64,000 bases of DNA, taken from Betaproteobacteria bacterium (lineage in GTDB: Bacteria > Pseudomonadota > Gammaproteobacteria > Burkholderiales > Casimicrobiaceae). Below the pieces are notes generated by a model. The model saw only the letters and a program-made list of their open reading frames with translations, searched no databases and was not told the DNA's origin. Within the stretch, counting starts at the first letter, position 1, and the number at the start of each line of letters is the position of its first letter. A program made the position numbers and the translations under genes. The DNA is taken from NCBI GenBank assembly GCA_029884335.1, contig JAOUIA010000002.1:34474-98473 (forward strand), read 5' to 3'. Shown here one piece after another: positions 1 to 64,000 of the stretch.

Positions 1-628
1 TGTACTTCTTGTGCCGCCGGCTGCCGGCGAACAGCGTCTCCGCGAGCGGCGCCTGGCGCCGGAACGCCTCGAGATCGGGGACGCAATTCACGTGCTCGGC
101 GACCGCAAAGTAGTCGTTCGACTGCAGCGCGAGGAGCTGCCCGCGGGGAATCCTGCCGTACCAGGACGCGAAGTCGGGCAGGTGCTCGCAGGCGGTGTTG
201 ACGACGAGGTCGGGGGCCGTGCCGGGGCGCGGATCCGGATACGGGTAGTCGAGCATGTCCGCGGTGACCGCGGAGAAGCGCTGGCCGTGGCTCGCGTTCA
301 TCGACCGGGCGACTGCGGCGCAGCGCGGGTCGATGTCGACGCTGACCACGCTGTCGATCGCGAGCCGCCGGTCGGCGAGCAGGATGGCGGCGAGCACGCC
401 GAACCACCCGCCGAGGACGGTGACGGTGCCGAAGCGCCCGCCGCCGGCGCCGGCCAGCGCGTCGGCCAGCCACAGCTTCGAGGTGATCTGGTTGCGGTTG
501 AGCGCGCCCCCGAGGTCCGGCTCCGCGAAGCGCGACGCGGTGGCCAGGACGTCGGCCACGAACGGGCTCGCGAAGTAGACGGCGAGGCCTTCGAGGATGT
601 CGCGGTAGCGTTCTTCGGCGTCGTGCAT
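1..628 (-). CDS. Class I SAM-dependent methyltransferase (partial; runs off the left edge)
   Basis: Not in the ORF track; translated by hand from ATG 628: MHDAEERYRDILEG...NQITSKLWL...VTVLGGWFG...VSVDIDP...VVNTACEHL...LQSNDYF...EHVNC...KKY. Has a Gly-rich SAM motif and the acidic DID motif. Confidence 0.8.
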   Translation of the reverse strand, partial: MHDAEERYRDILEGLAVYFASPFVADVLATASRFAEPDLGGALNRNQITSKLWLADALAGAGGGRFGTVTVLGGWFGVLAAILLADRRLAIDSVVSVDIDPRCAAVARSMNASHGQRFSAVTADMLDYPYPDPRPGTAPDLVVNTACEHLPDFASWYGRIPRGQLLALQSNDYFAVAEHVNCVPDLEAFRRQAPLAETLFAGSRRHKKY

Positions 629-783
629 CGGGCGGCGGCCCGGGGGCGAGGCCCGCGCAGCATAGCAGGCGCCCCGCATGACCGGGCCGCTTTCGCCGGT
701 CCCGCGCTTGCCGTATCCTGTGGCGCGTGGCCGGCGTGCCCCGGGTGGGGGCGCCGCTCGCCCATCCCATGGGATCGCCGGCA

Positions 784-1266
784 ATGAATGTCGACGACGA
801 AGCTGCGGTTCTCTCGCGCGTGCCGACGTTCGCCAAGTGCGACCCGGCGCGGCTCAAGCTGCTCGCGTTCACGAGCCGCGCGCTGCGCTTCGCGCCCGGC
901 GAGGTCATCATTCGTGCCGGCGAGCCCTCCGACAGCACGCTGCTGATCCTCGAGGGCACCGTCGAGTTCGTCGGCGAGACCACCGGCGGCGAATTCATCA
1001 TCAACACCGCCGGCGCGCACCAGATGATCGGCGAGATGGGCGTGATCATGAACGTGCCGCGCACGCTGATGGTCCGCGCGCGCGACGACGTCCGCGTGCT
1101 GCGCATCTCCGCGCAGGTGTTCCTGAAGCTCCTGTCCGAGAACCCCGAGGTGGCGCTGGACATGATGCGCACGCTGTGCGAGCGGCTGCACGCCACCACG
1201 CAGCGCCTGACGAAGACGCAGGCCGCGCTGGTCGACGCCGGCGCTGCGGCTCGCGGCACTCCCTGA
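784..1266 (+). CDS. Stand-alone cyclic nucleotide-binding (cNMP/Crp N-terminal-like) protein
   Basis: LSRVPTFA, GEVIIRAGE, ILEGTVE, IGEMGVI..PRTLMVRA phosphate-binding cassette; no HTH. Start re-called to ATG 784. Confidence 0.88.
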   Translation: MNVDDEAAVLSRVPTFAKCDPARLKLLAFTSRALRFAPGEVIIRAGEPSDSTLLILEGTVEFVGETTGGEFIINTAGAHQMIGEMGVIMNVPRTLMVRARDDVRVLRISAQVFLKLLSENPEVALDMMRTLCERLHATTQRLTKTQAALVDAGAAARGTP

Positions 1267-1270
1267 CCGG

Positions 1271-1954
1271 ATGCAGCCCGACGCGCCGGCCGGTCACCCG
1301 GGGAGGTTGAGGCGCGCCAACGCCGAGCGGTTCGCCGCAGCCTGGGAGCGCAACCACGCGGGGCCCGCCGCGCGGCCTGCGGCGCCGGTGTTCGGCGAGA
1401 TCGCCGCGCACTACGGTGCGCCCGAGCGCACCTACCACACGCTGGGCCACGTCGACGACTGCCTCGCACGGCTGGACGCCGTCGCCGCGCTGGTCGGGGA
1501 CCGCAACGCGATCGAGATCGCCATCTGGTTCCACGACGTCATCTGCGACTCGGGCGCGCCTGACAACGAGGCGCGCAGCGCGCGCTGGTACCTCGAGCGC
1601 TCGGCGGGCGCGGCACCGCGCTTCCGGCTCGCCGTGTGCCGGATGATCCTCGCTTCGCGGCACGCCGAGCCGGCGGTCCGGCTCGACGCCCGCTACATGG
1701 TGGACATCGACCTCGCCGGCTTCGGCCACCCGTGGCTCGAGTTCCGCCGCACGACCGATCTCGTGCGCGGCGAGTTCCCGCACAAGTCCGACGCCGAGTT
1801 CGCGCGCGGGCTGGCGCCGTTCATGCGCTCGCTGGTGGCGCGCGAATCGCTCTACGCGACCGACTTCTTCCGCGAGCGCTGCGAGGCGACCGCGCGCCGC
1901 AACGTCGCCCAGCTCATCGCCGAGTGGCGCGACGCGGGCTACCTGGAGCGGTGA
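1271..1954 (+). CDS. HD-superfamily predicted metal-dependent phosphohydrolase (COG4339-like)
   Basis: RTYHTLGH, IWFHD, DNEARSA, ILASRH and DIDL motifs. Confidence 0.8.
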   Translation: MQPDAPAGHPGRLRRANAERFAAAWERNHAGPAARPAAPVFGEIAAHYGAPERTYHTLGHVDDCLARLDAVAALVGDRNAIEIAIWFHDVICDSGAPDNEARSARWYLERSAGAAPRFRLAVCRMILASRHAEPAVRLDARYMVDIDLAGFGHPWLEFRRTTDLVRGEFPHKSDAEFARGLAPFMRSLVARESLYATDFFRERCEATARRNVAQLIAEWRDAGYLER

Positions 1955-2052
1955 GCCGGTAGTTCGCCTCGCAAACCGGCCGGTTTGCCCCCGGGCATTG
2001 TTGCCCCGGCGCGGCCGGGTTGCGATGGCGCGCGGAACCAGGCGCACGTCCT

Positions 2053-2136
2053 GGTGCCCCGTACCGGAAGTCCCTCGCGCGAGCGGAGGCGGTTGCTGCG
2101 CTGCGATAGGGCAAGGAACTCCCGGTGCGGGACACT
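2053..2136. mobile_element. Short (84 bp) internally deleted copy of the MITE at 44568-44758
   Basis: Degenerate inverted ends ggtgccccgtaccggaagt / gcaaggaactcccggtgcgggacact; the last ~60 bp nearly match 44699-44758. Confidence 0.75.
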
Positions 2137-3487
2137 AGCGGCCCGCTGCCCCTGACCCCAGCGCGTAGACGGGCGTGGGCCGGCTGCGCCCGCGCAACTG
2201 CACCTCGCCGATGGCGTCGAACGCGAAGTCCGCGGGTCCGGCCGCGGCCCGCGTGGCCTCGGAGACGATGATCCGCGTGCCGTACGTCTTGTTGAGCGCC
2301 TCCAGGCGCGCGGCCAGGTTCACCTCGTCGCCGATCACCGTGTAGAGCAGGCGGTCGGGGGTCCCCAGCAGCCCGCACACCATCGGGCCGGTGTTGACGC
2401 CGATGCGCACGGCCAGCCGCGCGCCGGGGCCGAACGCGCGCGAGCCGGTCAGCGCGAGGATGTCGAGCGCGGCCTCGACCGCGGCGGCGGCGTGGCGGGG
2501 ACAGGGGCGCGGCGCGTTGAACGTGGCCACGACCGCGTCGCCGAGGAACTGGTTGATCACGCCGTCACGCGCGGCGATCAGCGGCGCGGCGGCGGCGTAG
2601 AAGTCGTTCAGCGTGCCGACCACGTCCTCGGGCGGCATCTTCTCGCTCATCGCAGTGAAGCCCTCGATGTCGAGGAAGAGCACGGTGGCCTCGGTCGTCC
2701 GGCCCTCGCCGGCGGCGAACGACGTCTCGGCCGTGCGCGCGAGCTCGGCGACCTCGCTCGGAACGAAGCGCGCGAGCTCGCGGTTGCTCGCCGTCTCCAC
2801 GGCGGCGTACTCGACGAGCCGCGCTGTGCGCCGGCTCGCCAGCGCCAGCACGCCGGCGAACATCAGGATCGCGAGCACCTTGTCGACCTCCGCGCCGATC
2901 AGCACGCTGTTCGACGTGAGGTAGGCGACGTAGTCGCGCGTGATCATCGGGTCCGCCGGGTCGACCCTGACCACGTACACGACCAGCGCGACCCAGCCCA
3001 GCGCCGCGGCGATCCCCGCGGTGGCGATGTAGCGCGCCTCGAAGTTGAACGCGCGCAGCGCGATGAGCACGAACACCCACATCAGCGTGGGCGACTTGAG
3101 CGAGAACGACGCGGGCTGCGCGTACTGGATGTGGTAGCTGAAGATCAGCCCGATCAGCAGCGCGATGTCGACGGCGATCGACAGGTAGACGACGCCGCGC
3201 GTGAGCCGGCGCGTCCAGGCCAGCGCGAGACGGAGCAGCGTGAACGCGCCGTAGGCGCCCAGCACCCAGGGCACGGGAGCGAACGGGGCGTCGGCGCCGA
3301 ACTTCTTCGGGGCGAGCCCGTAGAGGACCGCGAGGCCCGCGATGAACGCGAGCTGCAGCACGCCGACCAGGATCTCGGCGCGCTCCTCCTCGGCGCGGAC
3401 GTGCTCGCGCACGCGCTGCGGCAGCCGCGGCGCCGTGGTGGCGAAAATCTGCAGAGGGTGGACGCGCCGGGGGAGGATTGGGGGCAT
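2135..3487 (-). CDS. Membrane-bound class III adenylate/guanylate cyclase
   Basis: About 6 hydrophobic segments, then FLDIEGFT, NQFLGD, RIGVNTG and YTVIGDEVNLAARLE. Start re-called to ATG 3487 (MPPILPRR). Confidence 0.9.
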   Translation of the reverse strand: MPPILPRRVHPLQIFATTAPRLPQRVREHVRAEEERAEILVGVLQLAFIAGLAVLYGLAPKKFGADAPFAPVPWVLGAYGAFTLLRLALAWTRRLTRGVVYLSIAVDIALLIGLIFSYHIQYAQPASFSLKSPTLMWVFVLIALRAFNFEARYIATAGIAAALGWVALVVYVVRVDPADPMITRDYVAYLTSNSVLIGAEVDKVLAILMFAGVLALASRRTARLVEYAAVETASNRELARFVPSEVAELARTAETSFAAGEGRTTEATVLFLDIEGFTAMSEKMPPEDVVGTLNDFYAAAAPLIAARDGVINQFLGDAVVATFNAPRPCPRHAAAAVEAALDILALTGSRAFGPGARLAVRIGVNTGPMVCGLLGTPDRLLYTVIGDEVNLAARLEALNKTYGTRIIVSEATRAAAGPADFAFDAIGEVQLRGRSRPTPVYALGSGAAGR

Positions 3488-3570
3488 GGCGGTTCCTTCA
3501 CGGGACGCCCGCCGGCGCGCGGCCGATCGGCGCCCCTGCGCTGATTGCGTCGGAGTTGCCGGGTCCGACC

Positions 3571-4164
3571 TTACGCCGTGCCGGCGGCGAGCGCGACGTT
3601 CCACGCGCGCACCCGCAGCCCCGCGCCGGCGTCGACGTCGAAGAGGTGGAGGGTGCCCGGACGCAGCTTGACGGGCGAGCGCCCGATCGCGTTCCAGCCG
3701 GTCAGGTGCGCGACGAGGACGTTCAGCACGCCCTTGTGCGTGACGGCCACGACCGGTCCCGGCCGGACGGCGATGCGGCCGATCCAGCGCAGCACGCGTT
3801 GCTGCGCTTCGCGCATGCTCTCGCCGCGCGGTGGGCGAAAGTCCAGGCCTCGAGCCTCGGCGGCGGCAAACGCCTCGGCGTGATGCTCGCGCAGGCTCGC
3901 GAAAGTCTCGCCTTCCCACGCTCCCCAGTCCATCTCGATCAGGTCCGGCGCGATCGCCGGCTCGCGGCCGGCGACGATGCGCGCGGTTTCGACCGCGCGG
4001 GCAAGGGGGCTGGACACGAGTTCGGCCGCCGCGAACTCGGGCGGCAGCCGCCAGGCGGCGACTTGCTCGCGGCCGGCGGGCGACAGCGCGACGTCTGCGC
4101 GGCCCTGCAGTCGCCGCGCCTCGTTCCACGGCGTCGCGCCGTGGCGCAGCAGCGCGACGATCAA
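3571..4164 (-). CDS. Histidine phosphatase (phosphoglycerate mutase family)
   Basis: LLRHG, SSPLARA, EMDWGAWEG, PPRGES and VTHKG motifs. TTG start overlaps the upstream TGA (TTGA). Confidence 0.88.
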   Translation of the reverse strand: MIVALLRHGATPWNEARRLQGRADVALSPAGREQVAAWRLPPEFAAAELVSSPLARAVETARIVAGREPAIAPDLIEMDWGAWEGETFASLREHHAEAFAAAEARGLDFRPPRGESMREAQQRVLRWIGRIAVRPGPVVAVTHKGVLNVLVAHLTGWNAIGRSPVKLRPGTLHLFDVDAGAGLRVRAWNVALAAGTA

Positions 4165-5306
4165 GGCGAGCTCCGGCGCGATGCGAGCACCCGCGCGAAC
4201 AGCGCGTCGAGCGCAGCCGCAGCGGAAGCGACGTCGTGACGCTCCCGCGCGTTTTGCGCCGCCGCCTCCCCCAACGCGCGCCGTCGCGCGGGGTCGTCGA
4301 GCAGCGCGCCGACCGCGTCGGCAAACGCCGTCGCATCGCCCGCCTCCACGAGCACGCCCGTAGCGCCGTCGACGATCATCGCCGAGCTGCCCGGCCGGCG
4401 TCCCGCGACCACCGGAACCCCGCACGCCTGCGCCTCGAGCATCGCGAGCCCCAGGACCTCGGCGACCGCCGGCCAGACGAACAGGTCGGCCGTGCGCAGC
4501 AGCGCGGCGACGGCGTGCGAAGGCTGCAATCCGACGAAGCGCACCCGCCGCGCAGGGAACGACGCGAACGCGGCTTCCACTTCGGCGCGTGCCGCGCCGT
4601 CGCCGACCACGACGAGGTGCCAGGACCGCTCGCCCAGCCGCGCGAGCGCGGTCGCCAGCAGCCGATAGCTCGCGAGCTTGTCGCCGGGCCGCATCATCGC
4701 GACGGTGGCAAGCCGCGGCCCGTCGGCTGTACCCGCAAGACCCTCCGCGAGCGCGGCAGCCTCGCGGCCCGCGGCGACGAAGCGCGCGACGTCGATGAAC
4801 GGCGGCAACGCGACGAGCGGCGTGGAAGGGTCGCGGATCGCGTCGACCATCGCCGCGTCCGCGGGGTTGATGCACACGACCGCGTCGGCCGCGCGAATCG
4901 CGGTTTCGACGGCCCCGTGGCCGCCGGCCCACCGGCCGCCCGCCTGCTTCGGGGCGAACGAGGCCTCCGCGACGACGTACGGAATGCGCAGCGCCTGGCT
5001 CACGATCGGCCCGATCGCGTCGGGCGCCTTGTGATACAGGTGGTACGTGAACCACAGCTGCGGCGCGCGCGACGGCTCGCGCTGCCAGCGCCGGATCAGC
5101 CGCAGCGCGAGTCCGGCGCCGACTGTCGCGAGGCGCGCCTGCCGCTTCGCGTCGCCGCGGCCTTCGAACGCCCGCAGCCGCGAGGCGACTTCGACTTCGT
5201 GCCCGGCCGCGCGCAGCGCGTCGACGAAGAGCCGCGCAAGCAGCCGGTCGCCCGAGGGCACCGGGTGGTCGGGCGGCTTGAGCGGCGCGTAGAACGCGAT
5301 GCGCAT
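4161..5306 (-). CDS. Glycosyltransferase family 4
   Basis: MRIAFYAPLKPPDHP N-terminus; DLFVWPAVAEVLGLAMLEAQACGVPVV GT-B motif. Confidence 0.9.
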   Translation of the reverse strand: MRIAFYAPLKPPDHPVPSGDRLLARLFVDALRAAGHEVEVASRLRAFEGRGDAKRQARLATVGAGLALRLIRRWQREPSRAPQLWFTYHLYHKAPDAIGPIVSQALRIPYVVAEASFAPKQAGGRWAGGHGAVETAIRAADAVVCINPADAAMVDAIRDPSTPLVALPPFIDVARFVAAGREAAALAEGLAGTADGPRLATVAMMRPGDKLASYRLLATALARLGERSWHLVVVGDGAARAEVEAAFASFPARRVRFVGLQPSHAVAALLRTADLFVWPAVAEVLGLAMLEAQACGVPVVAGRRPGSSAMIVDGATGVLVEAGDATAFADAVGALLDDPARRRALGEAAAQNARERHDVASAAAALDALFARVLASRRSSP

Positions 5307-5354
5307 CGGCTAGCGGCGTTCCACCGGGCGGGGGGCGTCGAGCTCTCCCGCCTT

Positions 5355-5459
5355 GTCATTCCCGCGCAGGCGGGAATCCGGCGTCTTTGCGACGCAACGA
5401 CGCCGGGTCCCCGCCCCCCGACCGCAATCCCCGGGGGCAGGCTGCGCGGAGACGACGAC
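5355..5459. repeat. CGTC-type REP inverted doublet; right unit carries a 27-bp insertion
   Basis: gtcattcccgcgcaggcgggaatcc ... gggtccccgcc[27 bp]tgcgcggagacgac; same family as at 26556, 45599 and 51361. Confidence 0.75.
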
Positions 5460-5494
5460 AGCGAGTCCGTGAACGGCCGGATTCCGCCGGACGT

Positions 5495-6760
5495 TCACCG
5501 GGCAACACCGGCGAGCAACCCGGCGTGGAAACGCTCGACCAGCCGGTCGATGCCGCGCTCGACGTCGAACGCGGTTCGCGTCCGCTCGCAACCCGCGTCG
5601 CCGAGCCGCTGCCTCAGCGCCGGGTCCGCGATCAGCGCGGCCAGCGCGCCGGCGAGCGCGTCGACGTCGCGCGGCTGCACCAGCAGGCCGGTGCGACCGT
5701 CCTCGATCAGCTCGGGGATGCCGGAGACCGCCGTCGCGACGCAGGGCAGCCGCTGGCTTTGCGCCTCCATCAGCACGTTGGGCAGCCCGTCGCGGTCGCC
5801 GTCGGCGGCGATGCGCGAGGGAAGCGCGAACACGTCCGCTGCGCGATAGCGCGCGAGCACCAGCGGCTGCGCCAGTGGACCGTGCCAGACGACGCGCTGC
5901 GCGATGCGAAGCGCAGCGGCCTGTGCCCTGAGCGCCGGCAGGAGCGGCCCGCCGCCGACGTGCTCGAAGCGCCAGTCGAGCGCTGCCGGCAGCCGCGCGA
6001 GCGCGGCCAGGAGGTCGTCGAAGCCCTTCTTCTCCACCGCGCGCCCCACGGACAGCACCACCACGGGGGCGCCCGCGCGGCGCGCCGGGGGCGGCGACGG
6101 AAAGCGCCGCGCGTCGAGCCCGTGGTAGACGAGCTCGACGCGCGCGGGATCCGCGGCCAGCGAGCGCAGGTGCTCGGCGTTCGCGCGCGTGCACGTCGCT
6201 GCCCAGGCGCAGGAGGCGAGCTTCTCGCGCTTCTCCCAATCCGGCGTGGTCCAGATGTCCTTCGCGTGCGCCGAGACGCTCCAGGGCAGCCCGCGCATCA
6301 GCGCCGCGTAGCGCGCGACCGAGGCGGGGGTGTGCAGGAAGTGCGCGTGCAGGTGGCCGATGTCCGCGGGCAGCTCGGCGGCGAGCACGAGCGCCTGGCC
6401 GAAACGGCGCACCCGGTTGCGCGTGCGGTCGCGGGCGAAGTCGGCGCGGAAGGCGGCGAGCGCCGTCCCGTAGCCGGGCAGGCGCCGGGCCGAGGCCCAC
6501 GCCCGCAGCACGCGGCCGGGCGCTTCGTGCAGGTACTCGGGAAGGTAGTCGACCGGCGCGGCGATCTCGTCGTGCACCGGGTGCGCCGAGGCGTCGGTGG
6601 GTCGCCGCAGCGAGTACAGCGCGAGGACGAGGCCCCTGCGCTCCAGCGCGGCCAGCTCCTGCGCGACGAAGGTCTCCGACAGCCGCGGGTAGCCCTTCAG
6701 CACGACGCCGATGCGCGGCGTCCGCGCGGCGCGAACATTCCCTCGGGAAGCGTCGTTCAT
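5495..6760 (-). CDS. Glycosyltransferase family 4
   Basis: VLKGYPRLSETFV, HLHAHFLHTP, VGRAVEKKG and DRDGLPNVLMEA motifs. Start re-called to ATG 6760. Confidence 0.9.
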   Translation of the reverse strand: MNDASRGNVRAARTPRIGVVLKGYPRLSETFVAQELAALERRGLVLALYSLRRPTDASAHPVHDEIAAPVDYLPEYLHEAPGRVLRAWASARRLPGYGTALAAFRADFARDRTRNRVRRFGQALVLAAELPADIGHLHAHFLHTPASVARYAALMRGLPWSVSAHAKDIWTTPDWEKREKLASCAWAATCTRANAEHLRSLAADPARVELVYHGLDARRFPSPPPARRAGAPVVVLSVGRAVEKKGFDDLLAALARLPAALDWRFEHVGGGPLLPALRAQAAALRIAQRVVWHGPLAQPLVLARYRAADVFALPSRIAADGDRDGLPNVLMEAQSQRLPCVATAVSGIPELIEDGRTGLLVQPRDVDALAGALAALIADPALRQRLGDAGCERTRTAFDVERGIDRLVERFHAGLLAGVAR

Positions 6761-6847
6761 CGGGGTGCCGATGGTAGCATTGCGCGACGGGCGCCAATGC
6801 CCTGATCGCGGGCGCCGCTCGCGGTCGGCCGCGGAGGGGACGTCGGG

Positions 6848-9463
6848 TTGGAGCGCTCGCTGTTCCGCTACATCTGGAAGCACACCTGGCGCGACCAGCT
6901 GTGGCTGCTCGCGGTCACGATCGCGAGCTTCCCGCTCGTCTACGTCAACCTCGAGGTGCCGAAGCGCATCGTCAACGACGCGATCGGCGGCAAGCACCTC
7001 CCGCAGTCGCTGTTCGGCTTCGAGATCACGCAGGTCGGGTACCTGATGGTGCTCTCGTTCGCGCTGCTCGCGCTGATCACGATCAACGGCGCGATCAAGT
7101 ACTGGCTCAACGTCTACCGCGGCATCGTCGGCGAGCGGATGGTGCGGCGCATGCGCTACCAGCTCTACGGCGCGCTGATGCGCTTCCCGCTGCCGCACTT
7201 CCGGCGCACCTCGCCCGGCGAGATCATCCCGATGGTCACCGCCGAGACCGACCCGATCGGCGGCTTCATCGGCGAGTCGATCGCCTCCCCGGCGTTCCAG
7301 GCGGGGCTGCTGCTGACGTACATGACGTTCATCTTCATGCAGAACTTCTGGCTGGGGCTCGCGGCCATCGCGCTGTACCCGCCGCAGGCCTGGCTGATCC
7401 CGAAGCTGCAGCGCAAGATCAACAAGCTCGCCAAGCGCCGCATCCAGACGACGCGAGAGTTCTCCGACCGCATCGGCGACGTCGTCGGCGGCGCCACCGA
7501 GATCCGCGCCAACAACGCGGCGCGCTTCGAGCTCGCCGACGCTTCGGCGCGGCTCGGCACGATCTACGCGATCCGCGTCGACATCTACAAGCGCAAGTTC
7601 TTCGTCAAGTTCCTCAACAACTTCCTCGCGCAGGTCACGCCGTTCTTCTTCTACGCGATAGGGGGCTACTTCGCGATCCAGGGGCAGCTCTCGGTGGGCG
7701 CCCTGGTCGCGGTGGTGGCGGCGTACAAGGACATCATCGACCCCTGGAAGGAGCTGCTCAAGTGGTACGAGACGAAGGAGGACGTGCGCGTCAAGTACGA
7801 GCAGATCGTCTCGCAGTTCGAGCCCGAGGGCATGCTGCCCGAGTCGATGGTCGCCGAGGCGCCGCACCCGCTGCCGCGGCTCGACGCGCCGCTGGTCGCG
7901 CAGAACGTCGGCTACGACGGCGAGGGCGCCGCCGTCGTCGAGCCGTTCAGCGTCGAGGTGCGGCCCGGCGAGAGGGTGGCGATCGTCGGCGCGGGCGAGT
8001 GCGGCAAGGGCGAGGTCGCGCAGGTTCTCGCGCGGCTGGTGATGCCGACGTCCGGCCGGCTCGCCGCGGGAGGGCTGTCGCTCTCCGACGCGCCGCTGGC
8101 GCTCGTCGGCACCCGCATCGGCTTCGCCTGCCGCAACGCCCACGTGTTCTCGGGCACGCTGATGCACAACCTGCTCTACGGCCTGAAGCACCGGCCGGTG
8201 AAGGAAGCCCACTACGACGGCGCTGCGGCGGCCGAGGAGGCGCAGCGCCGGCGCGAGGCGCAGCAGTCCGGCAACTCGACGGACGACGTCAACGCGACGT
8301 GGGTCGACGTCGCGACGGCCGGCGTCGCCGACGCGGAAGCGCATGCGCTCGACGTGCTGCGCGTGTTGAAGATGGACGGCGAGCTGCTGGCGTTCGGCCT
8401 CGCCAGTCGCGGCGGGGATCCGGATTCGAAGCTCGCCGCGCTCGCGCTCGAGGCGCGCGCGCGGCTGCGCGACAAGGTGCGCAGCCCGGAGCTCGCGACG
8501 CTGGTCGAATTGTTCGACCGCGAGCGCTACTTCGAGAACGCGAGCGTGGCCGAGAACCTGCTGTTCGGCACGCCGACCGACCCGGCGTTCGCGCCTGAGC
8601 GGCTGGCGACGAACGCCGAGGTGCGCAAGCTGCTCGTCGACACCGGGCTCGCCGCGGACCTCGAGCAGGCCGGCATCCGCGTGGCACGGCTGATGGTCGA
8701 GCTGTTCGCCGACGAACCGCCGGACAGCCCGCTGTTCGCCGAGTACAGCTTCATCTCGCCGGAGGACCTGGGCGACGTGCGCAACCTCTTGCGCCGCCTC
8801 GACGAGCGCGGGCGCGCGCTGTCGGCCGACGAGCGCACGATGATGCTCGCGCTCCCGCTCAAGATCGTCGCCACGCGGCACCGGCTCGACTTCCCCGAGG
8901 CGGCGATGCGCGGCCGGATCGTGGAGGCGCGCAAGGAGTTCCAGCGCCGCTTCGCCGATCGCGGCGCGGTCGCCTTCCTCGACCCGGACGGCTTCTCGCC
9001 GGCGCTGTCGATCCGCGACAACATCCTGTTCGGGCGTCCCGTCTACGAGCAGGCGCGCGCGCAGGAGCGCCTCACCGAGCTGGTGCGCGAGGTCGCGCTC
9101 GAGGTCGGCATGGAGATGCCGCTGATCCGCCGCGGCCTCGAGTTCGACGTGGGCCCGAGCGGCGGGCGGCTCGCCTACCAGCAGCGGCAGCGCCTCGCGC
9201 TCGCGCGCGCGATGGTCAAGAACCCGGACATCCTCGTCCTCGACGAGCCGACCTCGGGGCTCGACCCGGCGCTGGAGCGCGACGTGATCCAGCGCGTGCT
9301 CGAGTGGGCCGGGCCGCGCACGGTGGTGTGGGTGCTCGGGCAGCCGGCGCTCGCGCAGTACTTCGCGCGCGTGCTGGTGTTCGAGCGCGGGCGGCTGGTC
9401 GAGGACGGCCCGTTCGACGCGCTGGCAGGCGGCGGCAAGTGCCTGCCCGGGCTCCTCGCCTGA
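6848..9463 (+). CDS. Fused ABC transporter transmembrane + degenerate ATP-binding protein with a large NBD insertion
   Basis: ABC_membrane-like N-terminal half; Walker A-like GAGECGKG, signature LAYQQ, Walker B ILVLDEPT. Confidence 0.85.
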   Translation: MERSLFRYIWKHTWRDQLWLLAVTIASFPLVYVNLEVPKRIVNDAIGGKHLPQSLFGFEITQVGYLMVLSFALLALITINGAIKYWLNVYRGIVGERMVRRMRYQLYGALMRFPLPHFRRTSPGEIIPMVTAETDPIGGFIGESIASPAFQAGLLLTYMTFIFMQNFWLGLAAIALYPPQAWLIPKLQRKINKLAKRRIQTTREFSDRIGDVVGGATEIRANNAARFELADASARLGTIYAIRVDIYKRKFFVKFLNNFLAQVTPFFFYAIGGYFAIQGQLSVGALVAVVAAYKDIIDPWKELLKWYETKEDVRVKYEQIVSQFEPEGMLPESMVAEAPHPLPRLDAPLVAQNVGYDGEGAAVVEPFSVEVRPGERVAIVGAGECGKGEVAQVLARLVMPTSGRLAAGGLSLSDAPLALVGTRIGFACRNAHVFSGTLMHNLLYGLKHRPVKEAHYDGAAAAEEAQRRREAQQSGNSTDDVNATWVDVATAGVADAEAHALDVLRVLKMDGELLAFGLASRGGDPDSKLAALALEARARLRDKVRSPELATLVELFDRERYFENASVAENLLFGTPTDPAFAPERLATNAEVRKLLVDTGLAADLEQAGIRVARLMVELFADEPPDSPLFAEYSFISPEDLGDVRNLLRRLDERGRALSADERTMMLALPLKIVATRHRLDFPEAAMRGRIVEARKEFQRRFADRGAVAFLDPDGFSPALSIRDNILFGRPVYEQARAQERLTELVREVALEVGMEMPLIRRGLEFDVGPSGGRLAYQQRQRLALARAMVKNPDILVLDEPTSGLDPALERDVIQRVLEWAGPRTVVWVLGQPALAQYFARVLVFERGRLVEDGPFDALAGGGKCLPGLLA

Positions 9464-9484
9464 CTTTCGCCGCCGCGAGGCCGG

Positions 9485-10657
9485 CTACCGGTACGGATCC
9501 GCAGCGTCGCGCAGGCCGTCGCCGAAGAAGTTGAACGCCAGGATGATGACGATCACCGGCACCACCGGCAGCATGAGCCACGGGTAGAGCGCGACGACGT
9601 TGACGTTCTGCGCCTCGTTGAGCAGCACGCCCCAGCTGGTGATGGGCGGACGCAGCCCGATGCCGAGGAACGAGAGCGCCGTCTCGCCGAGGATCATGCC
9701 GGGGATCGACAGCGTCGCCGCGGCGATCAGGTGGCTCATGAATCCGGGCAGCAGGTGGCGCGCGATGATGCGCTTCGGCTTCGCGCCCATCAGGCGCGCC
9801 GCCGTCGTGTAGTCCTCCTCGCGCAGCGCGAGCAGCTTCGAGCGCACGGCGCGCGCGAGGTTCGTCCAGTGCAGCGTCGCGAGGATCATCGTGATGCCGA
9901 AGTAGATGAGCAGCGGGCTCCACGTGACCGGCAGCACCGCGGAGAGCGCCATCCACAGCGGCAGCTCGGGGAAGCTGCGGATCACCTCGATGACGCGCTG
10001 GATGAGGTTGTCGATCCAGCCGCCGTAGTAGCCGGCGATGCCGCCGAACACCAGGCCCAGCGTGAAGGCGAGCGCGATGCCGAGCAGCCCGATCGTGAGC
10101 GAGATGCGCGTGCCGTAGATCACGCGCGAGAGCACGTCGCGGCCGAGACGGTCGGTGCCGGCGAGGAACAGCGTGCCGCCCTCCGCGGGGCACGCGAGGT
10201 GCAGCGAGGCCTCGAACATCCCCCAGAACCTGTAGCTGTCGCCGCTGCAGAAGAAGCGCAGCGGGTACGGCTTCGAGGTGTCCTCCGTGTACTCGCGCCT
10301 CAGCGTCTCCATGTTGAGCGAGCGCACGAGGTCGTAGGTGAACGGGCCGACGAACTTCCCCTCGTGGAAGAAGCGCACCTGCTGCGGCGGCGCGTAGATG
10401 TAGTCGGTGTGGCGGCTGTGCAGGTAGTAGGGCGCCAGCACCTCGGAGACGAGCGTGGTGGCGTACATGAGCGCGAGGACGATCCCCGAGATCACCGCGA
10501 CCTTGTGGCGCCTGAGCTTCCACAGCATCAGCTTCCACTGGGAGGCGAGGTAGAACTTCTCCTGCTCCGCGGTGAGCGCGTCGCTGCCCGAGGGGTCGAA
10601 CGGCTCCTGGCTGACGAAGTGCGGCAGCGGGTCGGCGGCGGCGGCGGTCGCGTTCAT
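9485..10657 (-). CDS. ABC transporter permease (DppC/OppC type)
   Basis: GTDRLGRDVLSRVIYGTRISL; AARLMGA EAA loop; ETALSFLGIG. Confidence 0.92.
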   Translation of the reverse strand: MNATAAAADPLPHFVSQEPFDPSGSDALTAEQEKFYLASQWKLMLWKLRRHKVAVISGIVLALMYATTLVSEVLAPYYLHSRHTDYIYAPPQQVRFFHEGKFVGPFTYDLVRSLNMETLRREYTEDTSKPYPLRFFCSGDSYRFWGMFEASLHLACPAEGGTLFLAGTDRLGRDVLSRVIYGTRISLTIGLLGIALAFTLGLVFGGIAGYYGGWIDNLIQRVIEVIRSFPELPLWMALSAVLPVTWSPLLIYFGITMILATLHWTNLARAVRSKLLALREEDYTTAARLMGAKPKRIIARHLLPGFMSHLIAAATLSIPGMILGETALSFLGIGLRPPITSWGVLLNEAQNVNVVALYPWLMLPVVPVIVIILAFNFFGDGLRDAADPYR

Positions 10658-10666
10658 CGTCCCGTC

Positions 10667-11665
10667 CTACCTGGAGACGCCGCCCTCGAGGCGGATCCGC
10701 GGGTCGAGCGCGGCCAGCGCGAGGTCGGAGATCAGCACGCCGATCACGATCATGATCGCGAGGAACATCAGGAACGAGCCGGCGAGGTACATGTCCTGGC
10801 TCTTGAGCGCGGCGAGCAGCATCGGGCCGGTGGTGGGCAGTGACAGCACGACCGCCGTGATCTCCGCGCCCGAGATCACCTCCGGCAGCAGGCTGCCGAT
10901 GTCGGAGATGAAGAAGTTGAGCGAGAGCCGCAGCGGGTACTTGCGCAGCAGCCTGCCCGGCGGCAGGCCCTTCGCGCGGCCGGTCACCACGTACTGCTTC
11001 TGCAGCTCGTCGAGGAGGTTCGCGCGCATCTTCCGGATCATGCCGGCCGTGCCGCCGGTGCCGATCACGACCACCGGGATCCAGATGTGGTCGAGCACCG
11101 ACTTGAACTTCTCCCAGCTCCACGGCTTGTCGATGTACTCGGGGTCCATCAGGCCGCCGATCGACAGGCCGAACCAGACGTTGGCGAAGTACATCATCAC
11201 CAGCGCCAGCATGAAGTTCGGGATCGCGATGCCGAGGAAGCCGAGGAACGTGAGGCCGTAGTCGCCCCAGCTGTACTGGTGGGTGGCCGAGTACACGCCG
11301 ATCGGGAAGGCGATCGCCCAGGTGAACAGGATGGTGACGAACGACACCAGCACCGTCAGCAGCAGGCGGTCGCCGATCACCTGCGACACCGGCAGGTTGA
11401 ACTCGAACGAGTAGCCGAAGTCGCCGACGAACCAGCCGCCGATCCAGCGCAGGTACTGCTCCCACATCGGCTGGTCGAGGCCGTAGTGCTCGCGCAGGAA
11501 CGCGATCTTCTGCGGGTCGACGCTCTCGCCGGCCGCCTGCAGCTCGGCGATGTAGCTCTCGAGGTAGTCGCCGGGAGGCAGCTGGATGATGACGAAGACG
11601 ATGATGCTGATCGCGATCAGCGTCGGGATCATCAGCAGCAGGCGGCGGGCGATGTACCTCAGCAT
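10667..11665 (-). CDS. ABC transporter permease (DppB/OppB type)
   Basis: MLRYIARRLL, GDFGYS, YVVTGRAKGL and ISGAEIT motifs. Confidence 0.92.
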   Translation of the reverse strand: MLRYIARRLLLMIPTLIAISIIVFVIIQLPPGDYLESYIAELQAAGESVDPQKIAFLREHYGLDQPMWEQYLRWIGGWFVGDFGYSFEFNLPVSQVIGDRLLLTVLVSFVTILFTWAIAFPIGVYSATHQYSWGDYGLTFLGFLGIAIPNFMLALVMMYFANVWFGLSIGGLMDPEYIDKPWSWEKFKSVLDHIWIPVVVIGTGGTAGMIRKMRANLLDELQKQYVVTGRAKGLPPGRLLRKYPLRLSLNFFISDIGSLLPEVISGAEITAVVLSLPTTGPMLLAALKSQDMYLAGSFLMFLAIMIVIGVLISDLALAALDPRIRLEGGVSR

Positions 11666-11666
11666 T

Positions 11667-13577
11667 TCAGTTCGTCCCGCGGTCGATCCAGAACGTGTCG
11701 GGCCGGTGGATGCCGAAATAGGCGCCCGGATCCCAGTTGTACAGGCCCTTCGCCGGCACGTTGCGCATCGCGCGGCTCACCACCACCGGCTGCAGGTTGC
11801 CCGTCACCGTGCCGATGATGAACTGCTGCTCGGCGTGGATCGACAGCATGCGCTTCCAGATCTTCGTGCGCTCCGCGGAGTCGGGCGCCTTCTGCCAGCC
11901 TTCGTAGAGCGCGAGCAGCTCCTTCGCCTCGGGGATGTCCGGCGGCGAGCCGCCCTTGCCGCGGCTCTCCACGTGGTTGCCCCACATCGGCCACTGCAGC
12001 TGCTCCTGCTTCACCGGCGCGAGCGCCTCGGGGCTCATGTCGGCGGTGGCGAGCCCGTTGTCGAGCCCGGACCACACCGACATCATCGACTGCCCGGAGA
12101 ACACGCGCTTGCGGAAGATCTCGCGCTGCGACGGCCGCGAGTAGAGCGCGATGCCGACCTGCCGCCAGCTGTCGCGGATGAGCTCGAGCACGTCGGTCTC
12201 CTCGGTGCTCTCGCCGGCGGTGTCGACGACGATCTCGAGCGGCCGCCCGTCGGGCAGCAGCCGCAGGCCGTTCGCGTCGCGCGTGGTGAGGCCGATCTCG
12301 TCGAGCAGCGCGTTCGCCGCCTTGAGGTCGTAGCGCGTCCACGCCGCGCGGAACGCGGGCTCGTACAGCGGGCTTGCCGGCAGCACGGTGTTGTTCGACG
12401 GCTGCACGAGCCCGAAGAAGACCACCTGGTTGATCTCGTGCCGGTTGACGGCCAGCGAGAGCGCGCGGCGGAAGCGCACGTCGCGCATCAGCTTGCGCCA
12501 CGCCGGGTCCTCGACGTTGAGGTTCGGATGCAGCGCGATCTGCGAGCCCTTCACGGTGTCCCACAGGCGCACCTCGTACCCGCTGCGCTTCTCGTTCTTC
12601 TTGAGGAACGTGTAGTCGTCGAAGCGCAGGTAGCGCGCCTGGAGGTCGGCCTCGCCGGCGCCGGTCTTCGCCGGCACCAGCTTCTCGTCGGCGATGCCCA
12701 TCACGACGCGGTCGATGTAGGGCAGCTGGCGGCCCGAGGGGTCGACGCGGTGGAAGTACGGGTTGCGGTGGAAGACGAAGCGCGTGGCCGGCGGCGCCGT
12801 CATGTTGACCCAGGGCTCCAGCGTGGGGAGGTCGGGGTTGTCGAAGCGGTACTGCTCGTCCTTCTTGTGGTGCAGGCCCGCCCAGTTGCGCGCCTTGGCC
12901 TTCGCGGCTTGCGCCTTCGCCTCCTCCTCGCCGAGGTAACGCGCGTGGAACTTCCTGAGGTAGTGCGCGGGGCGATAGAGGAACAGCGGCGAGGGCCCGG
13001 CGATCGCCGGAAGGAACAGCGGATTGGGGCTCTCCCAGACGTAGCGGACGGTCAGCGGGTCCGGAAAGCTGACCTTCGGCCCCTTGCCGTCGGCGAGCAG
13101 CGCCTGCGGCAGGCCGATCGGCGAGAGCGCCTTGTTGTTGGCCACGTCCTCCCAGTAGTAGCGGAAGTCCTCGGAGGTGAACGGGTGGCCGTCGGACCAG
13201 CGGTGCCCCGGGCGCAGCCGGAACGTGAACTCGCGGTCGCCGGCGTTCTCGAAGCTCTCGACGATGTCGGGGACGAACTGCAGCTTGAGGTCGTAGGCGA
13301 CGAGCCGCGCGTAGCCGAACACGACCATCATGCGGATGTCGCGGTCGCGCGCCATCACCATGCGCATGTCGCCGCCGTAGCGGCCGCTCTCGCGCTTCAT
13401 CTCGCCGAGCGGGACGACGAGCGGCTTCTCCGGCAGGCGCTGCGCCATCGGCGGCAGCTTGCCCGCCGCCACCGCCTCCTTGAGCATCGGCGGTTCCTCG
13501 TTCGCCGACGCGAGCGGCGCGAACGCGAGGGCCGCGAACGCGAGCGCGGCGCAGAGGGCGCGTTGCGGCCGCCTCAT
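11667..13577 (-). CDS. ABC transporter substrate-binding protein, family 5
   Basis: Signal peptide; LPPMAQRLP, WSDGHPFTSEDF, NPYFHRVD..GRQLPYID and RFRRALSLAVNR motifs. ATG overlaps the ATPase stop (ATGA). Confidence 0.92.
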   Translation of the reverse strand: MRRPQRALCAALAFAALAFAPLASANEEPPMLKEAVAAGKLPPMAQRLPEKPLVVPLGEMKRESGRYGGDMRMVMARDRDIRMMVVFGYARLVAYDLKLQFVPDIVESFENAGDREFTFRLRPGHRWSDGHPFTSEDFRYYWEDVANNKALSPIGLPQALLADGKGPKVSFPDPLTVRYVWESPNPLFLPAIAGPSPLFLYRPAHYLRKFHARYLGEEEAKAQAAKAKARNWAGLHHKKDEQYRFDNPDLPTLEPWVNMTAPPATRFVFHRNPYFHRVDPSGRQLPYIDRVVMGIADEKLVPAKTGAGEADLQARYLRFDDYTFLKKNEKRSGYEVRLWDTVKGSQIALHPNLNVEDPAWRKLMRDVRFRRALSLAVNRHEINQVVFFGLVQPSNNTVLPASPLYEPAFRAAWTRYDLKAANALLDEIGLTTRDANGLRLLPDGRPLEIVVDTAGESTEETDVLELIRDSWRQVGIALYSRPSQREIFRKRVFSGQSMMSVWSGLDNGLATADMSPEALAPVKQEQLQWPMWGNHVESRGKGGSPPDIPEAKELLALYEGWQKAPDSAERTKIWKRMLSIHAEQQFIIGTVTGNLQPVVVSRAMRNVPAKGLYNWDPGAYFGIHRPDTFWIDRGTN

Positions 13578-15460
13578 GCCGTCACGCTCCGCGCGCGCAG
13601 GTCCGCGCCCACCTGCGCGCGCACGCGGTGCCCGCCGCCGAGGTCGTGCAGCACGCCGGCGTCGTCGCCCCGCCACGCGTAGGGCGCGCGCCACTCGGCC
13701 GGGTCGCGCGCGGCCCCCTCCATCACGGCGGCGAGGTCGAGCCGCCGCCCGAGGTCGGGGTAGGGCACTGCGGCAAGCAGGCCGCGCGTGTACGGATGCA
13801 GCGGCTCGCTGAACAGCACCTCGCGCGGCGCGATCTCGACGATGCGGCCCTTGCACATCACGGCGATCTCGTCGGCGAGGTAGTCGACCACCGCGAGGTT
13901 GTGCGAGATGAAGAGGTAGGTGAGCCCGAGCTCGGCCTTGAGGTCCTTGAGCAGGTTCATGATCTGCGCCTGGATCGAGACGTCCAGCGCGGAGACCGGC
14001 TCGTCGCACAGCAGCATGTCGGGCTTGAGCGCGAGCGCGCGGGCGATGCCGATGCGCTGGCGCTGGCCGCCGGAGAAGCTGTGCGGGTAGCGCGACAGGA
14101 AGCGCGGGTCGAGGCCGACCAGCCGCATCAGCTCCTTCACCATCTCCGCCTGGTAGTCGGCGTCGCCGACGCCGTGGATCACCAGCGGCTCGCGCAGGAT
14201 GTCGAACACGGTCATCCGCGGCGACAGCGAGCCCATCGGGTCCTGGAAGATGTACTGCACGCGGCGGCGGAAGCGCTGCAATTCCGCCTCGCCCGCCTGC
14301 GCGACGTCGAGCGGCTTCCCGCGGTCGTTGTACACGATGCGCCCGCGGTCGGGCGTGAGCGCGCGCATGATCATCTTGGAGAGCGTGGTCTTGCCGCAGC
14401 CGCTCTCGCCGACCAGCCCGAAGCACTCGCCGTGACGCACCTCGAAGCTCACGTCGGCCACTGCGCGGACCTTGTGCGTGCGGTGGCCGACCCACGCCGT
14501 GCTGCGCGTGGTGAACGTCTTGTCCACGCCCTCGACGGCGAGCTGCACCTGCGGCACGCCTTCCGGCCAGCCCTCGTAGGTGCGCAGCAACGGCCCCGTC
14601 TGGTGGTCGATCTCGCGCACCGGTTGCAGCCGCTCGCCCTCCTTCATGTCGAAGTGCGGCACCGCGCGCAGCAGCGCGCGCAGGTACGGGTGCCCGGGCG
14701 CCGTGTAGATGTCGCGCACCGGTCCCGCCTCCATCACGCGCCCGCGGTAGAGCACGACGACCTCGTCGGCGAGGTTCGCCACCACGCCGAGGTCGTGCGT
14801 GATCAGCAGCACCGCCATGTTGAGCCGTCCCTTCAGCTCGGCGAGCAGCTGGAGGATCTGCGCCTGGATGGTGACGTCGAGCGCGGTGGTCGGCTCGTCG
14901 GCGATCAGCAGCGACGGACGGCAGACGAGCGCCATCGCGATCATCGCGCGCTGCCGCAGGCCGCCCGACAGCTCGAACGGGTACATCTTCAGCGCCCGGG
15001 CCGGGTCGGGGAAGCCGACCAGGCGCAGCATCTCCTCGGTCTGGCGCAAGCCCTCGGCCTGGTCGACCTTGTGGTGCAGGAACAACCCCTCGCTCACCTG
15101 GTCGCCGACCGTGTGCACGGGCGAGAGCGAGAGCATGGGCTCCTGGAAGATCATCGACATGCGCCGGCCGCGCAGCGCGAGGTAGCCGGGGCCGTCCGGA
15201 TCGAGGCGGGCGAGGTCGATCGGCGCTTCGCCGGGCCTTTCGGCCGCAAGCAGCATGCTGCCGTTCGTGATTCGCGCGTTGTGCGGCAGGATGCCCATCA
15301 GCGCCTGCGCGGTCACCGACTTGCCCGAGCCGGACTCGCCCACGAGCGCGACCGTCGTGCCCGGCCGCACGCGGAAGGAGATGCGGTCGAGCGCCGGCAC
15401 GCGCATGCCGCGCACGTCGAATTCGAGCGACAGCTCGCGGACGTCGATCAGGTTGTTCAT
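13574..15460 (-). CDS. Fused dipeptide/oligopeptide ABC ATPase (DppD+DppF type)
   Basis: Two NBDs (GESGSGKS/LSGGLRQR and GESGCGKT/FSGGQRQR), each with an HPY C-terminal motif. Confidence 0.93.
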   Translation of the reverse strand: MNNLIDVRELSLEFDVRGMRVPALDRISFRVRPGTTVALVGESGSGKSVTAQALMGILPHNARITNGSMLLAAERPGEAPIDLARLDPDGPGYLALRGRRMSMIFQEPMLSLSPVHTVGDQVSEGLFLHHKVDQAEGLRQTEEMLRLVGFPDPARALKMYPFELSGGLRQRAMIAMALVCRPSLLIADEPTTALDVTIQAQILQLLAELKGRLNMAVLLITHDLGVVANLADEVVVLYRGRVMEAGPVRDIYTAPGHPYLRALLRAVPHFDMKEGERLQPVREIDHQTGPLLRTYEGWPEGVPQVQLAVEGVDKTFTTRSTAWVGHRTHKVRAVADVSFEVRHGECFGLVGESGCGKTTLSKMIMRALTPDRGRIVYNDRGKPLDVAQAGEAELQRFRRRVQYIFQDPMGSLSPRMTVFDILREPLVIHGVGDADYQAEMVKELMRLVGLDPRFLSRYPHSFSGGQRQRIGIARALALKPDMLLCDEPVSALDVSIQAQIMNLLKDLKAELGLTYLFISHNLAVVDYLADEIAVMCKGRIVEIAPREVLFSEPLHPYTRGLLAAVPYPDLGRRLDLAAVMEGAARDPAEWRAPYAWRGDDAGVLHDLGGGHRVRAQVGADLRARSVTA

Positions 15461-15551
15461 TCGTGGGAGCGCGCTGTTCCGCGAGGCGCCCCGCGGCGGA
15501 TCCGGCGTGCGGGACCCCCGCGACTCTAATCGGGCGGCCGGCTTTAGGGAA

Positions 15552-15581
15552 GGGGGCGGGCCGCGAAGAGGCCCCGCCCCC
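15552..15581. terminator. GC-rich hairpin, possible terminator or processing stem
   Basis: gggggcggg...cccgccccc stem in the intergenic space; no U-tract. Confidence 0.3.
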
Positions 15582-15602
15582 GACCTGTGGCCGCCCGGGG
15601 CG

Positions 15603-16577
15603 TCACTCGGCCGCCTGAATCCGGATCGACTGCGGAATCGTGAGGCCCAACGTGCTCGCCATGGCCTCGTTGAGGCCGAGCTCGAACTTCGCCGGCTGCT
15701 CGACCGGGAGCTTCGCCGGGTTCGCGCCGCGCAGGATCCGGTCGACGTAGCGCGCCGCCAGCGCGGGATACACGTCGCGGGCGGGGCCGTAGGTCAGCAA
15801 GGGACCGGCGTCGAGCAGGCGCTTGTTGCCCACCATGGCCAGCGGCAGCCTGTTTTCCGCGGCGAACCTGCCGATGGCCATGCGCTGGCTGGTGATCAGC
15901 GGCTCGGGAGGCGTCACCAGCGCGTCCGCGCGCATGCGCAGGATGGCGGCGAAGGCCCCCTCGAAGTCGGCGGCGGAGCTCACCTCGACGAACCTGAACT
16001 CGACCCTGAGTACGGGCGCGGCCTCGTTGAGCACGCGGGCCATCGGCTTGTAGCCATCGTTCTCCGGGCGCCCGAAGAACGCGACCGTGCGGATGCGGGG
16101 CGCCATTTCCTTGAGCAGCGCGACCGCCTTGCGCGCCGACTCGTCGGCGAGGAAGGCCGCGCCGGTGACGTTGCCGCCGGGCTCGGCGAGGCTGCGCACG
16201 ATCCCGTAGGCGACGGGATCGCCGACCGACACCATGACGATCGGGATCGTCGGCGTCGCCTTCATCAGTGCGCGCGTCGCAGGCGCGCTCTGCACCAGGA
16301 TCACGTCGGGCTTCAGGGCGACGAGCTCCGCAGCCATCGCCGGCAGCCGTTCGTACTGGCCGTCGGCGAACCGGGGCTCGAGCAGCGTGATGGCTCGTCC
16401 CTCCGGCCAGCCGAGCTTGTCGAGCTCGGCCATCAGCGGCCTCACCAGCGCGTCGACGCTGCTGCGGTCGAAAGCCGTCAGCAAGGCGATGCGGCGCGGG
16501 CCGCCGGCGGGTTGCGCGAGCGCCGCCCCGGCGGCGAGCGAGGTCGCGGCTGCGAGAAAGGAGCGTCTGTCGGGCAT
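15603..16577 (-). CDS. Orphan ABC-type substrate-binding protein (COG2984-like)
   Basis: RRSFL signal; LVALKPDVI, TPTIPIVM..GDPV..G, PGGNVTG and LPVEQPAKFEL motifs. Start re-called to 16577. Confidence 0.85.
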   Translation of the reverse strand: MPDRRSFLAAATSLAAGAALAQPAGGPRRIALLTAFDRSSVDALVRPLMAELDKLGWPEGRAITLLEPRFADGQYERLPAMAAELVALKPDVILVQSAPATRALMKATPTIPIVMVSVGDPVAYGIVRSLAEPGGNVTGAAFLADESARKAVALLKEMAPRIRTVAFFGRPENDGYKPMARVLNEAAPVLRVEFRFVEVSSAADFEGAFAAILRMRADALVTPPEPLITSQRMAIGRFAAENRLPLAMVGNKRLLDAGPLLTYGPARDVYPALAARYVDRILRGANPAKLPVEQPAKFELGLNEAMASTLGLTIPQSIRIQAAE

Positions 16578-16717
16578 GGGCTTCGGCGCCTCGCAGGTGT
16601 GCGCGGGCAGGGGCGCGTTGGGCAACCTACCACTACGGCGACCCGTCCGCCACCGGAGTCCGGGAGTCGTTCCGCAGCGCTTGCCTCCCGCCTGTCCGAC
16701 GTGATACATATACCCAT

Positions 16718-16963
16718 ATGAAGACAACCGTAGAGATTCCCGACGCGTTGCTGGAGGAGGCCCGCAAGCTCGCCGCGCGGCAGGACTCGACGCTGCGGGT
16801 GCTGATCATCGAGGGCCTGCGGCGCGTCGTCGCCGAGCGCAAGCGCGCCGGCGGCTTCAGGCTCCGCAAGGCGAGCTTCCGCGGCAGCGGCCTCCAGCCG
16901 GACGTCGCCGACGCTCCATGGGAGCGCATCCGCGAGCTGGCCTACGACAAGCGCGGCGGATGA
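16718..16963 (+). CDS. vapB: VapB-like antitoxin (DUF2191-like, RHH-type N-terminus)
   Basis: MKTTVEIPDALLEEARK N-terminus; stop overlaps the PIN toxin start. Confidence 0.8.
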   Translation: MKTTVEIPDALLEEARKLAARQDSTLRVLIIEGLRRVVAERKRAGGFRLRKASFRGSGLQPDVADAPWERIRELAYDKRGG

Positions 16964-17394
16964 TCGCGGTCGACACGAACCTGCTGGTCCATGCCCACCG
17001 CGAGGACTCGCCGTGGCACGAGCCCGCCGCGGCGCGCCTCGCCGAGCTGGCCGAGGCGCGCGAGCCGTGGGCGATCGCGTGGCCCTGCCTGCACGAGTTC
17101 CTCGCCATCGTGACGCACCCGCGGATCTACGCGCCGCCCACGCCGCTGCCTGCCGCGCTTGACCAGGTCGACGCGTGGCTGGAGTCGCCCAGCCTCACGC
17201 TGCTCGCCGAGGGCGAAGGCTATTGGCCGGAGCTGCGCGCCCTGCTGACCGACGGACGCATCGCGGGGCCGCAGGTGCACGACGCCCGCGTGGCGGGCCT
17301 GTGCCGGCTTCACGGCGTGCGCGAGCTGTGGAGCGCCGACCGCGACTTCAGCCGCTTCGGAACCCTGCGCGTGCGCAATCCGCTGGTCGCGTAG
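16960..17394 (+). CDS. vapC: VapC PIN-domain toxin
   Basis: MIAVDTNLLV, EFLAIVT, DARVA and WSADRDF PIN motifs; ATGA overlap with the antitoxin. Confidence 0.9.
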   Translation: MIAVDTNLLVHAHREDSPWHEPAAARLAELAEAREPWAIAWPCLHEFLAIVTHPRIYAPPTPLPAALDQVDAWLESPSLTLLAEGEGYWPELRALLTDGRIAGPQVHDARVAGLCRLHGVRELWSADRDFSRFGTLRVRNPLVA

Positions 17395-17409
17395 CGCGGC
17401 GCCTGCGGC

Positions 17410-20400
17410 TCAACGCCGCAGCGCGGCGTCGATCCGCGCCAGGGCGCGAGGGAAGCGCAGCGCGAGCGTGCGCTCGCGCACCGCGGCGAGCGCGGCGCGG
17501 CTCGCCTCGCCGGGTGCCCGGCGGTGCGCGGCGAGCGCCCGCCCCCGCAGGGCGTGGAAGCCCGACCACGGCAGCGGCTCCTCGGCGGCGTAGGCCTCGA
17601 GCGCATCGCAGTGGTGCAGCGCGAGCGCGGGGTCGTCGAGGTCGAGCGCGACGTCGATCGCGTCGGCGCGATACCAGAGGTGGCAGTGGCCGAGCGAGCC
17701 CCGCGCGAGCCACTGCTCGCCTTCCGCGAGGGCCCCTCGCGCCGCCTCGGGATCGCTCGCGACGCGCGCCTCGCCGCTGCAGAGCAGCGCGCCGATGAAG
17801 CCGCCGATGCGCGTCGCCTCCATGATCGCCCGCACCTCGGCCAGGCGCGCGCGGGCCTCCTCGGGATCGCCCGCCGCGATCGCGACCTCGGCGAGCACCC
17901 ACAGCAGGATCGCCTCGTAGCGCCGCGAGCCGACGCTGCGCGCGAGGTCGAGCCCCGCGCGCGCGCTGGCCGCCGCGCGCTCGTGCTCGCCGCGGTGCAG
18001 GCACACCATCGCCAGCGACTCCAGCGCGAAGACCTCGCCGTGCGGCAGTGCGAGCCGCCTGGTGATGCGGGCAGCCTCCTCGACGTCCGCGAGGGCCGCA
18101 TCCCACTCGCACAGGTAGGTGCTGCAGTGGCCGACCATGAGGAGGTTCGCGCTCTCGGTGCGCGGCAGCGAGTGCGCGCGCGCCAGCGCGACCGCCTCGG
18201 CAAAGCGCGCGCGGGCCGTGAGCATCCGCCCGGTCGCGTACGCCGAGTCGCCCAGCCCCGAGAGCGCGTTGGCCTCGTCGTGCGCGTCGCGCCCTTCGCG
18301 GGCCGCCGCCAGCGCCAGCTCATGCTCGCGGCGGCAGGCGTCCGCCTCGCCGCGCGCGAAGTGGATGTTGCCGCGCAGGTAGTGGATCACCGAGGCCTCG
18401 TGGCGCAGACCGCAGGCCTCGGCGAGCGGTTGCGCCTGCGCGAGCGTGCCGAGCGCCGCGTCGGGCGCGCCGGCGAGCCGGTGGCCGGAGGCCACGCCGA
18501 TCAGCGCGCGGCAGCGTTCCGCGTCGCCGGGGGCCTCCGCGGCGGCCGCCTCGAACGCCGCGATCGCCTCGGCGGTGCGGCCGGTGTCGCGCAGCTGCTC
18601 GGCGCGCAGCGTCGCGGCGGCGTGGCGCACGTCCGGCTCCTTCGCGAGCGCGATCGCGCGCTCGGCGAGCGCCAGCGCGTCGTCGAGGCGCAGCATGGCC
18701 GCCTGCTCGCGGGCCGCGGCGACGTAGGCCGCGGCGGCGCCGGCGTCTCCGGCGCGATCGAGGTGCTGCGCGCACAGCCGCGCGTCCCGGCCCGCGTACC
18801 AGAGGGCCGCTCGTGCGTGAAACTCGCGCTTGCGACTGTTCAGCAGCGACGCGTACGCGCCCTCGGCGACCAGCGCGTGCGCGAACAGGTACTCGTCGCC
18901 TTCCGGGCGCACGAGGAAGTGCCCGACCAGCGCGTCGCACGCGTAGTCGGGGACGCCGACGAGGTGGCGCAGCAGCGGCAGCCCGAAGCGCTGGCCGATC
19001 ACGGAGGCGGCCTGCACGGCGTCGCGGTCGCGCGGCGCCAGCCTGTCGATGCGCGACAGCACGAGGCTGCGCACCGAGCCCGGCACGGCGCCGCCCTCGC
19101 CGGCGTCGCGCAGGAGCTGCACGAGGAACAGCGGGTTGCCCTCCGCTCGCTGGATGCACTCGAGCACTCGGCGCTCGTCGCCCCCGACGAGCGCGTGGGC
19201 GAGCGCGATCGACTCCTCGGGGCGCAGGCGGTCGAGGTCGAGCGTGAGCTGCGGCAGCGAGCCGGCGGCGGCGCGCCAGCGCGCGTCGATCGGGTCGCCC
19301 TCGATGCGCGTGGTGGCGACGAGCAGCGCGGGCGACGCCGCGCAGGCACGCCCGAGCGCGGCGAGCCCCTCCAGCGTGAGCGCGTCCGCCCAGTGGAGGT
19401 CCTCGACGACGAGCAGCCGCGGCGTGTTCGCGGCCGCCGCGGCGACCAGGGCGTGCAGCGCCGCCTGCCTCGCGCGGCTGCGCGCGGCAGGCTCCATCGC
19501 CTCGTAGGTGGGCTTGCGGGCGGGAGGCAGCGGCAGCTCGCAAGAGTCGGCGAGCGCTGCTTCGTCGTCGGCCGCCACGCGCCCGTCGGCGAGCGCCGCG
19601 GCGAGCGCGCGCCGCCGCTCCTCGCTGTCGGCCCCCGGCGGGGCGCCCAGCAGCCCGGCTGCCAGCGCCGCGATCGCGCCGCGCCCGCGCGCGACGCCGA
19701 AGTCGAGCACCAGCGCGGCGTGGCACGCGAATCCCGCGGCGCGCGCGCGTTCGGCGCACGCCTCGACGAGCCGCGTCTTCCCGATGCCGGCCTCGCCGCG
19801 GATGAGCAGCAGCCGTCCGCTGCCCCGCGACTTGACCGAGGCGAGCGCGGCGTCGAACTGCCTCAGCTCGTCCTCGCGCCCGACGAGCGGCGGGGCGGCC
19901 AGGCGCTCCGGCCGCAGGCACAGCACGCGCCAGGCCTCGACGGGCGCGTCGAGGCCCTTCACCGCGAGCGCCCCGGCCGACTCGCCTTCGCTGAAGGACG
20001 CGACCGCGCGCCAGACCGGGCCGGCGACCAGCGTCTGGCCGCCCTTCGCCATGCCTTCGAGGCGCGAGGCGAGGTTCACGGCGTCGCCGGTGACGGTGTA
20101 GGCGGAGTGCGCGGCGCTGCCGGTTCCGGCGGCGACGACCTCGCCGCCGGCGATGCCGACGTGCGCCGCGAGCTTCGCGCCGAGCTCGTCGCCGAGGCGC
20201 TCGAGCGCCGCGTGGATCGCGCAGGCCGCGCGCACGGCGCGCTCGGCGTCGTTGTCGTGCGCCACCGGCGCGCCGAACACCGCCATCACGGCGTCGCCGA
20301 TGTGCTTGTCTATCGTGCCGCCGTGGCTCGCGACGATGCCGTCGACGACCTCGAAGTACCGGCCGAGCAGGCGGTGGACCTCCTCGGGGTCGAGCTGCGA

Positions 20401-20601
20401 GGCGAGGTGCGTGTAGCCGGCGATGTCCGCGAACATCACCACGACCTCGCGCCGCTCGCCGGACGCTGCCGGCGCCTCGGGCGCGGCCGGAGCCGGCTCC
20501 GGCGGCGCGCCGGCGCGCACCGGCGCGCCGCACTGCGCGCAGAAGCGCGCGCCCGCCGCCAGCGCGGCGCCGCAGTCGCTGCAGAACCGCGGCGCGCTCA
20601 C
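17410..20601 (-). CDS. Zinc-ribbon + class III cyclase + AAA ATPase + TPR protein
   Basis: CSDC/CAQC, FADIAGYT, DKHIGD, GDAVNLASRLE, GEAGIGKT, LVVEDLHWAD, then TPR-like helices. Confidence 0.9.
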   Translation of the reverse strand: MSAPRFCSDCGAALAAGARFCAQCGAPVRAGAPPEPAPAAPEAPAASGERREVVVMFADIAGYTHLASQLDPEEVHRLLGRYFEVVDGIVASHGGTIDKHIGDAVMAVFGAPVAHDNDAERAVRAACAIHAALERLGDELGAKLAAHVGIAGGEVVAAGTGSAAHSAYTVTGDAVNLASRLEGMAKGGQTLVAGPVWRAVASFSEGESAGALAVKGLDAPVEAWRVLCLRPERLAAPPLVGREDELRQFDAALASVKSRGSGRLLLIRGEAGIGKTRLVEACAERARAAGFACHAALVLDFGVARGRGAIAALAAGLLGAPPGADSEERRRALAAALADGRVAADDEAALADSCELPLPPARKPTYEAMEPAARSRARQAALHALVAAAAANTPRLLVVEDLHWADALTLEGLAALGRACAASPALLVATTRIEGDPIDARWRAAAGSLPQLTLDLDRLRPEESIALAHALVGGDERRVLECIQRAEGNPLFLVQLLRDAGEGGAVPGSVRSLVLSRIDRLAPRDRDAVQAASVIGQRFGLPLLRHLVGVPDYACDALVGHFLVRPEGDEYLFAHALVAEGAYASLLNSRKREFHARAALWYAGRDARLCAQHLDRAGDAGAAAAYVAAAREQAAMLRLDDALALAERAIALAKEPDVRHAAATLRAEQLRDTGRTAEAIAAFEAAAAEAPGDAERCRALIGVASGHRLAGAPDAALGTLAQAQPLAEACGLRHEASVIHYLRGNIHFARGEADACRREHELALAAAREGRDAHDEANALSGLGDSAYATGRMLTARARFAEAVALARAHSLPRTESANLLMVGHCSTYLCEWDAALADVEEAARITRRLALPHGEVFALESLAMVCLHRGEHERAAASARAGLDLARSVGSRRYEAILLWVLAEVAIAAGDPEEARARLAEVRAIMEATRIGGFIGALLCSGEARVASDPEAARGALAEGEQWLARGSLGHCHLWYRADAIDVALDLDDPALALHHCDALEAYAAEEPLPWSGFHALRGRALAAHRRAPGEASRAALAAVRERTLALRFPRALARIDAALRR

Positions 20602-20617
20602 GGCCGCAGCCGGGTGG

Positions 20618-22108
20618 CTACCTGTCGACGCCGCCGAAGCAGACGTACTTCACTTCGACGAACTCGTCGATGCCGTACTTGCTGCCCTCGCGGCCGAGCC
20701 CGGACTGCTTGACGCCGCCGAACGGCGCGACCTCGGTCACCATCAGCCCGGTGTTGATGCCGACCATGCCGTACTCCAGCGCCTCGGCGACCCGCCACGC
20801 GCGGCCGATGTCGCGCGAGTAGAAGTACGAGGCCAGCCCGTACTCGGTGCGGTTGGCGAGCTCGATCACCTCGGCGTCGGTCTTGAACGGGATGAGCGGC
20901 GCCACCGGGCCGAACGTCTCCTCGCGGAAGATCTGCATGTCCGCCGTGACGCCGGTGAGCAGCGTGGGCTGGAAGAACGAGCCGCCGAGCGCGTGCCGCT
21001 TGCCGCCCGCGGCCACCTTCGCGCCGTGCTTCGTGGCGTCGGCGATGTGCTCCTCGGCCTTGGCCACCGCGGCCATGTCGATCATCGGCCCCTGCGTCAC
21101 GCCCGGCTCCGCGCCGTTGCCGACCTTGAGCGTGGCGATCTTCGCCGCGAACTTCTGCGCGAACGCGTCGTACACCTTCTCGTGGACGAAGAAGCGGTTC
21201 GTGCACACGCAGGTCTGGCCAGCGTTGCGGTACTTGGAGATCAGCGCGCCGTCGGCCGCGGCGTCGAGGTCGGCGTCCTCGAACACGATGAATGGCGCGT
21301 TGCCGCCGAGCTCGAGCGACAGCTTCTTGATCGTCGGCGCGACGTCGCGCATCAGCTGGCGGCCGATCTCGGTGGAGCCGGTGAACGAGAGCTTCCGCAC
21401 GATGGGGTTCGCGCACATCTCGCCGCCGATCGCGGCCGCGCTGCCGGTCACGATGTTGATCACGCCCGGCGGGAAGCCGGCGCGGTGGGCGAGCTCGGCG
21501 AGCGCCAGCGCCGAGTACGGCGTGACCTTCGCGGGCTTCAGGATCACGGTGCAGCCGGCGGCCAGCGCCGGCGCGACCTTGCGCGTGATCATCGAGCAGG
21601 GAAAGTTCCACGGCGTGATCGCCGCGCACACGCCGACCGGCTCCTTGGTGACGACGAGGCGGCGATCGTTGCCGATCGTCGGGATCACGTCGCCGTAGAC
21701 GCGCTTCGCCTCCTCGGCGAACCACTCGATGTACGCCGCGCCGATCGTCACCTCGCCCTTGCTCTCGCCGAGCGGCTTGCCCTGCTCGGTGGTGAGGATG
21801 AGCGCGAGGTCGTCGACGTTCGCCATCATGAGGTCGAACCACTTGCGCATGATGACGCTGCGCTCCTTCGCCGTCTTCGCGCGCCACGCCGGCCAGGCGC
21901 GGTCCGCGGCCTCGATGGCGCGGCGCGTCTCGGCAGCGCCGCACACCGGCGCCGTGCCGACGCGGCGGCCGGTCGCCGGGTTGGCGATCGTCGTCGTGCC
22001 GCCGTCGTCGGCGTCGATCCACTTGCCGTCGACGTAGCACTGCATGCGCAGCAGCGACGGGTCCTTCAGGGGCGGTACTTCGCGTTCCGGCGAGTCGGGG
22101 GGGGCCAT
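20618..22108 (-). CDS. gabD: NAD(P)-dependent succinate-semialdehyde dehydrogenase
   Basis: ITPWNFP, SFTGSTEIG, LELGGNAP, AGQTCVC and EETFGP motifs; GAGGAG SD before ATG 22108. Confidence 0.9.
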   Translation of the reverse strand: MAPPDSPEREVPPLKDPSLLRMQCYVDGKWIDADDGGTTTIANPATGRRVGTAPVCGAAETRRAIEAADRAWPAWRAKTAKERSVIMRKWFDLMMANVDDLALILTTEQGKPLGESKGEVTIGAAYIEWFAEEAKRVYGDVIPTIGNDRRLVVTKEPVGVCAAITPWNFPCSMITRKVAPALAAGCTVILKPAKVTPYSALALAELAHRAGFPPGVINIVTGSAAAIGGEMCANPIVRKLSFTGSTEIGRQLMRDVAPTIKKLSLELGGNAPFIVFEDADLDAAADGALISKYRNAGQTCVCTNRFFVHEKVYDAFAQKFAAKIATLKVGNGAEPGVTQGPMIDMAAVAKAEEHIADATKHGAKVAAGGKRHALGGSFFQPTLLTGVTADMQIFREETFGPVAPLIPFKTDAEVIELANRTEYGLASYFYSRDIGRAWRVAEALEYGMVGINTGLMVTEVAPFGGVKQSGLGREGSKYGIDEFVEVKYVCFGGVDR

Positions 22109-22139
22109 GAGCGTCTCCTCTTGCGGCAAGCCCGTCATT

Positions 22140-23066
22140 CTAGTCCTGCGGGACCGCGGCCGGCTTGCGCCAGGTCACCAGCAGCACGCCGGCCAGCACG
22201 GCGGCCGCGCCGGCGACCTGCAGCGCGCCGATGCGCTCGCCGAGCAGCGCGTGGCCGAAGCCGATCGTGAACACCGGGCCGAGGCAGCCGACCAGCGCGA
22301 CCGTGTTCGCGTCGACGCGCTTCAGCGCCTCGGCCACGCACCAGACGGGGACGAACGTCGACACGACCGCCATGGCCAGCACGAGCCCATGGACCGCGAG
22401 CGGCACGTCGAGCGCGGCGAGCGGGCGCAGCAGCGCGAACTGCACCAGCACGAACGCGGTGGACACGAGCATCGCCCAGGCGATGAAGCGGCGGCTGCCC
22501 AGCCGCGCGATCGCCGGCCCGGCGCCGACGAGGTAGGCCGCGTAGAGGAACGCGCTGCCGAACACCAGCGCGCCGCCGAGCGCCACGTTGGCCGACTGCG
22601 GCGAGGCGGCGAGGTCGTGCGCGAACACGAGCGCGATGCCGGCATAGGACAGGACGAGCGCGGCCAGCGTGCGGCGCGAGATGCGCCGGCGCAGGAACAC
22701 GGCCGACAGCAGCACGACGATCGTCGGGTAGAGGAACAGGATCAGCCGCTCGAGCGAGGCCTTGATGTGGAACAGCCCGGCGAAGTCGAGAAAGCTCGAC
22801 AGGTAGTAGCCGATGCAGCCGAGCCAGGCGATGGCCAGCACGTCGCGCCGCTCGAGCGGCGCCCGGCCCGGCGCGCGCTCCACGTGCCACGCGAGCGCGG
22901 CGAACAGCGGCGCCGAGTAGATCATGCGCAGCGCGAGCAGCGTGACCGGATCGACCGGGTGCGCCGCGTAGGCGAGCTTCACCAGCACCGCCTTGAACGA
23001 GAAGCCGAGGACGCCGACGACCGCGAGGAGAAGGCCGGCCGTGCGCTCGCGCGGGGTCAGTTCCAC
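22140..23066 (-). CDS. DMT/EamA family transporter
   Basis: About 10 hydrophobic segments; [10 protein letters not shown] motif; GTG start overlapping the uppP end. Confidence 0.85.
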
Positions 23067-23887
23067 CGCACGAGGCCGGTCCAGGCCGTGACGAGCACGA
23101 CGGCGCCGAACGCGATGCGGTACCACGCGAACGGCACGAAGTCGTGCCGGCTCACGTAGCGGATCAGCCAGCGGATGCAGGCGAGCGCGCAGACGAACGA
23201 GACGACGAAGCCGACGGCGAACGCGGGCCAGTCGGCGGCGCCGACCAGCGCGCGCTCCTTCCACAGCGAGTAGGCGCCGGCGATCACCAGCGTGGGCACG
23301 GCGAGGAAGAACGAGAACTCGGTGGCCGCCTTGCGCGACAGTCCGAACAGCATGCCGCCGATGATCGTCGCGCCCGAGCGCGACATGCCGGGAATCAGCG
23401 CGAAGGCCTGCGCGATGCCGACCTTGAGCGCGTCGCCCGCGCTCATGTCATCGACCTCGGCCACGCGCACCGCGGCGGGCTGCAGGCGCTGGCGGCGCTC
23501 CGCCCACAGGATGATCAGCGCGCCCGCGATGGTGGCGACGGCCACCGGCACCGGGTGGAACAGCGCCGCCTTGATCGCCTTGCCGAACGCGAGGCCGAGC
23601 GCCGCGAGCGGCACGAACGCGATGGCGACGTTGCGCGCGAAGCGGCGCGCCGCGGCGCTCGATCCCAGGTGAAAGACGGCGTCGCCGAAGCGCCGCCGGT
23701 ACTCCCACACGACGGCGAGCATCGCCCCCGACTGGATGACGATCTCGAAAACCTTCGCCTGCTCGCCGACGTAGCCGAGCAGCGAGCCGGCCACGATCAG
23801 GTGGCCGGTCGAGCTGATCGGCAGGAACTCCGTGAGCCCCTCGACGATGCCGAGCAGCAGCGCGACGGCGAGCGAGGGGGCTTCCAA
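23057..23887 (-). CDS. uppP: Undecaprenyl-diphosphate phosphatase
   Basis: [37 protein letters not shown] and FAWYRI motifs. Confidence 0.95.
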
Positions 23888-23906
23888 GCGGGCCCGAGCG
23901 CCCTAG

Positions 23907-24123
23907 GGAAGCTCTGCGTAACCCGCGGATGCGCGACGCGCTTCCCCGGGACGATGGCTAGGCGCGATCCGCCGGGCGTGGTAGGCCCCACGCTCAAGGA
24001 TCGCAACACCGCCAGCGCCCGGGGAAGCGCGTCCCGAAGGGCAGCCGAGCGAACTGCACATGACGGATTGCGGACAGTTCTTCATGCGAGGATGCGCGCG
24101 TCGTGAGGTTACGCAGAGCTTCC
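23907..24123. mobile_element. 217-bp IS5-like MITE
   Basis: Perfect 17-bp TIR GGAAGCTCTGCGTAACC; flanked by CTAG (23903-6) and TTAG (24124-7). Confidence 0.75.
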
Positions 24124-24696
24124 TTAGGCGCGCCGCTGGTTGCGTTCCAGGATCTCCAGCGCGCGCGTGACGGCGTCGTTGCTGCCCGCCTCGACGCGCC
24201 CTTGCGGCGTCAGCTCGTTGACGATCTCGGGGAAGATCGACGCGAGGCCGCCGGCCGCCTCGTCGGGCGAGACGCCCGCCTGCTCGGCCATGCGCCCGAT
24301 CTCCTCGCGGCCGAAGATCTGCGAGAGGACGTCCGGCGAGATCGGCATGTTCGGCCCCGTGCTCACCCACGAGTCGGCCTCGCGGCCGCGGCCTTCCTGC
24401 TGCATGCGGCCGAGCACGCCGCCCAGGCCGCCGTTCTTCTGCAGCATCTGCAGCGCCATCATCACCAGCGCGCCGAGCGCGGCGCCGCCGAGCCCGCCCA
24501 TGCCCGCCTGGCTCGGCGCCGGCATGCCGCCCGGCCCCATGCCGGGCATGCCGCCGCCGGGCATCCCCGGCATGCCGCCCATCCCGCCCATCTGGTTCAG
24601 GAGGTCGCCGAGGCCGCCCATGCCGGGCGACGGGCGTTGCCCGCCCTGCGCCATTCCGCCAAGCACCTGACCCAGCAATCCGTCGAGCAGTCCCAT
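24124..24696 (-). CDS. YidB/DUF937-family protein with a Gly/Met/Pro-rich insert
   Basis: MGLLDGLLG, GGLGGVL, DSWVSTGPN.PIS and IVNELTPQG motifs. Confidence 0.85.
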   Translation of the reverse strand: MGLLDGLLGQVLGGMAQGGQRPSPGMGGLGDLLNQMGGMGGMPGMPGGGMPGMGPGGMPAPSQAGMGGLGGAALGALVMMALQMLQKNGGLGGVLGRMQQEGRGREADSWVSTGPNMPISPDVLSQIFGREEIGRMAEQAGVSPDEAAGGLASIFPEIVNELTPQGRVEAGSNDAVTRALEILERNQRRA

Positions 24697-24801
24697 CGCG
24701 ATCTCCGCCTAGAGGTCCGAAGCGTAGTGCCGATTCCGCGCCGCCGCAGGCGCGCGTCCGGGGCACAGGATACCGCACGCGCGCGAACGCCCCGCGCGCC
24801 G

Positions 24802-25467
24802 TCAGCGCGCGATGCCGAGCTCCTCCATCACGCGCGCAAGCGCCGACTTGAGGCCGGCGACTTCGCGCGCGAGGTCGTCGACGTTGCGCTTGATCGCGGC
24901 GATCTCGCCGGCCGACACCGCGTCGCCGTGCACGGCGGCATGCGCCGGTTCGGCGAGCGCGGCGGGGTCGGGCGGCCCCGACAGCAGGTGCATCCACCGC
25001 GTTTCGCGCGATCCCGGCCGGCGCGGCAGCTCGGCGACGAACGGACCGCCGGCACGCGCGCGCAGCTCGTCGAGGTAGGCCTCGACCGACGAGACGTCGG
25101 CGAAGCGGTGCAGGCGCTCGCAGTTCGCGCGGATCTCCGCCGCCGTCTGCGGACCGCGCAGCGCCAGCGTGGCGAGCAGCGCGACGGACTCGGAGGGCAG
25201 CCCGAGCACGCGCGCGGCGTTCTCCGCGTAGCGCATCGCGCGCCCGCCGCTCGACTCGACGACGAGCGCGAGCTGCCGCAGGTGGTCGACGGCCGCCTGC
25301 ACGTCGGCTTCGCGCGCGTCGAGCACGGGGTCGCGGCTCGTCTTCTGGTTGCAGCCCGCGACCAGCGCGTTGAGCGTGAGCGGATAGGTGTCCGGGACCG
25401 TGTGGCGCTTCTCGACGAGGACGCCGAGGACGCGGGTCTCGAGCAGGGACAGGGCGGGAAGGCTCAT
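24802..25467 (-). CDS. YceH/DUF480 family protein
   Basis: ETRVLGVLVEK..TVPDTYPLTLNAL..GCNQKTSRDP, LRGPQT and RWMHLL motifs. Confidence 0.9.
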   Translation of the reverse strand: MSLPALSLLETRVLGVLVEKRHTVPDTYPLTLNALVAGCNQKTSRDPVLDAREADVQAAVDHLRQLALVVESSGGRAMRYAENAARVLGLPSESVALLATLALRGPQTAAEIRANCERLHRFADVSSVEAYLDELRARAGGPFVAELPRRPGSRETRWMHLLSGPPDPAALAEPAHAAVHGDAVSAGEIAAIKRNVDDLAREVAGLKSALARVMEELGIAR

Positions 25468-25564
25468 GGGATCGGCTCGCCGAGCGCCGGCAGTGTAGCG
25501 CGTCGGGCCGGTCTGCTATCGTTGACGGCGAAACCACGCTCCGCGCGGCAGGGAAGGCAACGAC

Positions 25565-26539
25565 ATGGCCAGCCAGAACGAAGTCACCAACATGGCGCTG
25601 TTCTGCGACTTCGAGAACATCGCGCTCGGGGTGGCGGACGCGCGCTACGAGAAGTTCGACATCAAGCGCGTGCTCGAGAAGCTGCTGCTCAAGGGCAGCA
25701 TCGTGGTGAAGAAGGCCTACTGCGACTGGGAGCGCTACAAGGCCTACAAGAAGACGATGCACGAGGCGAACTTCGAGCTGATCGAGATCCCGCACGTGCG
25801 CATCTCCGGCAAGAACTCGGCCGACATCCGCATGGTGGTCGACGCGCTCGACCTCTGCTACACGAAGTCGCACGTCGACACGTTCGTCGTCATCAGCGGC
25901 GACTCCGACTTCTCGCCGCTGGTCTCCAAGCTGCGCGAGAACGCGAAGACGGTGATCGGCGTGGGCGTGAAGAACTCGACCTCCGACCTCCTCATCGCCA
26001 ACTGCGACGAGTTCATCTACTACGACGACCTCGTGCGCGAGCAGAGGAAGGCGCCCGCTCGGCGATCGGCGAAGTCCGCCGCGAAGCCGTCCGCCGAGCC
26101 TGCGGAGCCGGCCGCCGAGGCGGCGCCCGCGACGAAGTCGAGGAAGACCGCCGCCAAGGCGACGAAGGCCGCGAAGACGCCGGCGAAGGGACGCAAGCGC
26201 GGCGCCAAGCAGGCCGCGGAAGACGACGCCGCCGCTCCCGGCGAGGCCGCGAACGAGCCGGCGTCCGCGCCGGTGCGCAGCGAGGACGATCGCCTCGCCG
26301 AGGCGCTCGAACTCATCGTGCACACGGTCGACGCGCTCGCCGCCGAGCGCGGCGGCGACGACAAGGTGTGGGGCTCGATGGTCAAGCAGGCGATCAAGCG
26401 CGTGAAGCCGGGCTTCAACGAGTCGTACTACGGCTTCCGCTCGTTCAACGCGCTGCTCGAGGAGGCGGCCTCCCGCGGGCTGCTGGCGCTCGAGCGCGAC
26501 GAGAAGTCCGGCGGGTACGCATTGCGCCTAGCAGGCTAG
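25565..26539 (+). CDS. NYN-domain protein with a C-terminal OST-HTH/LOTUS domain
   Basis: FCDFEN, GKNSADIRMVVDA, ISGDSDFSPLV; C-terminal PGFNESYYGFRSFNALLE. Confidence 0.88.
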   Translation: MASQNEVTNMALFCDFENIALGVADARYEKFDIKRVLEKLLLKGSIVVKKAYCDWERYKAYKKTMHEANFELIEIPHVRISGKNSADIRMVVDALDLCYTKSHVDTFVVISGDSDFSPLVSKLRENAKTVIGVGVKNSTSDLLIANCDEFIYYDDLVREQRKAPARRSAKSAAKPSAEPAEPAAEAAPATKSRKTAAKATKAAKTPAKGRKRGAKQAAEDDAAAPGEAANEPASAPVRSEDDRLAEALELIVHTVDALAAERGGDDKVWGSMVKQAIKRVKPGFNESYYGFRSFNALLEEAASRGLLALERDEKSGGYALRLAG

Positions 26540-26555
26540 CGCTTCACTTTCCGAT

Positions 26556-26652
26556 CGTCATCCCCGCGCAGGCGGGGATCCCGTGCCGTTGCACTCCCGC
26601 AGTGGAGTGCCGTGCCGAGAGTCGCTGGATCCCCGCCTGCGCGGGGATGACG
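26556..26652. repeat. CGTC-type REP inverted doublet
   Basis: Perfect 26-bp inverted repeat cgtcatccccgcgcaggcggggatcc at 26556-81 / 26627-52, between convergent genes. Confidence 0.85.
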
Positions 26653-26690
26653 ACGTGGAAGCGGCCGGCCTGAAGGCGGCCGCAGGAAGG

Positions 26691-27305
26691 TCAGGGCCCT
26701 CCCGTGTCGGGCCACCGCCGCACGATCGACGCGGGCGAGTCCTGCTCGCGGGGCTTCGGCGGCGAGGTCGGCGTGCCGGCGGCGATCCAGCCCACCAGCG
26801 TCTCGCCGGGCGAGCAGAACGCGGCGGCGACTTCGGGGTCGGACGCGCGCGCGCCCGAAAGCACCTTGCCGGCGTAGCCCATCAGCTGCAGCGCGTTCAT
26901 CGCGTTGGCCACCGCGCCGCCCACCGCCATCCACTGCTCGTGCGCCGGGACCTCGGGGTCGGCGACGATGCGAGCGATCACCGCGATGACCACCGGCGGC
27001 CGCGTCGCGCGTTCGCGCTCGGCGGCGACCTCCTCGGGAGGCTTGCCGCAGCGCCTGCCGTAGGCTTCGAACAGGTCGGCGAGGCGCTCCTTCGCCCCGC
27101 CGCGGATCACCGCGAAGCGGAACGGGATCTTCTTCTCGTGGTCGGGCGCGCGCAGGCTCGCCTGCGCGAGGCGCAGGATCTCGGCATCGCTCGGCCCCGG
27201 CTCGCGCAGGTATTTCGGCCCGGTCGAGTGGCGGTGCAGGAGGAACGCGAGCGCGGCGGCCCGGGCATCGGTGGCGGGGGATTCGATCGGCGGCACGGCC
27301 GGCAT
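26691..27305 (-). CDS. Nitroreductase family protein (YdjA-like)
   Basis: LLHRHS, ASLRAPDH..IPFRF and EQWMAVGGAV motifs. Start re-called to ATG 27305. Confidence 0.82.
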   Translation of the reverse strand: MPAVPPIESPATDARAAALAFLLHRHSTGPKYLREPGPSDAEILRLAQASLRAPDHEKKIPFRFAVIRGGAKERLADLFEAYGRRCGKPPEEVAAERERATRPPVVIAVIARIVADPEVPAHEQWMAVGGAVANAMNALQLMGYAGKVLSGARASDPEVAAAFCSPGETLVGWIAAGTPTSPPKPREQDSPASIVRRWPDTGGP

Positions 27306-27346
27306 TATCGCTCCGGCGTTCGCGGAGCGTCCCGGCGCCGAGGCGG

Positions 27347-29364
<2,018 letters not shown>

Positions 29365-29400
29365 GTGAGGGGGCAACGTTACGCCAAACGGCCTCCGCTG

Positions 29401-29486
29401 GAAAGTAGGGTCAGACCCTCATTTCAGGGGATCCGGAGATCCGACTCTGACCCCGACTTCAGAAACTCGACGCTGACCCTCGTTTC
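29401..29486. repeat. Three 25-bp GAAA...GGGTCAGA...TTTC repeats (one forward, two reverse)
   Basis: Units at 29401-25, 29436-60 and 29462-86; same family at 39979-40194. Confidence 0.75.
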
Positions 29487-30303
29487 ACCACCAGGCGTGG
29501 AAGTGGTGGGTCGGCCCGTGCCCCTTGCCGACGTCGAGCCGGTCGGCGGCGGCGATCGCCTTGCCGAGATAGTCCTTCGCGCGGCGCGCTGCAGCAGGCA
29601 CGTCGGGCGACTGCGGCAGGAGGGCGGCCAGTGCCGCCGACAGCGTGCAGCCGGTGCCGTGCGTGTTCTTCGTCTCGATGCGGGGCGCCGACAGTTCGAT
29701 CATGCGGTCCCCGTCGTGCAGCACGTCGATCGCGTCGCCGGCGGGCAGGTGGCCGCCCTTCAGGAACACCCAGCGCTCGCCTTCGTGCGTCATCGCATTG
29801 CGCAGGCGCTCCGCCGCGCGGCGCATCGCCTTCAGGTCCTGCGGCGCGGCGGACTCGAGCAGCACGCCGGCCTCGGGGAGGTTCGGCGTGATCATCGTCG
29901 CGAGCGGCAGCAGCGACTCGCGCAGCGCGCCCACCGCGGCGCGCTCCAGCAGCCCGTGGCCGCTCTTCGCAATCATCACCGGGTCGAGCACGACGTGCGC
30001 CGGCCGCCAGTGCCCGAGGCGGTCGGCGACCGCGACGATCACGTTCGCCTGGCCGACCATGCCGATCTTGGCCGCGTCGATGCGCACGTCGGCGAACAGC
30101 GTGTCGATCTGCCGCGCGACGAAGTCCGGGGGCACCGCGAAGATGCTGTCGACGCCGACGGTGTTCTGCGCGGTGAGCGCGGCGACGACGGCGCACGCGT
30201 ACGCGCCGTTCGCGCTCATCGCCTTGACGTCGGCGAGGATGCCGGCCCCGCCCGAGGGGTCGACGCCGGCGACGGTGACCACGTTGGGGATGCGCTGCGC
30301 CAT
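29485..30303 (-). CDS. thiD: Hydroxymethylpyrimidine/phosphomethylpyrimidine kinase ThiD
   Basis: AGVDPSGGAGILADVK, TAQNT, KIGM, DPVMIAKSG, ITPNLPEA and NTHGTGC motifs. Confidence 0.95.
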   Translation of the reverse strand: MAQRIPNVVTVAGVDPSGGAGILADVKAMSANGAYACAVVAALTAQNTVGVDSIFAVPPDFVARQIDTLFADVRIDAAKIGMVGQANVIVAVADRLGHWRPAHVVLDPVMIAKSGHGLLERAAVGALRESLLPLATMITPNLPEAGVLLESAAPQDLKAMRRAAERLRNAMTHEGERWVFLKGGHLPAGDAIDVLHDGDRMIELSAPRIETKNTHGTGCTLSAALAALLPQSPDVPAAARRAKDYLGKAIAAADRLDVGKGHGPTHHFHAWW

Positions 30304-30382
30304 GGCGGCGATGGTGCCACAAGGCGCCGCGCGCGGAACGGCAGGTATGATGCGCGGCGAGTTGCGCGTGAGGGGAATCGGC

Positions 30383-30862
30383 ATGGACGTGCTGTTGTGG
30401 GTCGCAGCGCTGGCGATGATCGTCGTCGGCGTCGTCGGCACCGTGCTCCCGGCGCTGCCCGGCGCGGTGTTCATCTTCGGCGGCATCGCGCTCGCCGCGT
30501 GGATCGACGGCTTCCAGCGCATCCCGGGCTGGGTGGTGGGCGTCGCCGCCGCGTTGACGGCGATCGCGTTCGTCACCGACTACGTGGCGGCTGCCCTCGG
30601 CGCGAAGAAGGCCGGCGCGAGCCGGCTCGCGATCGTCGGGGCCGCGCTCGGCACCGTCGCCGGCGTGTTCGGCGGCCCGCTGGGCATCCTGTTCCTGCCG
30701 CTGATCGGCGCCACGATCGGCGAGTACGTCTCTCGGCGCGACCCGGCGCACGCCGGCCGCGTGGGCGTGGCGACGTGGGTCGGCCTGCTGCTCGGCACCG
30801 CGGTCAAGGTGGCGATCGCGTTCACGATGATCGGCCTGTTCGTCGCGGCGCTCGTGTTCTGA
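30383..30862 (+). CDS. DUF456 family membrane protein
   Basis: GTVLPALPG and GAKKAGAS motifs; hydrophobic. Start re-called to ATG 30383. Confidence 0.85.
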   Translation: MDVLLWVAALAMIVVGVVGTVLPALPGAVFIFGGIALAAWIDGFQRIPGWVVGVAAALTAIAFVTDYVAAALGAKKAGASRLAIVGAALGTVAGVFGGPLGILFLPLIGATIGEYVSRRDPAHAGRVGVATWVGLLLGTAVKVAIAFTMIGLFVAALVF

Positions 30863-30872
30863 TGCGCCGGCC

Positions 30873-32549
30873 GTGATCGCGCCAGCGACGCCGCGCCGCG
30901 CCCGTGCGCTGTCGCGCCGCAACCTGCGGCTCGCGTCGGGGCTCGTGCTGCTCGCGTACGCGGCGACGCACCTCGTCAATCACGCGCTCGGGCTACACTC
31001 GTTTCGCGCTGCGGAGGCGATGTTGCACGTCGCCGTGGCCGTGTGGTTCTCCGCACCCGGCACGCTGGCGCTCTACGGCGCCGCCGCGGTCCACGTCGGG
31101 CTCGCCTTCCTCGCGCTCTACGAGCGGCGCACGCTGCGCATGCCGCCGGTCGAGGCGCTGCGCTACGCGCTCGGCTTTGCCGTCCCGTGGCTGCTGATCG
31201 GCCACGTGTTCGGCACGCGCATCGCGGCCGGCGCCGGCGCGAGCCCCGAGTACGAGCGCGTCGTCTGGCAGATGGTGGTCAACGACCTCGAGTGGCGGCA
31301 GCTCGCGCTCGTCACCGTCGTGTGGGGCCACGCGATGATCGGCGTCACGTTGTGGCTGCGACACCGCGCCTGGTTCGCGCGCTGGTCGCACGCGCTGCTG
31401 GTCGTCGCGTGCCTTGTGCCCATCCTCGGCACGCTGGGCTTCCTGTCGATGGCACGCGAGCTGGAGCTGCGCGCCGACGAGCCGGACAGCATCACCGCGC
31501 AGGCGGGCTACGCATCCGAGGTGGACGAGGCGGTGCGGGCGCGGCTTGCCGCCGCGCGCGAGGGCTGGACGTGGGGCTACCTCGCGCTGCTTGCGGGCGC
31601 GCTCGTCGCGCGGCAGGGCCGCCGCCTCGTCGAGGCGAGCGAGCGCAGCGCCGTCACGCTGCGCTACCCGGAGCGCGAGGTGCGCGTGCCCCGCGGCTAC
31701 ACGGTGCTCGAGGCGAGCCGCGCGCACCGCGTTCCCCACCTCGCGATGTGCGGCGGACGCGGCCGCTGCTCGACCTGCCGCGTGCGCGTCGCGCCGTACG
31801 ACAGCCTGCCGCCTCCCAATGCGGACGAAGCCGCCACGCTGGCGAGCATCAAGGCGCCGCGCGACGTGCGCCTCGCGTGCCAGCTCCGGCCCACGCACGA
31901 CCTCGCTGTGTGGCCCGTCTTCGCCATCGACGGCACGTCTTCGCCCGGAGGCCGGCGCAGCGTCGAGCGCGAGATCGTGGTGATGTTCACCGATCTGCGC
32001 CGCTGGACGGGGTTGGCGGAGCGCCAGCTGCCGTTCGATCTCGTCTACGTGCAGAACGCCTTCTACGCAGCGGTCGGCGACGCCGTCCTCGCCGCCGGAG
32101 GCCTGCCCAACCAGTTCGTCGGCGACAGCGTCATGGCGATCTTCGGCCTCGAGGTCGACGTGGCCGAGGCGTGCCGGCAGGCGCTCGCGGCGGCGCGCGG
32201 CCTCGACGAGCGGATGCGCGAGGTCAACCAGCGCATGTGGCGGCAGTTCGCGCACACGCTCGACTTCGGCGTCGGGCTGCACGCCGGGCCGGCCGTGGTC
32301 GGCGAGGTCGGCTGGCGCGAGACGCGCACGGTCTCCGCCGTCGGCGACACCGTCAACACCGCGGCGCGCCTGCAGGAGCTGACCAAGGCCTACGGGGTCC
32401 GGCTCGTGCTTTCCGAAGTCGTGGCGGAGGGCGCCGGACTCGACGTCTCGCGACTCGAAGCGCACCAGATCGAGGTGCGCGGCCGGCAGGCGCCGCTGGC
32501 CGTTTACGCGCTCCCCGCGGCGGCCTTGCCGCTGGCGCGCCCGGTGTAG
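30873..32549 (+). CDS. Membrane class III cyclase with a 2Fe-2S ferredoxin domain
   Basis: TM region; CGGRGRCSTC...RLAC; FTDLRRWT, NQFVGD and GDTVNTAARLQ. Confidence 0.9.
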   Translation: MIAPATPRRARALSRRNLRLASGLVLLAYAATHLVNHALGLHSFRAAEAMLHVAVAVWFSAPGTLALYGAAAVHVGLAFLALYERRTLRMPPVEALRYALGFAVPWLLIGHVFGTRIAAGAGASPEYERVVWQMVVNDLEWRQLALVTVVWGHAMIGVTLWLRHRAWFARWSHALLVVACLVPILGTLGFLSMARELELRADEPDSITAQAGYASEVDEAVRARLAAAREGWTWGYLALLAGALVARQGRRLVEASERSAVTLRYPEREVRVPRGYTVLEASRAHRVPHLAMCGGRGRCSTCRVRVAPYDSLPPPNADEAATLASIKAPRDVRLACQLRPTHDLAVWPVFAIDGTSSPGGRRSVEREIVVMFTDLRRWTGLAERQLPFDLVYVQNAFYAAVGDAVLAAGGLPNQFVGDSVMAIFGLEVDVAEACRQALAAARGLDERMREVNQRMWRQFAHTLDFGVGLHAGPAVVGEVGWRETRTVSAVGDTVNTAARLQELTKAYGVRLVLSEVVAEGAGLDVSRLEAHQIEVRGRQAPLAVYALPAAALPLARPV

Positions 32550-32563
32550 AATCGGCGCCGACC

Positions 32564-32637
32564 GCGGGTGTAGTTCAATGGCAGAACGGCAGCTTCCCAA
32601 GCTGCATACGAGGGTTCGATTCCCTTCACCCGCTCCA
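32564..32637 (+). tRNA. tRNA-Gly (CCC)
   Basis: gcgggtgtagttcaatggcagaac...gcagc-ttcccaa-gctgc...ggttcgattcc...cccgctcca; 74 nt with encoded CCA. Confidence 0.96.
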
Positions 32638-32681
32638 ACTGCCGCCGTTCCCTTCGCGGGCGGCCACCGGAGCGACGACCG

Positions 32682-33008
32682 ATGCGTGACGCCGGACTGC
32701 CCATCACGCTGATTGTCCTCGGCCTTCTCGGGATCGCCTGGTACTTCCGGCTGTTCCCCGACTTCGATCTCGTCGTCGCCATCGCGCTCGTCGCGGCCGG
32801 CGTGGCCGTGATGGTGTTCGACGGCATCACCAAGTCGTCGGTCGTCATCGGCCCGTTCCTGATCGCCACCGGCATCGCGTGGTGGGCGCACGAGTTCCGC
32901 GACCTGTCGTGGCGCGCGCTGATCCCGGCGCTGCTCGTGCTGCTCGGCGCGCTTATGCTCGTCGCGCGCCGCCCCAACATCCCCGACAAGCGCGCGCCGA
33001 AGGCCTGA
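32682..33008 (+). CDS. Small hypothetical 4-TM membrane protein
   Basis: Hydrophobic 108-aa ORF with typical codon usage. Confidence 0.7.
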   Translation: MRDAGLPITLIVLGLLGIAWYFRLFPDFDLVVAIALVAAGVAVMVFDGITKSSVVIGPFLIATGIAWWAHEFRDLSWRALIPALLVLLGALMLVARRPNIPDKRAPKA

Positions 33009-33072
33009 TGCCGCGCCGCTGGTAGACTGGACAGGCCGGTTTCCCGCCGCGCGGCGACTTGTCAAGAGCAAC

Positions 33073-34065
33073 ATGAGCCCGAAGGGCCGCCCCGAGGGCA
33101 CATCAACCCCGACGCGCGTCAGCGCGGAGGAAAGTCCAGCAAACCTTCCGGCCGCGCCCGCCGCGCCGGCGCACGTCCCGCTGTCCGCCGTCCTGCTGGT
33201 GTGCGGGGCGACGCTGTGCTTCGTGCTGCTCGACTCGATGTTCAAGCACCTCTCGCAGCACCTGCCGATCCCGCTGCTCGTGTGGGCGCGCTGGACGGTG
33301 CAGGCGGTGGCGGTCGCGCTGTGGCTGGTCCCGCAGTCGGGACTGCGCGCGCTGGTGCGCACGCGCAAGCTGACCGCGCAGCTGTTCCGCGGCGCGGTGC
33401 TCATCGGCTCCTCGCTGTGCTTCGTCTCGGCGCTGAAGGTGATGCCGCTCGCCGAGGTGACCGCGCTCAACTACACCACGCCGGTGCTCGTCACCATCCT
33501 TGCCGTCGTCTTCCTCGACGAGCGGATGACGCGCATGCGCGTCGCGTTCGTCGTCGCGGGCTTCGCCGGCATGCTGCTGGTCGTGCGCCCCGGCGGCGAG
33601 CTGTTCCAGGGTGCGGCGCTGTTCGCGCTCGGCTCGGCGTGGTTCTACGCGATGTTCCAGATCACCACGCGCAAGCTCGCCGACGAGGACTGGCGCGCGC
33701 TGCTGTTCTACCCGGCACTGGTCGGCGCGGTCGCGATGACGGTGCTGCTGCCGTTCCTCGACTGGCGCTCGCCGGTCACCCTGCAGGACGGCGCGATGAT
33801 CGTCGCGGCCGGCCTGCTCGGCTCGCTCGGCCACTTCCTGTTCCAGCGCGCGTTCCAGCGCGCGGCCGCCTCCGCGATCACGCCGTTCACGTACGTGCAG
33901 CTCGTGTGGTCCACGCTGGCCGGGTGGATCGCGTTCGCGTCGTTCCCCGACGCTTGGACGCTGACCGGGATGGCGATCATCACCGGCAGCGGGCTCCTGA
34001 TCGCGCTGCACGAGCAACGCAAGTCCAGGACCGCGGTCGCCGCGCAGGCGACGGTCGTGGACTAG
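33073..34065 (+). CDS. DMT/EamA family transporter
   Basis: About 10 TM segments; MPLAEVTAL and SAITPFTY motifs. Confidence 0.88.
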   Translation: MSPKGRPEGTSTPTRVSAEESPANLPAAPAAPAHVPLSAVLLVCGATLCFVLLDSMFKHLSQHLPIPLLVWARWTVQAVAVALWLVPQSGLRALVRTRKLTAQLFRGAVLIGSSLCFVSALKVMPLAEVTALNYTTPVLVTILAVVFLDERMTRMRVAFVVAGFAGMLLVVRPGGELFQGAALFALGSAWFYAMFQITTRKLADEDWRALLFYPALVGAVAMTVLLPFLDWRSPVTLQDGAMIVAAGLLGSLGHFLFQRAFQRAAASAITPFTYVQLVWSTLAGWIAFASFPDAWTLTGMAIITGSGLLIALHEQRKSRTAVAAQATVVD

Positions 34066-34097
34066 ACTCGCCTATTGAACAACCGAGGAGACGCTTC

Positions 34098-35012
34098 ATG
34101 GGCAACCCCCGCATCGGCATGATCGGCCTGGGCCTGATGGGCCACGGCATCGCGAAGAACCTCGTCACCAAGGGCTTCCCGCTCACGGTGCGCGTCCACC
34201 GCAACCGCAAGCCGCTCGAGGACCTGCTGGCGGCGGGCGCGAAGGAGGTGAAGACGAACGGCGACGTCGCGCGCGCCGCCGACGTCGTGATCCTGTGCGT
34301 CACCGGCGCGCCCGAGGTCGACCAGATCGTGTTCGGCGACGACGGCATCGCCGGCGCGGCGCGCAAGGGGCTGGTGGTGATCGACACGTCGACCTCCGAG
34401 CCCGGCACGACGACGAAGATGCGCGAGGCGCTTGGCCCCAGGGGCGTGCGGTTCGTCGACGCGCCGCTGTCGCGCACGCCGGTGGATGCCGAGGCGGGGC
34501 GGCTCAACACGATGGTCGGCGCCGACGAGGCGACGTTCGCCGAGCTCAAGCCCGTCTTCTCCGCCTACTGCGAGAACATCGTCCACGCCGGCCCGCCGGG
34601 GCACGGGCTGGTCCTCAAGCTCATCAACAACTTCGTCGCGCAGGCGATGTGCACGGCGTTCGCCGAGGCGCTCAGCGTGGCGGCGAAGTCCGGCCTGTCG
34701 GTCGCGAAGCTCCACCAGCTGATGTCGGCGGGGCCGATCAACTCGCCGATGTTCCAGATGGTCGTCGGCAAGGCGATGGAAGGCGACCTGACCGGGCTCA
34801 AGTTCACGCTGGTCAACGCCGCGAAGGACCTGCGCTACTACACGCACCTCACCGAGTCGCTGATGCTGCCGTCGATCGTCGGCGAGGCCGTGCACCAGAC
34901 GCTGGTCACCGCGAACGCGCTCGGCTTCGGCGAGAAGTTCGTGCCGTCGCTGATCGAGGCGCAGTCGAAGCTGACCGGGCTCGACGTCCTCGGGCACGCG
35001 AAGAAGAAGTAG
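34098..35012 (+). CDS. NAD(P)-dependent oxidoreductase (3-hydroxyisobutyrate dehydrogenase family)
   Basis: IGLGLMG, DTSTS, FVDAPLSR and LKLINN motifs; GAGGAG SD before ATG 34098. Confidence 0.88.
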   Translation: MGNPRIGMIGLGLMGHGIAKNLVTKGFPLTVRVHRNRKPLEDLLAAGAKEVKTNGDVARAADVVILCVTGAPEVDQIVFGDDGIAGAARKGLVVIDTSTSEPGTTTKMREALGPRGVRFVDAPLSRTPVDAEAGRLNTMVGADEATFAELKPVFSAYCENIVHAGPPGHGLVLKLINNFVAQAMCTAFAEALSVAAKSGLSVAKLHQLMSAGPINSPMFQMVVGKAMEGDLTGLKFTLVNAAKDLRYYTHLTESLMLPSIVGEAVHQTLVTANALGFGEKFVPSLIEAQSKLTGLDVLGHAKKK

Positions 35013-35024
35013 CGGGGCGCTCCC

Positions 35025-35822
35025 GTGGCCGACCTCGACGCCGCGCTCGACTACGCGTGGGAGACGGCGCGAGCCGCGGGTGCGGCGATCCTGCCGCACT
35101 TCCGCGCCTCGCTCGAGGTCGAGAACAAGGACCGCGCGGGCGGCTACGACCCGGTCACCGTCGCCGACCGCGCCGCCGAGATCGTCATCCGCGACCGGCT
35201 GCGTTCGCGCTACCCGACGCACGGGCTCGTCGGCGAGGAGCACGCTCGCGAGGCGGGCAGCGAGCCGTGGCACTGGGTGATCGACCCGATCGACGGCACG
35301 AAGAGCTTCGTGCTGGGCCAGCTGCACTGGGGCGTGCTGATCGCGCTCAACGACGGGGCGCGCCCGGTGGCCGGGGTCGCCTACCAGCCGTTCGTCGACG
35401 AGGCTTTCGTCGCGCGCGCCGGCGGCAGAGCGCAGTGGCGCCGCGGCCGCGAGCGGCGCTGGCTGCAGACGCGCCGCTGCGCGCGCCTTGCCGACGCGAT
35501 CGTCGTGACGACCGACCCGCGCTACTTCGCGCCGCCGCGCGAGGCCGCGGCGTTCGCCGCGGTCACCGAAGGCGCGCGCTTCACCCGCTACGGCGGCGAC
35601 CTCTACTGCTACACGCAGCTGGCGATGGGGCTGACGGACGTCGTCATCGAGACGGGCCTCAAGCCCTTCGACATCCAGGCGCTGATCCCGCTGATCGAGG
35701 CCGCCGGCGGCGCGGTGACGAACTGGCAGGGCGGCCCCTGCCACGACGGCGGCGACGTGCTCGCCTGCGGCGACCGCAAGCTGCACGAGACGCTGGTGAA
35801 GCGCATCGCGGCGCGCGGCTGA
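35025..35822 (+). CDS. hisN: Inositol monophosphatase family protein, probable histidinol-phosphatase
   Basis: DPVTVAD, GEE, WVIDPIDGTKSF, RYGGD and KPFDIQA motifs. Confidence 0.65.
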   Translation: MADLDAALDYAWETARAAGAAILPHFRASLEVENKDRAGGYDPVTVADRAAEIVIRDRLRSRYPTHGLVGEEHAREAGSEPWHWVIDPIDGTKSFVLGQLHWGVLIALNDGARPVAGVAYQPFVDEAFVARAGGRAQWRRGRERRWLQTRRCARLADAIVVTTDPRYFAPPREAAAFAAVTEGARFTRYGGDLYCYTQLAMGLTDVVIETGLKPFDIQALIPLIEAAGGAVTNWQGGPCHDGGDVLACGDRKLHETLVKRIAARG

Positions 35823-36841
35823 TGCGCCTGCTGGTGCTCGGCGGCACGCTGTTCCTCGGCCGCCACGTCGTCGAGGCCGCTCTTGCGCGCGGCCACGACG
35901 TGACCGTGTTCACTCGCGGCCGGCGCGACTTGCCGTGGGGCGCCGATGTCGAGGCGCGCACCGGCGACCGCGATCCGCGCAACGCGCCGGGGCTCGCCGC
36001 GCTCGAGTCGGGCGAGTGGGATGCGGCGATCGACACGACCGGCTACGTGCCGCGCGTGGTCGATGCGTCGGCGGCTCTGCTGGAGCGGCGCGTGCGCCGC
36101 TACCTGTTCGTCTCGTCGGTGTCCGTGTACGCCGACGCCTCGCGTCCCGGTGTGAACGAGGATGCCGCCGTCGCGGCGCTCGACGATCCCGCGAGCGATG
36201 ACGTGCCGAAGCACTACGGCGCGCTCAAGGCGGCTTGCGAGGGCGTCGTGCGCGAGCGCTTTGCGACGCGCGCCACGATCGTGCGCCCCGGGCTCATCGT
36301 CGGCCCGCACGATCCCACCGACCGCTTCGCCTACTGGCCCGCGCGTTTCGTGCATCCGCGCCTGCTCGGCGACCGCGCACCGCAGGCCGTCGTGCCCGCG
36401 CCGCGCGAGCGCCCGATCCAGGTGATCGACGCGCGCGACCTCGCCGCGTGGATGGTGGCGCTCGTCGAGCGCGATGTCTCCGCGACGTTCAACGCGACCT
36501 CGCCTGCGGGACGCTGGAGCTTCGGGGACCTTGTCAATGAGTGCATCGCAGTCGCGAGCGCGCCGCCCGAGCCCGTGTGGGTCGACGATGCCGCGCTCGT
36601 CGCGCACCACGTCGAGCCGTGGACCGGCCTGCCGCTGTGGATCCCGGCGACCGACGCGGACGCGGCGGGCTTCATGGCCGTCGACGTCTCGCGCGCGCAA
36701 GCCGCGGGGCTTGCGTGCCGGCCGCTCGCGGACACCGTGCGCGACACGGCGGCGTGGCTGGCCGGGCGCGACAACGCAGCCGCGTGGCTGAATGTCCTGA
36801 CCGACGCTCGCGAGCGGCTGATCCTCTCGGCCCTCCGTTAG
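35822..36841 (+). CDS. NAD-dependent epimerase/dehydratase family protein
   Basis: LVLGGTLFLG, YLFVSSVSVY, YGALK and RPGLIVGP motifs. Confidence 0.88.
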   Translation: MRLLVLGGTLFLGRHVVEAALARGHDVTVFTRGRRDLPWGADVEARTGDRDPRNAPGLAALESGEWDAAIDTTGYVPRVVDASAALLERRVRRYLFVSSVSVYADASRPGVNEDAAVAALDDPASDDVPKHYGALKAACEGVVRERFATRATIVRPGLIVGPHDPTDRFAYWPARFVHPRLLGDRAPQAVVPAPRERPIQVIDARDLAAWMVALVERDVSATFNATSPAGRWSFGDLVNECIAVASAPPEPVWVDDAALVAHHVEPWTGLPLWIPATDADAAGFMAVDVSRAQAAGLACRPLADTVRDTAAWLAGRDNAAAWLNVLTDARERLILSALR

Positions 36842-36864
36842 CGACCCGAAGCGCGACGTCAGGC

Positions 36865-37389
36865 TTACTCCGCGGCGAGAAGCGCCAGCGGCAGCGCGGT
36901 GGTGTCCTTCACCGTCTCCAGCACGAACGACGACTGCACGTTCACGACGACAGGCAGCGCGAGCACCTTCTCCATCAGGAAGCGCGAGTAGTGCTCGAGG
37001 TCGGGCACGACCACCTTGAGCAGGTAGTCCCACTGGCCCGAGAGCGCGTGGCAGGCGAGCGCCTCGGGCCACTTCATCACGGCCTTGCGAAACGTCGAGC
37101 GCGCGTGCTCGGCCTGCTTGTCCAACTGCACCTCGAGGTGCGCGGTGAGGCCTAAGCCCAGCTTGCGCGCATCGAGCACCGCGGCGTAGCGCGCGATGAC
37201 GCCCGCTTCCTCCAGCCGCCGCAGCCGGCGCAGGCAGGGCGCGGCCGAAAGTGCGACCTGCGGGGCGAGGTCGGCGACCTGCATGCGGCCGTGCTCCTGC
37301 AGCAGCTCCAGCATGCGGCGGTCGGTGCGATCGAGCGCGGGACGGGCTTCCTGGACAGTCATCGTGCGTGAAGACGGGTTAGTTTGCAT
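36865..37389 (-). CDS. Lrp/AsnC family transcriptional regulator
   Basis: LDRTDRRML..LQEHGR, LRRLRRLEEAGVI and GQWDYLLKV motifs; divergent from hppD. Confidence 0.92.
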   Translation of the reverse strand: MQTNPSSRTMTVQEARPALDRTDRRMLELLQEHGRMQVADLAPQVALSAAPCLRRLRRLEEAGVIARYAAVLDARKLGLGLTAHLEVQLDKQAEHARSTFRKAVMKWPEALACHALSGQWDYLLKVVVPDLEHYSRFLMEKVLALPVVVNVQSSFVLETVKDTTALPLALLAAE

Positions 37390-37536
37390 GAATCATGCGC
37401 CGACGGACTAATACACGCAACTAACGAACCCCCGCAGGCGACTCCTCGCCCCTACGATCGCGCACTTCCGGCCCCGGGCGCACAGCCCGCAAGCCGCCCA
37501 AGACGGCGCCGGAGCCACCCTTCGACGGAGACAGGC

Positions 37537-38616
37537 ATGACCACGCCGCGCCAGGACCTCTGGGAGAACCCGCTCGGCACCGACGGGTTCGAGTTCATCG
37601 AGTACGCCGCGCCCGATCCCGCCGCGCTCGGGCGCCTGTTCGAGACGATGGGCTTCACGGCGGTCGCGAAGCATCGCAGCAAGAACGTGCTGCTGTACCG
37701 CCAGGGCGAGGTGAACTTCGTCGTCAACGCGGAGCCGGCGAGCTTCGCGCAGTCGTTCGCGCGCGTGCACGGCCCGTCGATCTGCGCGATCGCGTTTCGC
37801 GTGAAGGACGCGGCGCACGCCTATCGCTCGTGCGTGGCGAACGGCGCGTGGGGTGTCGAGGCGCAGCCGGGGCCGATGGAGCTCGCGATTCCCGCGATCA
37901 AGGGCATCGGCGATTCGCTGATCTACCTCGTCGACCGCTATCCCGGCGCGGGTGGGGCGAACGTGTCGATCTACGACATCGACTTCGTGCCGCTGCCGGG
38001 CGTCGACCTGCACCCGAAGGGCGCGGGGCTCACGACGATCGACCACCTCACGCACAACGTCCACCGCGGGCGCATGGGCGAGTGGGCGAACTTCTACGAG
38101 CGCCTGTTCAACTTCCGCGAGGTGCGCTACTTCGACATCGAAGGCAAGCTCACGGGGCTCAAGTCGAAGGCGATGACCTCGCCCTGCGGCCGCATCCGCA
38201 TCCCGATCAACGAGTCCTCGGACGACCGCAGCCAGATCCAGGAGTACCTCGTCGACTACCGCGGCGAGGGCATCCAGCACGTGGCGCTCGGCACCGACGA
38301 GATCTACGCGACGGTGGAGACGTTGCGCGCGAAGGGCGTGCCGTTCCAGGACACGCTCGACACCTACTACGAGCAGCTGGCCACGCGGCTGCCGGGGCAC
38401 AAGGAGGACACCGAGCGGCTGCGGCGCAATCGCATCCTCCTCGACGGGGCTCCGGCCAAGAACGAGATGCTCCTGCAGATCTTCACGAAGAACGCGATCG
38501 GCCCGATCTTCTTCGAGATCATCCAGCGCAAGGGCAACGAGGGCTTCGGCGAAGGCAACTTCCGCGCGCTTTTCGAGTCCATCGAACTGGACCAGATCCG
38601 CCGGGGAGTGATTTAG
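37537..38616 (+). CDS. hppD: 4-hydroxyphenylpyruvate dioxygenase
   Basis: DGFEFIE, IDHLTHNV, GEGIQHVA, FFEIIQRKG and GFGEGNFRALFESIE motifs. Confidence 0.96.
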   Translation: MTTPRQDLWENPLGTDGFEFIEYAAPDPAALGRLFETMGFTAVAKHRSKNVLLYRQGEVNFVVNAEPASFAQSFARVHGPSICAIAFRVKDAAHAYRSCVANGAWGVEAQPGPMELAIPAIKGIGDSLIYLVDRYPGAGGANVSIYDIDFVPLPGVDLHPKGAGLTTIDHLTHNVHRGRMGEWANFYERLFNFREVRYFDIEGKLTGLKSKAMTSPCGRIRIPINESSDDRSQIQEYLVDYRGEGIQHVALGTDEIYATVETLRAKGVPFQDTLDTYYEQLATRLPGHKEDTERLRRNRILLDGAPAKNEMLLQIFTKNAIGPIFFEIIQRKGNEGFGEGNFRALFESIELDQIRRGVI

Positions 38617-38894
38617 GCAGGGGCCGACTCGCTCTCGTCGCTGCCGTTTCCCGTGACCCCCGGGGCCGGTCGGGCCAGGCCCGGCCCTGGCCGTTCATGC
38701 TGGGGCCGGCCGGAGCGGGGCGACTTTTTCCCCAAATTGGCGCAGGATGGGGCTTGCAATTGTTGCGCCGCACCCAAACCCGGGGTAGAAAGGGCATCGC
38801 GCCCCTCGTCGAATGCAACCCCGTGGCAAAAGGGGGTGCATTGACGGGCGGTTTCTGTTACAGTTCAACGCTTTGCCGAAGCACCCGAAGGTCA

Positions 38895-39980
38895 GTGCTC
38901 ACTCCTCTCGGATTCTCGCTCCTGCGCCAGCTTTCGGACGGCGCATTCCACTCCGGCGAAGACCTCGCCGCGCGAGTGGGGTTGACTCGCGCCCGCGTTT
39001 CGCAACTGCTGCGCCAGGCCGAGACCGCGGGGCTGTCCCTCGAGCGGGTGCGCGGCCGCGGCTACCGGCTGATGACCGCGCCGGACTTCCTCGACGCCGC
39101 GCGTGTTCGCGAGGCGCTCACCGACTACGGCGTCAAGCTCGCCACGAACGGCCTCTCGCCGCTGCGGCCGCAACTGCAGGACGACGACAGCGCCATCGGC
39201 ATGGACGTCGTCGCCGAGATCGCCTCGCGTCCCGCAATCCACCTCGAACTCGTCGACCAGCTCGACTCGACGTCGAGCGAGCTGCTGCGCCGCGCGCCGC
39301 GCCGCGACATCCACGGCGCCGCGCTGGCTGCCGAGTGGCAGACCGCGGGCCGCGGTCGCCGCGGCCGCGCCTGGACCGCCGTGGCCGGCGGCAGCCTCAC
39401 GTTCTCGCTGGGTTGGCGGTTCGAGCAGGGCGCGGGCTTCCTCGCCGGACTCTCGCTCGCCGCGGGCGTTGGCGCGATCCACGCGCTGGAAAAGGAAGGC
39501 CTCTCGGGCGTCGAGCTCAAGTGGCCCAACGACCTCATCTACCGTCACCTCAAGCTCGGCGGCATCCTCGTCGAGCTCAACGGCGACGCGCTCGGGCCGA
39601 CGACGGTGGTCGTCGGCCTCGGCCTCAACGTGCGCCTGCCGCGCGAGATGCGCCGCGACATCGCGCAGCCGGTGACGGACCTGCAGTCGGTCGCCGGGCG
39701 CGGCGCGCCGCCGATCGACCGCAATCGCCTGCTCGCGCGGCTCATCGCCGAACTCGCCGACACGCTGTCGCGGTACGCGAAGGAAGGTTTCGCGCCGTTC
39801 GCCGCCGAGTGGCAGCACCGCCACGCCTACCAGGGCAAGCCGGTGAAGCTGCTGCTGCCCGACGGCGCCGCGGTGATGGGCAAGGTCGCCGGCGTCGACG
39901 CCTCGGGCGCGCTGGTGCTCGCCGACGGCCCGCGCCGCGCGCGCTTCCTCGCCGGCGAGATCTCGCTGCGCCGCGCCTGA
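38895..39980 (+). CDS. birA: Bifunctional biotin ligase/repressor BirA
   Basis: FHSGEDLA HTH, QTAGRGRRGR, KWPND, KLGGILVE and GLGLN motifs; GTG start. Confidence 0.93.
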   Translation: MLTPLGFSLLRQLSDGAFHSGEDLAARVGLTRARVSQLLRQAETAGLSLERVRGRGYRLMTAPDFLDAARVREALTDYGVKLATNGLSPLRPQLQDDDSAIGMDVVAEIASRPAIHLELVDQLDSTSSELLRRAPRRDIHGAALAAEWQTAGRGRRGRAWTAVAGGSLTFSLGWRFEQGAGFLAGLSLAAGVGAIHALEKEGLSGVELKWPNDLIYRHLKLGGILVELNGDALGPTTVVVGLGLNVRLPREMRRDIAQPVTDLQSVAGRGAPPIDRNRLLARLIAELADTLSRYAKEGFAPFAAEWQHRHAYQGKPVKLLLPDGAAVMGKVAGVDASGALVLADGPRRARFLAGEISLRRA

Positions 39981-40194
39981 AATCGGGGTCAGACTCGCAT
40001 TTCGCCACGACCGTGGCCGTACACGAGCTGGCGCAGCACGAAAGTAGGGTCAGACTCGACTTTCCGCCTGCGCGCCATGCGGTGTCCGTTGATTGCGCGA
40101 GGGAATGTGCCGCCTGACCGAACGCTCCCCGGTCTTCGGGAAAAGTCGAGTCTGACCCTCATTTCCTGCGAAACTCGAGTCTGACCCTCGTTTC
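39979..40194. repeat. Four 25-bp GGGTCAGA-core repeats (two forward, two reverse)
   Basis: Units at 39979-40003, 40040-64, 40140-65 and 40170-94. Confidence 0.8.
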
Positions 40195-40196
40195 GG

Positions 40197-40940
40197 ATGA
40201 GCCACATCCTCGCCATCGACGTCGGCAACAGCCGGCTCAAGTGGGCGCTGGTCGGAACGCGCGGCACGCTCGCGCAGGGCGCGGTGCCCAACGCGGAGAT
40301 CGGCAGCCTCGCGGTGCGCGACTGGCAGAGCATGGCGCGGCCGGCGCGCGCGATCGGCGTCAACGTCGCCGGCGAGGCGGCGCGCGTGCGCGTCGAGGGC
40401 CAGCTCGCCCGCTGGAGGCTTCCCGTCGAGTGGATCGTGCCCTCCGCGCAGGCCTGCGGCGTGCGCAACGGCTACGCTTCGCCGGCGCTGCTCGGCGCCG
40501 ACCGCTGGGCGTCGCTGGTCGCCGCGCGCCAGCGGCTGCTGGACAGCGGGCCGCCGCGCCCCGCCGTCGTGGTCAACGCCGGGACCGCGGTGACGGTCGA
40601 CGCGCTCGACGAGCAGGGCGTGTTCCGCGGCGGCCTCATCCTGCCGAACATGCGCTTGATGCTGCGCACGCTCGCGGAGAACACTTCCGCGCTGAAGGTG
40701 CCGGCCGGGCGCTACGCCGACTTCCCCGTGAACACCGCCGACGCCCTGTACACGGGCGCGCTGCGCGCCGTGTGCGGCGCGATCGAGCTCTCGCGCGCAA
40801 AGCTCCCGCACGAAGGCAGGCCGGCGATGTGCTTCCTCGCCGGCGGCGCCGCCGCCGACCTCGCGCCTCACCTTACCGCGCCGCTCGAGCTCGTGGATAA
40901 TCTGGTGCTCGAAGGCGTGCTGGTGCTCGCCGAAGCCTGA
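40197..40940 (+). CDS. coaX: Type III pantothenate kinase
   Basis: IDVGNSRLKW, LGADRW, AGTAVTVD and GGLILP motifs; follows birA. Confidence 0.92.
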   Translation: MSHILAIDVGNSRLKWALVGTRGTLAQGAVPNAEIGSLAVRDWQSMARPARAIGVNVAGEAARVRVEGQLARWRLPVEWIVPSAQACGVRNGYASPALLGADRWASLVAARQRLLDSGPPRPAVVVNAGTAVTVDALDEQGVFRGGLILPNMRLMLRTLAENTSALKVPAGRYADFPVNTADALYTGALRAVCGAIELSRAKLPHEGRPAMCFLAGGAAADLAPHLTAPLELVDNLVLEGVLVLAEA

Positions 40941-40978
40941 CGGCGAGCGCCACGCGACCGGCGACTACGCAACGAACG

Positions 40979-41623
40979 ATGCGCGTCATCCTGATCCTGC
41001 TGCTGCTCGCCAACGCCGCGCTGTTCGCGCTCACGCGCCTCGACAAGGTCGCCGTGGGCGAGCCGCAGCGCCTCGCCGAGCAGGTGCAGCCGGACAAGAT
41101 CAGGCTGCTGACCGCGCAGCAGGTCGCCCAGCTCAATCCGGCGAAGACCGCCGTCCTCGCCGACGTGTGCGCGGAGTGGGGGCCGCTCAGCGACGCCGAG
41201 TACCGCCGCGCGATCGCCGAGATCGCGCCGCTCAACCTCGGCACGCTGCTGTCGCAGCGCCGCGTGGAGTCGGAGGCGTTCCTCGTCACGCTGAACGGCT
41301 TCGCGAACCGCGCCGCCGCCGAGCGCCGCGCGGGCGAGCTGCGCGCGCGCGGCGTGTCCGACGTGGCGGTCGTCGAGCGCGGCGGCAGTGCGCAGGTGTC
41401 GCTGGGCGTGTTCCGCTCCGAGCAGGCGGCCAACGGACGCGCCGACGCGCTGGCGCAGGCCGGCGTCACCGGAACGCGCGTGTCGCCGCGCACCGGCGGC
41501 GTCGTGCAGACGCTCATCGTCGTGCGCGATCCGCCGCAGCCGGCGATGGCGCGCCTGCGCGAGCTGGCGCCCGCGTACCCGGGCACCGAGATCCGCGTGG
41601 GCGGCTGCGAGCGTGCCTCCTGA
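40979..41623 (+). CDS. SPOR domain-containing protein
   Basis: LLLLANAA anchor, CAEWGP and VSLGVFRS motifs; usual third gene of the birA-coaX operon. Confidence 0.82.
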   Translation: MRVILILLLLANAALFALTRLDKVAVGEPQRLAEQVQPDKIRLLTAQQVAQLNPAKTAVLADVCAEWGPLSDAEYRRAIAEIAPLNLGTLLSQRRVESEAFLVTLNGFANRAAAERRAGELRARGVSDVAVVERGGSAQVSLGVFRSEQAANGRADALAQAGVTGTRVSPRTGGVVQTLIVVRDPPQPAMARLRELAPAYPGTEIRVGGCERAS

Positions 41624-42029
41624 CGATCCGCGCGAGGCGCTCCTAGCCGCCGCGCGCGCGCTGGTCGGCGAATTCACGCTGATCAAGCAGTCGATCACCG
41701 CGGGCGCGGTCGGCGCGGCGCTCGAGAGCGAGAGCGGGCGCATCTACACCGGCATCAACCTCGACCTCGCCTGCGGCATCGGCTTCTGCGCCGAGCACTC
41801 GGCGGTCGCCGAGATGCTGAAGCACCGAGAGACCGTCGTGCGCCGCATCGTCGCGGTGAACGACGAGCGCGTGCTCGCCCCCTGCGGGCGCTGCCGCGAG
41901 ATGCTCGTGCAGGTCGACTCGCGCAACCTCGACTGCGAGGTGCTGCTGCCCGACGGCGCGACGATGCCGCTGCGCGAGCTGCTGCCCAACGCGTGGCTCG
42001 AGCAGCTGCTGGTCGCCCACCGGGCCTAG
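41613..42029 (+). CDS. Cytidine deaminase family protein
   Basis: VGAAL, CAEHSA and PCGRCRE zinc motifs. Start re-called to GTG 41613. Confidence 0.85.
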   Translation: MPPDDPREALLAAARALVGEFTLIKQSITAGAVGAALESESGRIYTGINLDLACGIGFCAEHSAVAEMLKHRETVVRRIVAVNDERVLAPCGRCREMLVQVDSRNLDCEVLLPDGATMPLRELLPNAWLEQLLVAHRA

Positions 42030-42331
42030 CGATTGATGCAAAAGGCGTTCGTGCGCCCAGTGCCGGACGTGCTGTCGAGAGGCGCCTTTTGCATCGAGCT
42101 GGAGTCGGGGCGGGCGCCTTGGGGCGCCGGCCTCCTTGAACGATGTCGAATGATGTGGGACACGCGCGTCGGCCGGCAAGCTTCGACTCGCAAAGGCCGT
42201 CGATCCCCACGCAAACGACGCGCGGGGCCCCTCGCCGGCCGCTCGCGTGGCGGCCCTGCGGCGCCCGCCGGCAACGGCGCGCAAGAACGCGCGTCGTGCG
42301 AAACGTAATGCACCCCGGCGGCAGTTCTGCC

Positions 42332-42841
42332 ATGCGACCTGCCCCCGAGCCAGCAATCGGCAAGTCGGCACTTCGTCACGTGAACGGCGAGCGCGACGTC
42401 GCGCTCGCGCGCGCGCTGTTCGAGGAGTACGCGGCGTGGCTCGCCGTCGACCTCTGCTTCCAGGGCTTCGCGCAGGAACTCGCATCGCTGCCCGGCGCCT
42501 ACGCGTTGCCGCGAGGCCGGCTGCTGCTGGCCGGCGAGCCCGGCGAAGCTTTCGGGTGCATCGCGCTGCGCCCGCTCGACGCAGCCGTGGGCGAGGTGAA
42601 GCGGCTGTACGTGCAGCAGCGCGCGCGGGGCTGCGGCTGGGGCAGGCGCCTCGTCGAAGCGATCGTCGACGAGGCGCGCGCGATCGGCTACGCCACGCTC
42701 AAGCTCGACACGCTCGAGCGCATGACAGAGGCCCGCGCGCTGTACGCGAGCGCGGGCTTCCGGCCCTGCGAGGCCTACTATCGCAACCCGCTCGGGGATA
42801 CCATCTACATGGCGCTCGACCTGGGCGCGGCGCGCCGCTGA
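42332..42841 (+). CDS. GNAT N-acetyltransferase
   Basis: GCIALRPL, EVKRLYV..RARGCGWG and ALYASAGF motifs; start uncertain. Confidence 0.85.
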   Translation: MRPAPEPAIGKSALRHVNGERDVALARALFEEYAAWLAVDLCFQGFAQELASLPGAYALPRGRLLLAGEPGEAFGCIALRPLDAAVGEVKRLYVQQRARGCGWGRRLVEAIVDEARAIGYATLKLDTLERMTEARALYASAGFRPCEAYYRNPLGDTIYMALDLGAARR

Positions 42842-42866
42842 GGCGGGGCGGCGAAAGGGGATCGGC

Positions 42867-43517
42867 GTGGATGCGATCGGCAGCGACGAGGCGAAGGCGA
42901 TCGAGAGCGACATCGCCGCGGTCGAGGCTGCGACGGGCGTGGAGGTCGTCGCGGCCATCGTGCCGAGCGCCGACGACTATCCCGAGGCGACGTGGCGCGC
43001 GTTCTCGCTCGCCGCTGCGCTCGCGGCCCTCGCGGCCTGGGCGATCGACGTCGGCCGCCCCGACTGGGTGACGCCTGCCGCGCTGCTCGCGCAGGCGCTG
43101 ACGATCCTCGGCGCCGGGGCGCTCGCGGCGCTGGCCGCGCGCTACGTGCCGGCGTGCCGCCGGCTCTTCGTTCGCGCTGGACGCATGCGCGGCGAGGTGC
43201 GGCAGCGCGCCGAGGTGATGTTCCTCTCCCGCGAGATGTTCGCCACGCCGCACCGCGACGCCGTGCTGGTCTTCGTCGCGAAGCTCGAGCACTGCGTGGT
43301 GATCGTCCCCGACGTCGCCTATCGCGGGCGCGTGTCCACCGCCGATTGGCAGGCGATCGTCGACCGCATGACGCCGCGGCTGGCCGCCGGCCGCGTGCGC
43401 GAGGCGTTCGGCGAGGGGCTCGCGGCGCTGCAGGCGTTGCTCGTCGCGAAGGGCTTCGCGCCGGACGACGGCCGCAGCCACCTGCCCAACCGCTTCGTGC
43501 GCGGAGATGAGAAATGA
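42867..43517 (+). CDS. TPM-domain membrane protein (short type)
   Basis: EAATGVEVV, DAVLVFVAKLEH and IVPD motifs. Confidence 0.8.
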   Translation: MDAIGSDEAKAIESDIAAVEAATGVEVVAAIVPSADDYPEATWRAFSLAAALAALAAWAIDVGRPDWVTPAALLAQALTILGAGALAALAARYVPACRRLFVRAGRMRGEVRQRAEVMFLSREMFATPHRDAVLVFVAKLEHCVVIVPDVAYRGRVSTADWQAIVDRMTPRLAAGRVREAFGEGLAALQALLVAKGFAPDDGRSHLPNRFVRGDEK

Positions 43518-43599
43518 GCGCCGCCGGGCCGACCCAAGGCGCTCATACCGCCCCCTTGGGGGGCAGCGCAGCGGCGAATGCCGCAAGCGTGGGGGGACC

Positions 43600-44562
43600 A
43601 TGCTAGCCGCCGCGCTGCGCCTGCTGGCGCTGGTTGCGCTCCTCGCGGCCGGGCCTGCGCCGGCAGTCGACGTCCCGTTCCTCACCGGCCGCGTCGTCGA
43701 CAACGCGGAGATCCTGAAGCCGGCCACGCGCGCGAAGCTCACCGCCGACCTCAAGGCTCTCGAGGAGCGCACGACGCACCAGGTGGCGGTGCTCACCGTG
43801 ACGACGCTCGCCGGCGAGAGCGTCGAGGACTTCGCGACCCGCGTGTTCGAGTCGTGGAAGCTGGGCGTCAAGGGCAAGGACAACGGCGTGCTCGTCGTCG
43901 TCGTGCCGCAGGACCGGCGCATGCGCATCGAGGTGGGCTACGGGCTCGAGGGCACGCTCACCGACGCGCAGGCCGCGCGCATCATCCGCGACCGCATGAC
44001 GCCGGCGTTCAAGGCCGGCGACTACGACCGCGGCGTCGCCGACGGCGTGGCGGCGATCGCCGCCGTGCTGGGCGGCGAGAAGCTGCCCGAGGCGGCATCG
44101 TCGGGAACGTCGAGCGGCTTCGCTTCGTCGCTCGACTCCATCGAGCAGGACCTGCCGCCGTGGCCGATGCGCATCCTGCTCGGCGCGTTCATCTTCGGCG
44201 TCATCGGCCTCTTCACCGTGGTGGGCGTGCTCACGCCGGGCATGGGCTGGTTCCTCTACGTCTTCCTGATCCCGTTCTGGGCGATGTTCCCGATCATCAT
44301 CGTCGGGGTGAAGGGGGCGCTGGTGCTGCTCGCGACGTACATCGTCGTGTTCCCGATCGCCAAGCTGATCGTCAGCCGCAAGCCCGAGTACCGCAAGGCG
44401 GCCGAGGAGCTCAAGCGCACCGGCCGCACGACCTACAACGGCGTGGTGATCACCAGCGGCGGGATGAGCTCGGGCGGTGGCTCGTCGTCGCGCTCGTCGG
44501 GCGGAGGCTTCTCGGGCGGAGGCGGCAGCTCGGGCGGCGGCGGCGCGTCCGGAAGCTGGTAG
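43600..44562 (+). CDS. TPM-domain protein (YgcG-like) with a Gly/Ser-rich tail
   Basis: GRVVDNAEIL, WKLG.KGKDNGVL, RIEVGYGLEG and GGGSSGGGGASGSW motifs. Confidence 0.9.
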   Translation: MLAAALRLLALVALLAAGPAPAVDVPFLTGRVVDNAEILKPATRAKLTADLKALEERTTHQVAVLTVTTLAGESVEDFATRVFESWKLGVKGKDNGVLVVVVPQDRRMRIEVGYGLEGTLTDAQAARIIRDRMTPAFKAGDYDRGVADGVAAIAAVLGGEKLPEAASSGTSSGFASSLDSIEQDLPPWPMRILLGAFIFGVIGLFTVVGVLTPGMGWFLYVFLIPFWAMFPIIIVGVKGALVLLATYIVVFPIAKLIVSRKPEYRKAAEELKRTGRTTYNGVVITSGGMSSGGGSSSRSSGGGFSGGGGSSGGGGASGSW

Positions 44563-44567
44563 CGCCA

Positions 44568-44758
44568 AGTGTCCCGTACCGGAAGTTCCTTGCACAAGGA
44601 CGAGCGAGAAATGACGCGCTGCATCGTTGCCGGTCCTGCGGGCATTCGCGATACCCGCTGCGACCGGCGTCGCGCAGCGCGCCATTTTCGTCGTCCTTGC
44701 GCGAGCGGAGGTGGTTGCTGCGCTGCGATAGGGCAAGGAACTTCCGGTACGGGACACT
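44568..44758. mobile_element. 191-bp MITE with perfect 26-bp TIRs
   Basis: AGTGTCCCGTACCGGAAGTTCCTTGC at 44568-93 and its reverse complement at 44733-58; second copy at 2053-2136. Confidence 0.82.
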
Positions 44759-45500
44759 ACCGCGCCCGCGCGCTCGCGGCGAAGCTGCGCTGGCCGCGCG
44801 GCCACGGCGAGGGAAGGATCGCGACGTCGGCGAAACCCGCGGCGCCGAGCACCGTGGCGACCTCTTCCTCGTCGAGCCAGGTCATGCCCAGCGTCTCGTC
44901 CTCGCGCTCGAGCGCGGCGCCGCGCGCGCGGCGCTCGTAGCGGTTGCGCATCGCGAGCTGCCGCGACGACGCGTCCACGGTCGTCTCGCTGCGCAGCGTG
45001 ATGCGCGCGCCGTCGTCGAGCGTGACCGCGCGCACCTCCACCAGCGGCGCGCCGGGCGGGTTGACCGCGACGTCGGGCACGCCGAGGTCGAGCAGCAGCA
45101 GGCCGGGTGGAACGAGGTGCGCGCGAATGCGCTCGAGCGCTCGGCGCATCGCGCCGGGATCGACGAGAAGCTGCAGCGAGGACGCCGCGACGAACGCCGC
45201 GCCGTAGCGGAACGGCAGGTTCAGCGCGGCGACGTCCTGGCGGAACAGCGGGGTGGCGAGGCCCTGCGCGGCGAGCCGCGCCTCGCACGCCGCGAGCATC
45301 GCCGCGGAGTCGTCGGCGCCGTGGACGTGGAAGCCCTCCCGCAGCAGCGGCACGAGCAGGCGGCCCGACCCGCACATCGCCTCCAGCACCGGCCCCGCGT
45401 CGCGCGGCAGGCGCCGCGCGTACCACGCGACCTCGTCCCCGCCCGCGAAGCCCTTGTCGGCGTCGTAGAACTGCCGGCAGAGTTCACCGTAGGCAGCCAC
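44757..45500 (-). CDS. Class I SAM-dependent methyltransferase
   Basis: VLEAMCGSGR, GADDSAAML and HLVPPGLLLLD motifs. Confidence 0.85.
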   Translation of the reverse strand: MAAYGELCRQFYDADKGFAGGDEVAWYARRLPRDAGPVLEAMCGSGRLLVPLLREGFHVHGADDSAAMLAACEARLAAQGLATPLFRQDVAALNLPFRYGAAFVAASSLQLLVDPGAMRRALERIRAHLVPPGLLLLDLGVPDVAVNPPGAPLVEVRAVTLDDGARITLRSETTVDASSRQLAMRNRYERRARGAALEREDETLGMTWLDEEEVATVLGAAGFADVAILPSPWPRGQRSFAASARAR

Positions 45501-45598
45501 GTCTCAAGACCCGAAGCGACGGCATGCGCCACTGCTGCTGCGCTGCGCTAGGGGCGTCCTGCCTCCGACGAAGATGACGCGAATGCCTGACATCCGTT

Positions 45599-45695
45599 CG
45601 TCGTCCCCGCGCAGGCGGGGACCCAGTGTCTCTGGATCCTCCGAACGTACAGCGGCATTGAACGTCGCTGGGTCCCCGCCTGCGCGGGGACGACG
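45599..45695. repeat. CGTC-type REP inverted doublet
   Basis: cgtcgtccccgcgcaggcggggaccca at 45599-625 and its reverse complement at 45669-95. Confidence 0.85.
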
Positions 45696-45751
45696 ACGGT
45701 TGTATGCGCGACAGGCATGCGAGGCAGGGACAACGTATCGAAGCTTCGCTA

Positions 45752-46138
45752 TTAGAGCTGCTCCCAGGGCAACCCTTCCTTACGCCATCCGCCGAGCGTC
45801 CCGCGATGGTGACTGTCGTCGAGCGGCCCCTCGAAGCCCTCGAGGACGTTGTAGACCTCCTTGAAGCCGGCCTCCTCGAGGGCGAGCCCCGCGTCGATCG
45901 AGCGGTGGCCGCTGCGGCAGATCAGCACGACGGGCCGGTGCATGCTCGCGATCTTCTTCACCTGCCCGACGAAGTGCGGGTTGACCTCCCAGTCGGGGCC
46001 GTCGTTCCACGCGACGTGCTGCGCGCCGACCGGGTGGCCGACGAACAGGTACTCCATCTCGCTGCGGCAGTCGATGAAGACCGCCTGCGGCTGTTCCTGC
46101 AGGAGCTTCTGGGCTTCGAGGGGCTTCAGGTGCTTCAT
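45752..46138 (-). CDS. Rhodanese-like domain protein
   Basis: FIDCRS..EY, GHPVGA, LICRSGHRS and NVLEGFEG motifs. Confidence 0.9.
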   Translation of the reverse strand: MKHLKPLEAQKLLQEQPQAVFIDCRSEMEYLFVGHPVGAQHVAWNDGPDWEVNPHFVGQVKKIASMHRPVVLICRSGHRSIDAGLALEEAGFKEVYNVLEGFEGPLDDSHHRGTLGGWRKEGLPWEQL

Positions 46139-46217
46139 GGCCGAGGGGCGCTAAGGGGTGCGGACGGGTGACGTTAGCACGGCGCGGCGGCGCGCCATAG
46201 GCGCGTGCGTCCGATCG

Positions 46218-47156
46218 TCATGGCCGGGAACTCGCGTCGAGCAGGTCGCGCAGCGCGGCGCAGATCGCCTCGACGTGCGCCCGGGCGGCCGGCACGGCGC
46301 CGGTCCAGCGCAGGAAGCCGTGGATCATGCCGTCGCAGGCGACCAGCCGCACCGGCACGCCGCGCTCGCGCAGCCGCCCCGCATAGGCGAGGCCCTCGTC
46401 GCGCAGCACGTCGGCCGCGGCGACCGCGACCACGGCGGGCGCGAGGCCGGCGACGTCGCCGGCGGCGAGCGGCGACAGTTCCGGGTCGTCGGCCTGCCCG
46501 TCGGGATCGTAGGCCTGCCAGTACCAGCGCATCATCGCCGCCGTGAGATTGTGTCCCTCGGCGAAGCGGTCGTACGACGCGGACTGCGCGCGCCGGTCGA
46601 CGGTGGGGTAGAGCAGGAACTGCGCGGCGGGCTGCGGCGAGCCGTGGCGCCGCAGGCGCAAGGCGAGCGCCGCGGCCAGGTTGCCGCCCGAGCTGTCGCC
46701 GCCGACGACGAGCCGGCTCGCGTCGGCACCCAGCGTGGCGGCCTCGCGCTGCAGCCAGTCCCAGGCGGCGTGGACGTCGTCGAGCGCGGCCGGATAGCGG
46801 TGCTCCGGCGCGCACGCGTAGTCGACCGCCACGACGATCGCGCCCAGGCGATTGGCGAGCTGGCGGCACACGCGGTCGTGCGATTCCAGCGAGCCGGTGA
46901 CCCAGCCGCCGCCGTGCGCGAACAGCAGCGCCGGCAGCGGCGCCTTCGCCGCCGGCCGATAGATGCGCGCCGGCACGACGCCGCGCGCGCCTCCTGCGAT
47001 CGACGCGTCGCGGACGTCGTCGACCGGCTCGGGCTCGCCGCCGAGCAGCTTCGGCGCCGACTCGGCGGCCGAGCGCAGCGCCGCGACGTCGGGCGGCATC
47101 GCCGGCGGCTTGGCGAAGACGGTGGCGAGCAGGCGCGAGATGTCGGGGTCGAGCAT
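46218..47156 (-). CDS. Alpha/beta hydrolase (HSL-family esterase)
   Basis: HGGGW, GDSSGG nucleophile, DVLRDEG and HGF motifs. Confidence 0.92.
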   Translation of the reverse strand: MLDPDISRLLATVFAKPPAMPPDVAALRSAAESAPKLLGGEPEPVDDVRDASIAGGARGVVPARIYRPAAKAPLPALLFAHGGGWVTGSLESHDRVCRQLANRLGAIVVAVDYACAPEHRYPAALDDVHAAWDWLQREAATLGADASRLVVGGDSSGGNLAAALALRLRRHGSPQPAAQFLLYPTVDRRAQSASYDRFAEGHNLTAAMMRWYWQAYDPDGQADDPELSPLAAGDVAGLAPAVVAVAAADVLRDEGLAYAGRLRERGVPVRLVACDGMIHGFLRWTGAVPAARAHVEAICAALRDLLDASSRP

Positions 47157-47237
47157 GCGGCAAGCGTTTCGCACTCCGCCGGCCGCTGTCAAGCTGCGCG
47201 CCGCGGCCGCGGGCGCGCTGATCTACACTTCCCCTCC

Positions 47238-47307
47238 AGCGCCGATTTGATCCGCGGCTTCACGGGCCGCGCAGCTTGCGGGCGCTTAACAAATCCAGCT
47301 AAAGCGG
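47238..47307 (+). promoter_or_regulatory. SAM-II riboswitch (long-loop variant)
   Basis: AGCGCC-GAUUUG...GCUUGC-GGGCGCU-UAA-CAAAUC-CA-GCUAAAG pseudoknot pattern upstream of metH. Confidence 0.85.
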
Positions 47308-47313
47308 CACGCG

Positions 47314-47349
47314 AAACCCGCTCATGCCGCCGGCTGAACGGGTTTTTTT
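47314..47349 (+). terminator. Intrinsic terminator downstream of the SAM-II aptamer
   Basis: AAACCCG...CGGGUUU stem ending in a U7 run, 17 nt before the metH ATG. Confidence 0.7.
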
Positions 47350-47365
47350 GCGTCCCCACATAGCC

Positions 47366-48400
47366 ATGCAGCCCGACCGCACCGAAGAGCTGAAGCGCCT
47401 GCTGGACGAACGCATCCTCGTGCTCGACGGCGCCACCGGCACGATGATCCAGCAGCTGCGCCTCGGCGAGGCCGACTTCCGCGGCCCGCCGTCGTGCGGG
47501 CTCGCGCACCACACGCACGACGTCGGAGGCGACAACGACCTGCTGTCGCTGACGAAGCCGGACGCGATCGCGGCGATCCACGACGCGTACTTCGCCGCCG
47601 GCGCGGACGTGATCACGACGAACACGTTCACCGCGACGTCGATCGCGCAAGCCGACTACGCGCTCGAGGGCCGCGCGCGCGCGATGAATCGCGCTGCCGC
47701 GGCGATCGCCCGCGAGGTCGCCGACCGCTGGACGGCGCGCACGCCGGACCGGCCGCGCTTCGTGGCGGGCTCGCTGGGGCCGACGAACCGGACGGCCTCG
47801 ATCTCGCCGGACGTCAACGACCCCGGCGCGCGCAACACCTCGTTCGACGAGCTGCGCGACGCTTACCGCGACGCGGCCGAAGGGCTGATCGACGGCGGCG
47901 CCGACCTGCTGCTGGTCGAGACCGTGTTCGACACGCTGAACGCGAAGGCGGCGCTGTTCGCCATCGAGGAGGCGTTCGACGCGCACGGCAGCCGCCTGCC
48001 GCTGATCGTGTCGGGCACGATCACCGACGCGTCGGGCCGCACGCTGTCCGGCCAGACGCCCACGGCGTTCTGGCACTCGGTCCGCCACGCCCGGCCGCTC
48101 GCCGTCGGGCTCAACTGCGCGCTTGGCGCTGCGCTGATGCGGCCCTACATCGAGGAAATCGCGCGCGTGGCGGACACCTACGTCAGCTGCTACCCGAACG
48201 CGGGGCTGCCCAACCCGATGTCGGAGACCGGCTACGACGAGACGCCGCAGGAAACGGGGCGCTTCGCGGCCGACTTTGCGCGCAGCGGCTTCGTCAACCT
48301 GATCGGCGGCTGCTGCGGCACGACGCCCGAGCACATCCGCGCGATCGTGGAAGCCGTGCGCGGCGTGGCGCCGCGCCGTTTCGCGCGCGAGGCGGGATGA
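47366..48400 (+). CDS. metH: Methionine synthase, homocysteine-binding half (split MetH, N-terminal part)
   Basis: LDGATGT, TNTF, ETVFD, GLNCALG, YPNAGLP and GGCCGT motifs. Confidence 0.92.
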
Positions 48401-48417
48401 TGCGCCCGGGTGCGCGC

Positions 48418-48629
48418 CCCCTCACCCCCGGCCCCGCCTCCGCACGGTCGGCGCGAACGCGCGGCGTCGCGTGTCGGCGGGCTGCGGCGACTCGCTCTTG
48501 CCGTCGATCCCCGCTTCGCGGGGGCCCTCGCCGGCTGCTCGCGCCGCTCCCTCCCCGCTGCCGCGGGGCGAGGGGAGACTCCTTCTCCCCTCTCCTGCCG
48601 TCAGGCGGGAGAGGGGCCGGGGGTGAGGG
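48418..48629. repeat. CCCTCACCCC-type inverted-repeat element between the metH halves
   Basis: Perfect 17-bp inverted repeat ccctcacccccggcccc at 48418 / 48613-29; internal cccctctcc...ggagagggg hairpin. Confidence 0.7.
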
Positions 48630-48632
48630 CCG

Positions 48633-51311
<2,679 letters not shown>

Positions 51312-51360
51312 TGCAGCGACCTGCAATTGAAGAAACGTGCTGGCATGGGCACAACCCATT

Positions 51361-51430
51361 GTCGTCCCCGCAAACGCGGGGACCCGGCGTCTCTCGACGA
51401 CGCTGGGATCCCGCCTGCGCGGGAATGACG
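51361..51430. repeat. CGTC-type REP inverted doublet
   Basis: gtcgtccccgcaaacgcggggaccc ... gggatcccgcctgcgcgggaatgacg. Confidence 0.75.
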
Positions 51431-51440
51431 CCGAGAATGA

Positions 51441-52724
51441 ATGCACGTTTCGACATGCGTGAGTCGGTCAACTAGCGCGGCTGCCCGGGCACGCCGTCGA
51501 CAATCTGTAGCCCACGGGACGACGCGTCGATGTCCGGGCACGAAGAATGCGTGTCCAGTGCGCGTGGAACCGGAGAACAAGCGCGCGGCTTCGCCCGAGC
51601 TCGAACTCGTCGACTATGTGCCGACCAACGTCACGCGTGCGCCGGTCGATTGCGCGAATGACGCGATCGACGTCGACTTGCCGCGGGTCGCCGTAGCGCA
51701 CATCGATCCTCATTTCGCGGCGGCGGCACGCGAGCATTCGCGTGGCGTGGTCGACCCCGCTTTGTGGAAACGCGCGGTGTCGCTGGCCGATGGCGACGAG
51801 GCCGCTGCCGTCGCGCCGTACCTGCGGGCGCGGGCGACGATGCTCAAGCTCGCGCAGCAGCGCCGGGCTTCCGCGCGTCCCGCGTCGCCGCCGCCACCGC
51901 CGCAGGAGTCCCCGAATCCTGGACGCGAACCCGGGTCGGCCGGGGCGGCCGCGTGGTCCTTGCTCGAGCCGCGGCGCCGCGTCTTGCTGTTCGCTTGCGC
52001 TGGCGTCGCCGCCGTGGCGCTCGTCGTGACGGCGTGGACTTGGCCCGGGCGAGACGCATCGCCCGTCACAGCGGTGCCCGTGAAGACCAGCGCCGCGCCC
52101 AGGGCGCCGGCGCCCGCTCCCGTCGCCGTGGTGGCGCCGCCCTCGAGCACGGACTTCGCTGCAAAGGTCGAGGACCTGCGCAACGCCGGCAACTGGAACG
52201 TGCTTGTCCTGCACGCTGCCGAGTGGACGCGCAAGGAGCCGGCAAACGCCGCTGGTTGGGCGGCGCTCAGCGCCGGCTACGCGAAGCTGGGCCAGATCGA
52301 CGAGTCTTTCGAGGCTGCGAAGCAGGCCGTCGCGCTCGACGGCGCCAACCCGGCGCACTTGCGGCGCCTCGCCGACGCCTACGTCGGCCTCGACCGCCCG
52401 GCGGATGCGCTGGTCCACGTCGAGAAGCTGCTTGCGCTCGACGCGCGCGACGTGGGCGCGCTCGCGCAGGCGGGCACGCTCTACCTCGCGCTCGGCAGGC
52501 TGCCGGACGCGCGCAACGCGTTCGATCGCGCACTGGCGCTCGATCCGTCGGGCCACGTGCCGGCCTGCGGGGCCGTCGAGGTCGCACGGCGCCAGGGGCG
52601 CACGAAGGACGCCGAAGTCCTCGCGAAGGGCCTGAAGGACGCCGGCTGCGGCGCGGCGCCGGCGGGGCGGGCCGAGTCCGTTCCGGTGCCCGCCCGCGCG
52701 TTGCCGTCTGCTGCGCGCCGCTGA
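51441..52724 (+). CDS. Single-TM TPR protein
   Basis: Pro-rich linker, TM VLLFACAGVAAVALVV, C-terminal TPRs (AAGWAALSAGY, ALAQAGTLY); start uncertain. Confidence 0.7.
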   Translation: MHVSTCVSRSTSAAARARRRQSVAHGTTRRCPGTKNACPVRVEPENKRAASPELELVDYVPTNVTRAPVDCANDAIDVDLPRVAVAHIDPHFAAAAREHSRGVVDPALWKRAVSLADGDEAAAVAPYLRARATMLKLAQQRRASARPASPPPPPQESPNPGREPGSAGAAAWSLLEPRRRVLLFACAGVAAVALVVTAWTWPGRDASPVTAVPVKTSAAPRAPAPAPVAVVAPPSSTDFAAKVEDLRNAGNWNVLVLHAAEWTRKEPANAAGWAALSAGYAKLGQIDESFEAAKQAVALDGANPAHLRRLADAYVGLDRPADALVHVEKLLALDARDVGALAQAGTLYLALGRLPDARNAFDRALALDPSGHVPACGAVEVARRQGRTKDAEVLAKGLKDAGCGAAPAGRAESVPVPARALPSAARR

Positions 52725-52746
52725 TTCGGTTGCGCGCGGCACGCTG

Positions 52747-52846
52747 ACCGCTTGCGGCAGTGCGGCTCGCGGAGCTGCACCGGGAACCCGCCCGGCGCCC
52801 TGAGGCAGGTGCCGGGCCCGTAGCCGTGGTCCTCGATGCCTTGAAC
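52747..52846 (-). pseudogene. Possible 3' relic of a VOC/glyoxalase-family gene cut at GTTC
   Basis: Minus frame VQGIEDHGYGPGTCLRAPGGFPVQLREP resembles VOC C-termini, by pattern recognition only. Confidence 0.4.
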
Positions 52847-52969
52847 GATGGGCAACTCCACCGCACCGAGTTCCAGCAAGTCACGTTGTCACGGATTGAC
52901 GCTGGCGAGCCGACCGGGACATGGAGTGGTTGCGCGTCGTCGCGGAGGTGTTTCGCCGCGTTGCGCGGG
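52847..52969 (-). mobile_element. IS91-family oriIS end, copy A
   Basis: 123-bp ungapped homolog of 55855-55977; minus strand ends GTTGCCCATC followed by GTTC. Confidence 0.7.
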
Positions 52970-53058
52970 AGACGCGCGCCCGCCGACGTGCGCGCCGGTT
53001 GACATGCCGGGAGTCTTTCACGGACGCCCGTCAAACTGCTGAACGCTGCGCTACGGGA

Positions 53059-55815
53059 TCAGCCAGCCGGATTGCCGATCCATGCCAGCACCTCCGCGAT
53101 CGCCTGTTCGGACGGCAACGCCGCCCCTGCCGCAACGGTGGCCGCTGCTGCACCTTCTCCCAGCACCTCACGGCATGCCGCGATGATCGCGTCGTATTGC
53201 TCCCGCGTATCGTGCGTTCGTGGCGTGGCGATGGCGTGGCGCAAGGCGTCGGCGGCGCCGCACAGATGGGCCGCCTTCTCGTGCGACGCCTGCCGTGTCA
53301 TCAGCGCCGCCACGGCTTCGAGGCAAAGCACGACTTCGTGCTGATTGCCGATCTCCTTGCTGGTTGCGAGAGCGCTGTGGAAGTGCGTGCGGGCCAGTGC
53401 CAGGTCGCCCTGAGCGAGGGCGATCTCGCCCAGGTGTCGCACCAGTTCCAGTTCGAATTCGCGGACACCGAACTCTCGTGCCGTCGCCAGCGCCCGCTCA
53501 TGCAGCATCCGTGCTTGCGCAAACTCGCCTTCGCGCTGCGCCAGGAAACCGAGGTGACTCAACGACGTCGCTTCTTCCATCGGATTGTCGAGCGCGCGGC
53601 TGAGCTCGAGGGAGCGTTCCGCCGCTGACTGGGCCTCGCGGAATCGTCCACGCGTCACGGCGAGCGCGGCGAGGTTGTTGAGCACGCGAGCTTCCATGCC
53701 GCGGTTGCCTGTGGCCTGGTGAATGGCTACTGCTTGCTCGAGAAAGGCCTGGGCACCGACGTCGTCGGCCTGATGGATCGCCACCCCTCCCAGGTTGCTC
53801 AGCACGCGGCCTTCTCCCGTGCGGTCGCCGAGTTCACGGCTGAGTGCCAGCGCGGCCTCCAGCTGGGATCTGGCAGCGGTGATGTCGCCGAGTCGCCAGG
53901 CAAGCGTGCCGGATGCGTGCAATGCCTTCAGGTAGGCGGAGGTACCGGACTGGCTGGTGGCGTGGGCCAGTGCGGCAAGGCACCACCGAAGACCCTCGCG
54001 CGCGTGGCCGCGGTGCGCCCAGAACCGGTAGAGCGCCCCGCAAAGGCGCAAGCCGGTCTCGTCGTCGTCTGTCCCGTCGATGCTGAAATCGAGCGCCGCC
54101 CGCAGGTTGTCGTGCTCGACATCGAGTCGCGCCATCCAGCCCGGCTGCTCCTGCCCGCCCTCCAGGTACGGCTCCGCCGTTTCGGCAAGCTCCAGGAAGC
54201 AGCCGACATGGCGCATGCGGACGGCATGGCGCGTGTCCAGCTTGTCGAGGCGATCCCGCGCGTACTCGCGGATGGTTTCCAGCATGCGATAGCGCGCCCC
54301 GTCGCCGTCCGGCACCACGAGCGACTTCTGGGTCAGGCTGACCAGGAGCTCAAGCACGTCGTCCCGTGCAAGATCCTGATCTGCACACACGGCTTCTGCA
54401 GCCGGCAATGTCCAGCCGCCAACGAACACCGATAGCCGGGCAAACAGCATCTTCTCGCCGGCACCGAGGAGGTCGTAGCTCCAATCGATCAGCGCCCGCA
54501 GCGTTTGCTGGCGTGGAAGCGCGCTGCGGGCCCCTCCGGTCAGCAGGCGAAAACGGTCGTCGAGGCGCCCGCAGATCGTCGCCACGCTGAGCACGCCCAC
54601 GCGGGCCGCAGCCAGTTCCAGCGCCAGCGGAATGCCATCCAGCCGGGCACAGATCTGCGCGACCAGGTGCACGTTGCCCTCGCTCAACGCAAACTCCGGC
54701 AGTCGGAGCCGCGCTCGCTCGACGAAGAGTCGGCCGGCGTCGGAACGCGCCGCGTCCTCGGCACGCGACTCGGGTCCCGGCAGTGCAAGCGGCGGCAACG
54801 GAAACGTCTGTTCGCCGGAAACATTGAGCGGCTCGCGGCTGCTCACGAGCACGCGGACATGGGGCGCGGCGTGCAGCATCGCGTCGACCAACGTGGCGCA
54901 GGCGCCGACCAGATGCTCGCAATTGTCGAGAACGAGAAGCAACCGGCGTGAAGCGAGATGCTCACACACGGTCTCGACAACGGATGTGCCCGTGGCCTCC
55001 CGCAGGCCCAGAACCTGCGCCACCGCCGTCGGCACCAGCGTAGCGTCGACGATCAACGCGAGTTCGACAAGCCAGGCACCATCCGGATAGGAGTCGAGGA
55101 GGTCGGCGGCGATCTGCAGCGACAGACGGGTCTTGCCGATGCCGCCCGGTCCGACGATGGTCAACAGGCGCGCGCCCCCGAGCAGCGCGCGAGCCTGGGC
55201 AAGTTCCCGCTCGCGACCGATGAATGAAGTCACCTGCTGGGGCAGGTTGTGCGGGATGGCCTCGAGCGAGCGCAGGGGTGGGAATTCCCGCCGCAGATCT
55301 TGATGCACCACCTGATAGGCGCGGGCCGGCGCAGCCAAGCCACGAAGCCGGATCATCCCAAGGTCGCTGAGCGAGACCCCTGCCGGCAGGCGGCCCGCCA
55401 GAAGTTCGGCCGCGCTTTGCGAAAGCAGCACCTGCCCGCCGTGCGCTGCACCCATGATGCGCGCTGCCTGGTTGACTGCAGTGCCGAAGTAGTCGCCATC
55501 GCGGTGCTCGACGGCGCCGACGTGCAGCGCACAGCGAACCCTGACGGGTATGCCGGAGGTTGCTGCAGGATCGGCCAACGCCCGCTGGATCGCCAGTGTT
55601 GCTTGCAGTCCGTTGAGCGGATCGTCGAAGGCGGCAAAGATGCCGTCCCCCGTCGATTTCAGTATCGTGCCGAGGCTGGACTCCACTGCTGCGCGCAACA
55701 TCGCATCGTGGCGTGCCAACGCGTCCCGCATCCGATCCGGCTCCTTCGCCCACAGACCGGTGCTCCCCTCGATGTCGGTGAAGAGCAAGGCCCTGACCAC
55801 GGAGGCGTCATGCAC
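53059..55815 (-). CDS. Class III cyclase + NB-ARC-like ATPase (COG3903-like) + TPR protein
   Basis: FTDIEGST, LKSTGD, VNQAARI, GPGGIGKT, LLVLDNCEH, LDGIPLALELAA, then TPRs. AAGGA SD before GTG 55815. Confidence 0.9.
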   Translation of the reverse strand: MHDASVVRALLFTDIEGSTGLWAKEPDRMRDALARHDAMLRAAVESSLGTILKSTGDGIFAAFDDPLNGLQATLAIQRALADPAATSGIPVRVRCALHVGAVEHRDGDYFGTAVNQAARIMGAAHGGQVLLSQSAAELLAGRLPAGVSLSDLGMIRLRGLAAPARAYQVVHQDLRREFPPLRSLEAIPHNLPQQVTSFIGRERELAQARALLGGARLLTIVGPGGIGKTRLSLQIAADLLDSYPDGAWLVELALIVDATLVPTAVAQVLGLREATGTSVVETVCEHLASRRLLLVLDNCEHLVGACATLVDAMLHAAPHVRVLVSSREPLNVSGEQTFPLPPLALPGPESRAEDAARSDAGRLFVERARLRLPEFALSEGNVHLVAQICARLDGIPLALELAAARVGVLSVATICGRLDDRFRLLTGGARSALPRQQTLRALIDWSYDLLGAGEKMLFARLSVFVGGWTLPAAEAVCADQDLARDDVLELLVSLTQKSLVVPDGDGARYRMLETIREYARDRLDKLDTRHAVRMRHVGCFLELAETAEPYLEGGQEQPGWMARLDVEHDNLRAALDFSIDGTDDDETGLRLCGALYRFWAHRGHAREGLRWCLAALAHATSQSGTSAYLKALHASGTLAWRLGDITAARSQLEAALALSRELGDRTGEGRVLSNLGGVAIHQADDVGAQAFLEQAVAIHQATGNRGMEARVLNNLAALAVTRGRFREAQSAAERSLELSRALDNPMEEATSLSHLGFLAQREGEFAQARMLHERALATAREFGVREFELELVRHLGEIALAQGDLALARTHFHSALATSKEIGNQHEVVLCLEAVAALMTRQASHEKAAHLCGAADALRHAIATPRTHDTREQYDAIIAACREVLGEGAAAATVAAGAALPSEQAIAEVLAWIGNPAG

Positions 55816-55854
55816 GCGGCAGTTCCTTTCAAGGGCCGGCGCCGAATGACCAAG

Positions 55855-55977
55855 GATAGGCAACACAACCGCACCGAGTCCAGGCGGATCAGGCGATCAC
55901 GGGTTGACGCGGGCGAGCCGACGGGCACAGGGAGTGGTTGTGCGTCGCCATGGGGGTGTCTTTGCGCGTTGCGCAGG
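55855..55977 (-). mobile_element. IS91-family oriIS end, copy B
   Basis: Minus strand ends GTTGCCTATC followed by CTTG; preceded by a transposase C-terminal relic. Confidence 0.75.
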
Positions 55978-55978
55978 T

Positions 55979-56035
55979 GGCCCGGGCCGGTGGCGTGATC
56001 GGCTCACCGAGGTGGGCGAGGATGTCGCGCACGCG
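55979..56035 (-). pseudogene. IS91-family transposase C-terminal fragment
   Basis: RVRDILAHLGEPITPPARA resembles the ILxHLGxPxxPP..AR tail of IS91/ISCR transposases. Confidence 0.6.
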
Positions 56036-56071
56036 AAGGCGAATCCCGGCAAGCTGGCGCTGGGCAGCGCC
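56024..56071 (+). pseudogene. 48-bp fragment of a Bug-family gene
   Basis: Encodes VAHAKANPGKLALGSA; 42/48 nt identical to the inverted 56577-56624 segment. Confidence 0.55.
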
Positions 56072-56081
56072 CGCGCGGGCT

Positions 56082-57059
56082 TCAGTCGGCCTTCGCCCCC
56101 ACATCCTTCGCGATCTTCGTCCACTTGGCGATTTCGCTCGCGATGAAGCGCGCGAACTCGTCGGGCGCGCCGCCGACCACGTCGAGCCCGCCGCCGGCGA
56201 GCTTCGCCTTGACGTCGGGCATCGCCATCACCTTGTTGAACGCGTCGTTGAGCTTGCGCACGACGTCCGGCGGCAAGCCCGCCGGCCCGACGACGCCCTG
56301 CCACGCCGTGGCCTCGAAGCCGGGGAGGCTCTCGCCGATCGTGGGAAGCGCGGGCGCGTTCGGCGAGCGCTTCGGGCTCGCCACCGCGAGCGCCACGAGC
56401 TTGCCGGTGGCGACGTGCGGCATCAGGTTCGCCTGGTCGCCGATGACCACCTGGATCGTGCCGCCGAGCAGGTCGGTCACCATCGGCCCGCCGCCCTTGT
56501 AGGGCACGTGCGCGAGGTCGGTCCCGGTGCGCGACTTCAGGAGCTCGGTCGCCAGGTGCGGCAGGCTGCCGCTGCCGGCGCTGCCGTACGCGAGCTTGCC
56601 GGGGTTCGCCTTCGCGTGGGCGACGAGCTCGTTCACCGATTTCACCGGCACCGAAGGGTGCGCGACGAGCACGTAGTTGACGTCGACCGTGCGCACGACC
56701 GGGGTCAGGTCCTTCAGGGGGTCGTACGGCATCTTCGCGTAGATGCCCACGTTGATCGCGAGCGAGGCGATGTTGCCGAGCAGCAGCGTGTACCCGTCGG
56801 GCGGCGACTTCGCGACGAACTCCGCGCCGACCATGCCTGACGCGCCCGCCTTGTTCTCGACCACGACCGTCTGCCCGAGCGCCTCGGAGAGCGGCTGCTG
56901 GACGACGCGAGCGTAGAAGTCGACGGCCCCGCCCGGCGGGAAGGGGACGATCACGCGGACCGGCTTCGACGGGAACGGCTGCGCGACGGCGCCGGCTGTG
57001 ACGGCGAGGGCGGCCGCACCCAGCACCAGCGCCGCCCTGTGAGCGAACTTGATCAGCAT
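56082..57059 (-). CDS. Bug/TctC tripartite tricarboxylate transporter substrate-binding protein
   Basis: VPFPPGG, VENKAGASG, PDGYTLL and HVPYKGG motifs. Start re-called to 57059. Confidence 0.93.
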   Translation of the reverse strand: MLIKFAHRAALVLGAAALAVTAGAVAQPFPSKPVRVIVPFPPGGAVDFYARVVQQPLSEALGQTVVVENKAGASGMVGAEFVAKSPPDGYTLLLGNIASLAINVGIYAKMPYDPLKDLTPVVRTVDVNYVLVAHPSVPVKSVNELVAHAKANPGKLAYGSAGSGSLPHLATELLKSRTGTDLAHVPYKGGGPMVTDLLGGTIQVVIGDQANLMPHVATGKLVALAVASPKRSPNAPALPTIGESLPGFEATAWQGVVGPAGLPPDVVRKLNDAFNKVMAMPDVKAKLAGGGLDVVGGAPDEFARFIASEIAKWTKIAKDVGAKAD

Positions 57060-57157
57060 GCTGTCTCCTGTTCCAATCGCTGTCGTGGCGCGCTTCGGCG
57101 GCCTGCGCGGGTGCTGCGCTCTCGCGTCCTCCCGCAACCCGTTCCAGCCCTTCGCCC

Positions 57158-58291
57158 ATGACCAGTATCGCAAAGATCGACCGGTGGGTGTTGCGCGCCC
57201 CCATCGAGCGGCCGCTCGCGAACGCATTCGGCGCGATGAGCAACCGGCCCGCCCTGTTCGTCCGGATCACTGCGGACGACGGCGCGTGGGGGTGGGGCGA
57301 GGTCTTCTGCAACTTTCCCCAGGTCGGCGCCGAGCACCGCGCGCGGCTGCTCGACTCGGTCTTCGTCCCGCTGCTCGCCGCAGCTGCCGACGATCCCGCG
57401 ACCGTCCGCGCGATGCTCGACAGGCGGACGCGCCAGATGGCCATCCAGTGCGGCGAGCCGGGACCGTTCGCGCAGATTGCCGGCGCGATCGACCAGGCGC
57501 TCTGGGACCTCGCTGCGCGCCGCGCGGGCGTTCCGCTCTGGCGGCACCTCGGCGGCAACGACCGCGCTGCTGCGGTGTACGCGAGCGGCATCGGTCCCGA
57601 CGATGTGGTCGACGTCGCGCTGGCGAAGCGCGATGCCGGCTACCGTGCGTTCAAGCTCAAGGTGGGGTTCGGGCCGCAGCGCGACGTCGCGAACCTGCGC
57701 GCGCTGCGCGTTGCGCTGGGCGAGGGCGCGACGATCATGGCCGACGCGAACCAGGCGTGGTCGCCCGACGATGCGGTGGCGCGCATCGCGGAACTGGCGC
57801 CGCCGCGTCCGCACTGGATCGAGGAGCCGATGCTGGCCGACGTTGCGCCCGCCGCGTGGCGCGCGCTGGCCGCGCAGAGCCCCGTTCCTCTCGCGGCCGG
57901 CGAGAACCTGCGCGGGGCGCAGTTCGCCGAGGCGATCGACGGCGGCTGGCTGCGCTTCGTGCAGCCGGACGTCGGCAAGTGGGGCGGCGTGTCGGGCGCG
58001 CTGGAAGTGGCGCGGCACGCGCGCGAGCGCGGCATCGCGTTCTGCCCGCACTGGCTCGGCGGCGGCATCGGCCTCGCGCACTCGCTGCACCTGGTCGCCG
58101 CAGCCGGCACGAGCGCGAGCTTCGCCGAGGTGGACGCCAATCCGAACCCGTTGCGCGAGCGCGTCTGCCCGATGACGGTCGAGGAGGGCGCGGTCAGGCT
58201 CGGCGATGCGCCCGGCATCGGCTTCGAGCCGGACCTCGCGGCGCTGGCGGGATTCGTCGTCGACGCCGGCGCGCGGACGCCGGGGCGTTGA
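57158..58291 (+). CDS. Mandelate racemase/muconate-lactonizing enzyme family protein
   Basis: GWGE, IDQALWDL, FKLKVG, MADANQ, WIEEP, AAGEN and QPD motifs. Confidence 0.9.
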   Translation: MTSIAKIDRWVLRAPIERPLANAFGAMSNRPALFVRITADDGAWGWGEVFCNFPQVGAEHRARLLDSVFVPLLAAAADDPATVRAMLDRRTRQMAIQCGEPGPFAQIAGAIDQALWDLAARRAGVPLWRHLGGNDRAAAVYASGIGPDDVVDVALAKRDAGYRAFKLKVGFGPQRDVANLRALRVALGEGATIMADANQAWSPDDAVARIAELAPPRPHWIEEPMLADVAPAAWRALAAQSPVPLAAGENLRGAQFAEAIDGGWLRFVQPDVGKWGGVSGALEVARHARERGIAFCPHWLGGGIGLAHSLHLVAAAGTSASFAEVDANPNPLRERVCPMTVEEGAVRLGDAPGIGFEPDLAALAGFVVDAGARTPGR

Positions 58292-58453
58292 GGCCCCGCG
58301 CTTCAGCGCCGCGCCCGGCGGGGCGCGGCATTCGCGTCGGCACGCGTGCCGGTGTCGCGCACGGTGCCGCGAGCCGTCCGCGGACGCGGCGCGCCGTGCA
58401 GGATCTGTCGAGCCTGCGACCAACCGATCGGGGACAACCCGCTCGGCCAGCCG

Positions 58454-60109
58454 CTATCGTGCCGGCTGGTCGCGGCGTGCCGACGATTGCCCGGGCGGCG
58501 GCGCCGGCCTGTCGGGCGAGAGCTGCAAATCCGGGGTTCGCGAAGGGGCGTCCGGAACGGCCGCGCCGCGCCGCTCCGGTTCAGCCAGGGCTCCGGCGAC
58601 GAGTTCCCGCAGGTCCGGCGACAGGCCGTCCTTGCCGGCGACGAGGGCCTCCAGCGTGCGGCGCGCCTCCTTTGCGTCCGCGCCCAGCGCGGCAACGTAG
58701 AAGACGTCGCGCCTGAAGTCGAAGAACGCGTTCAATGTCCGGGCATCGCTGGCTTCCAAACTGCGCAGGTCCCGCGCAAGCAGCTGGTCCATCATCGCGA
58801 GGCTTCTGGGCAGGTCGGCGCGCTTGCGATCGATGCACGCCCGCATGGCCTCCCACAGTCGCTCCGAGCGAAGCGCATAGTCCAGCCGCGCCTCGCTCCT
58901 GGCCGTCGACTCGAAGCACATGTGCTTCAGCAGGGCGGCGCCAAGCACGGGTCGTTCGTCCGACAGCAGCTCGGCAAGATGCGGCAGCGCTTCGGGGCCG
59001 TACCACTCGAGCGCCGAGGCGGTTAGCCAGGACAGGCGCTCCGGCGCGGCACCCCATTGCACGGCCAGCTTGTCGAGGTAGGCCTTCAACAACTCGCGCT
59101 GCGAAGCGGGCGTCAGCAATTCGAAGCCGTCGCGAGTCGCCTGGCGCGACCCGGTTCCCACGGCGCCGATCGGCATCTCGAACTTCTCGCCGGAGCGGGT
59201 CTCCAGCAGCAGCGGCGGCAGCGCCGCAGCGCCGCTCCCGACTGCGCGCGCGTCTCGGTCCTTGCGCGAGTGGATCGCCTGCGGCAGAGTTGCCGTCGCA
59301 TCGTCCAGCCTCGCCTCGATGCCCAGCACTGCGAGGTCCACGGTGTCGTAGCGGATGACGACGTGCTGGCTTTGCGGCGGGCGACCGGGCGTGCGCAGGC
59401 TATGTTGCCGGCAACGCAACTCGGTCACCTCGCCGGTCTTGCCGCGAAAGCCGACGCGGTAATGCTGCTTCGGCACGTCGCAATCGAACCGCCAGCGCGC
59501 GAGCAGCTCGATGGCCTCGTCGGCGTCCCGCAGCGGCGGGCGCGGCGCCGCCTGCAGGCGGCGCACGCTGACCGGCTGATGAATCGCCGCTGGGCGGAGC
59601 ATCGCATCGACCACCCGCGCGTAGCTCGCCACGCTCGGATACACGGCGCCCGGGGCCGCGAAGCGCTGGCAGGCGCCCGACAGCTTTGGCGAATCGAAGA
59701 ACGCATACCGGCAACCGGACTCGGCGAACTCGACGGCGCCGTTGCGGCGGAACCCGAACTCGACGGTGTCCGTACGCGACAGGATTCCCCCGGGCGCCCT
59801 GAAGCTGCGCTCGCAGCGCAGGTGCTCGGCACCCGCGTTTCCCCCTGCGGGAGTCACGGTGGCGCAGGCGAAGTCGAGGTCGCCCATGAGCGCGGTCAGC
59901 TCCTCGATATCGACGTACTGGTGAAACCAGTAGCCGGTCGCCGCGGGGAACCACGCGCCGCCGCGCATGAAGCTGCGCGGCGCCGGGACGTCCGCTGCCA
60001 CGACGTCGGCGACGCGTTCGCACGCGGCCAGGCCAAGCGCGGCGGCGAGCACGAGCCCCGCCGCCGCGATCGCGCGCCTTCCTCGCCCGCGCGCAAGCGC
60101 GAGTCTCAT
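58454..60109 (-). CDS. Hypothetical lipoprotein
   Basis: LGLAAC lipobox; ATG 60109 overlaps the upstream TGA. Confidence 0.7.
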   Translation of the reverse strand: MRLALARGRGRRAIAAAGLVLAAALGLAACERVADVVAADVPAPRSFMRGGAWFPAATGYWFHQYVDIEELTALMGDLDFACATVTPAGGNAGAEHLRCERSFRAPGGILSRTDTVEFGFRRNGAVEFAESGCRYAFFDSPKLSGACQRFAAPGAVYPSVASYARVVDAMLRPAAIHQPVSVRRLQAAPRPPLRDADEAIELLARWRFDCDVPKQHYRVGFRGKTGEVTELRCRQHSLRTPGRPPQSQHVVIRYDTVDLAVLGIEARLDDATATLPQAIHSRKDRDARAVGSGAAALPPLLLETRSGEKFEMPIGAVGTGSRQATRDGFELLTPASQRELLKAYLDKLAVQWGAAPERLSWLTASALEWYGPEALPHLAELLSDERPVLGAALLKHMCFESTARSEARLDYALRSERLWEAMRACIDRKRADLPRSLAMMDQLLARDLRSLEASDARTLNAFFDFRRDVFYVAALGADAKEARRTLEALVAGKDGLSPDLRELVAGALAEPERRGAAVPDAPSRTPDLQLSPDRPAPPPGQSSARRDQPAR

Positions 60110-61092
60110 CGCGTCGCGTTCCTTCGCGCCGGCTCGGCCTCGGGTGCTCGTCGAGCGCGGGCAAGGACGTAGAGCAGGCGCGCGTGCCAGACAAGGGAGA
60201 CGACGCAGAATGCGACGAGAACGCGTGCGCTGTGCGTGTCGAACGCGAGCCCGGGCCGTTCCACGAGCCAGGCCGCGAGCAGGAGGCAGCCGACCGCCGA
60301 CCAGCACGCGATCAGCGAGTGCCGTCGCGCGAAATTCGGCGTGCGGCCGAGGAGGATTCCGATGCCGGCAGCGGTCGTCAGCGCGTGCGGCGAAATCAGC
60401 AACGCGAGGCAGACGAACACGAACATCTTCAGGAGCCCGTCCGCGTCCGCCACGCCCGGTCCCGCCCCGACGTCCAGCAGTGTCGTTGCGCCGAACACGT
60501 CGTGCAGGCGCCACAGCACCGCGACGGCTGCGATGCCGAGCAGGATCTCGACGCACGCGCCGATGACGACGGCGCGCGGGTGCTTCGTCTGCGCTGGCGC
60601 CGCAGTGGTCGCCGCCGGCGCGGCTTGCTCCGGGCGCGCCGGTTGCGGTCGCCCCCGGAACTGCAGCTGTACGTACGGGCGGCCGAAGTACCAGAAGTAC
60701 GCGGCGGAGAAGACGAGCGTCGTGCCGGCCAGCAGTGTGTTCGAGTCGAATTGCCAGGAGGCGGCCTGGAGGGCGATCTGTAGCGCGACGACGCCGGCGG
60801 CGAACAGGAACACGCCCCGGGCGACGCGGCGCGACCACTCGCTCCTGAGCATCAGGCCGACGCCAAGCGCCACGGCGAGCACGTTGCCGGGCGCGAAGAA
60901 CAGCTGCATCGCGAGCACGAGCCCGCGCGACGTGGTAAACGGCGGCTCCAGCAGCGTGAAGTACGAGAGCGCCGTCAGGTGCAGCCATTGCAGCAGCGGG
61001 TTGACGATGAGAACGGCTGCCAGCAGCGTTACGCCACCCTTCCCCGGCGGTCCTGCCGGCCCCGTTTCCGCGCCGGCCCGGCCGACGGTCAC
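60106..61092 (-). CDS. Hypothetical multi-pass membrane protein
   Basis: About 8 hydrophobic segments; GGAG SD before GTG 61092. Confidence 0.7.
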   Translation of the reverse strand: MTVGRAGAETGPAGPPGKGGVTLLAAVLIVNPLLQWLHLTALSYFTLLEPPFTTSRGLVLAMQLFFAPGNVLAVALGVGLMLRSEWSRRVARGVFLFAAGVVALQIALQAASWQFDSNTLLAGTTLVFSAAYFWYFGRPYVQLQFRGRPQPARPEQAAPAATTAAPAQTKHPRAVVIGACVEILLGIAAVAVLWRLHDVFGATTLLDVGAGPGVADADGLLKMFVFVCLALLISPHALTTAAGIGILLGRTPNFARRHSLIACWSAVGCLLLAAWLVERPGLAFDTHSARVLVAFCVVSLVWHARLLYVLARARRAPEAEPARRNATR

Positions 61093-61159
61093 GGCGTTGC
61101 TCCGGCGCGGCTGCCGTGCATCGAACTGCGTGGCGCGCGCCGTCGGAGCGCTGCCTTCG

Positions 61160-62773
61160 TCAGACGCAGCCCACGCCGTAGCACTGGAAATGCTCCATTT
61201 GGAGGAACGTGCAGTGTCCCTGCGGCCCGCCCGGCCTCTGCGCGCCGATCGGCAGGATGAACGTGCGAGCGTTGGCACCGGCCAGGCCCGCGGGAAGGTC
61301 GAAGGGCTGGAGGACCACGTAGGTGTCGTCCTTGCGCAGCCGCCAGTTGATGCGGCCCCGGTACTGGTCCGCCGGCTGCCCGAGTCGTTGTGCGGCGCCT
61401 TTCACCCAGGCGGCGATGTCCTCGTCGGTTGCCGGCCGGATGGCCCGTTGGCTCAGGAGCCGCTCGATGCCCCGGGTGCCTCCGGGCAGCACGTTGTCGC
61501 CCAGGGCGACGCTCTTCAGGGTCACGTCCGGCGAGTACGCGATATCGCCGTTCGCCTCGCCCACCAGAAAGTGGCCGCCGGCCTTCTTGTTCAGGAACGT
61601 GCCGATGCCGCGACCGAAGAGCTCCCGGATCCTGCGCTGGACCGCGCGATACTCGCTGCTGTCCGGCCTTTCGGCCGTGAAGTGCTGGCATGCGTTGGGA
61701 CCGTCCGACGTCGAGTACGTCGACAGCGGCGTCGACTTCGGCAGGCCGATCACGACCTGGCGATACATGCCTTCCGCAAGCACGCCCGCGATGCGCGCGC
61801 CTTCGGTCCGCCCGACGTTCCAGACGATCGGGTCATGACCCATGAGGACGAGCACGATAGGCTTCGGCGTCGTGCCGATGACGACGTCTTCACGGGCCAC
61901 GTCGTGGCCGCTCTGGTCGAGCGCGACGTCGAGCGGGGTCGATCCCCGCCTGACGCTCACGACCACCACGTCGAAGTCGCCGGCAAGTCCCGGGATGCCG
62001 CAGGGGTCGGAACGCGGGGCGGCGACCGCGTCCGCTTTCTGATGCTGGTACATGAGCTCGTTGGCCGGATGCGCGGACACCAGCGCCGTCAATGCGCGCT
62101 CGAGGGCCTGCTCGTCGAACGAGGCCTTGGGCCCGGCGGCGTAGAACAGGCGTCCCTCGTCGAGGAAGACGAAGACGACCGTGTTCCACGCGCCGTAGCT
62201 TTGAGCCGTCCCGCGGTACGCGGCGACCTTCCTGCCGCCCGCCTGGATGTAGACCGGCTGCAATGGCTCCGTCTGTCCGTCGCCTCCCGTCATGCCGGCG
62301 ATGGCCTCGCGCACCTCGTTGCGATCGCTGCGCCTGGACTGCGCCGCGAGGAAGATCGTGGAGGCGCCGGGACTGAATCGAATCTCGCCGCGGCCGCCCT
62401 CGAAGATGTCGGAGGCCTTCGCGCCCTTCGGAATCAGCGCCACGAGCTGCATGTGCTTCTCTCCGAGCAGCTCGACGCTGAACCCGAACGCGCCGACGTA
62501 GCCTTCGGGCGGCGCGATCCCGAACGACGTCCGCAGCGATTGCGCGACCTCGTCCGGGTCCTTCGTCACCTTGTACGGATTGAGGCTCCGTGCAGTGCTC
62601 GCCACGCGGGAGACCACGTTCGAAGCGTCCGCGACGAAGGGCGCCACGTTCTCGCGATAGAAGCCGAGCGCGCGGTAACCTATGTAGGCAAGGGCCAGCA
62701 AGGCGACGACGGCAACGAGCGTGAGCATCGCCCCGCCGGCTTGCCCGGTCCTGGCAACAGACTTCGCGGTCAT
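61160..62773 (-). CDS. Hypothetical N-terminally anchored exported protein
   Basis: AAGGA SD before ATG 62773; TM LTLVAVVALLALAYI; C-terminal domain with DQSGH, PAGLAGAN, GPQGHC and CYGVGC. Confidence 0.75.
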   Translation of the reverse strand: MTAKSVARTGQAGGAMLTLVAVVALLALAYIGYRALGFYRENVAPFVADASNVVSRVASTARSLNPYKVTKDPDEVAQSLRTSFGIAPPEGYVGAFGFSVELLGEKHMQLVALIPKGAKASDIFEGGRGEIRFSPGASTIFLAAQSRRSDRNEVREAIAGMTGGDGQTEPLQPVYIQAGGRKVAAYRGTAQSYGAWNTVVFVFLDEGRLFYAAGPKASFDEQALERALTALVSAHPANELMYQHQKADAVAAPRSDPCGIPGLAGDFDVVVVSVRRGSTPLDVALDQSGHDVAREDVVIGTTPKPIVLVLMGHDPIVWNVGRTEGARIAGVLAEGMYRQVVIGLPKSTPLSTYSTSDGPNACQHFTAERPDSSEYRAVQRRIRELFGRGIGTFLNKKAGGHFLVGEANGDIAYSPDVTLKSVALGDNVLPGGTRGIERLLSQRAIRPATDEDIAAWVKGAAQRLGQPADQYRGRINWRLRKDDTYVVLQPFDLPAGLAGANARTFILPIGAQRPGGPQGHCTFLQMEHFQCYGVGCV

Positions 62774-63236
62774 GGGGTTCCTTCGCAGGATTCGCGCATT
62801 GCTGCCGTCACATCCTCTGTCCCGGGACTCTGCGAGACTGCACAAGAGCCCATCGTGCCTTGAACCCATTTGCTCGACATGGTTGTCGGATAGACGAGCG
62901 GGCTGGAGAGACAAGTGGCGCGCTGCCCGCCGATCGACGCGAGCCTGAAGGAGACTGAAACGGTGGCCCTGGCCGATTTCATGGCCGGTACGGAGGATCC
63001 CGGACCGCGGCTTCGGTTCGTCGGCCGGCCTCGGCGGGGCCCGGCCGGCTCCGGCCGTCCGTGTCCACACAGGCCCGTGTCGGGAGTGACCGAAGCCGAG
63101 TCGAGGGGGGCACGGCTCGACCGCGTGGCGCGATCGCATGGTTCTGCCAGCGACCGTTCACGGATTCCTTCCGCCCGGCCGCGTGGAAGGGCGCTCGAGT
63201 GTCCGCTGGTTCCGCAATCGAAGCGGCGCGGGCCGG

Positions 63237-63445
63237 ATCGACGTCGCCGCGCTCGAGCGCGCGGCGCGCTTCGAGGCGCGCGTGGACGGGACCGTGCGCG
63301 AAGTGCACTCGAGCCGGCGCGCTCCCGGCGTCGAGCGCCTCTGCGTGCCCGGCGAGATGGAGGCGGAATCCGAGGCGCGCTGTCGCCGCGAGGGCGTCCC
63401 GCTGAACCGGCAGTCCCTCGCCGACATCGAGGATGCCGCGGCGCG
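63237..63445 (+). pseudogene. C-terminal relic of an Ldh_2 (malate/L-lactate dehydrogenase family) oxidoreductase
   Basis: IDVAAL...FEARVD...SRRAPGVERLCVPGEME...RREGVPL; no upstream coding continuation seen. Confidence 0.55.
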
Positions 63446-63470
63446 GCGGCGCAGGGGCAACGAGACGCCG

Positions 63471-63495
63471 GGGTCCCGCTTTCGCGGGAACGACG
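63471..63495. repeat. Solo CGTC-type REP unit
   Basis: gggtcccgctttcgcgggaacgacg. Confidence 0.6.
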
Positions 63496-63539
63496 ACGGG
63501 GCGTGCGCACGAGGCATGGCGAGCGCACCAGAGGGCAGG

Positions 63540-64000
63540 ATGACAACTAGCGCCAGCCTGCGCCACGCCGCGCTCGCTGCCGTCGCGCTTGCGGGCGCGG
63601 TCGCGCTGGCCGGCTGCGAACCGAAGCCGACCGGGCCCTTCAGGCAGGTCGACGGTGTCTGGCACTACCGGGACACGCCGATCCCGCAGGTCGACGCGCG
63701 CACGTTCACGCCGCTCGACGACCAGTACGCGAAGGACGCGGCGCGCGCCTGGCACGCGCGGGGCACGCGCGACGCGAAGGAGTACTACCTGATCCGCCGC
63801 GACGCTGTCGCCGCGCTGGAGGGTGCCGACGCGGCGAGCTTCGTCGTCCTCGGCCACGGCTACGCGCGGGACGCGCGCCACGCCTGGTTCGACGGCGCGC
63901 GTTTCGCGGTGCGCGACGCCGCCAGCCTGCGCGTGATCGATTCCGTGTACGCGCTGGACCGCGAGCGCGTGTACTTCCACCAGGCCGAGATCGCGGGGAG
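63540..64000 (+). CDS. DKNYY-like repeat lipoprotein (partial; runs off the right edge)
   Basis: Not in the ORF track. MTTSAS...ALAGC lipobox; repeats DARTFTPL..YAKD, DAASFVVL..YARD and DAASLRVI..YALD. Confidence 0.75.
   Translation, partial: MTTSASLRHAALAAVALAGAVALAGCEPKPTGPFRQVDGVWHYRDTPIPQVDARTFTPLDDQYAKDAARAWHARGTRDAKEYYLIRRDAVAALEGADAASFVVLGHGYARDARHAWFDGARFAVRDAASLRVIDSVYALDRERVYFHQAEIAG

What the first reader, a model, noticed from the sequence alone, without database searches (positions are those of the whole stretch)
1..15460. Uncharacterised cluster coupling cNMP signalling, glycosylation/dephosphorylation and ABC transport
Seen: about 12 tightly packed genes, with TTGA/ATGA overlaps. 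They encode a cNMP-binding protein, an HD hydrolase, a membrane cyclase, a His-phosphatase, two GT4 enzymes, a degenerate ABC exporter-like protein, a family-5 importer and a methyltransferase. Established: GT plus phosphatase pairs make sugar-phosphate intermediates in solute pathways such as sucrose-phosphate synthase/phosphatase. Inference: a cNMP-controlled pathway that imports or makes and exports a glycosylated small molecule. I recall similar clusters in Rhizobiales but know of no assigned function.
Basis: partly seen in the sequence, partly recalled or inferred. Interest (0 to 1): 0.68.

Follow-up and report, generated by a model that had tools for sequence, protein, structure and literature searches.

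The report
cNMP-controlled glycan cluster with pseudo-ABC exporter
This is part of a widely conserved but unstudied proteobacterial gene cluster in which a cyclic-nucleotide signalling module is wired to four sugar-transferring enzymes, a crippled ABC "exporter" and an uptake system; it probably makes and releases an unknown sugar compound on command.

Summary
The organism is an uncultured Burkholderiales/Casimicrobiaceae betaproteobacterium, not a rhizobium.

The cluster is cut by the window start. A near-identical contig shows two GT1/GT28-like glycosyltransferases and a DUF2334-like gene just upstream.

The same gene set recurs, in shuffled order, around the ABC homologue in alpha-, beta- and gammaproteobacteria. 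In Rhizobium leguminosarum and R. etli p42e it forms one co-directional array. It is also on Sinorhizobium meliloti pSymB.

New findings:
- The 871-aa ABC protein has a type IV exporter fold, but its ATPase motifs are degenerate across the family, and a family-specific ~300-aa helical insert splits its nucleotide-binding domain.
- In some relatives the small cNMP-binding protein is fused to the C-terminus of this ABC protein, so the two work together.
- The unassigned gene is an HD-superfamily protein that folds like cyclic-nucleotide phosphodiesterases and travels with the cyclase.

Best reading: a cNMP-gated system for synthesis and export of a glycan or glycoconjugate, with a dedicated importer. 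I found no published function. The product and the transport mechanism remain inferred.

The parts
1..679 (-). g1: weak class I SAM methyltransferase-like gene. Its 3' end (about 9 codons) lies beyond the window start.
   Evidence: Methyltransf_25 E 1e-3. Full 235-aa gene called on sister contig L083. Conserved in betaproteobacterial loci, and 40% identical to a 'class I SAM-dependent methyltransferase' in the S. meliloti pSymB cluster.
784..1266 (+). g2: stand-alone cyclic-nucleotide-binding protein (160 aa, no DNA-binding domain). It is the receptor partner of the ABC protein.
   Evidence: PF00027 E 1e-18. Phosphate-binding cassette G83, E84 and R93 invariant in 70 homologues. Present in 42 of 47 full-flank loci and directly downstream of the ABC gene in 36 of 67. 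Fused to the ABC C-terminus in relatives.
1271..1954 (+). g3: HD-superfamily metal phosphohydrolase, candidate cNMP phosphodiesterase.
   Evidence: No Pfam, NCBIfam or PDB sequence hit. Invariant H56, H60, H88-D89, D145 and D147. AF2 model pLDDT 94. Best Foldseek hits are PDE5A, PDE1B, PDE10 and PDE4D catalytic domains, TMq 0.5-0.59. Almost always next to the cyclase.
2135..3487 (-). gA: membrane-anchored class III nucleotidyl cyclase (450 aa).
   Evidence: PF00211 E 2e-28. Metal Asp, Asn and Arg conserved. Base-specifying Lys is replaced by Gln and Asp by Thr across beta and gamma homologues.
3571..4164 (-). gB: histidine phosphatase (branch 1). Its TTG start overlaps the stop of gC.
   Evidence: PF00300 E 6e-44. 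TTGA overlap. Found in 34 of 47 full-flank loci, always next to gC, and absent from Rhizobiaceae.
4161..5306 (-). gC: GT4 glycosyltransferase (381 aa), accessory partner of the phosphatase.
   Evidence: PF00534 and PF13692. Nearest solved relatives are MshA, PimB', cyanobacterial sucrose-phosphate synthase and BshA. Found in 38 of 47 loci.
5495..6760 (-). gD: GT4 glycosyltransferase (421 aa), core member.
   Evidence: PF13692 and PF00534; EpsE-like at 160 bits, below the 400-bit cut-off. Found in 42 of 47 loci. 56-59% identical in Rhizobium and Sinorhizobium.
6848..9463 (+). gE: ABC-exporter-fold protein (871 aa) with a degenerate, interrupted nucleotide-binding domain.
   Evidence: PF00664 plus PF00005 split into two stretches. 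AF2 model matches TmrAB, MsbA and ABCB1. Motif degeneracy across 80 homologues.
8201..9136 (+). Family-specific ~300-aa all-helical insert within the NBD of gE, between the Q-loop and the signature motif.
   Evidence: No Pfam or PDB sequence match. 783 representative proteins carry it; in the listed full-length proteins it sits at about 450-820, the rest being fragments.
9485..10657 (-). gF: family-5 importer permease (OppC/DppC type).
   Evidence: NCBIfam Opp4C 260 bits, below cut-off. 64-92% identical across classes.
10667..11665 (-). gG: family-5 importer permease (OppB/DppB type).
   Evidence: Conserved neighbour.
11667..13577 (-). gH: large (636 aa) cluster C, family-5 substrate-binding protein with a signal peptide.
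   Evidence: SBP_bac_5. Closest solved relatives are T. maritima OppA 5IPW (1e-90), the pectin-oligosaccharide binder SPH1118 (2e-80) and the alpha-galactoside binder (7e-32).
13574..15460 (-). gI: fused double ATPase of the importer. Its stop overlaps the gH start (ATGA).
   Evidence: GsiA-like at 573 bits, below the 1077-bit cut-off; two ABC_tran domains plus oligo_HPY.

Best explanation
The window holds the right-hand two thirds of a conserved system of about 15 genes. The system most likely builds a glycan or glycoconjugate in the cytoplasm and passes it across the inner membrane under cyclic-nucleotide control.

Shown:
- A fixed gene set recurs together in alpha-, beta- and gammaproteobacteria.
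- The ABC protein has an exporter fold, but its ATP site is degraded and interrupted.
- The small cNMP-binding protein is the split form of a domain that is fused to this ABC protein in other species.
- The cNMP-binding pocket residues are invariant.
- A membrane cyclase and an HD protein with a phosphodiesterase-like fold travel together with the receptor.

Inferred:
- The cyclase makes the cNMP (base uncertain) in response to a membrane signal, and the HD protein removes it.
- The cNMP-loaded receptor docks on the ABC protein, possibly on its large helical insert, and switches it on or off.
- Two GT1/GT28-like and one or two GT4 transferases assemble the sugar compound. A translationally coupled GT4 and His-phosphatase pair may supply a dephosphorylated glycoside primer. 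A DUF2334-like putative deacetylase and lineage-specific methyltransferases trim it.
- The ABC-fold protein conducts or flips the product without classical ATP pumping.
- The large-cleft family-5 importer takes the product or its fragments back up.
For: Gene content.

Conservation:
- At least 522 species genomes encode a relative of the ABC protein.
- Among 47 loci with full flanks: GT4d 42, cNMP protein 42, GT4c 38, GT28b 36, GT28a 34, phosphatase 34, DUF2334-like 32, importer ATPase 29. Gene order is shuffled between lineages.
- In R. leguminosarum and R. etli the genes form one co-directional array: cyclase, importer, three glycosyltransferases, ABC, cNMP protein.

Receptor and ABC link:
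- The receptor lies directly downstream of the ABC gene in 36 of 67 loci.
- All 9 long family members scanned carry a C-terminal cNMP_binding domain.
- g2 aligns end to end with that fused domain, 34% identity, E 5e-30.
- Fused forms sit inside the full cluster in L063 and L076.

Signalling module:
- The binding cassette G-E...R is invariant in 70 sequences.
- The cyclase keeps its catalytic residues.
- The HD protein's best fold matches are cNMP phosphodiesterases, and it co-occurs with the cyclase.

ABC protein and transport:
- The ABC site is degenerate.
- No priming phosphoglycosyl transferase, Wzx/Wzy, PCP or OPX gene was found among the conserved members.
- The binding protein is related to an oligosaccharide binder.
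Against: - No product, ligand or activity has been measured for any member.
- The ABC-fold protein may not transport anything.
- CNB domains can bind other ligands. HetC's CNB domain binds ppGpp in vitro.
- The phosphodiesterase assignment rests on TM-scores of 0.5-0.59 within the broad HD fold, and PDE entries are over-represented in the PDB.
- The cyclase and HD genes are near the cluster in only 13 of 47 full-flank loci.
- The organism has at least two other cyclases nearby, so cyclase adjacency alone is weak evidence.
- The importer could be a peptide transporter. Its best PDB match is an OppA.
- Neighbourhoods were seeded only from the ABC protein.
Confidence: 0.5

Rival explanations
1. 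Membrane glycolipid pathway. The glycosyltransferases decorate a lipid acceptor such as diacylglycerol, a phospholipid or a lipid A-like molecule. The MsbA-like protein flips or presents the glycolipid, with cNMP setting the rate.
For: NCBIfam's best match for gE is MsbA, well below the cut-off, and fold search matches MsbA among other type IV exporters. Solved relatives of both GT4 enzymes include the lipid-acting PimB' and PimA, and gD also matches an LPS galactosyltransferase. GT28-like enzymes include MurG. No polyprenyl-phosphate priming enzyme is present.
Against: This reading gives no role to a dedicated binding-protein importer. A soluble His-phosphatase coupled to a GT4 points to a soluble phosphorylated acceptor. 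No acyltransferase or lipid-synthesis gene is among the conserved members. The flippase would lack a working ATPase.
Confidence: 0.15
2. Import, modify, re-export. The family-5 system imports an external peptide or oligosaccharide. The transferases, deacetylase and methyltransferase modify it, and the ABC-fold protein releases the modified compound.
For: In Rhizobium the importer genes sit in the same co-directional array, upstream of the glycosyltransferases. GT1/MGT-like enzymes often glycosylate small molecules. The binding protein has a large cleft.
Against: Four transferases plus a primer-type GT4 and phosphatase pair look more like de novo assembly. S. meliloti adds a polysaccharide lyase and a nucleotide-sugar dehydrogenase, which suits turnover of a self-made polymer. 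There is no direct evidence either way.
Confidence: 0.15
3. The ABC-fold protein is a regulator or sensor rather than a conduit, as SUR is in K-ATP channels. It would convey cNMP status to the importer or to the glycosyltransferases, and the product would stay inside the cell or leave by another route.
For: Rhizobiaceae members lack the Walker A lysine and the catalytic glutamate. A large family-specific insert and a fused ligand-binding domain, sometimes with a GGDEF domain as well, are typical of signalling proteins.
Against: The six-helix exporter domain is well conserved, with many invariant membrane-domain residues. That argues for a conserved membrane function. The pairing of transferases with an exporter fold is the classical arrangement for secretion.
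Confidence: 0.15
4. Cyclic-nucleotide anti-phage defence (Pycsar-like), or a chance juxtaposition of unrelated genes.
For: Domain-level PADLOC hits of the cyclase to PycC and of g2 to the CNB part of Pycsar effectors. A weak GT4-conflict Pfam hit.
Against: There is no TIR or membrane-disrupting effector. The hits reflect shared domains only. The cluster is stable across three classes with a largely class-consistent tree and sits among housekeeping genes. Chance adjacency is excluded by the recurrence.
Confidence: 0.03

Closest known systems
HetC of Nostoc PCC 7120 (ABC exporter carrying a cyclic-nucleotide-binding-type domain; PMC10986499)
   Same: An ABCB-type exporter whose function depends on an attached CNB-type ligand-binding domain.
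   Different: In HetC the CNB domain is N-terminal, beside a C39 peptidase. Its ATPase is canonical and essential. The ligand found in vitro was ppGpp, not cAMP. The presumed cargo is a peptide. Here the CNB is C-terminal or a separate protein, the ATPase is degenerate, the NBD carries a 300-aa insert, and the neighbours are glycosyltransferases.
MsbA/ABCB-type (type IV) half-transporters that move glycans or glycolipids (MsbA, PglK, NdvA/ChvA, HepA)
   Same: Six-helix ABC_membrane domain followed by one NBD, presumably a homodimer. The fold matches TmrAB, MsbA and ABCB1. Genetic linkage to glycosyltransferases.
   Different: All NCBIfam scores are far below the cut-offs, for example MsbA 178 against 602. 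Walker A Ser/Thr, the LSGGQ signature and the H-loop His are lost. Walker B Asp is often Asn. The NBD is interrupted by a family-specific insert.
Second-messenger-gated polysaccharide secretion (c-di-GMP with BcsA-PilZ, Alg44, PelD; own knowledge)
   Same: The logic is shared: a nucleotide second messenger binds a receptor domain attached to, or associated with, the membrane export or synthesis machine and controls glycan output after translation.
   Different: The messenger would be a cyclic mononucleotide made by a class III cyclase. The receptor is a CNB domain and the membrane component is an ABC fold rather than a GT2 synthase. Nothing here has been tested experimentally.
GT-plus-phosphatase primer pairs: MshA and its phosphatase, sucrose-phosphate synthase/phosphatase, GpgS/GpgP (own knowledge for the pathways)
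   Same: gC is a GT4 whose nearest solved relatives include MshA and a sucrose-phosphate synthase. It is translationally coupled to a phosphatase. GpgP is also a histidine phosphatase (own knowledge).
   Different: No equivalog threshold is met: sucrose-phosphate synthase domain 40 bits against 576, MshA 76 against 462. The phosphatase is not HAD-type. The pair is missing from the Rhizobiaceae clusters.
SPH1118 pectin-binding protein of Sphingomonas sp. A1 and T. maritima OppA (5IPW)
   Same: gH is a cluster C binding protein of about 69 kDa, related to both (E 2e-80 and 1e-90). SPH1118 was annotated as an oligopeptide binder but binds unsaturated trigalacturonate, not peptides.
   Different: The ligand of gH is unknown, and I did not check whether the ligand-contacting residues are conserved.
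CFTR and SUR (ABC-fold proteins that gate or regulate rather than pump; own knowledge)
   Same: ABC exporter fold with degenerate ATP sites and an added regulatory element that responds, in CFTR indirectly, to cAMP.
   Different: These are eukaryotic full-length ABCC proteins, where cAMP acts through kinase phosphorylation. This is an analogy of logic only, not homology beyond the ABC fold.

Membership tests
Type IV (ABCB/MsbA-like) ABC exporter | Six-helix ABC_membrane transmembrane domain with an exporter fold | tested here: met
   PF00664 77 bits. Foldseek matches to TmrAB, MsbA, Atm1 and ABCB1, TMt about 0.6.
Type IV (ABCB/MsbA-like) ABC exporter | Canonical ATPase motifs: Walker A GxxGxGK[ST], signature LSGGQ, Walker B hhhhDE, H-loop His | tested here: not met
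   Window sequence: GAGECGKGE, LAYQQ, ILVLDE, LGQ. Across the 80-sequence alignment: Ser/Thr after the Walker A Lys in 5 of 80; Walker B Asp replaced by Asn in 49 of 80; H-loop His in 12 of 80. The Rhizobium and Sinorhizobium proteins lack the Walker A Lys and the catalytic Glu.
Type IV (ABCB/MsbA-like) ABC exporter | Contiguous NBD of about 200-250 residues | tested here: not met
   PF00005 matches in two stretches separated by a helical insert of about 300 residues, 452-763.
Class III adenylate/guanylate cyclase | Cyclase homology domain with two metal-binding Asp and the transition-state Asn and Arg | tested here: met
   PF00211 100 bits. FLDIEGFT, GDA, VNLAARLE conserved.
Class III adenylate/guanylate cyclase | Base-specifying pair Lys/Asp (ATP) or Glu/Cys-type (GTP) | tested here: not met
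   Gln and Thr at those positions in beta and gamma homologues; Ser/Ser in Rhizobium. The product nucleotide cannot be called.
CAP-family cyclic-nucleotide-binding domain | Phosphate-binding cassette with Gly-Glu and Arg-[Thr/Ser] | tested here: met
   G83, E84 and R93 invariant, and T/S94 in 61 of 70 homologues.
CRP/FNR transcription factors | C-terminal helix-turn-helix DNA-binding domain | tested here: not met
   g2 is 160 aa with only the CNB domain. CRP scores 57 bits against a cut-off of 266 and covers only the N-terminal part of the profile.
HD-superfamily phosphohydrolase / class I cNMP phosphodiesterase | H...HD...D metal-binding motif | tested here: met
   H56, H60, H88-D89, D145 and D147 invariant.
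HD-superfamily phosphohydrolase / class I cNMP phosphodiesterase | PDE catalytic-domain fold and cNMP hydrolysis | tested here: inconclusive
   Top Foldseek hits are PDE5A, PDE1B, PDE10 and PDE4D, but TMq is 0.5-0.59 and E is 7e-3 or weaker. YpgQ also matches. Activity is not testable here.
Sucrose-phosphate synthase/phosphatase-type solute pathway | SPS-type GT4 equivalog plus a HAD-type sucrose-phosphate phosphatase | tested here: not met
   TIGR02472 scores 40 bits against a cut-off of 576. The phosphatase belongs to the His_Phos_1 family.
Family-5 (Opp/Dpp/Nik/Gsi) binding-protein-dependent importer | SBP_bac_5 protein, two BPD_transp_1 permeases, ATPase(s) with an oligo_HPY tail | tested here: met
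   No equivalog cut-off is reached for any specific substrate class.
Wzx/Wzy-dependent or ABC-2 (KpsMT/Wzm-Wzt) polysaccharide pathways | Priming phosphoglycosyl transferase, flippase/polymerase or ABC-2 pair, PCP and OPX proteins | tested here: not met
   None among the window genes, the upstream genes or the conserved neighbours.
Pycsar anti-phage system | Pyrimidine cyclase plus a CNB-linked TIR or membrane effector | tested here: not met
   Only domain-level hits to PycC and to the CNB part of effectors, with no effector domain present.

The most novel reading that the evidence does not exclude
The ABC-fold protein is a bacterial pseudo-transporter: a cyclic-nucleotide-gated conduit. It would resemble CFTR in logic, but with a direct cNMP receptor domain. 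It would release a small, tailored (deacetylated or methylated) oligosaccharide without ATP hydrolysis. The dedicated large-cleft importer would re-capture that oligosaccharide. Together these would form a self-made glycan signalling or recycling loop shared by rhizobia, sponge symbionts and soil betaproteobacteria.
Probability: 0.15. Interest if true: 0.9.

Novelty: new variant of a known kind. Interest (0 to 1): 0.7.

Why it matters
Post-translational control of glycan secretion by nucleotide messengers is well established for c-di-GMP. It has not been described for cyclic mononucleotides.

Bacteria such as Sinorhizobium carry dozens of class III cyclases whose outputs are mostly unknown. 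This cluster offers a concrete, conserved output for one of them. It comprises a receptor that is genetically, and in some species physically, tied to an ABC-fold membrane protein whose ATP site has decayed, together with a full set of biosynthetic and uptake genes.

The cluster is present in genetically tractable model rhizobia (S. meliloti pSymB, R. etli p42e, R. leguminosarum), so every step can be tested directly. It could reveal a new surface or secreted glycan relevant to symbiosis, and a new way of using the ABC fold.

Tried and rejected
- All-against-all clustering of stop-to-stop ORFs from the 80 loci chained neighbouring and antisense frames in this high-GC DNA and could not be used directly. 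I replaced it with masking of known genes and best-hit assignment.
- Sequence searches of g3 against Pfam, NCBIfam and the PDB, including a 21-sequence profile, found nothing. Only the fold comparison was informative.
- The DUF2334-like protein has no solved relative by sequence, and its Pfam hit is far below threshold. Its deacetylase role is therefore a guess.
- The NBD insert has no Pfam or PDB sequence match. Whole-model fold search only recovered ABC exporters.
- Literature searches by domain combination, by guessed S. meliloti and R. etli locus tags, and by CNB-ABC fusion found no paper on this cluster. The Clr regulon paper concerns a different pSymB polysaccharide cluster.
- The S. meliloti 1021 and 2011 records in the plasmid collection carry no gene table for this region, so I could not recover the classical SMb locus tags.
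- I tested for a compensatory charge swap between Walker A and Walker B. No clean covariation was found.
- The defence-system reading was rejected.
- Rfam found no riboswitch or other RNA family in 1-17000.


Full report
**1. What is in the window**

The DNA is about 72% G+C, so raw ORF lists are full of shadow frames. A third-position GC frame plot leaves one consistent gene in each stretch. Pfam and NCBIfam name them.

| Gene | Coordinates | Identity |
|---|---|---|
| g1 | <1-679 (-) | weak class I methyltransferase, cut by the window edge |
| g2 | 784-1266 (+) | 160-aa protein that is only a cyclic-nucleotide-binding (CNB) domain |
| g3 | 1271-1954 (+) | no family hit |
| gA | 2135-3487 (-) | membrane class III cyclase |
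| gB | 3571-4164 (-) | histidine phosphatase |
| gC | 4161-5306 (-) | GT4 glycosyltransferase |
| gD | 5495-6760 (-) | GT4 glycosyltransferase |
| gE | 6848-9463 (+) | 871-aa ABC_membrane + ABC_tran protein |
| gF, gG | 9485-10657 (-), 10667-11665 (-) | importer permeases |
| gH | 11667-13577 (-) | SBP_bac_5 binding protein |
| gI | 13574-15460 (-) | fused double ATPase |

These genes cover about 96% of the 15.46 kb. The TTGA overlap (gB over gC) and the ATGA overlap (gH over gI) are real.

The next gene, 15603-16571, is an ABC_sub_bind protein and is not conserved with the rest. Beyond it lie a PIN toxin pair, another cyclase and housekeeping genes.

**2. Where it comes from, and the true extent**

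The ABC protein's closest relatives (79-89% identity) come from Casimicrobiaceae and Burkholderiales metagenome-assembled genomes.

A public contig encoding the identical ABC protein (L083) continues 3.1 kb to the left of the window. It shows two GT1/GT28-like glycosyltransferases and a 257-aa DUF2334-like protein before g1. The transferases give Glyco_tran_28_C hits plus weak MGT, MurG and MJ1255 matches. The DUF2334 match itself is far below threshold. The finding's left boundary is therefore an artefact of the window.

**3. Is it one unit?**

A genome scan seeded with the ABC family found relatives in at least 522 species genomes. I took the best 80 loci with up to 10 kb of flank and placed the window's proteins and the three upstream proteins on them. 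Counts among the 47 loci with full flanks:

| Component | Loci with it (of 47) |
|---|---|
| GT4d (gD) | 42 |
| CNB protein (g2) | 42 |
| GT4c (gC) | 38 |
| GT28b | 36 |
| GT28a | 34 |
| His-phosphatase (gB) | 34 |
| DUF2334-like | 32 |
| Importer ATPase (gI) | 29 (limited by flank length) |
| Cyclase (gA) | 13 |
| g3 | 13 |

Gene order differs between lineages while the set stays the same. Betaproteobacteria have the window's order. Many Rhodospirillales have SBP-ATPase-DUF-28b-HP-GT4c-GT4d-28a divergent from ABC-CNB. Some gammaproteobacteria have ABC-CNB-g3-cyclase-28a-GT4d-GT4c-HP-28b-DUF. Persistence of the set through rearrangement is strong evidence for a functional unit.

Full-length homologues of gE (37-41% identity) occur on 258 plasmid records, mostly Rhizobium and Sinorhizobium.
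- In R. leguminosarum WSM1325 and R. etli CFN42 p42e the genes form one co-directional array: cyclase, importer ATPase, SBP, two permeases, GT28a, GT4d, GT28b, ABC, CNB protein.
- S. meliloti pSymB adds a polysaccharide lyase and two methyltransferases.
- A nucleotide-sugar dehydrogenase gene lies just upstream of the cyclase in all three records.
- These versions lack gC and gB, so the GT4 and phosphatase pair is an accessory module, not the core.

**4. The ABC protein**

Sequence and fold place gE with type IV exporters such as ABCB1, TmrAB, MsbA and BmrA. Three features set the family apart.

(a) The ATP-site motifs are degenerate throughout the family.
- Walker A is GxxxxG[K/R][D/E][D/E], without the Mg-binding Ser/Thr.
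- The signature is LS[Y/A/S][S/A]Q.
- The Walker B Asp is Asn in 49 of 80 sequences.
- The H-loop His is present in only 12 of 80.
- The Rhizobium and Sinorhizobium proteins lack both the Walker A Lys and the catalytic Glu.
- Only one such gene is present, so a homodimer would have two crippled sites. ATP-driven pumping cannot be assumed.

(b) About 300 residues (452-763), predicted to be all-helical with good confidence, are inserted between the Q-loop and the signature motif.
- The insert has no Pfam or PDB sequence relative.
- A search of 1.84 billion representative proteins found it in 783 proteins; among the listed full-length ones it sits at about 450-820, the rest being fragments.

(c) Eighteen of the 150 best hits are 1010-1206 aa long.
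- All nine that I scanned carry a C-terminal cNMP_binding domain after the NBD, and two carry a further GGDEF domain.
- g2 aligns end to end with this fused domain, 34% identity, E 5e-30.
- The fused form occurs inside complete clusters in L063 and L076.
- In 36 of 67 loci g2 lies immediately downstream of the ABC gene.
- This gene fusion shows that g2 and gE act together.

**5. The signalling module**

*Receptor.* The phosphate-binding cassette of g2 (G-E...P-R-[T/S]-A) is invariant in 70 homologues. g2 has no DNA-binding domain, so it is not a CRP-type regulator, despite that annotation in S. meliloti.

*Cyclase.* The cyclase keeps its metal-binding and transition-state residues, but the base-specifying Lys/Asp pair is replaced by Gln/Thr. 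The product nucleotide cannot be predicted.

*g3.* It has invariant H, HD and D residues. Its relatives are named HD-superfamily phosphohydrolases by JGI. Its model is confident (pLDDT 94). The best structural matches are catalytic domains of cyclic-nucleotide phosphodiesterases, but at modest TM-scores and within a fold shared by other HD enzymes. In the neighbourhoods g3 almost always sits between g2 and the cyclase.

I read this as a synthesis, degradation and receptor triad. The phosphodiesterase role is inferred.

**6. The enzymes and the importer**

- Both GT4 proteins fall below every NCBIfam equivalog cut-off.
- gC's nearest solved relatives include MshA and a sucrose-phosphate synthase, which use phosphorylated acceptors, as well as PimB' and BshA.
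- No priming phosphoglycosyl transferase, Wzx/Wzy, ABC-2 pair, PCP or OPX gene belongs to the conserved set. This is not a classical capsule or exopolysaccharide pathway.
- The binding protein gH is a large cluster C protein. Its closest solved relatives are T. maritima OppA and SPH1118. SPH1118 was annotated as an oligopeptide binder but binds pectin oligosaccharides and not peptides.
- An oligosaccharide ligand is therefore at least as likely as a peptide.

**7. Interpretation**

The best-supported model is a cyclic-nucleotide-gated system that assembles a glycan or glycoconjugate and passes it through, or presents it with, an ABC-fold membrane protein that has lost classical ATPase chemistry. 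A dedicated importer would retrieve the product or its fragments.

Rival readings are:
- a glycolipid pathway;
- import, modification and re-export of an outside compound;
- a purely regulatory ABC-fold protein;
- a defence system, which is very unlikely. PADLOC hits are only domain-level and no effector is present.

A rough neighbour-joining tree puts the betaproteobacterial proteins in one clade beside gammaproteobacterial groups and apart from the alphaproteobacterial ones. The region's composition matches the rest of the window. There is therefore no sign of recent alphaproteobacterial origin.

**8. Novelty and limits**

Eight full-text searches found no study of this cluster. The library covers only open-access papers and preprints, so a publication cannot be excluded.

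The nearest studied case is HetC, an ABC exporter with an N-terminal CNB-type domain. It has a working ATPase and binds ppGpp in vitro. That case is also a warning that CNB domains need not bind cNMP.

All components belong to known families. The combination, the degenerate and interrupted NBD, and the CNB coupling are new. I rate it a new variant of a known kind (second-messenger-controlled glycan export), of considerable interest because it can be tested directly in model rhizobia.

Noticed in passing
window 10657-10667, compared with L083 13810-13930: The sister contig that encodes the identical ABC protein has about 110 extra bases between the two permease genes, and its flanking bases differ. 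The two assemblies are therefore not the same strain, or one of them carries a small insertion or repeat there.
   Followed up: partly
window 17410-20601 (-) and 30831-32549 (+): Two more class III cyclases lie close by. One is a 1063-aa Zn-ribbon/cyclase/AAA_16/TPR protein, which also follows the importer in the related genome L081. The other is a 2Fe-2S ferredoxin-domain cyclase. The organism appears rich in cNMP signalling.
   Followed up: partly
window about 16718-17394 (+): A small antitoxin-like ORF plus a PIN-domain toxin gene sit between the non-conserved ABC_sub_bind gene and the large cyclase. L081 has no such pair at that position, so this looks like a local insertion.
   Followed up: no
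window 5369-5415 (gC-gD intergenic region, 5307-5494): A 23-nt-arm, G+C-rich inverted repeat (87% complementary, 1-nt loop) lies in the 188-nt gap between the two GT4 genes. A second 12-nt hairpin lies at 5469-5498. They could be a repeat element or an internal attenuator or terminator.
   Followed up: no
L063 10001-13618 and L076 10001-13504; proteins P0250, P0325: Some fused ABC-CNB proteins carry a further C-terminal GGDEF domain. In those species this would link the system to c-di-GMP as well.
   Followed up: partly
loci L031, L036, L040, L045, L046, L055, L066, L071, L077 in the tree: One group of gammaproteobacterial ABC proteins nests inside the alphaproteobacterial clade. This suggests at least one inter-class transfer of the cluster. 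The tree is neighbour-joining without support values.
   Followed up: no
window 29261-29371 (-) and 32564-32634 (+): A TPP riboswitch lies upstream of thiC, and there is a tRNA gene. Both are ordinary and unrelated to the cluster.
   Followed up: no

Follow-up and report, generated by a model that had tools for sequence, protein, structure and literature searches.

The locus described here lies in a 64-kb window, i.e. the whole stretch of DNA that was analyzed, and contains on the minus strand (53059 to 55815) a gene for a protein of 918 amino acids that starts with GTG and has the ribosome binding site GAAAGGAA. According to its Pfam matches (Guanylate_cyc, NB-ARC, AAA_16 and TPR_12), the protein is composed of a class III nucleotidyl cyclase, an NB-ARC/AAA (STAND) ATPase and TPR repeats, in this order. 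The identical protein is called on three metagenome contigs. An assignment of this cargo gene to an anti-phage defence system was dropped, since PADLOC gave TPR-only matches.

The gene is flanked by two direct repeats, which form one family in the repeat search of the window. They extend from 52844 to 52980 (copy A) and from 55852 to 55988 (copy B), are 137 nt long, 76% identical without gaps (blastn of A against B, E 8e-23), and are spaced by 3008 bp. Both share their orientation with the gene between them. The core patterns of the repeat occur exactly twice in the window, with no occurrence expected from shuffled sequences. On the minus strand, copy A ends with ...GTTGCCCATC followed directly by GTTC (tip at 52847), and copy B with ...GTTGCCTATC followed by CTTG (tip at 55855). 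A preliminary description of this DNA had reported two 123-bp repeats with GTTC and CTTG after their minus-strand ends. Sequence and alignment bear this out, and the coordinates given there fall inside the 137-nt pair.

In a scan of related metagenomes, the same element was found at 11 loci in other contexts with unrelated flanks. These dispersed copies have a conserved core of about 150 nt and a common sharp end after CCTATC(C), the tip reading ...GGTTGAATTGCCTATC(C). Several of them are preceded by a coding sequence of the form ...CPxCGxxMRIIAFITDGPTVRDILVHLGEP..PARGPPLWE..DYEFDQRVAW that ends in a stop codon and is 47-55% identical over 131 amino acids to annotated transposases of the IS91-family elements ISPps1/IS91. 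The transposase tails retained by the dispersed copies comprise 80-139 amino acids, and locus L046 also retains the region of the HxH motif. In the window, the best tblastn match to the IS91-type transposase tail is located directly before copy B (minus strand, 56032 to 55988, VRDILAHLGEPITPP; query P0172, E 2e-6 for the whole window) and represents 15 amino acids left over from the C-terminus of a transposase of the IS91 family (Y2/HUH). At the sister loci of the cyclase gene (L036, L037, L041 and L052), 24-39 amino acids of this tail are present before copy B (E 4e-13 to 9e-15).

The homology to a transposase tail and the dispersed copies refute a reading of the repeat as something other than mobile DNA, i.e. 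as a local duplication of regulatory DNA of the gene, a riboswitch or other structured RNA, an attC site of an integron or two pieces of a paralogous coding gene. In favor of such an origin, which we regard as extremely improbable, one could cite the ungapped alignment at 76% identity, the position of copy B in the 5' region of a gene and the tip of copy A, which can be read in frame with an adjoining glyoxalase fragment (ELPIVQGIEDHGY). However, 11 unrelated contexts harbor the element, where it is preceded by a transposase tail, and the glyoxalase homology begins only past GTTC, so that the frame through the tip (ELPIV...) is spurious beyond QGIEDHGY. A structured RNA was rejected because the region has no Rfam family, its fold energies resemble those of shuffled sequences (z -0.2 to +0.7) and the RNAalifold consensus of the element is negligible (-2.4 kcal/mol, almost no covariation and no conserved hairpin). 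Motifs of the type GCRCAAC...GTTG had raised the possibility of an attC site or integron cassette, but on inspection the core sites RYYYAAC/GTTRRRY are not matched. Readings as a leftover from a tandem paralogue of the cyclase gene or as a target duplication of 15-19 bp (GGYTGARTTGCCYATCCTT) were discarded, as the dispersed copies show this motif to be the IS tip. Similarly, pseudogene fragments of TctC or the cyclase were excluded as the source of the repeat; there is no coding similarity to either inside the element, and tblastn revealed only a 16-amino-acid inverted piece of TctC outside of it.

In IS91-family elements, a conserved oriIS lies 167-232 bp downstream of tnpA and adjoins the target tetranucleotide GTTC or CTTG without target duplication (PMC13181058, PMC5737581, PMC6218425). 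ISPps1 (pADP-1 and the Comamonadaceae plasmid pOS401) ends with GCGGTTGAATTTCCTATCC, 185 nt past its stop codon, and its copies on two plasmids lose their mutual homology right after GCGGTTGAATTTCCTATCCGT. Copy B of sister locus L037 matches this end at 18 of 19 positions, the tip of copy B at the sister loci reading GCGGTTGAATTGCCTATCC, and the tip at L049 is found about 215 nt past the transposase stop codon. These comparisons identify the repeats as decayed right-hand (oriIS-side) ends of an insertion sequence of the IS91 family that is related to ISPps1 and has so far not been described. The proposal of an IS91 oriIS in the preliminary description is upheld by the tip match, the homologous transposase tail and the adjacent GTTC and CTTG; the transposase-like tail noticed there before copy B is real, and an association of further copies with IS91-family transposases is provided by the tails of the dispersed copies.

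Copy A can be delimited as a relic of the non-coding oriIS-side end at 52847 to 53003 (minus strand, tip ...GGTGGAGTTGCCCATC), based on the repeat family and alignment with the dispersed copies and with B orthologues, and copy B as a corresponding relic at 55855 to 55987 (minus strand, tip ...GCGGTTGTGTTGCCTATC), based on the repeat family and alignments. The GTTC directly past the tip of copy A occupies 52843 to 52846 (minus strand) and is CTTC in the sister loci. CTTC is also the tetranucleotide at the tips of L047 and L048, and the tips of another subfamily and of ISPps1 adjoin CGTT, CGTC or CGTG, which when shifted by one base give GTTG, GTCC or GTGG. The boundary between IS and flank is ambiguous by 1 nt, since CCTATC followed by CTTG may equally be divided as CCTATCC followed by TTGG, and native loci read ATTGG at this position. 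The tip pattern GCGGTTGAATTNCCTATCC matches copy B with 2 mismatches, with no match expected by chance. In copy A, at least 4 of the 19 tip positions deviate from the family tip, and the pattern does not match this tip with up to 3 mismatches allowed. Copies A and B (70-77% identity) are no closer to each other than copy B is to L047 (79%), and they were probably different variants of the IS on arrival. Subterminal imperfect palindromes are a further trait of the oriIS region in the IS91 family; as a candidate, CAACCAC...GCGGTTG can pair in single folds of the element at z about 0.

The relationship to ISPps1 is evident from transposase tails that are 47.5-49% identical over 131 amino acids, a similar non-coding stretch past the stop codon (about 185-215 nt) and a nearly identical terminal motif, GCGGTTGAATT(T/G)CCTATCC. 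However, the non-coding end cannot be aligned to that of ISPps1 except for the last 25 nt or so, and at the DNA level only the coding tail is matched, partially and at 68-76% identity. ISPps1 furthermore has a left end with an lpd fragment, whereas in the window, where relics are present, no such end, transposase or terIS was found. The closest annotated tail (55% amino acid identity) belongs to the IS91-family transposase beside blaMOX-9 on Aeromonas veronii pHD6448-1, an element whose tip is equal to that described here (GGTTGAATTTCCTATCC) and which has a gene about 400 nt downstream in the same orientation. It differs in its intact 471-amino-acid transposase, plasmid location and resistance cargo. 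The NCBIfam model of ISCR clade Ia gave a weak match to the transposase tail (E 0.001), far below its cut-off. A tblastn search of the window with two full IS91-family transposases yielded no intact transposase at E<0.01, and inspection of the window revealed no terIS and nothing resembling the left-end hairpin of ISPps1 upstream of the cyclase gene. In a scan of 185,579 representative genomes with the tip pattern, all 27 matches were chance matches without extension; thus, the IS subfamily is absent from these genomes at the stringency used.

The cyclase-STAND-TPR gene itself is not native to this site and was, according to sequence comparisons, acquired horizontally. In a close relative (L038-L040; amino acid identity 92% for metH, 95% for TctC and 90% for MR_MLE), the site is empty and consists of the TPR gene, 101 bp and TctC, and the block is also missing from more distant relatives. 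Similarity between the 101-bp spacer in L038 and the inserted block is only marginal (p 0.03-0.06), and relics of the block in this spacer were not accepted. The empty-site comparison suggested in the preliminary description thus identifies the cargo as an acquisition, and its remark that the cargo is less GC-biased than the flanks is confirmed by a GC3 of 78.5% for the cyclase gene as compared to 86.6-97.4% in metH, TPR, TctC and MR_MLE. In the GC profile, the cargo forms a dip of 66-69% against 71-76% elsewhere.

A distance of 39 nt separates the tip of copy B from the GTG start that follows downstream, at 55815 on the same strand (the earlier estimate was 40 bp). On the basis of a comparison with the regions upstream of the cyclase genes in L031 and L061, these 39 nt (55816 to 55854, minus strand), which include the CTTG at 55851-55854, are the native cyclase leader. 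Similarity to L031 and L061 is lost beyond about -33/-37, and the IS tip stands here in place of the AT-rich TAAAT/AAAAT box present in these loci. The homology to other cyclase loci is thus trimmed to a segment from about -37 through the stop codon. Since it stops approximately 37 nt upstream of the start, the native promoter of the cargo gene is lost. The stop codon of the cyclase gene is separated by 55 nt (53004 to 53058, minus strand) from the point where copy A begins with certainty; for these 55 nt, global alignment with the post-stop region of full copies was no better than with shuffled sequences (p 0.09-0.7). The assumption that copy A begins at the transposase stop codon was dropped for this reason. 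The closest homologues of the cargo (87% and 84% nucleotide, 76% and 71% amino acid identity) are located elsewhere; L031, L061, L034 and L035, which contain the closest homologues, have no oriIS-type ends of this kind, and such ends are lacking in five homologue contexts other than that of the window.

On its other side, the tip of copy A adjoins GTTC within a C-terminal fragment of a glyoxalase/VOC-family pseudogene (52751 to 52842, minus strand; QGIEDHGYG...VQLREPHCRK), which was detected by tblastn at E 3e-12 in the window and 1e-15 in L036, the query being the real glyoxalase of the same contig (L001:1061-1411). The 5' part of the glyoxalase gene is missing, as are the terIS ends of both insertions. 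Beyond copy B, an inverted copy of an internal TctC piece (AKANPGKLALGSARAG; 56033 to 56080, plus strand; tblastn E 2.5e-8) is reflected in the inverted repeat I1 (56011-56074 versus 56574-56637, 81% complementary) and marks the breakpoint at which the copy-B transposase was cut short. A hotspot of rearrangement extends between the TPR gene and the resident glyoxalase gene; in L037, NfeD/Band7 take the place of the TctC/MR_MLE present in the window. Such a hotspot would suit two unrelated insertions, a possible but rather unlikely course in which different IS members came to flank a gene brought in otherwise, for example within a larger recombined block, and then decayed, the IS having had no part in the acquisition. 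The divergence of copies A and B is in line with such a course, as is the TPR-side end of the block, which is a glyoxalase fragment and not an IS tip. However, it leaves unexplained why homology stops at tip B and within 55 nt of copy A, and why both relics share the orientation of the gene.

The best explanation, to which we assign a probability of roughly 60%, is that the cyclase gene was captured and inserted in the one-ended manner of IS91 and that the transposases were lost afterwards. In IS91/IS1294, one-ended transposition captures adjacent genes on the terIS side, and the sole fixed end of the resulting units is oriIS plus GTTC or CTTG (PMC5737581, PMC13181058). We infer the following order of events. 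A copy of the IS (B) would have resided with its oriIS tip beside a GTTC-type site in a glyoxalase-like gene. Through one-ended rolling-circle transposition terminating about 37 nt upstream of the cyclase start codon, another copy (A) would have acquired this gene, without its promoter, on the terIS side. The unit of cyclase and IS-A would then have inserted where the resident oriIS-B is nicked. Deletions may subsequently have removed both transposase genes, leaving 157 nt of A as well as 133 nt and the 15-amino-acid transposase tail of B. Among the loci examined, none represents an intermediate with an intact IS behind the cyclase gene. Cargo bracketed by two directly oriented IS91-type copies is also known from the sdpA circle of Sphingobium herbicidovorans (PMC5737581, PMC13181058). 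In contrast to the locus in the window, which has lost both transposases and was seen neither at a second site nor as a circle in assembled contigs, the IS91/IS1294 units and the sdpA circle have intact transposases and were observed moving or as circles.

The decay can be followed in the sister loci L036, L037, L041 and L052, whose cyclase genes are 97% identical to each other and 95% to that of the window. They are missing 202 bp spanning copy A, of which the final 13-15 nt of the tip remain, and have kept the cyclase gene; a further deletion in these lineages has taken nearly all of copy A. Copy B, with 89-90% identity to the orthologous copies of L036, L037 and L041, has in turn an internal deletion of 68 bp in the window relative to the sister loci. 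Between orthologous loci, the relics are about 92% identical, the adjacent pseudogene 92% and coding sequence 96%, i.e. the relics diverge no more slowly than the neighboring pseudogene. Neither end has thus been kept intact, and the structure resembles the fossilized, now immobile product of a gene capture by rolling-circle transposition more than a still-moving unit.

This bears on the proposal in the preliminary description of a transposase-less rolling-circle vehicle, in which the 3-kb stretch from ori to ori would still be a unit mobilized in trans: a transposase supplied by another element would nick tip A, copy leftwards and end at tip B, and the resulting circle would reinsert. Two equally oriented tips with canonical GTTC and CTTG do bracket exactly one promoter-less gene, one-ended transposition of IS91 needs only oriIS and the tetranucleotide with terIS being dispensable (PMC5737581, PMC13181058), and the communities concerned also harbor related copies of the IS, whose ends are present in a metatranscriptome. 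However, the gene with its ends is known from one context only, with a common TPR-side junction in the window, L001-3, L036, L037/L052 and L041, and the closest cargo homologues are without such ends. Copies A and B have diverged and are internally deleted, tip A departs from the family tip, and the sister lineages dropped copy A while keeping the gene. Nor was an excision or circle joint present in the assembled DNA contigs, where rare forms drop out. With a single context, decayed ends, copy A lost in the sisters and neither terIS nor transposase, the vehicle is not sustained, and we consider it improbable. The same low probability applies to the general model that two direct oriIS nick sites alone would define a mobilizable cassette and that such units would be moved in trans by IS91-family elements. 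The process would resemble that at the duplicated origins of rolling-circle plasmids, with a start at the downstream and a stop at the upstream tip. If the model were true, the many 5'-truncated, tip-retaining copies of the IS would be products of such a process.

Regarding expression of the gene, under the capture reading tip B would stand in place of the native promoter, 39 nt before the start codon, and transcription of the gene would now have to begin inside the relic or reach the gene by read-through from TctC. Because the insertion removed the native promoter, oriB is a plausible candidate promoter of the cargo gene. A sigma-70 consensus scan of 52700-56150 returned no site. Metatranscriptome contigs spanning the core of the relic derive from other IS copies. 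In an L041-like relative, a single RNA contig extends from the 3' end of TctC into the relic. A comparable arrangement is found for ISCR1 in complex class 1 integrons, where a gene that has lost, or is without, its own strong promoter lies directly outside oriIS in transposase orientation, at a distance of 0-1211 bp (39 nt here), and is expressed from outward promoters (PMC6218425). The cargo of ISCR1 is a resistance gene, whereas here a signaling STAND protein is encoded on the chromosome of an uncultured sediment betaproteobacterium and the outward promoter is only putative.

Overall, a new kind of mobile element is not revealed here. The locus instead is a record of an element of the IS91 family that has not been described so far and is apparently abundant in uncultured Burkholderiales of sediments and estuaries, and it provides a clean example, outside of antibiotic resistance, of the IS91-family signature around a captured gene, namely a leader-trimmed, promoter-less cyclase-STAND gene, oriIS tips on both sides and an empty site in a close relative, with a step-wise decay that is traceable through three sister lineages. 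As short, tip-retaining IS91 relics are easily overlooked, it should also be of value for annotation. Furthermore, the locus represents a testable case of IS-driven promoter replacement.

Within the window, one family of direct repeats was detected, consisting of two ungapped copies of 137 nt with 76% identity (blastn E 8e-23), which are spaced 3008 bp apart at positions 52844-52980 (copy A) and 55852-55988 (copy B). No further repeat family of this kind was found in the window, and two conserved core patterns of the repeat occur twice each in the 64 kb, with 0 occurrences expected by chance. On the minus strand copy A ends in ...GTTGCCCATC|GTTC and copy B in ...GTTGCCTATC|CTTG; the boundary between tip and flank can be read in two ways that differ by 1 base, CCTATC|CTTG or CCTATCC|TTGG. 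A single gene lies between the copies (53059-55815, minus strand, 918 aa), and its Pfam domains are, in this order, a class III nucleotidyl cyclase, NB-ARC/AAA_16 and TPR repeats. The locus is flanked by metH (48633-51311, plus) and a TPR protein gene (51558-52724, plus) on one side and by genes for a TctC/Bug-family binding protein (56082-57059, minus) and an MR_MLE enolase-superfamily protein (57158-58291, plus) on the other. It resides on a 95.5-kb contig of a high-GC betaproteobacterium from a sediment or estuary metagenome, and the best matches among named cyclase homologues are from Burkholderiales and Casimicrobiaceae MAGs.

Other features of the window include a REP-like intergenic hairpin, GTC(G/A)TCCCCGCGCAGGCGGGGA(T/C)CC, in four copies (5345-5391, 26547-26593, 45590-45636 and 51351-51397), one of which is located between metH and the TPR gene. 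A TPP riboswitch (29261-29371, minus, 64.9 bits) and a tRNA-Gly(CCC) (32564-32637, plus) are ordinary features.

The tip pattern gave chance matches only in 185,579 species genomes. A scan of JGI metagenomes with one core pattern yielded 13 loci, two of them orthologous loci (L041 and L052) and 11 carrying the element in unrelated contexts. All aligned copies share a core of ~150 nt (...CCCGGGCCACCCGCGCAACGCG...GCACAACCACTCC...GTCGGCTCGCCCGCGTCAACCCGTGA...GCGGTTGRAYTKCCTATCC), and their similarity stops at one point, directly 3' of CCTATC(C). Several copies encode, in frame and to the left of the core, the peptide ...CPxCGxxMRIIAFITDGPTVRDILVHLGEP..PARGPPLWE..DYEFDQRVAW*. This tail has 586 relatives in the protein database, with the top 120 being fragments 66-140 aa in length. 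Over 131 aa it shares 47-55% identity with plasmid genes from Pseudomonas, Comamonas, Hydrogenophaga and others that carry the annotation "IS91 family transposase ISPps1". In pADP-1 and pOS401, two independent copies of ISPps1 diverge right after GCGGTTGAATTTCCTATCCGT, 185 nt past the transposase stop codon. The end of copy B in the orthologous locus L037, GCGGTTGAATTGCCTATCC, matches this ISPps1 tip at 18 of 19 positions, and in the window the tip of copy B deviates from the tip pattern at two positions. Immediately to the left of copy B, the minus strand at 56032-55988 reads VRDILAHLGEPITPP, the best match to the transposase tail in the window (E 2e-6); 24-39 residues of the tail are retained in the orthologous loci. 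At the DNA level no close relative of the element was found among 72,556 plasmids, where the coding tail alone matches (68-76%). In the IS91 family the oriIS and terIS ends are functionally distinct, no target duplication is generated, oriIS is located ~170-230 bp downstream of tnpA, and a tetranucleotide of the GTTC/CTTG type adjoins oriIS (PMC13181058, PMC5737581, PMC6218425). Tail, tip, distance and tetranucleotide fit this published description, which identifies the repeats, as judged from their sequence, as oriIS-side ends of an undescribed IS91-family element. The preliminary description had read two same-orientation repeats ending at |GTTC and |CTTG as IS91-type oriIS ends, with a transposase-like tail before copy B; repeat search, dispersed copies, tail and ISPps1 tip match agree with it in all these points.

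The dispersed copies on JGI metagenome contigs (L042-L053) are truncated at differing points on the transposase side and all keep the oriIS tip. In L046 the HxH-motif region of the transposase is joined directly to the last ~100 nt of the element, the copies in L053 and L045 begin at ARGPPLW, and just ~75 nt are retained in L043 and L044. Such staggering could reflect premature stops of rolling-circle transfer or plain deletions. The window also contains a MITE-like element of ~188 bp (44570-44757) with terminal inverted repeats TGTCCCGTACCGGAAGTTCCTTGC at 44570-44593 and 44734-44757, whose inner motif TTGCCCTATCG faintly resembles the IS91 tip; a shorter relative is present at 2053-2136, with 93% identity over 68 internal nt (2073-2140 versus 44695-44762).

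Both ends in the window have decayed, and no transposase gene adjoins either of them: a tblastn search of the window with two complete IS91-family transposases gave no hit at E<0.01. Both insertions have also lost their left ends. Copy B is reduced to 133 nt of non-coding end plus a 15-aa tail and has lost a further 68 bp relative to the orthologous loci; its tail breaks off at 56032/56033, where it meets a copy, 48 nt long and inverted, of an internal TctC segment. This inverted piece (56033-56080, plus, versus 56574-56637; 48-64 nt, AKANPGKLALGSARAG), situated between the stop codon of TctC and the remnant of the transposase, is the mark of an old breakpoint of an inversion or deletion. L037, where the TctC gene is missing, shows a more diverged form of it. 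Copy A extends with certainty from ~53003 to 52847, and the 55 nt separating it from the cyclase stop codon have no origin assignable by alignment. Since A and B (70-77% identical over the aligned core) are no closer to each other than B is to the copy in L047 (79%), they probably stem from different IS variants.

In a similarly close relative represented by loci L038-L040, with amino acid identities of 92% for metH, 95% for TctC and 90% for MR_MLE, the TPR and TctC genes are only 101 bp apart. Relative to this empty site the window contains an extra block of ~3.3 kb (roughly 52740-56064), comprising a glyoxalase fragment, copy A, the cyclase gene, copy B and the transposase tail, and the block is absent from more distant relatives too. 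Furthermore, the GC3 of the cyclase gene is 78.5% as compared to 86.6-97.4% in four neighbouring genes, in line with the lower GC bias noticed earlier. By comparison of these loci, the cyclase gene was shown to be foreign to this site and acquired there. JGI samples 3300036980 and 3300037339 (loci L031/L032 and L038/L040) contain the empty TPR-TctC site together with an 86%-identical cyclase homologue, which is situated between a DAO/GCV_T oxidase and a P-type ATPase gene; this homologue has an upstream region of its own and lacks an IS relic. In that relative, the gene family may be native to this position. Homologues with 76% and 71% amino acid identity are found in still other contexts, also without the element.

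The peptide QGIEDHGYG...VQLREPHCRK, encoded on the minus strand past the GTTC of tip A, corresponds to the C-terminal ~30 residues of a glyoxalase/VOC protein. The genuine glyoxalase gene on the same contig matches it with E values of 3e-12 (window) and 1e-15 (orthologous locus L036). This homology places tip A at a GTTC inside a truncated glyoxalase-like gene, and the joint looks like an IS91-type insertion junction. On the other side, the cyclase leader directly follows tip B. The upstream regions of the cyclase homologues that come closest at other loci, those in L031 (87% nucleotide identity) and L061 (84%), resemble each other over ~55 nt, including an AT-rich TAAAT/AAAAT box, whereas the window resembles them to about -33/-37 only, i.e. 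to the tip of B; similarity at the 3' side stops at the stop codon. These limits indicate a gene trimmed to its leader, with its native promoter gone. Independent insertions unrelated to the arrival of the gene are a serious, though less likely, rival; they give no account of why the limits of cargo homology coincide with the relics. We favour, with a probability of about 0.6 for the explanation as a whole, one-ended IS91-type capture and insertion followed by transposase loss. The IS of copy B would have placed its tip against a GTTC-type site in the glyoxalase-like gene. A second IS (A), located downstream of the cyclase gene at its earlier location with the terIS side toward the gene, would have taken the gene along by one-ended transposition, with termination ~37 nt upstream of the start codon. 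The unit of cyclase gene and IS A would then have inserted where the resident tip B is nicked, and later deletions would have removed both transposases. Integration at this nick site would explain the shared orientation of the tips, the abutment of tip B on the leader and that of tip A on the glyoxalase fragment. For IS91 and IS1294, one-ended transposition co-mobilising DNA past terIS makes up 1-14% of events (PMC13181058).

In the orthologous loci L036/L041 and L037/L052 the arrangement adjoining the TPR gene is the same as in the window. Their cyclase genes are 95% identical to that of the window and 97% to each other, and copy B is present in all of them. At the position of copy A, the cyclase stop codon runs straight into GAGTTGCCCATCCTT|CAAGG...; a stretch of 202 bp is absent and just the terminal 13-15 nt of the tip are left, with CTTC in place of the GTTC of the window at tip A. 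As the leftover tip fragment is incompatible with an unoccupied site, the gap represents a single deletion on the branch to L036 and L037. L037 carries NfeD/Band7 in place of the TctC of the window and L036, and the breakpoint just left of the transposase tail marks the region as rearrangement-prone. The relics are ~92-93% identical between orthologous loci, similar to the adjacent pseudogene fragment (92%; cyclase coding sequence 96%), and thus show no sign of selection. The earlier proposal of a transposase-less rolling-circle vehicle, moving from one ori to the other with the cyclase gene, is mechanistically conceivable, since oriIS and the tetranucleotide are enough for one-ended transposition. 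It would give a circle joint of ...GTTGCCCATC to (C)TTGGTCATTCGG, an excision joint of ...GTTGCCTATC to GTTCAAGG, and a second-site unit beginning with TTGGTCATTCGG. However, the unit was found in one context only, the closest cargo homologues lack such ends, those of the unit itself have diverged and carry internal deletions, and the sister lineages kept the gene while losing one "end". As a description of this locus the vehicle is highly improbable and was not upheld.

Because tip B replaced the native promoter, transcription of the cyclase gene must start in the relic or read through from TctC. The former route would resemble ISCR1, whose PCR1-1 and PCR1-2 promoters lie within its 232-bp oriIS region (PMC6218425). 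No sigma-70 consensus site turned up in a scan of the locus. A single contig in the metatranscriptome data, derived from an L041-like relative, extends from the TctC 3' end to ~95 nt into the relic; such contigs are directionless and may reflect DNA carry-over. In RNA run X23, metatranscriptome contigs with ~92% identity cover the IS-end core (window 55884-56017), with a word depth of ~83 versus 0-9 over the cyclase gene; as they continue into unlike sequence, they stem from further copies within the community, and DNA carry-over may contribute here as well.

The element resembles ISPps1 in transposase tail and tip. The closest annotated relative of the tail (55% amino acid identity) is a 471-aa transposase on Aeromonas veronii plasmid NZ_CP087267 (L056, record 46267-51668) with the tip GGTTGAATTTCCTATCC. 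The resistance gene blaMOX-9 is encountered ~400 nt downstream and is oriented alike, which makes the arrangement ISCR-like. With ISCR1 the locus shares a gene placed outside oriIS, which in ISCR1 is expressed from outward promoters. Also among the closest known systems are units of one-ended transposition, some of which contain two IS91 copies, as does the sdpA circle. The cargo described here differs in being a cyclase-STAND-TPR signalling gene, for which PADLOC gave no defence-system match, and the setting differs in being chromosomal, in an uncultured lineage and in a fossil state.
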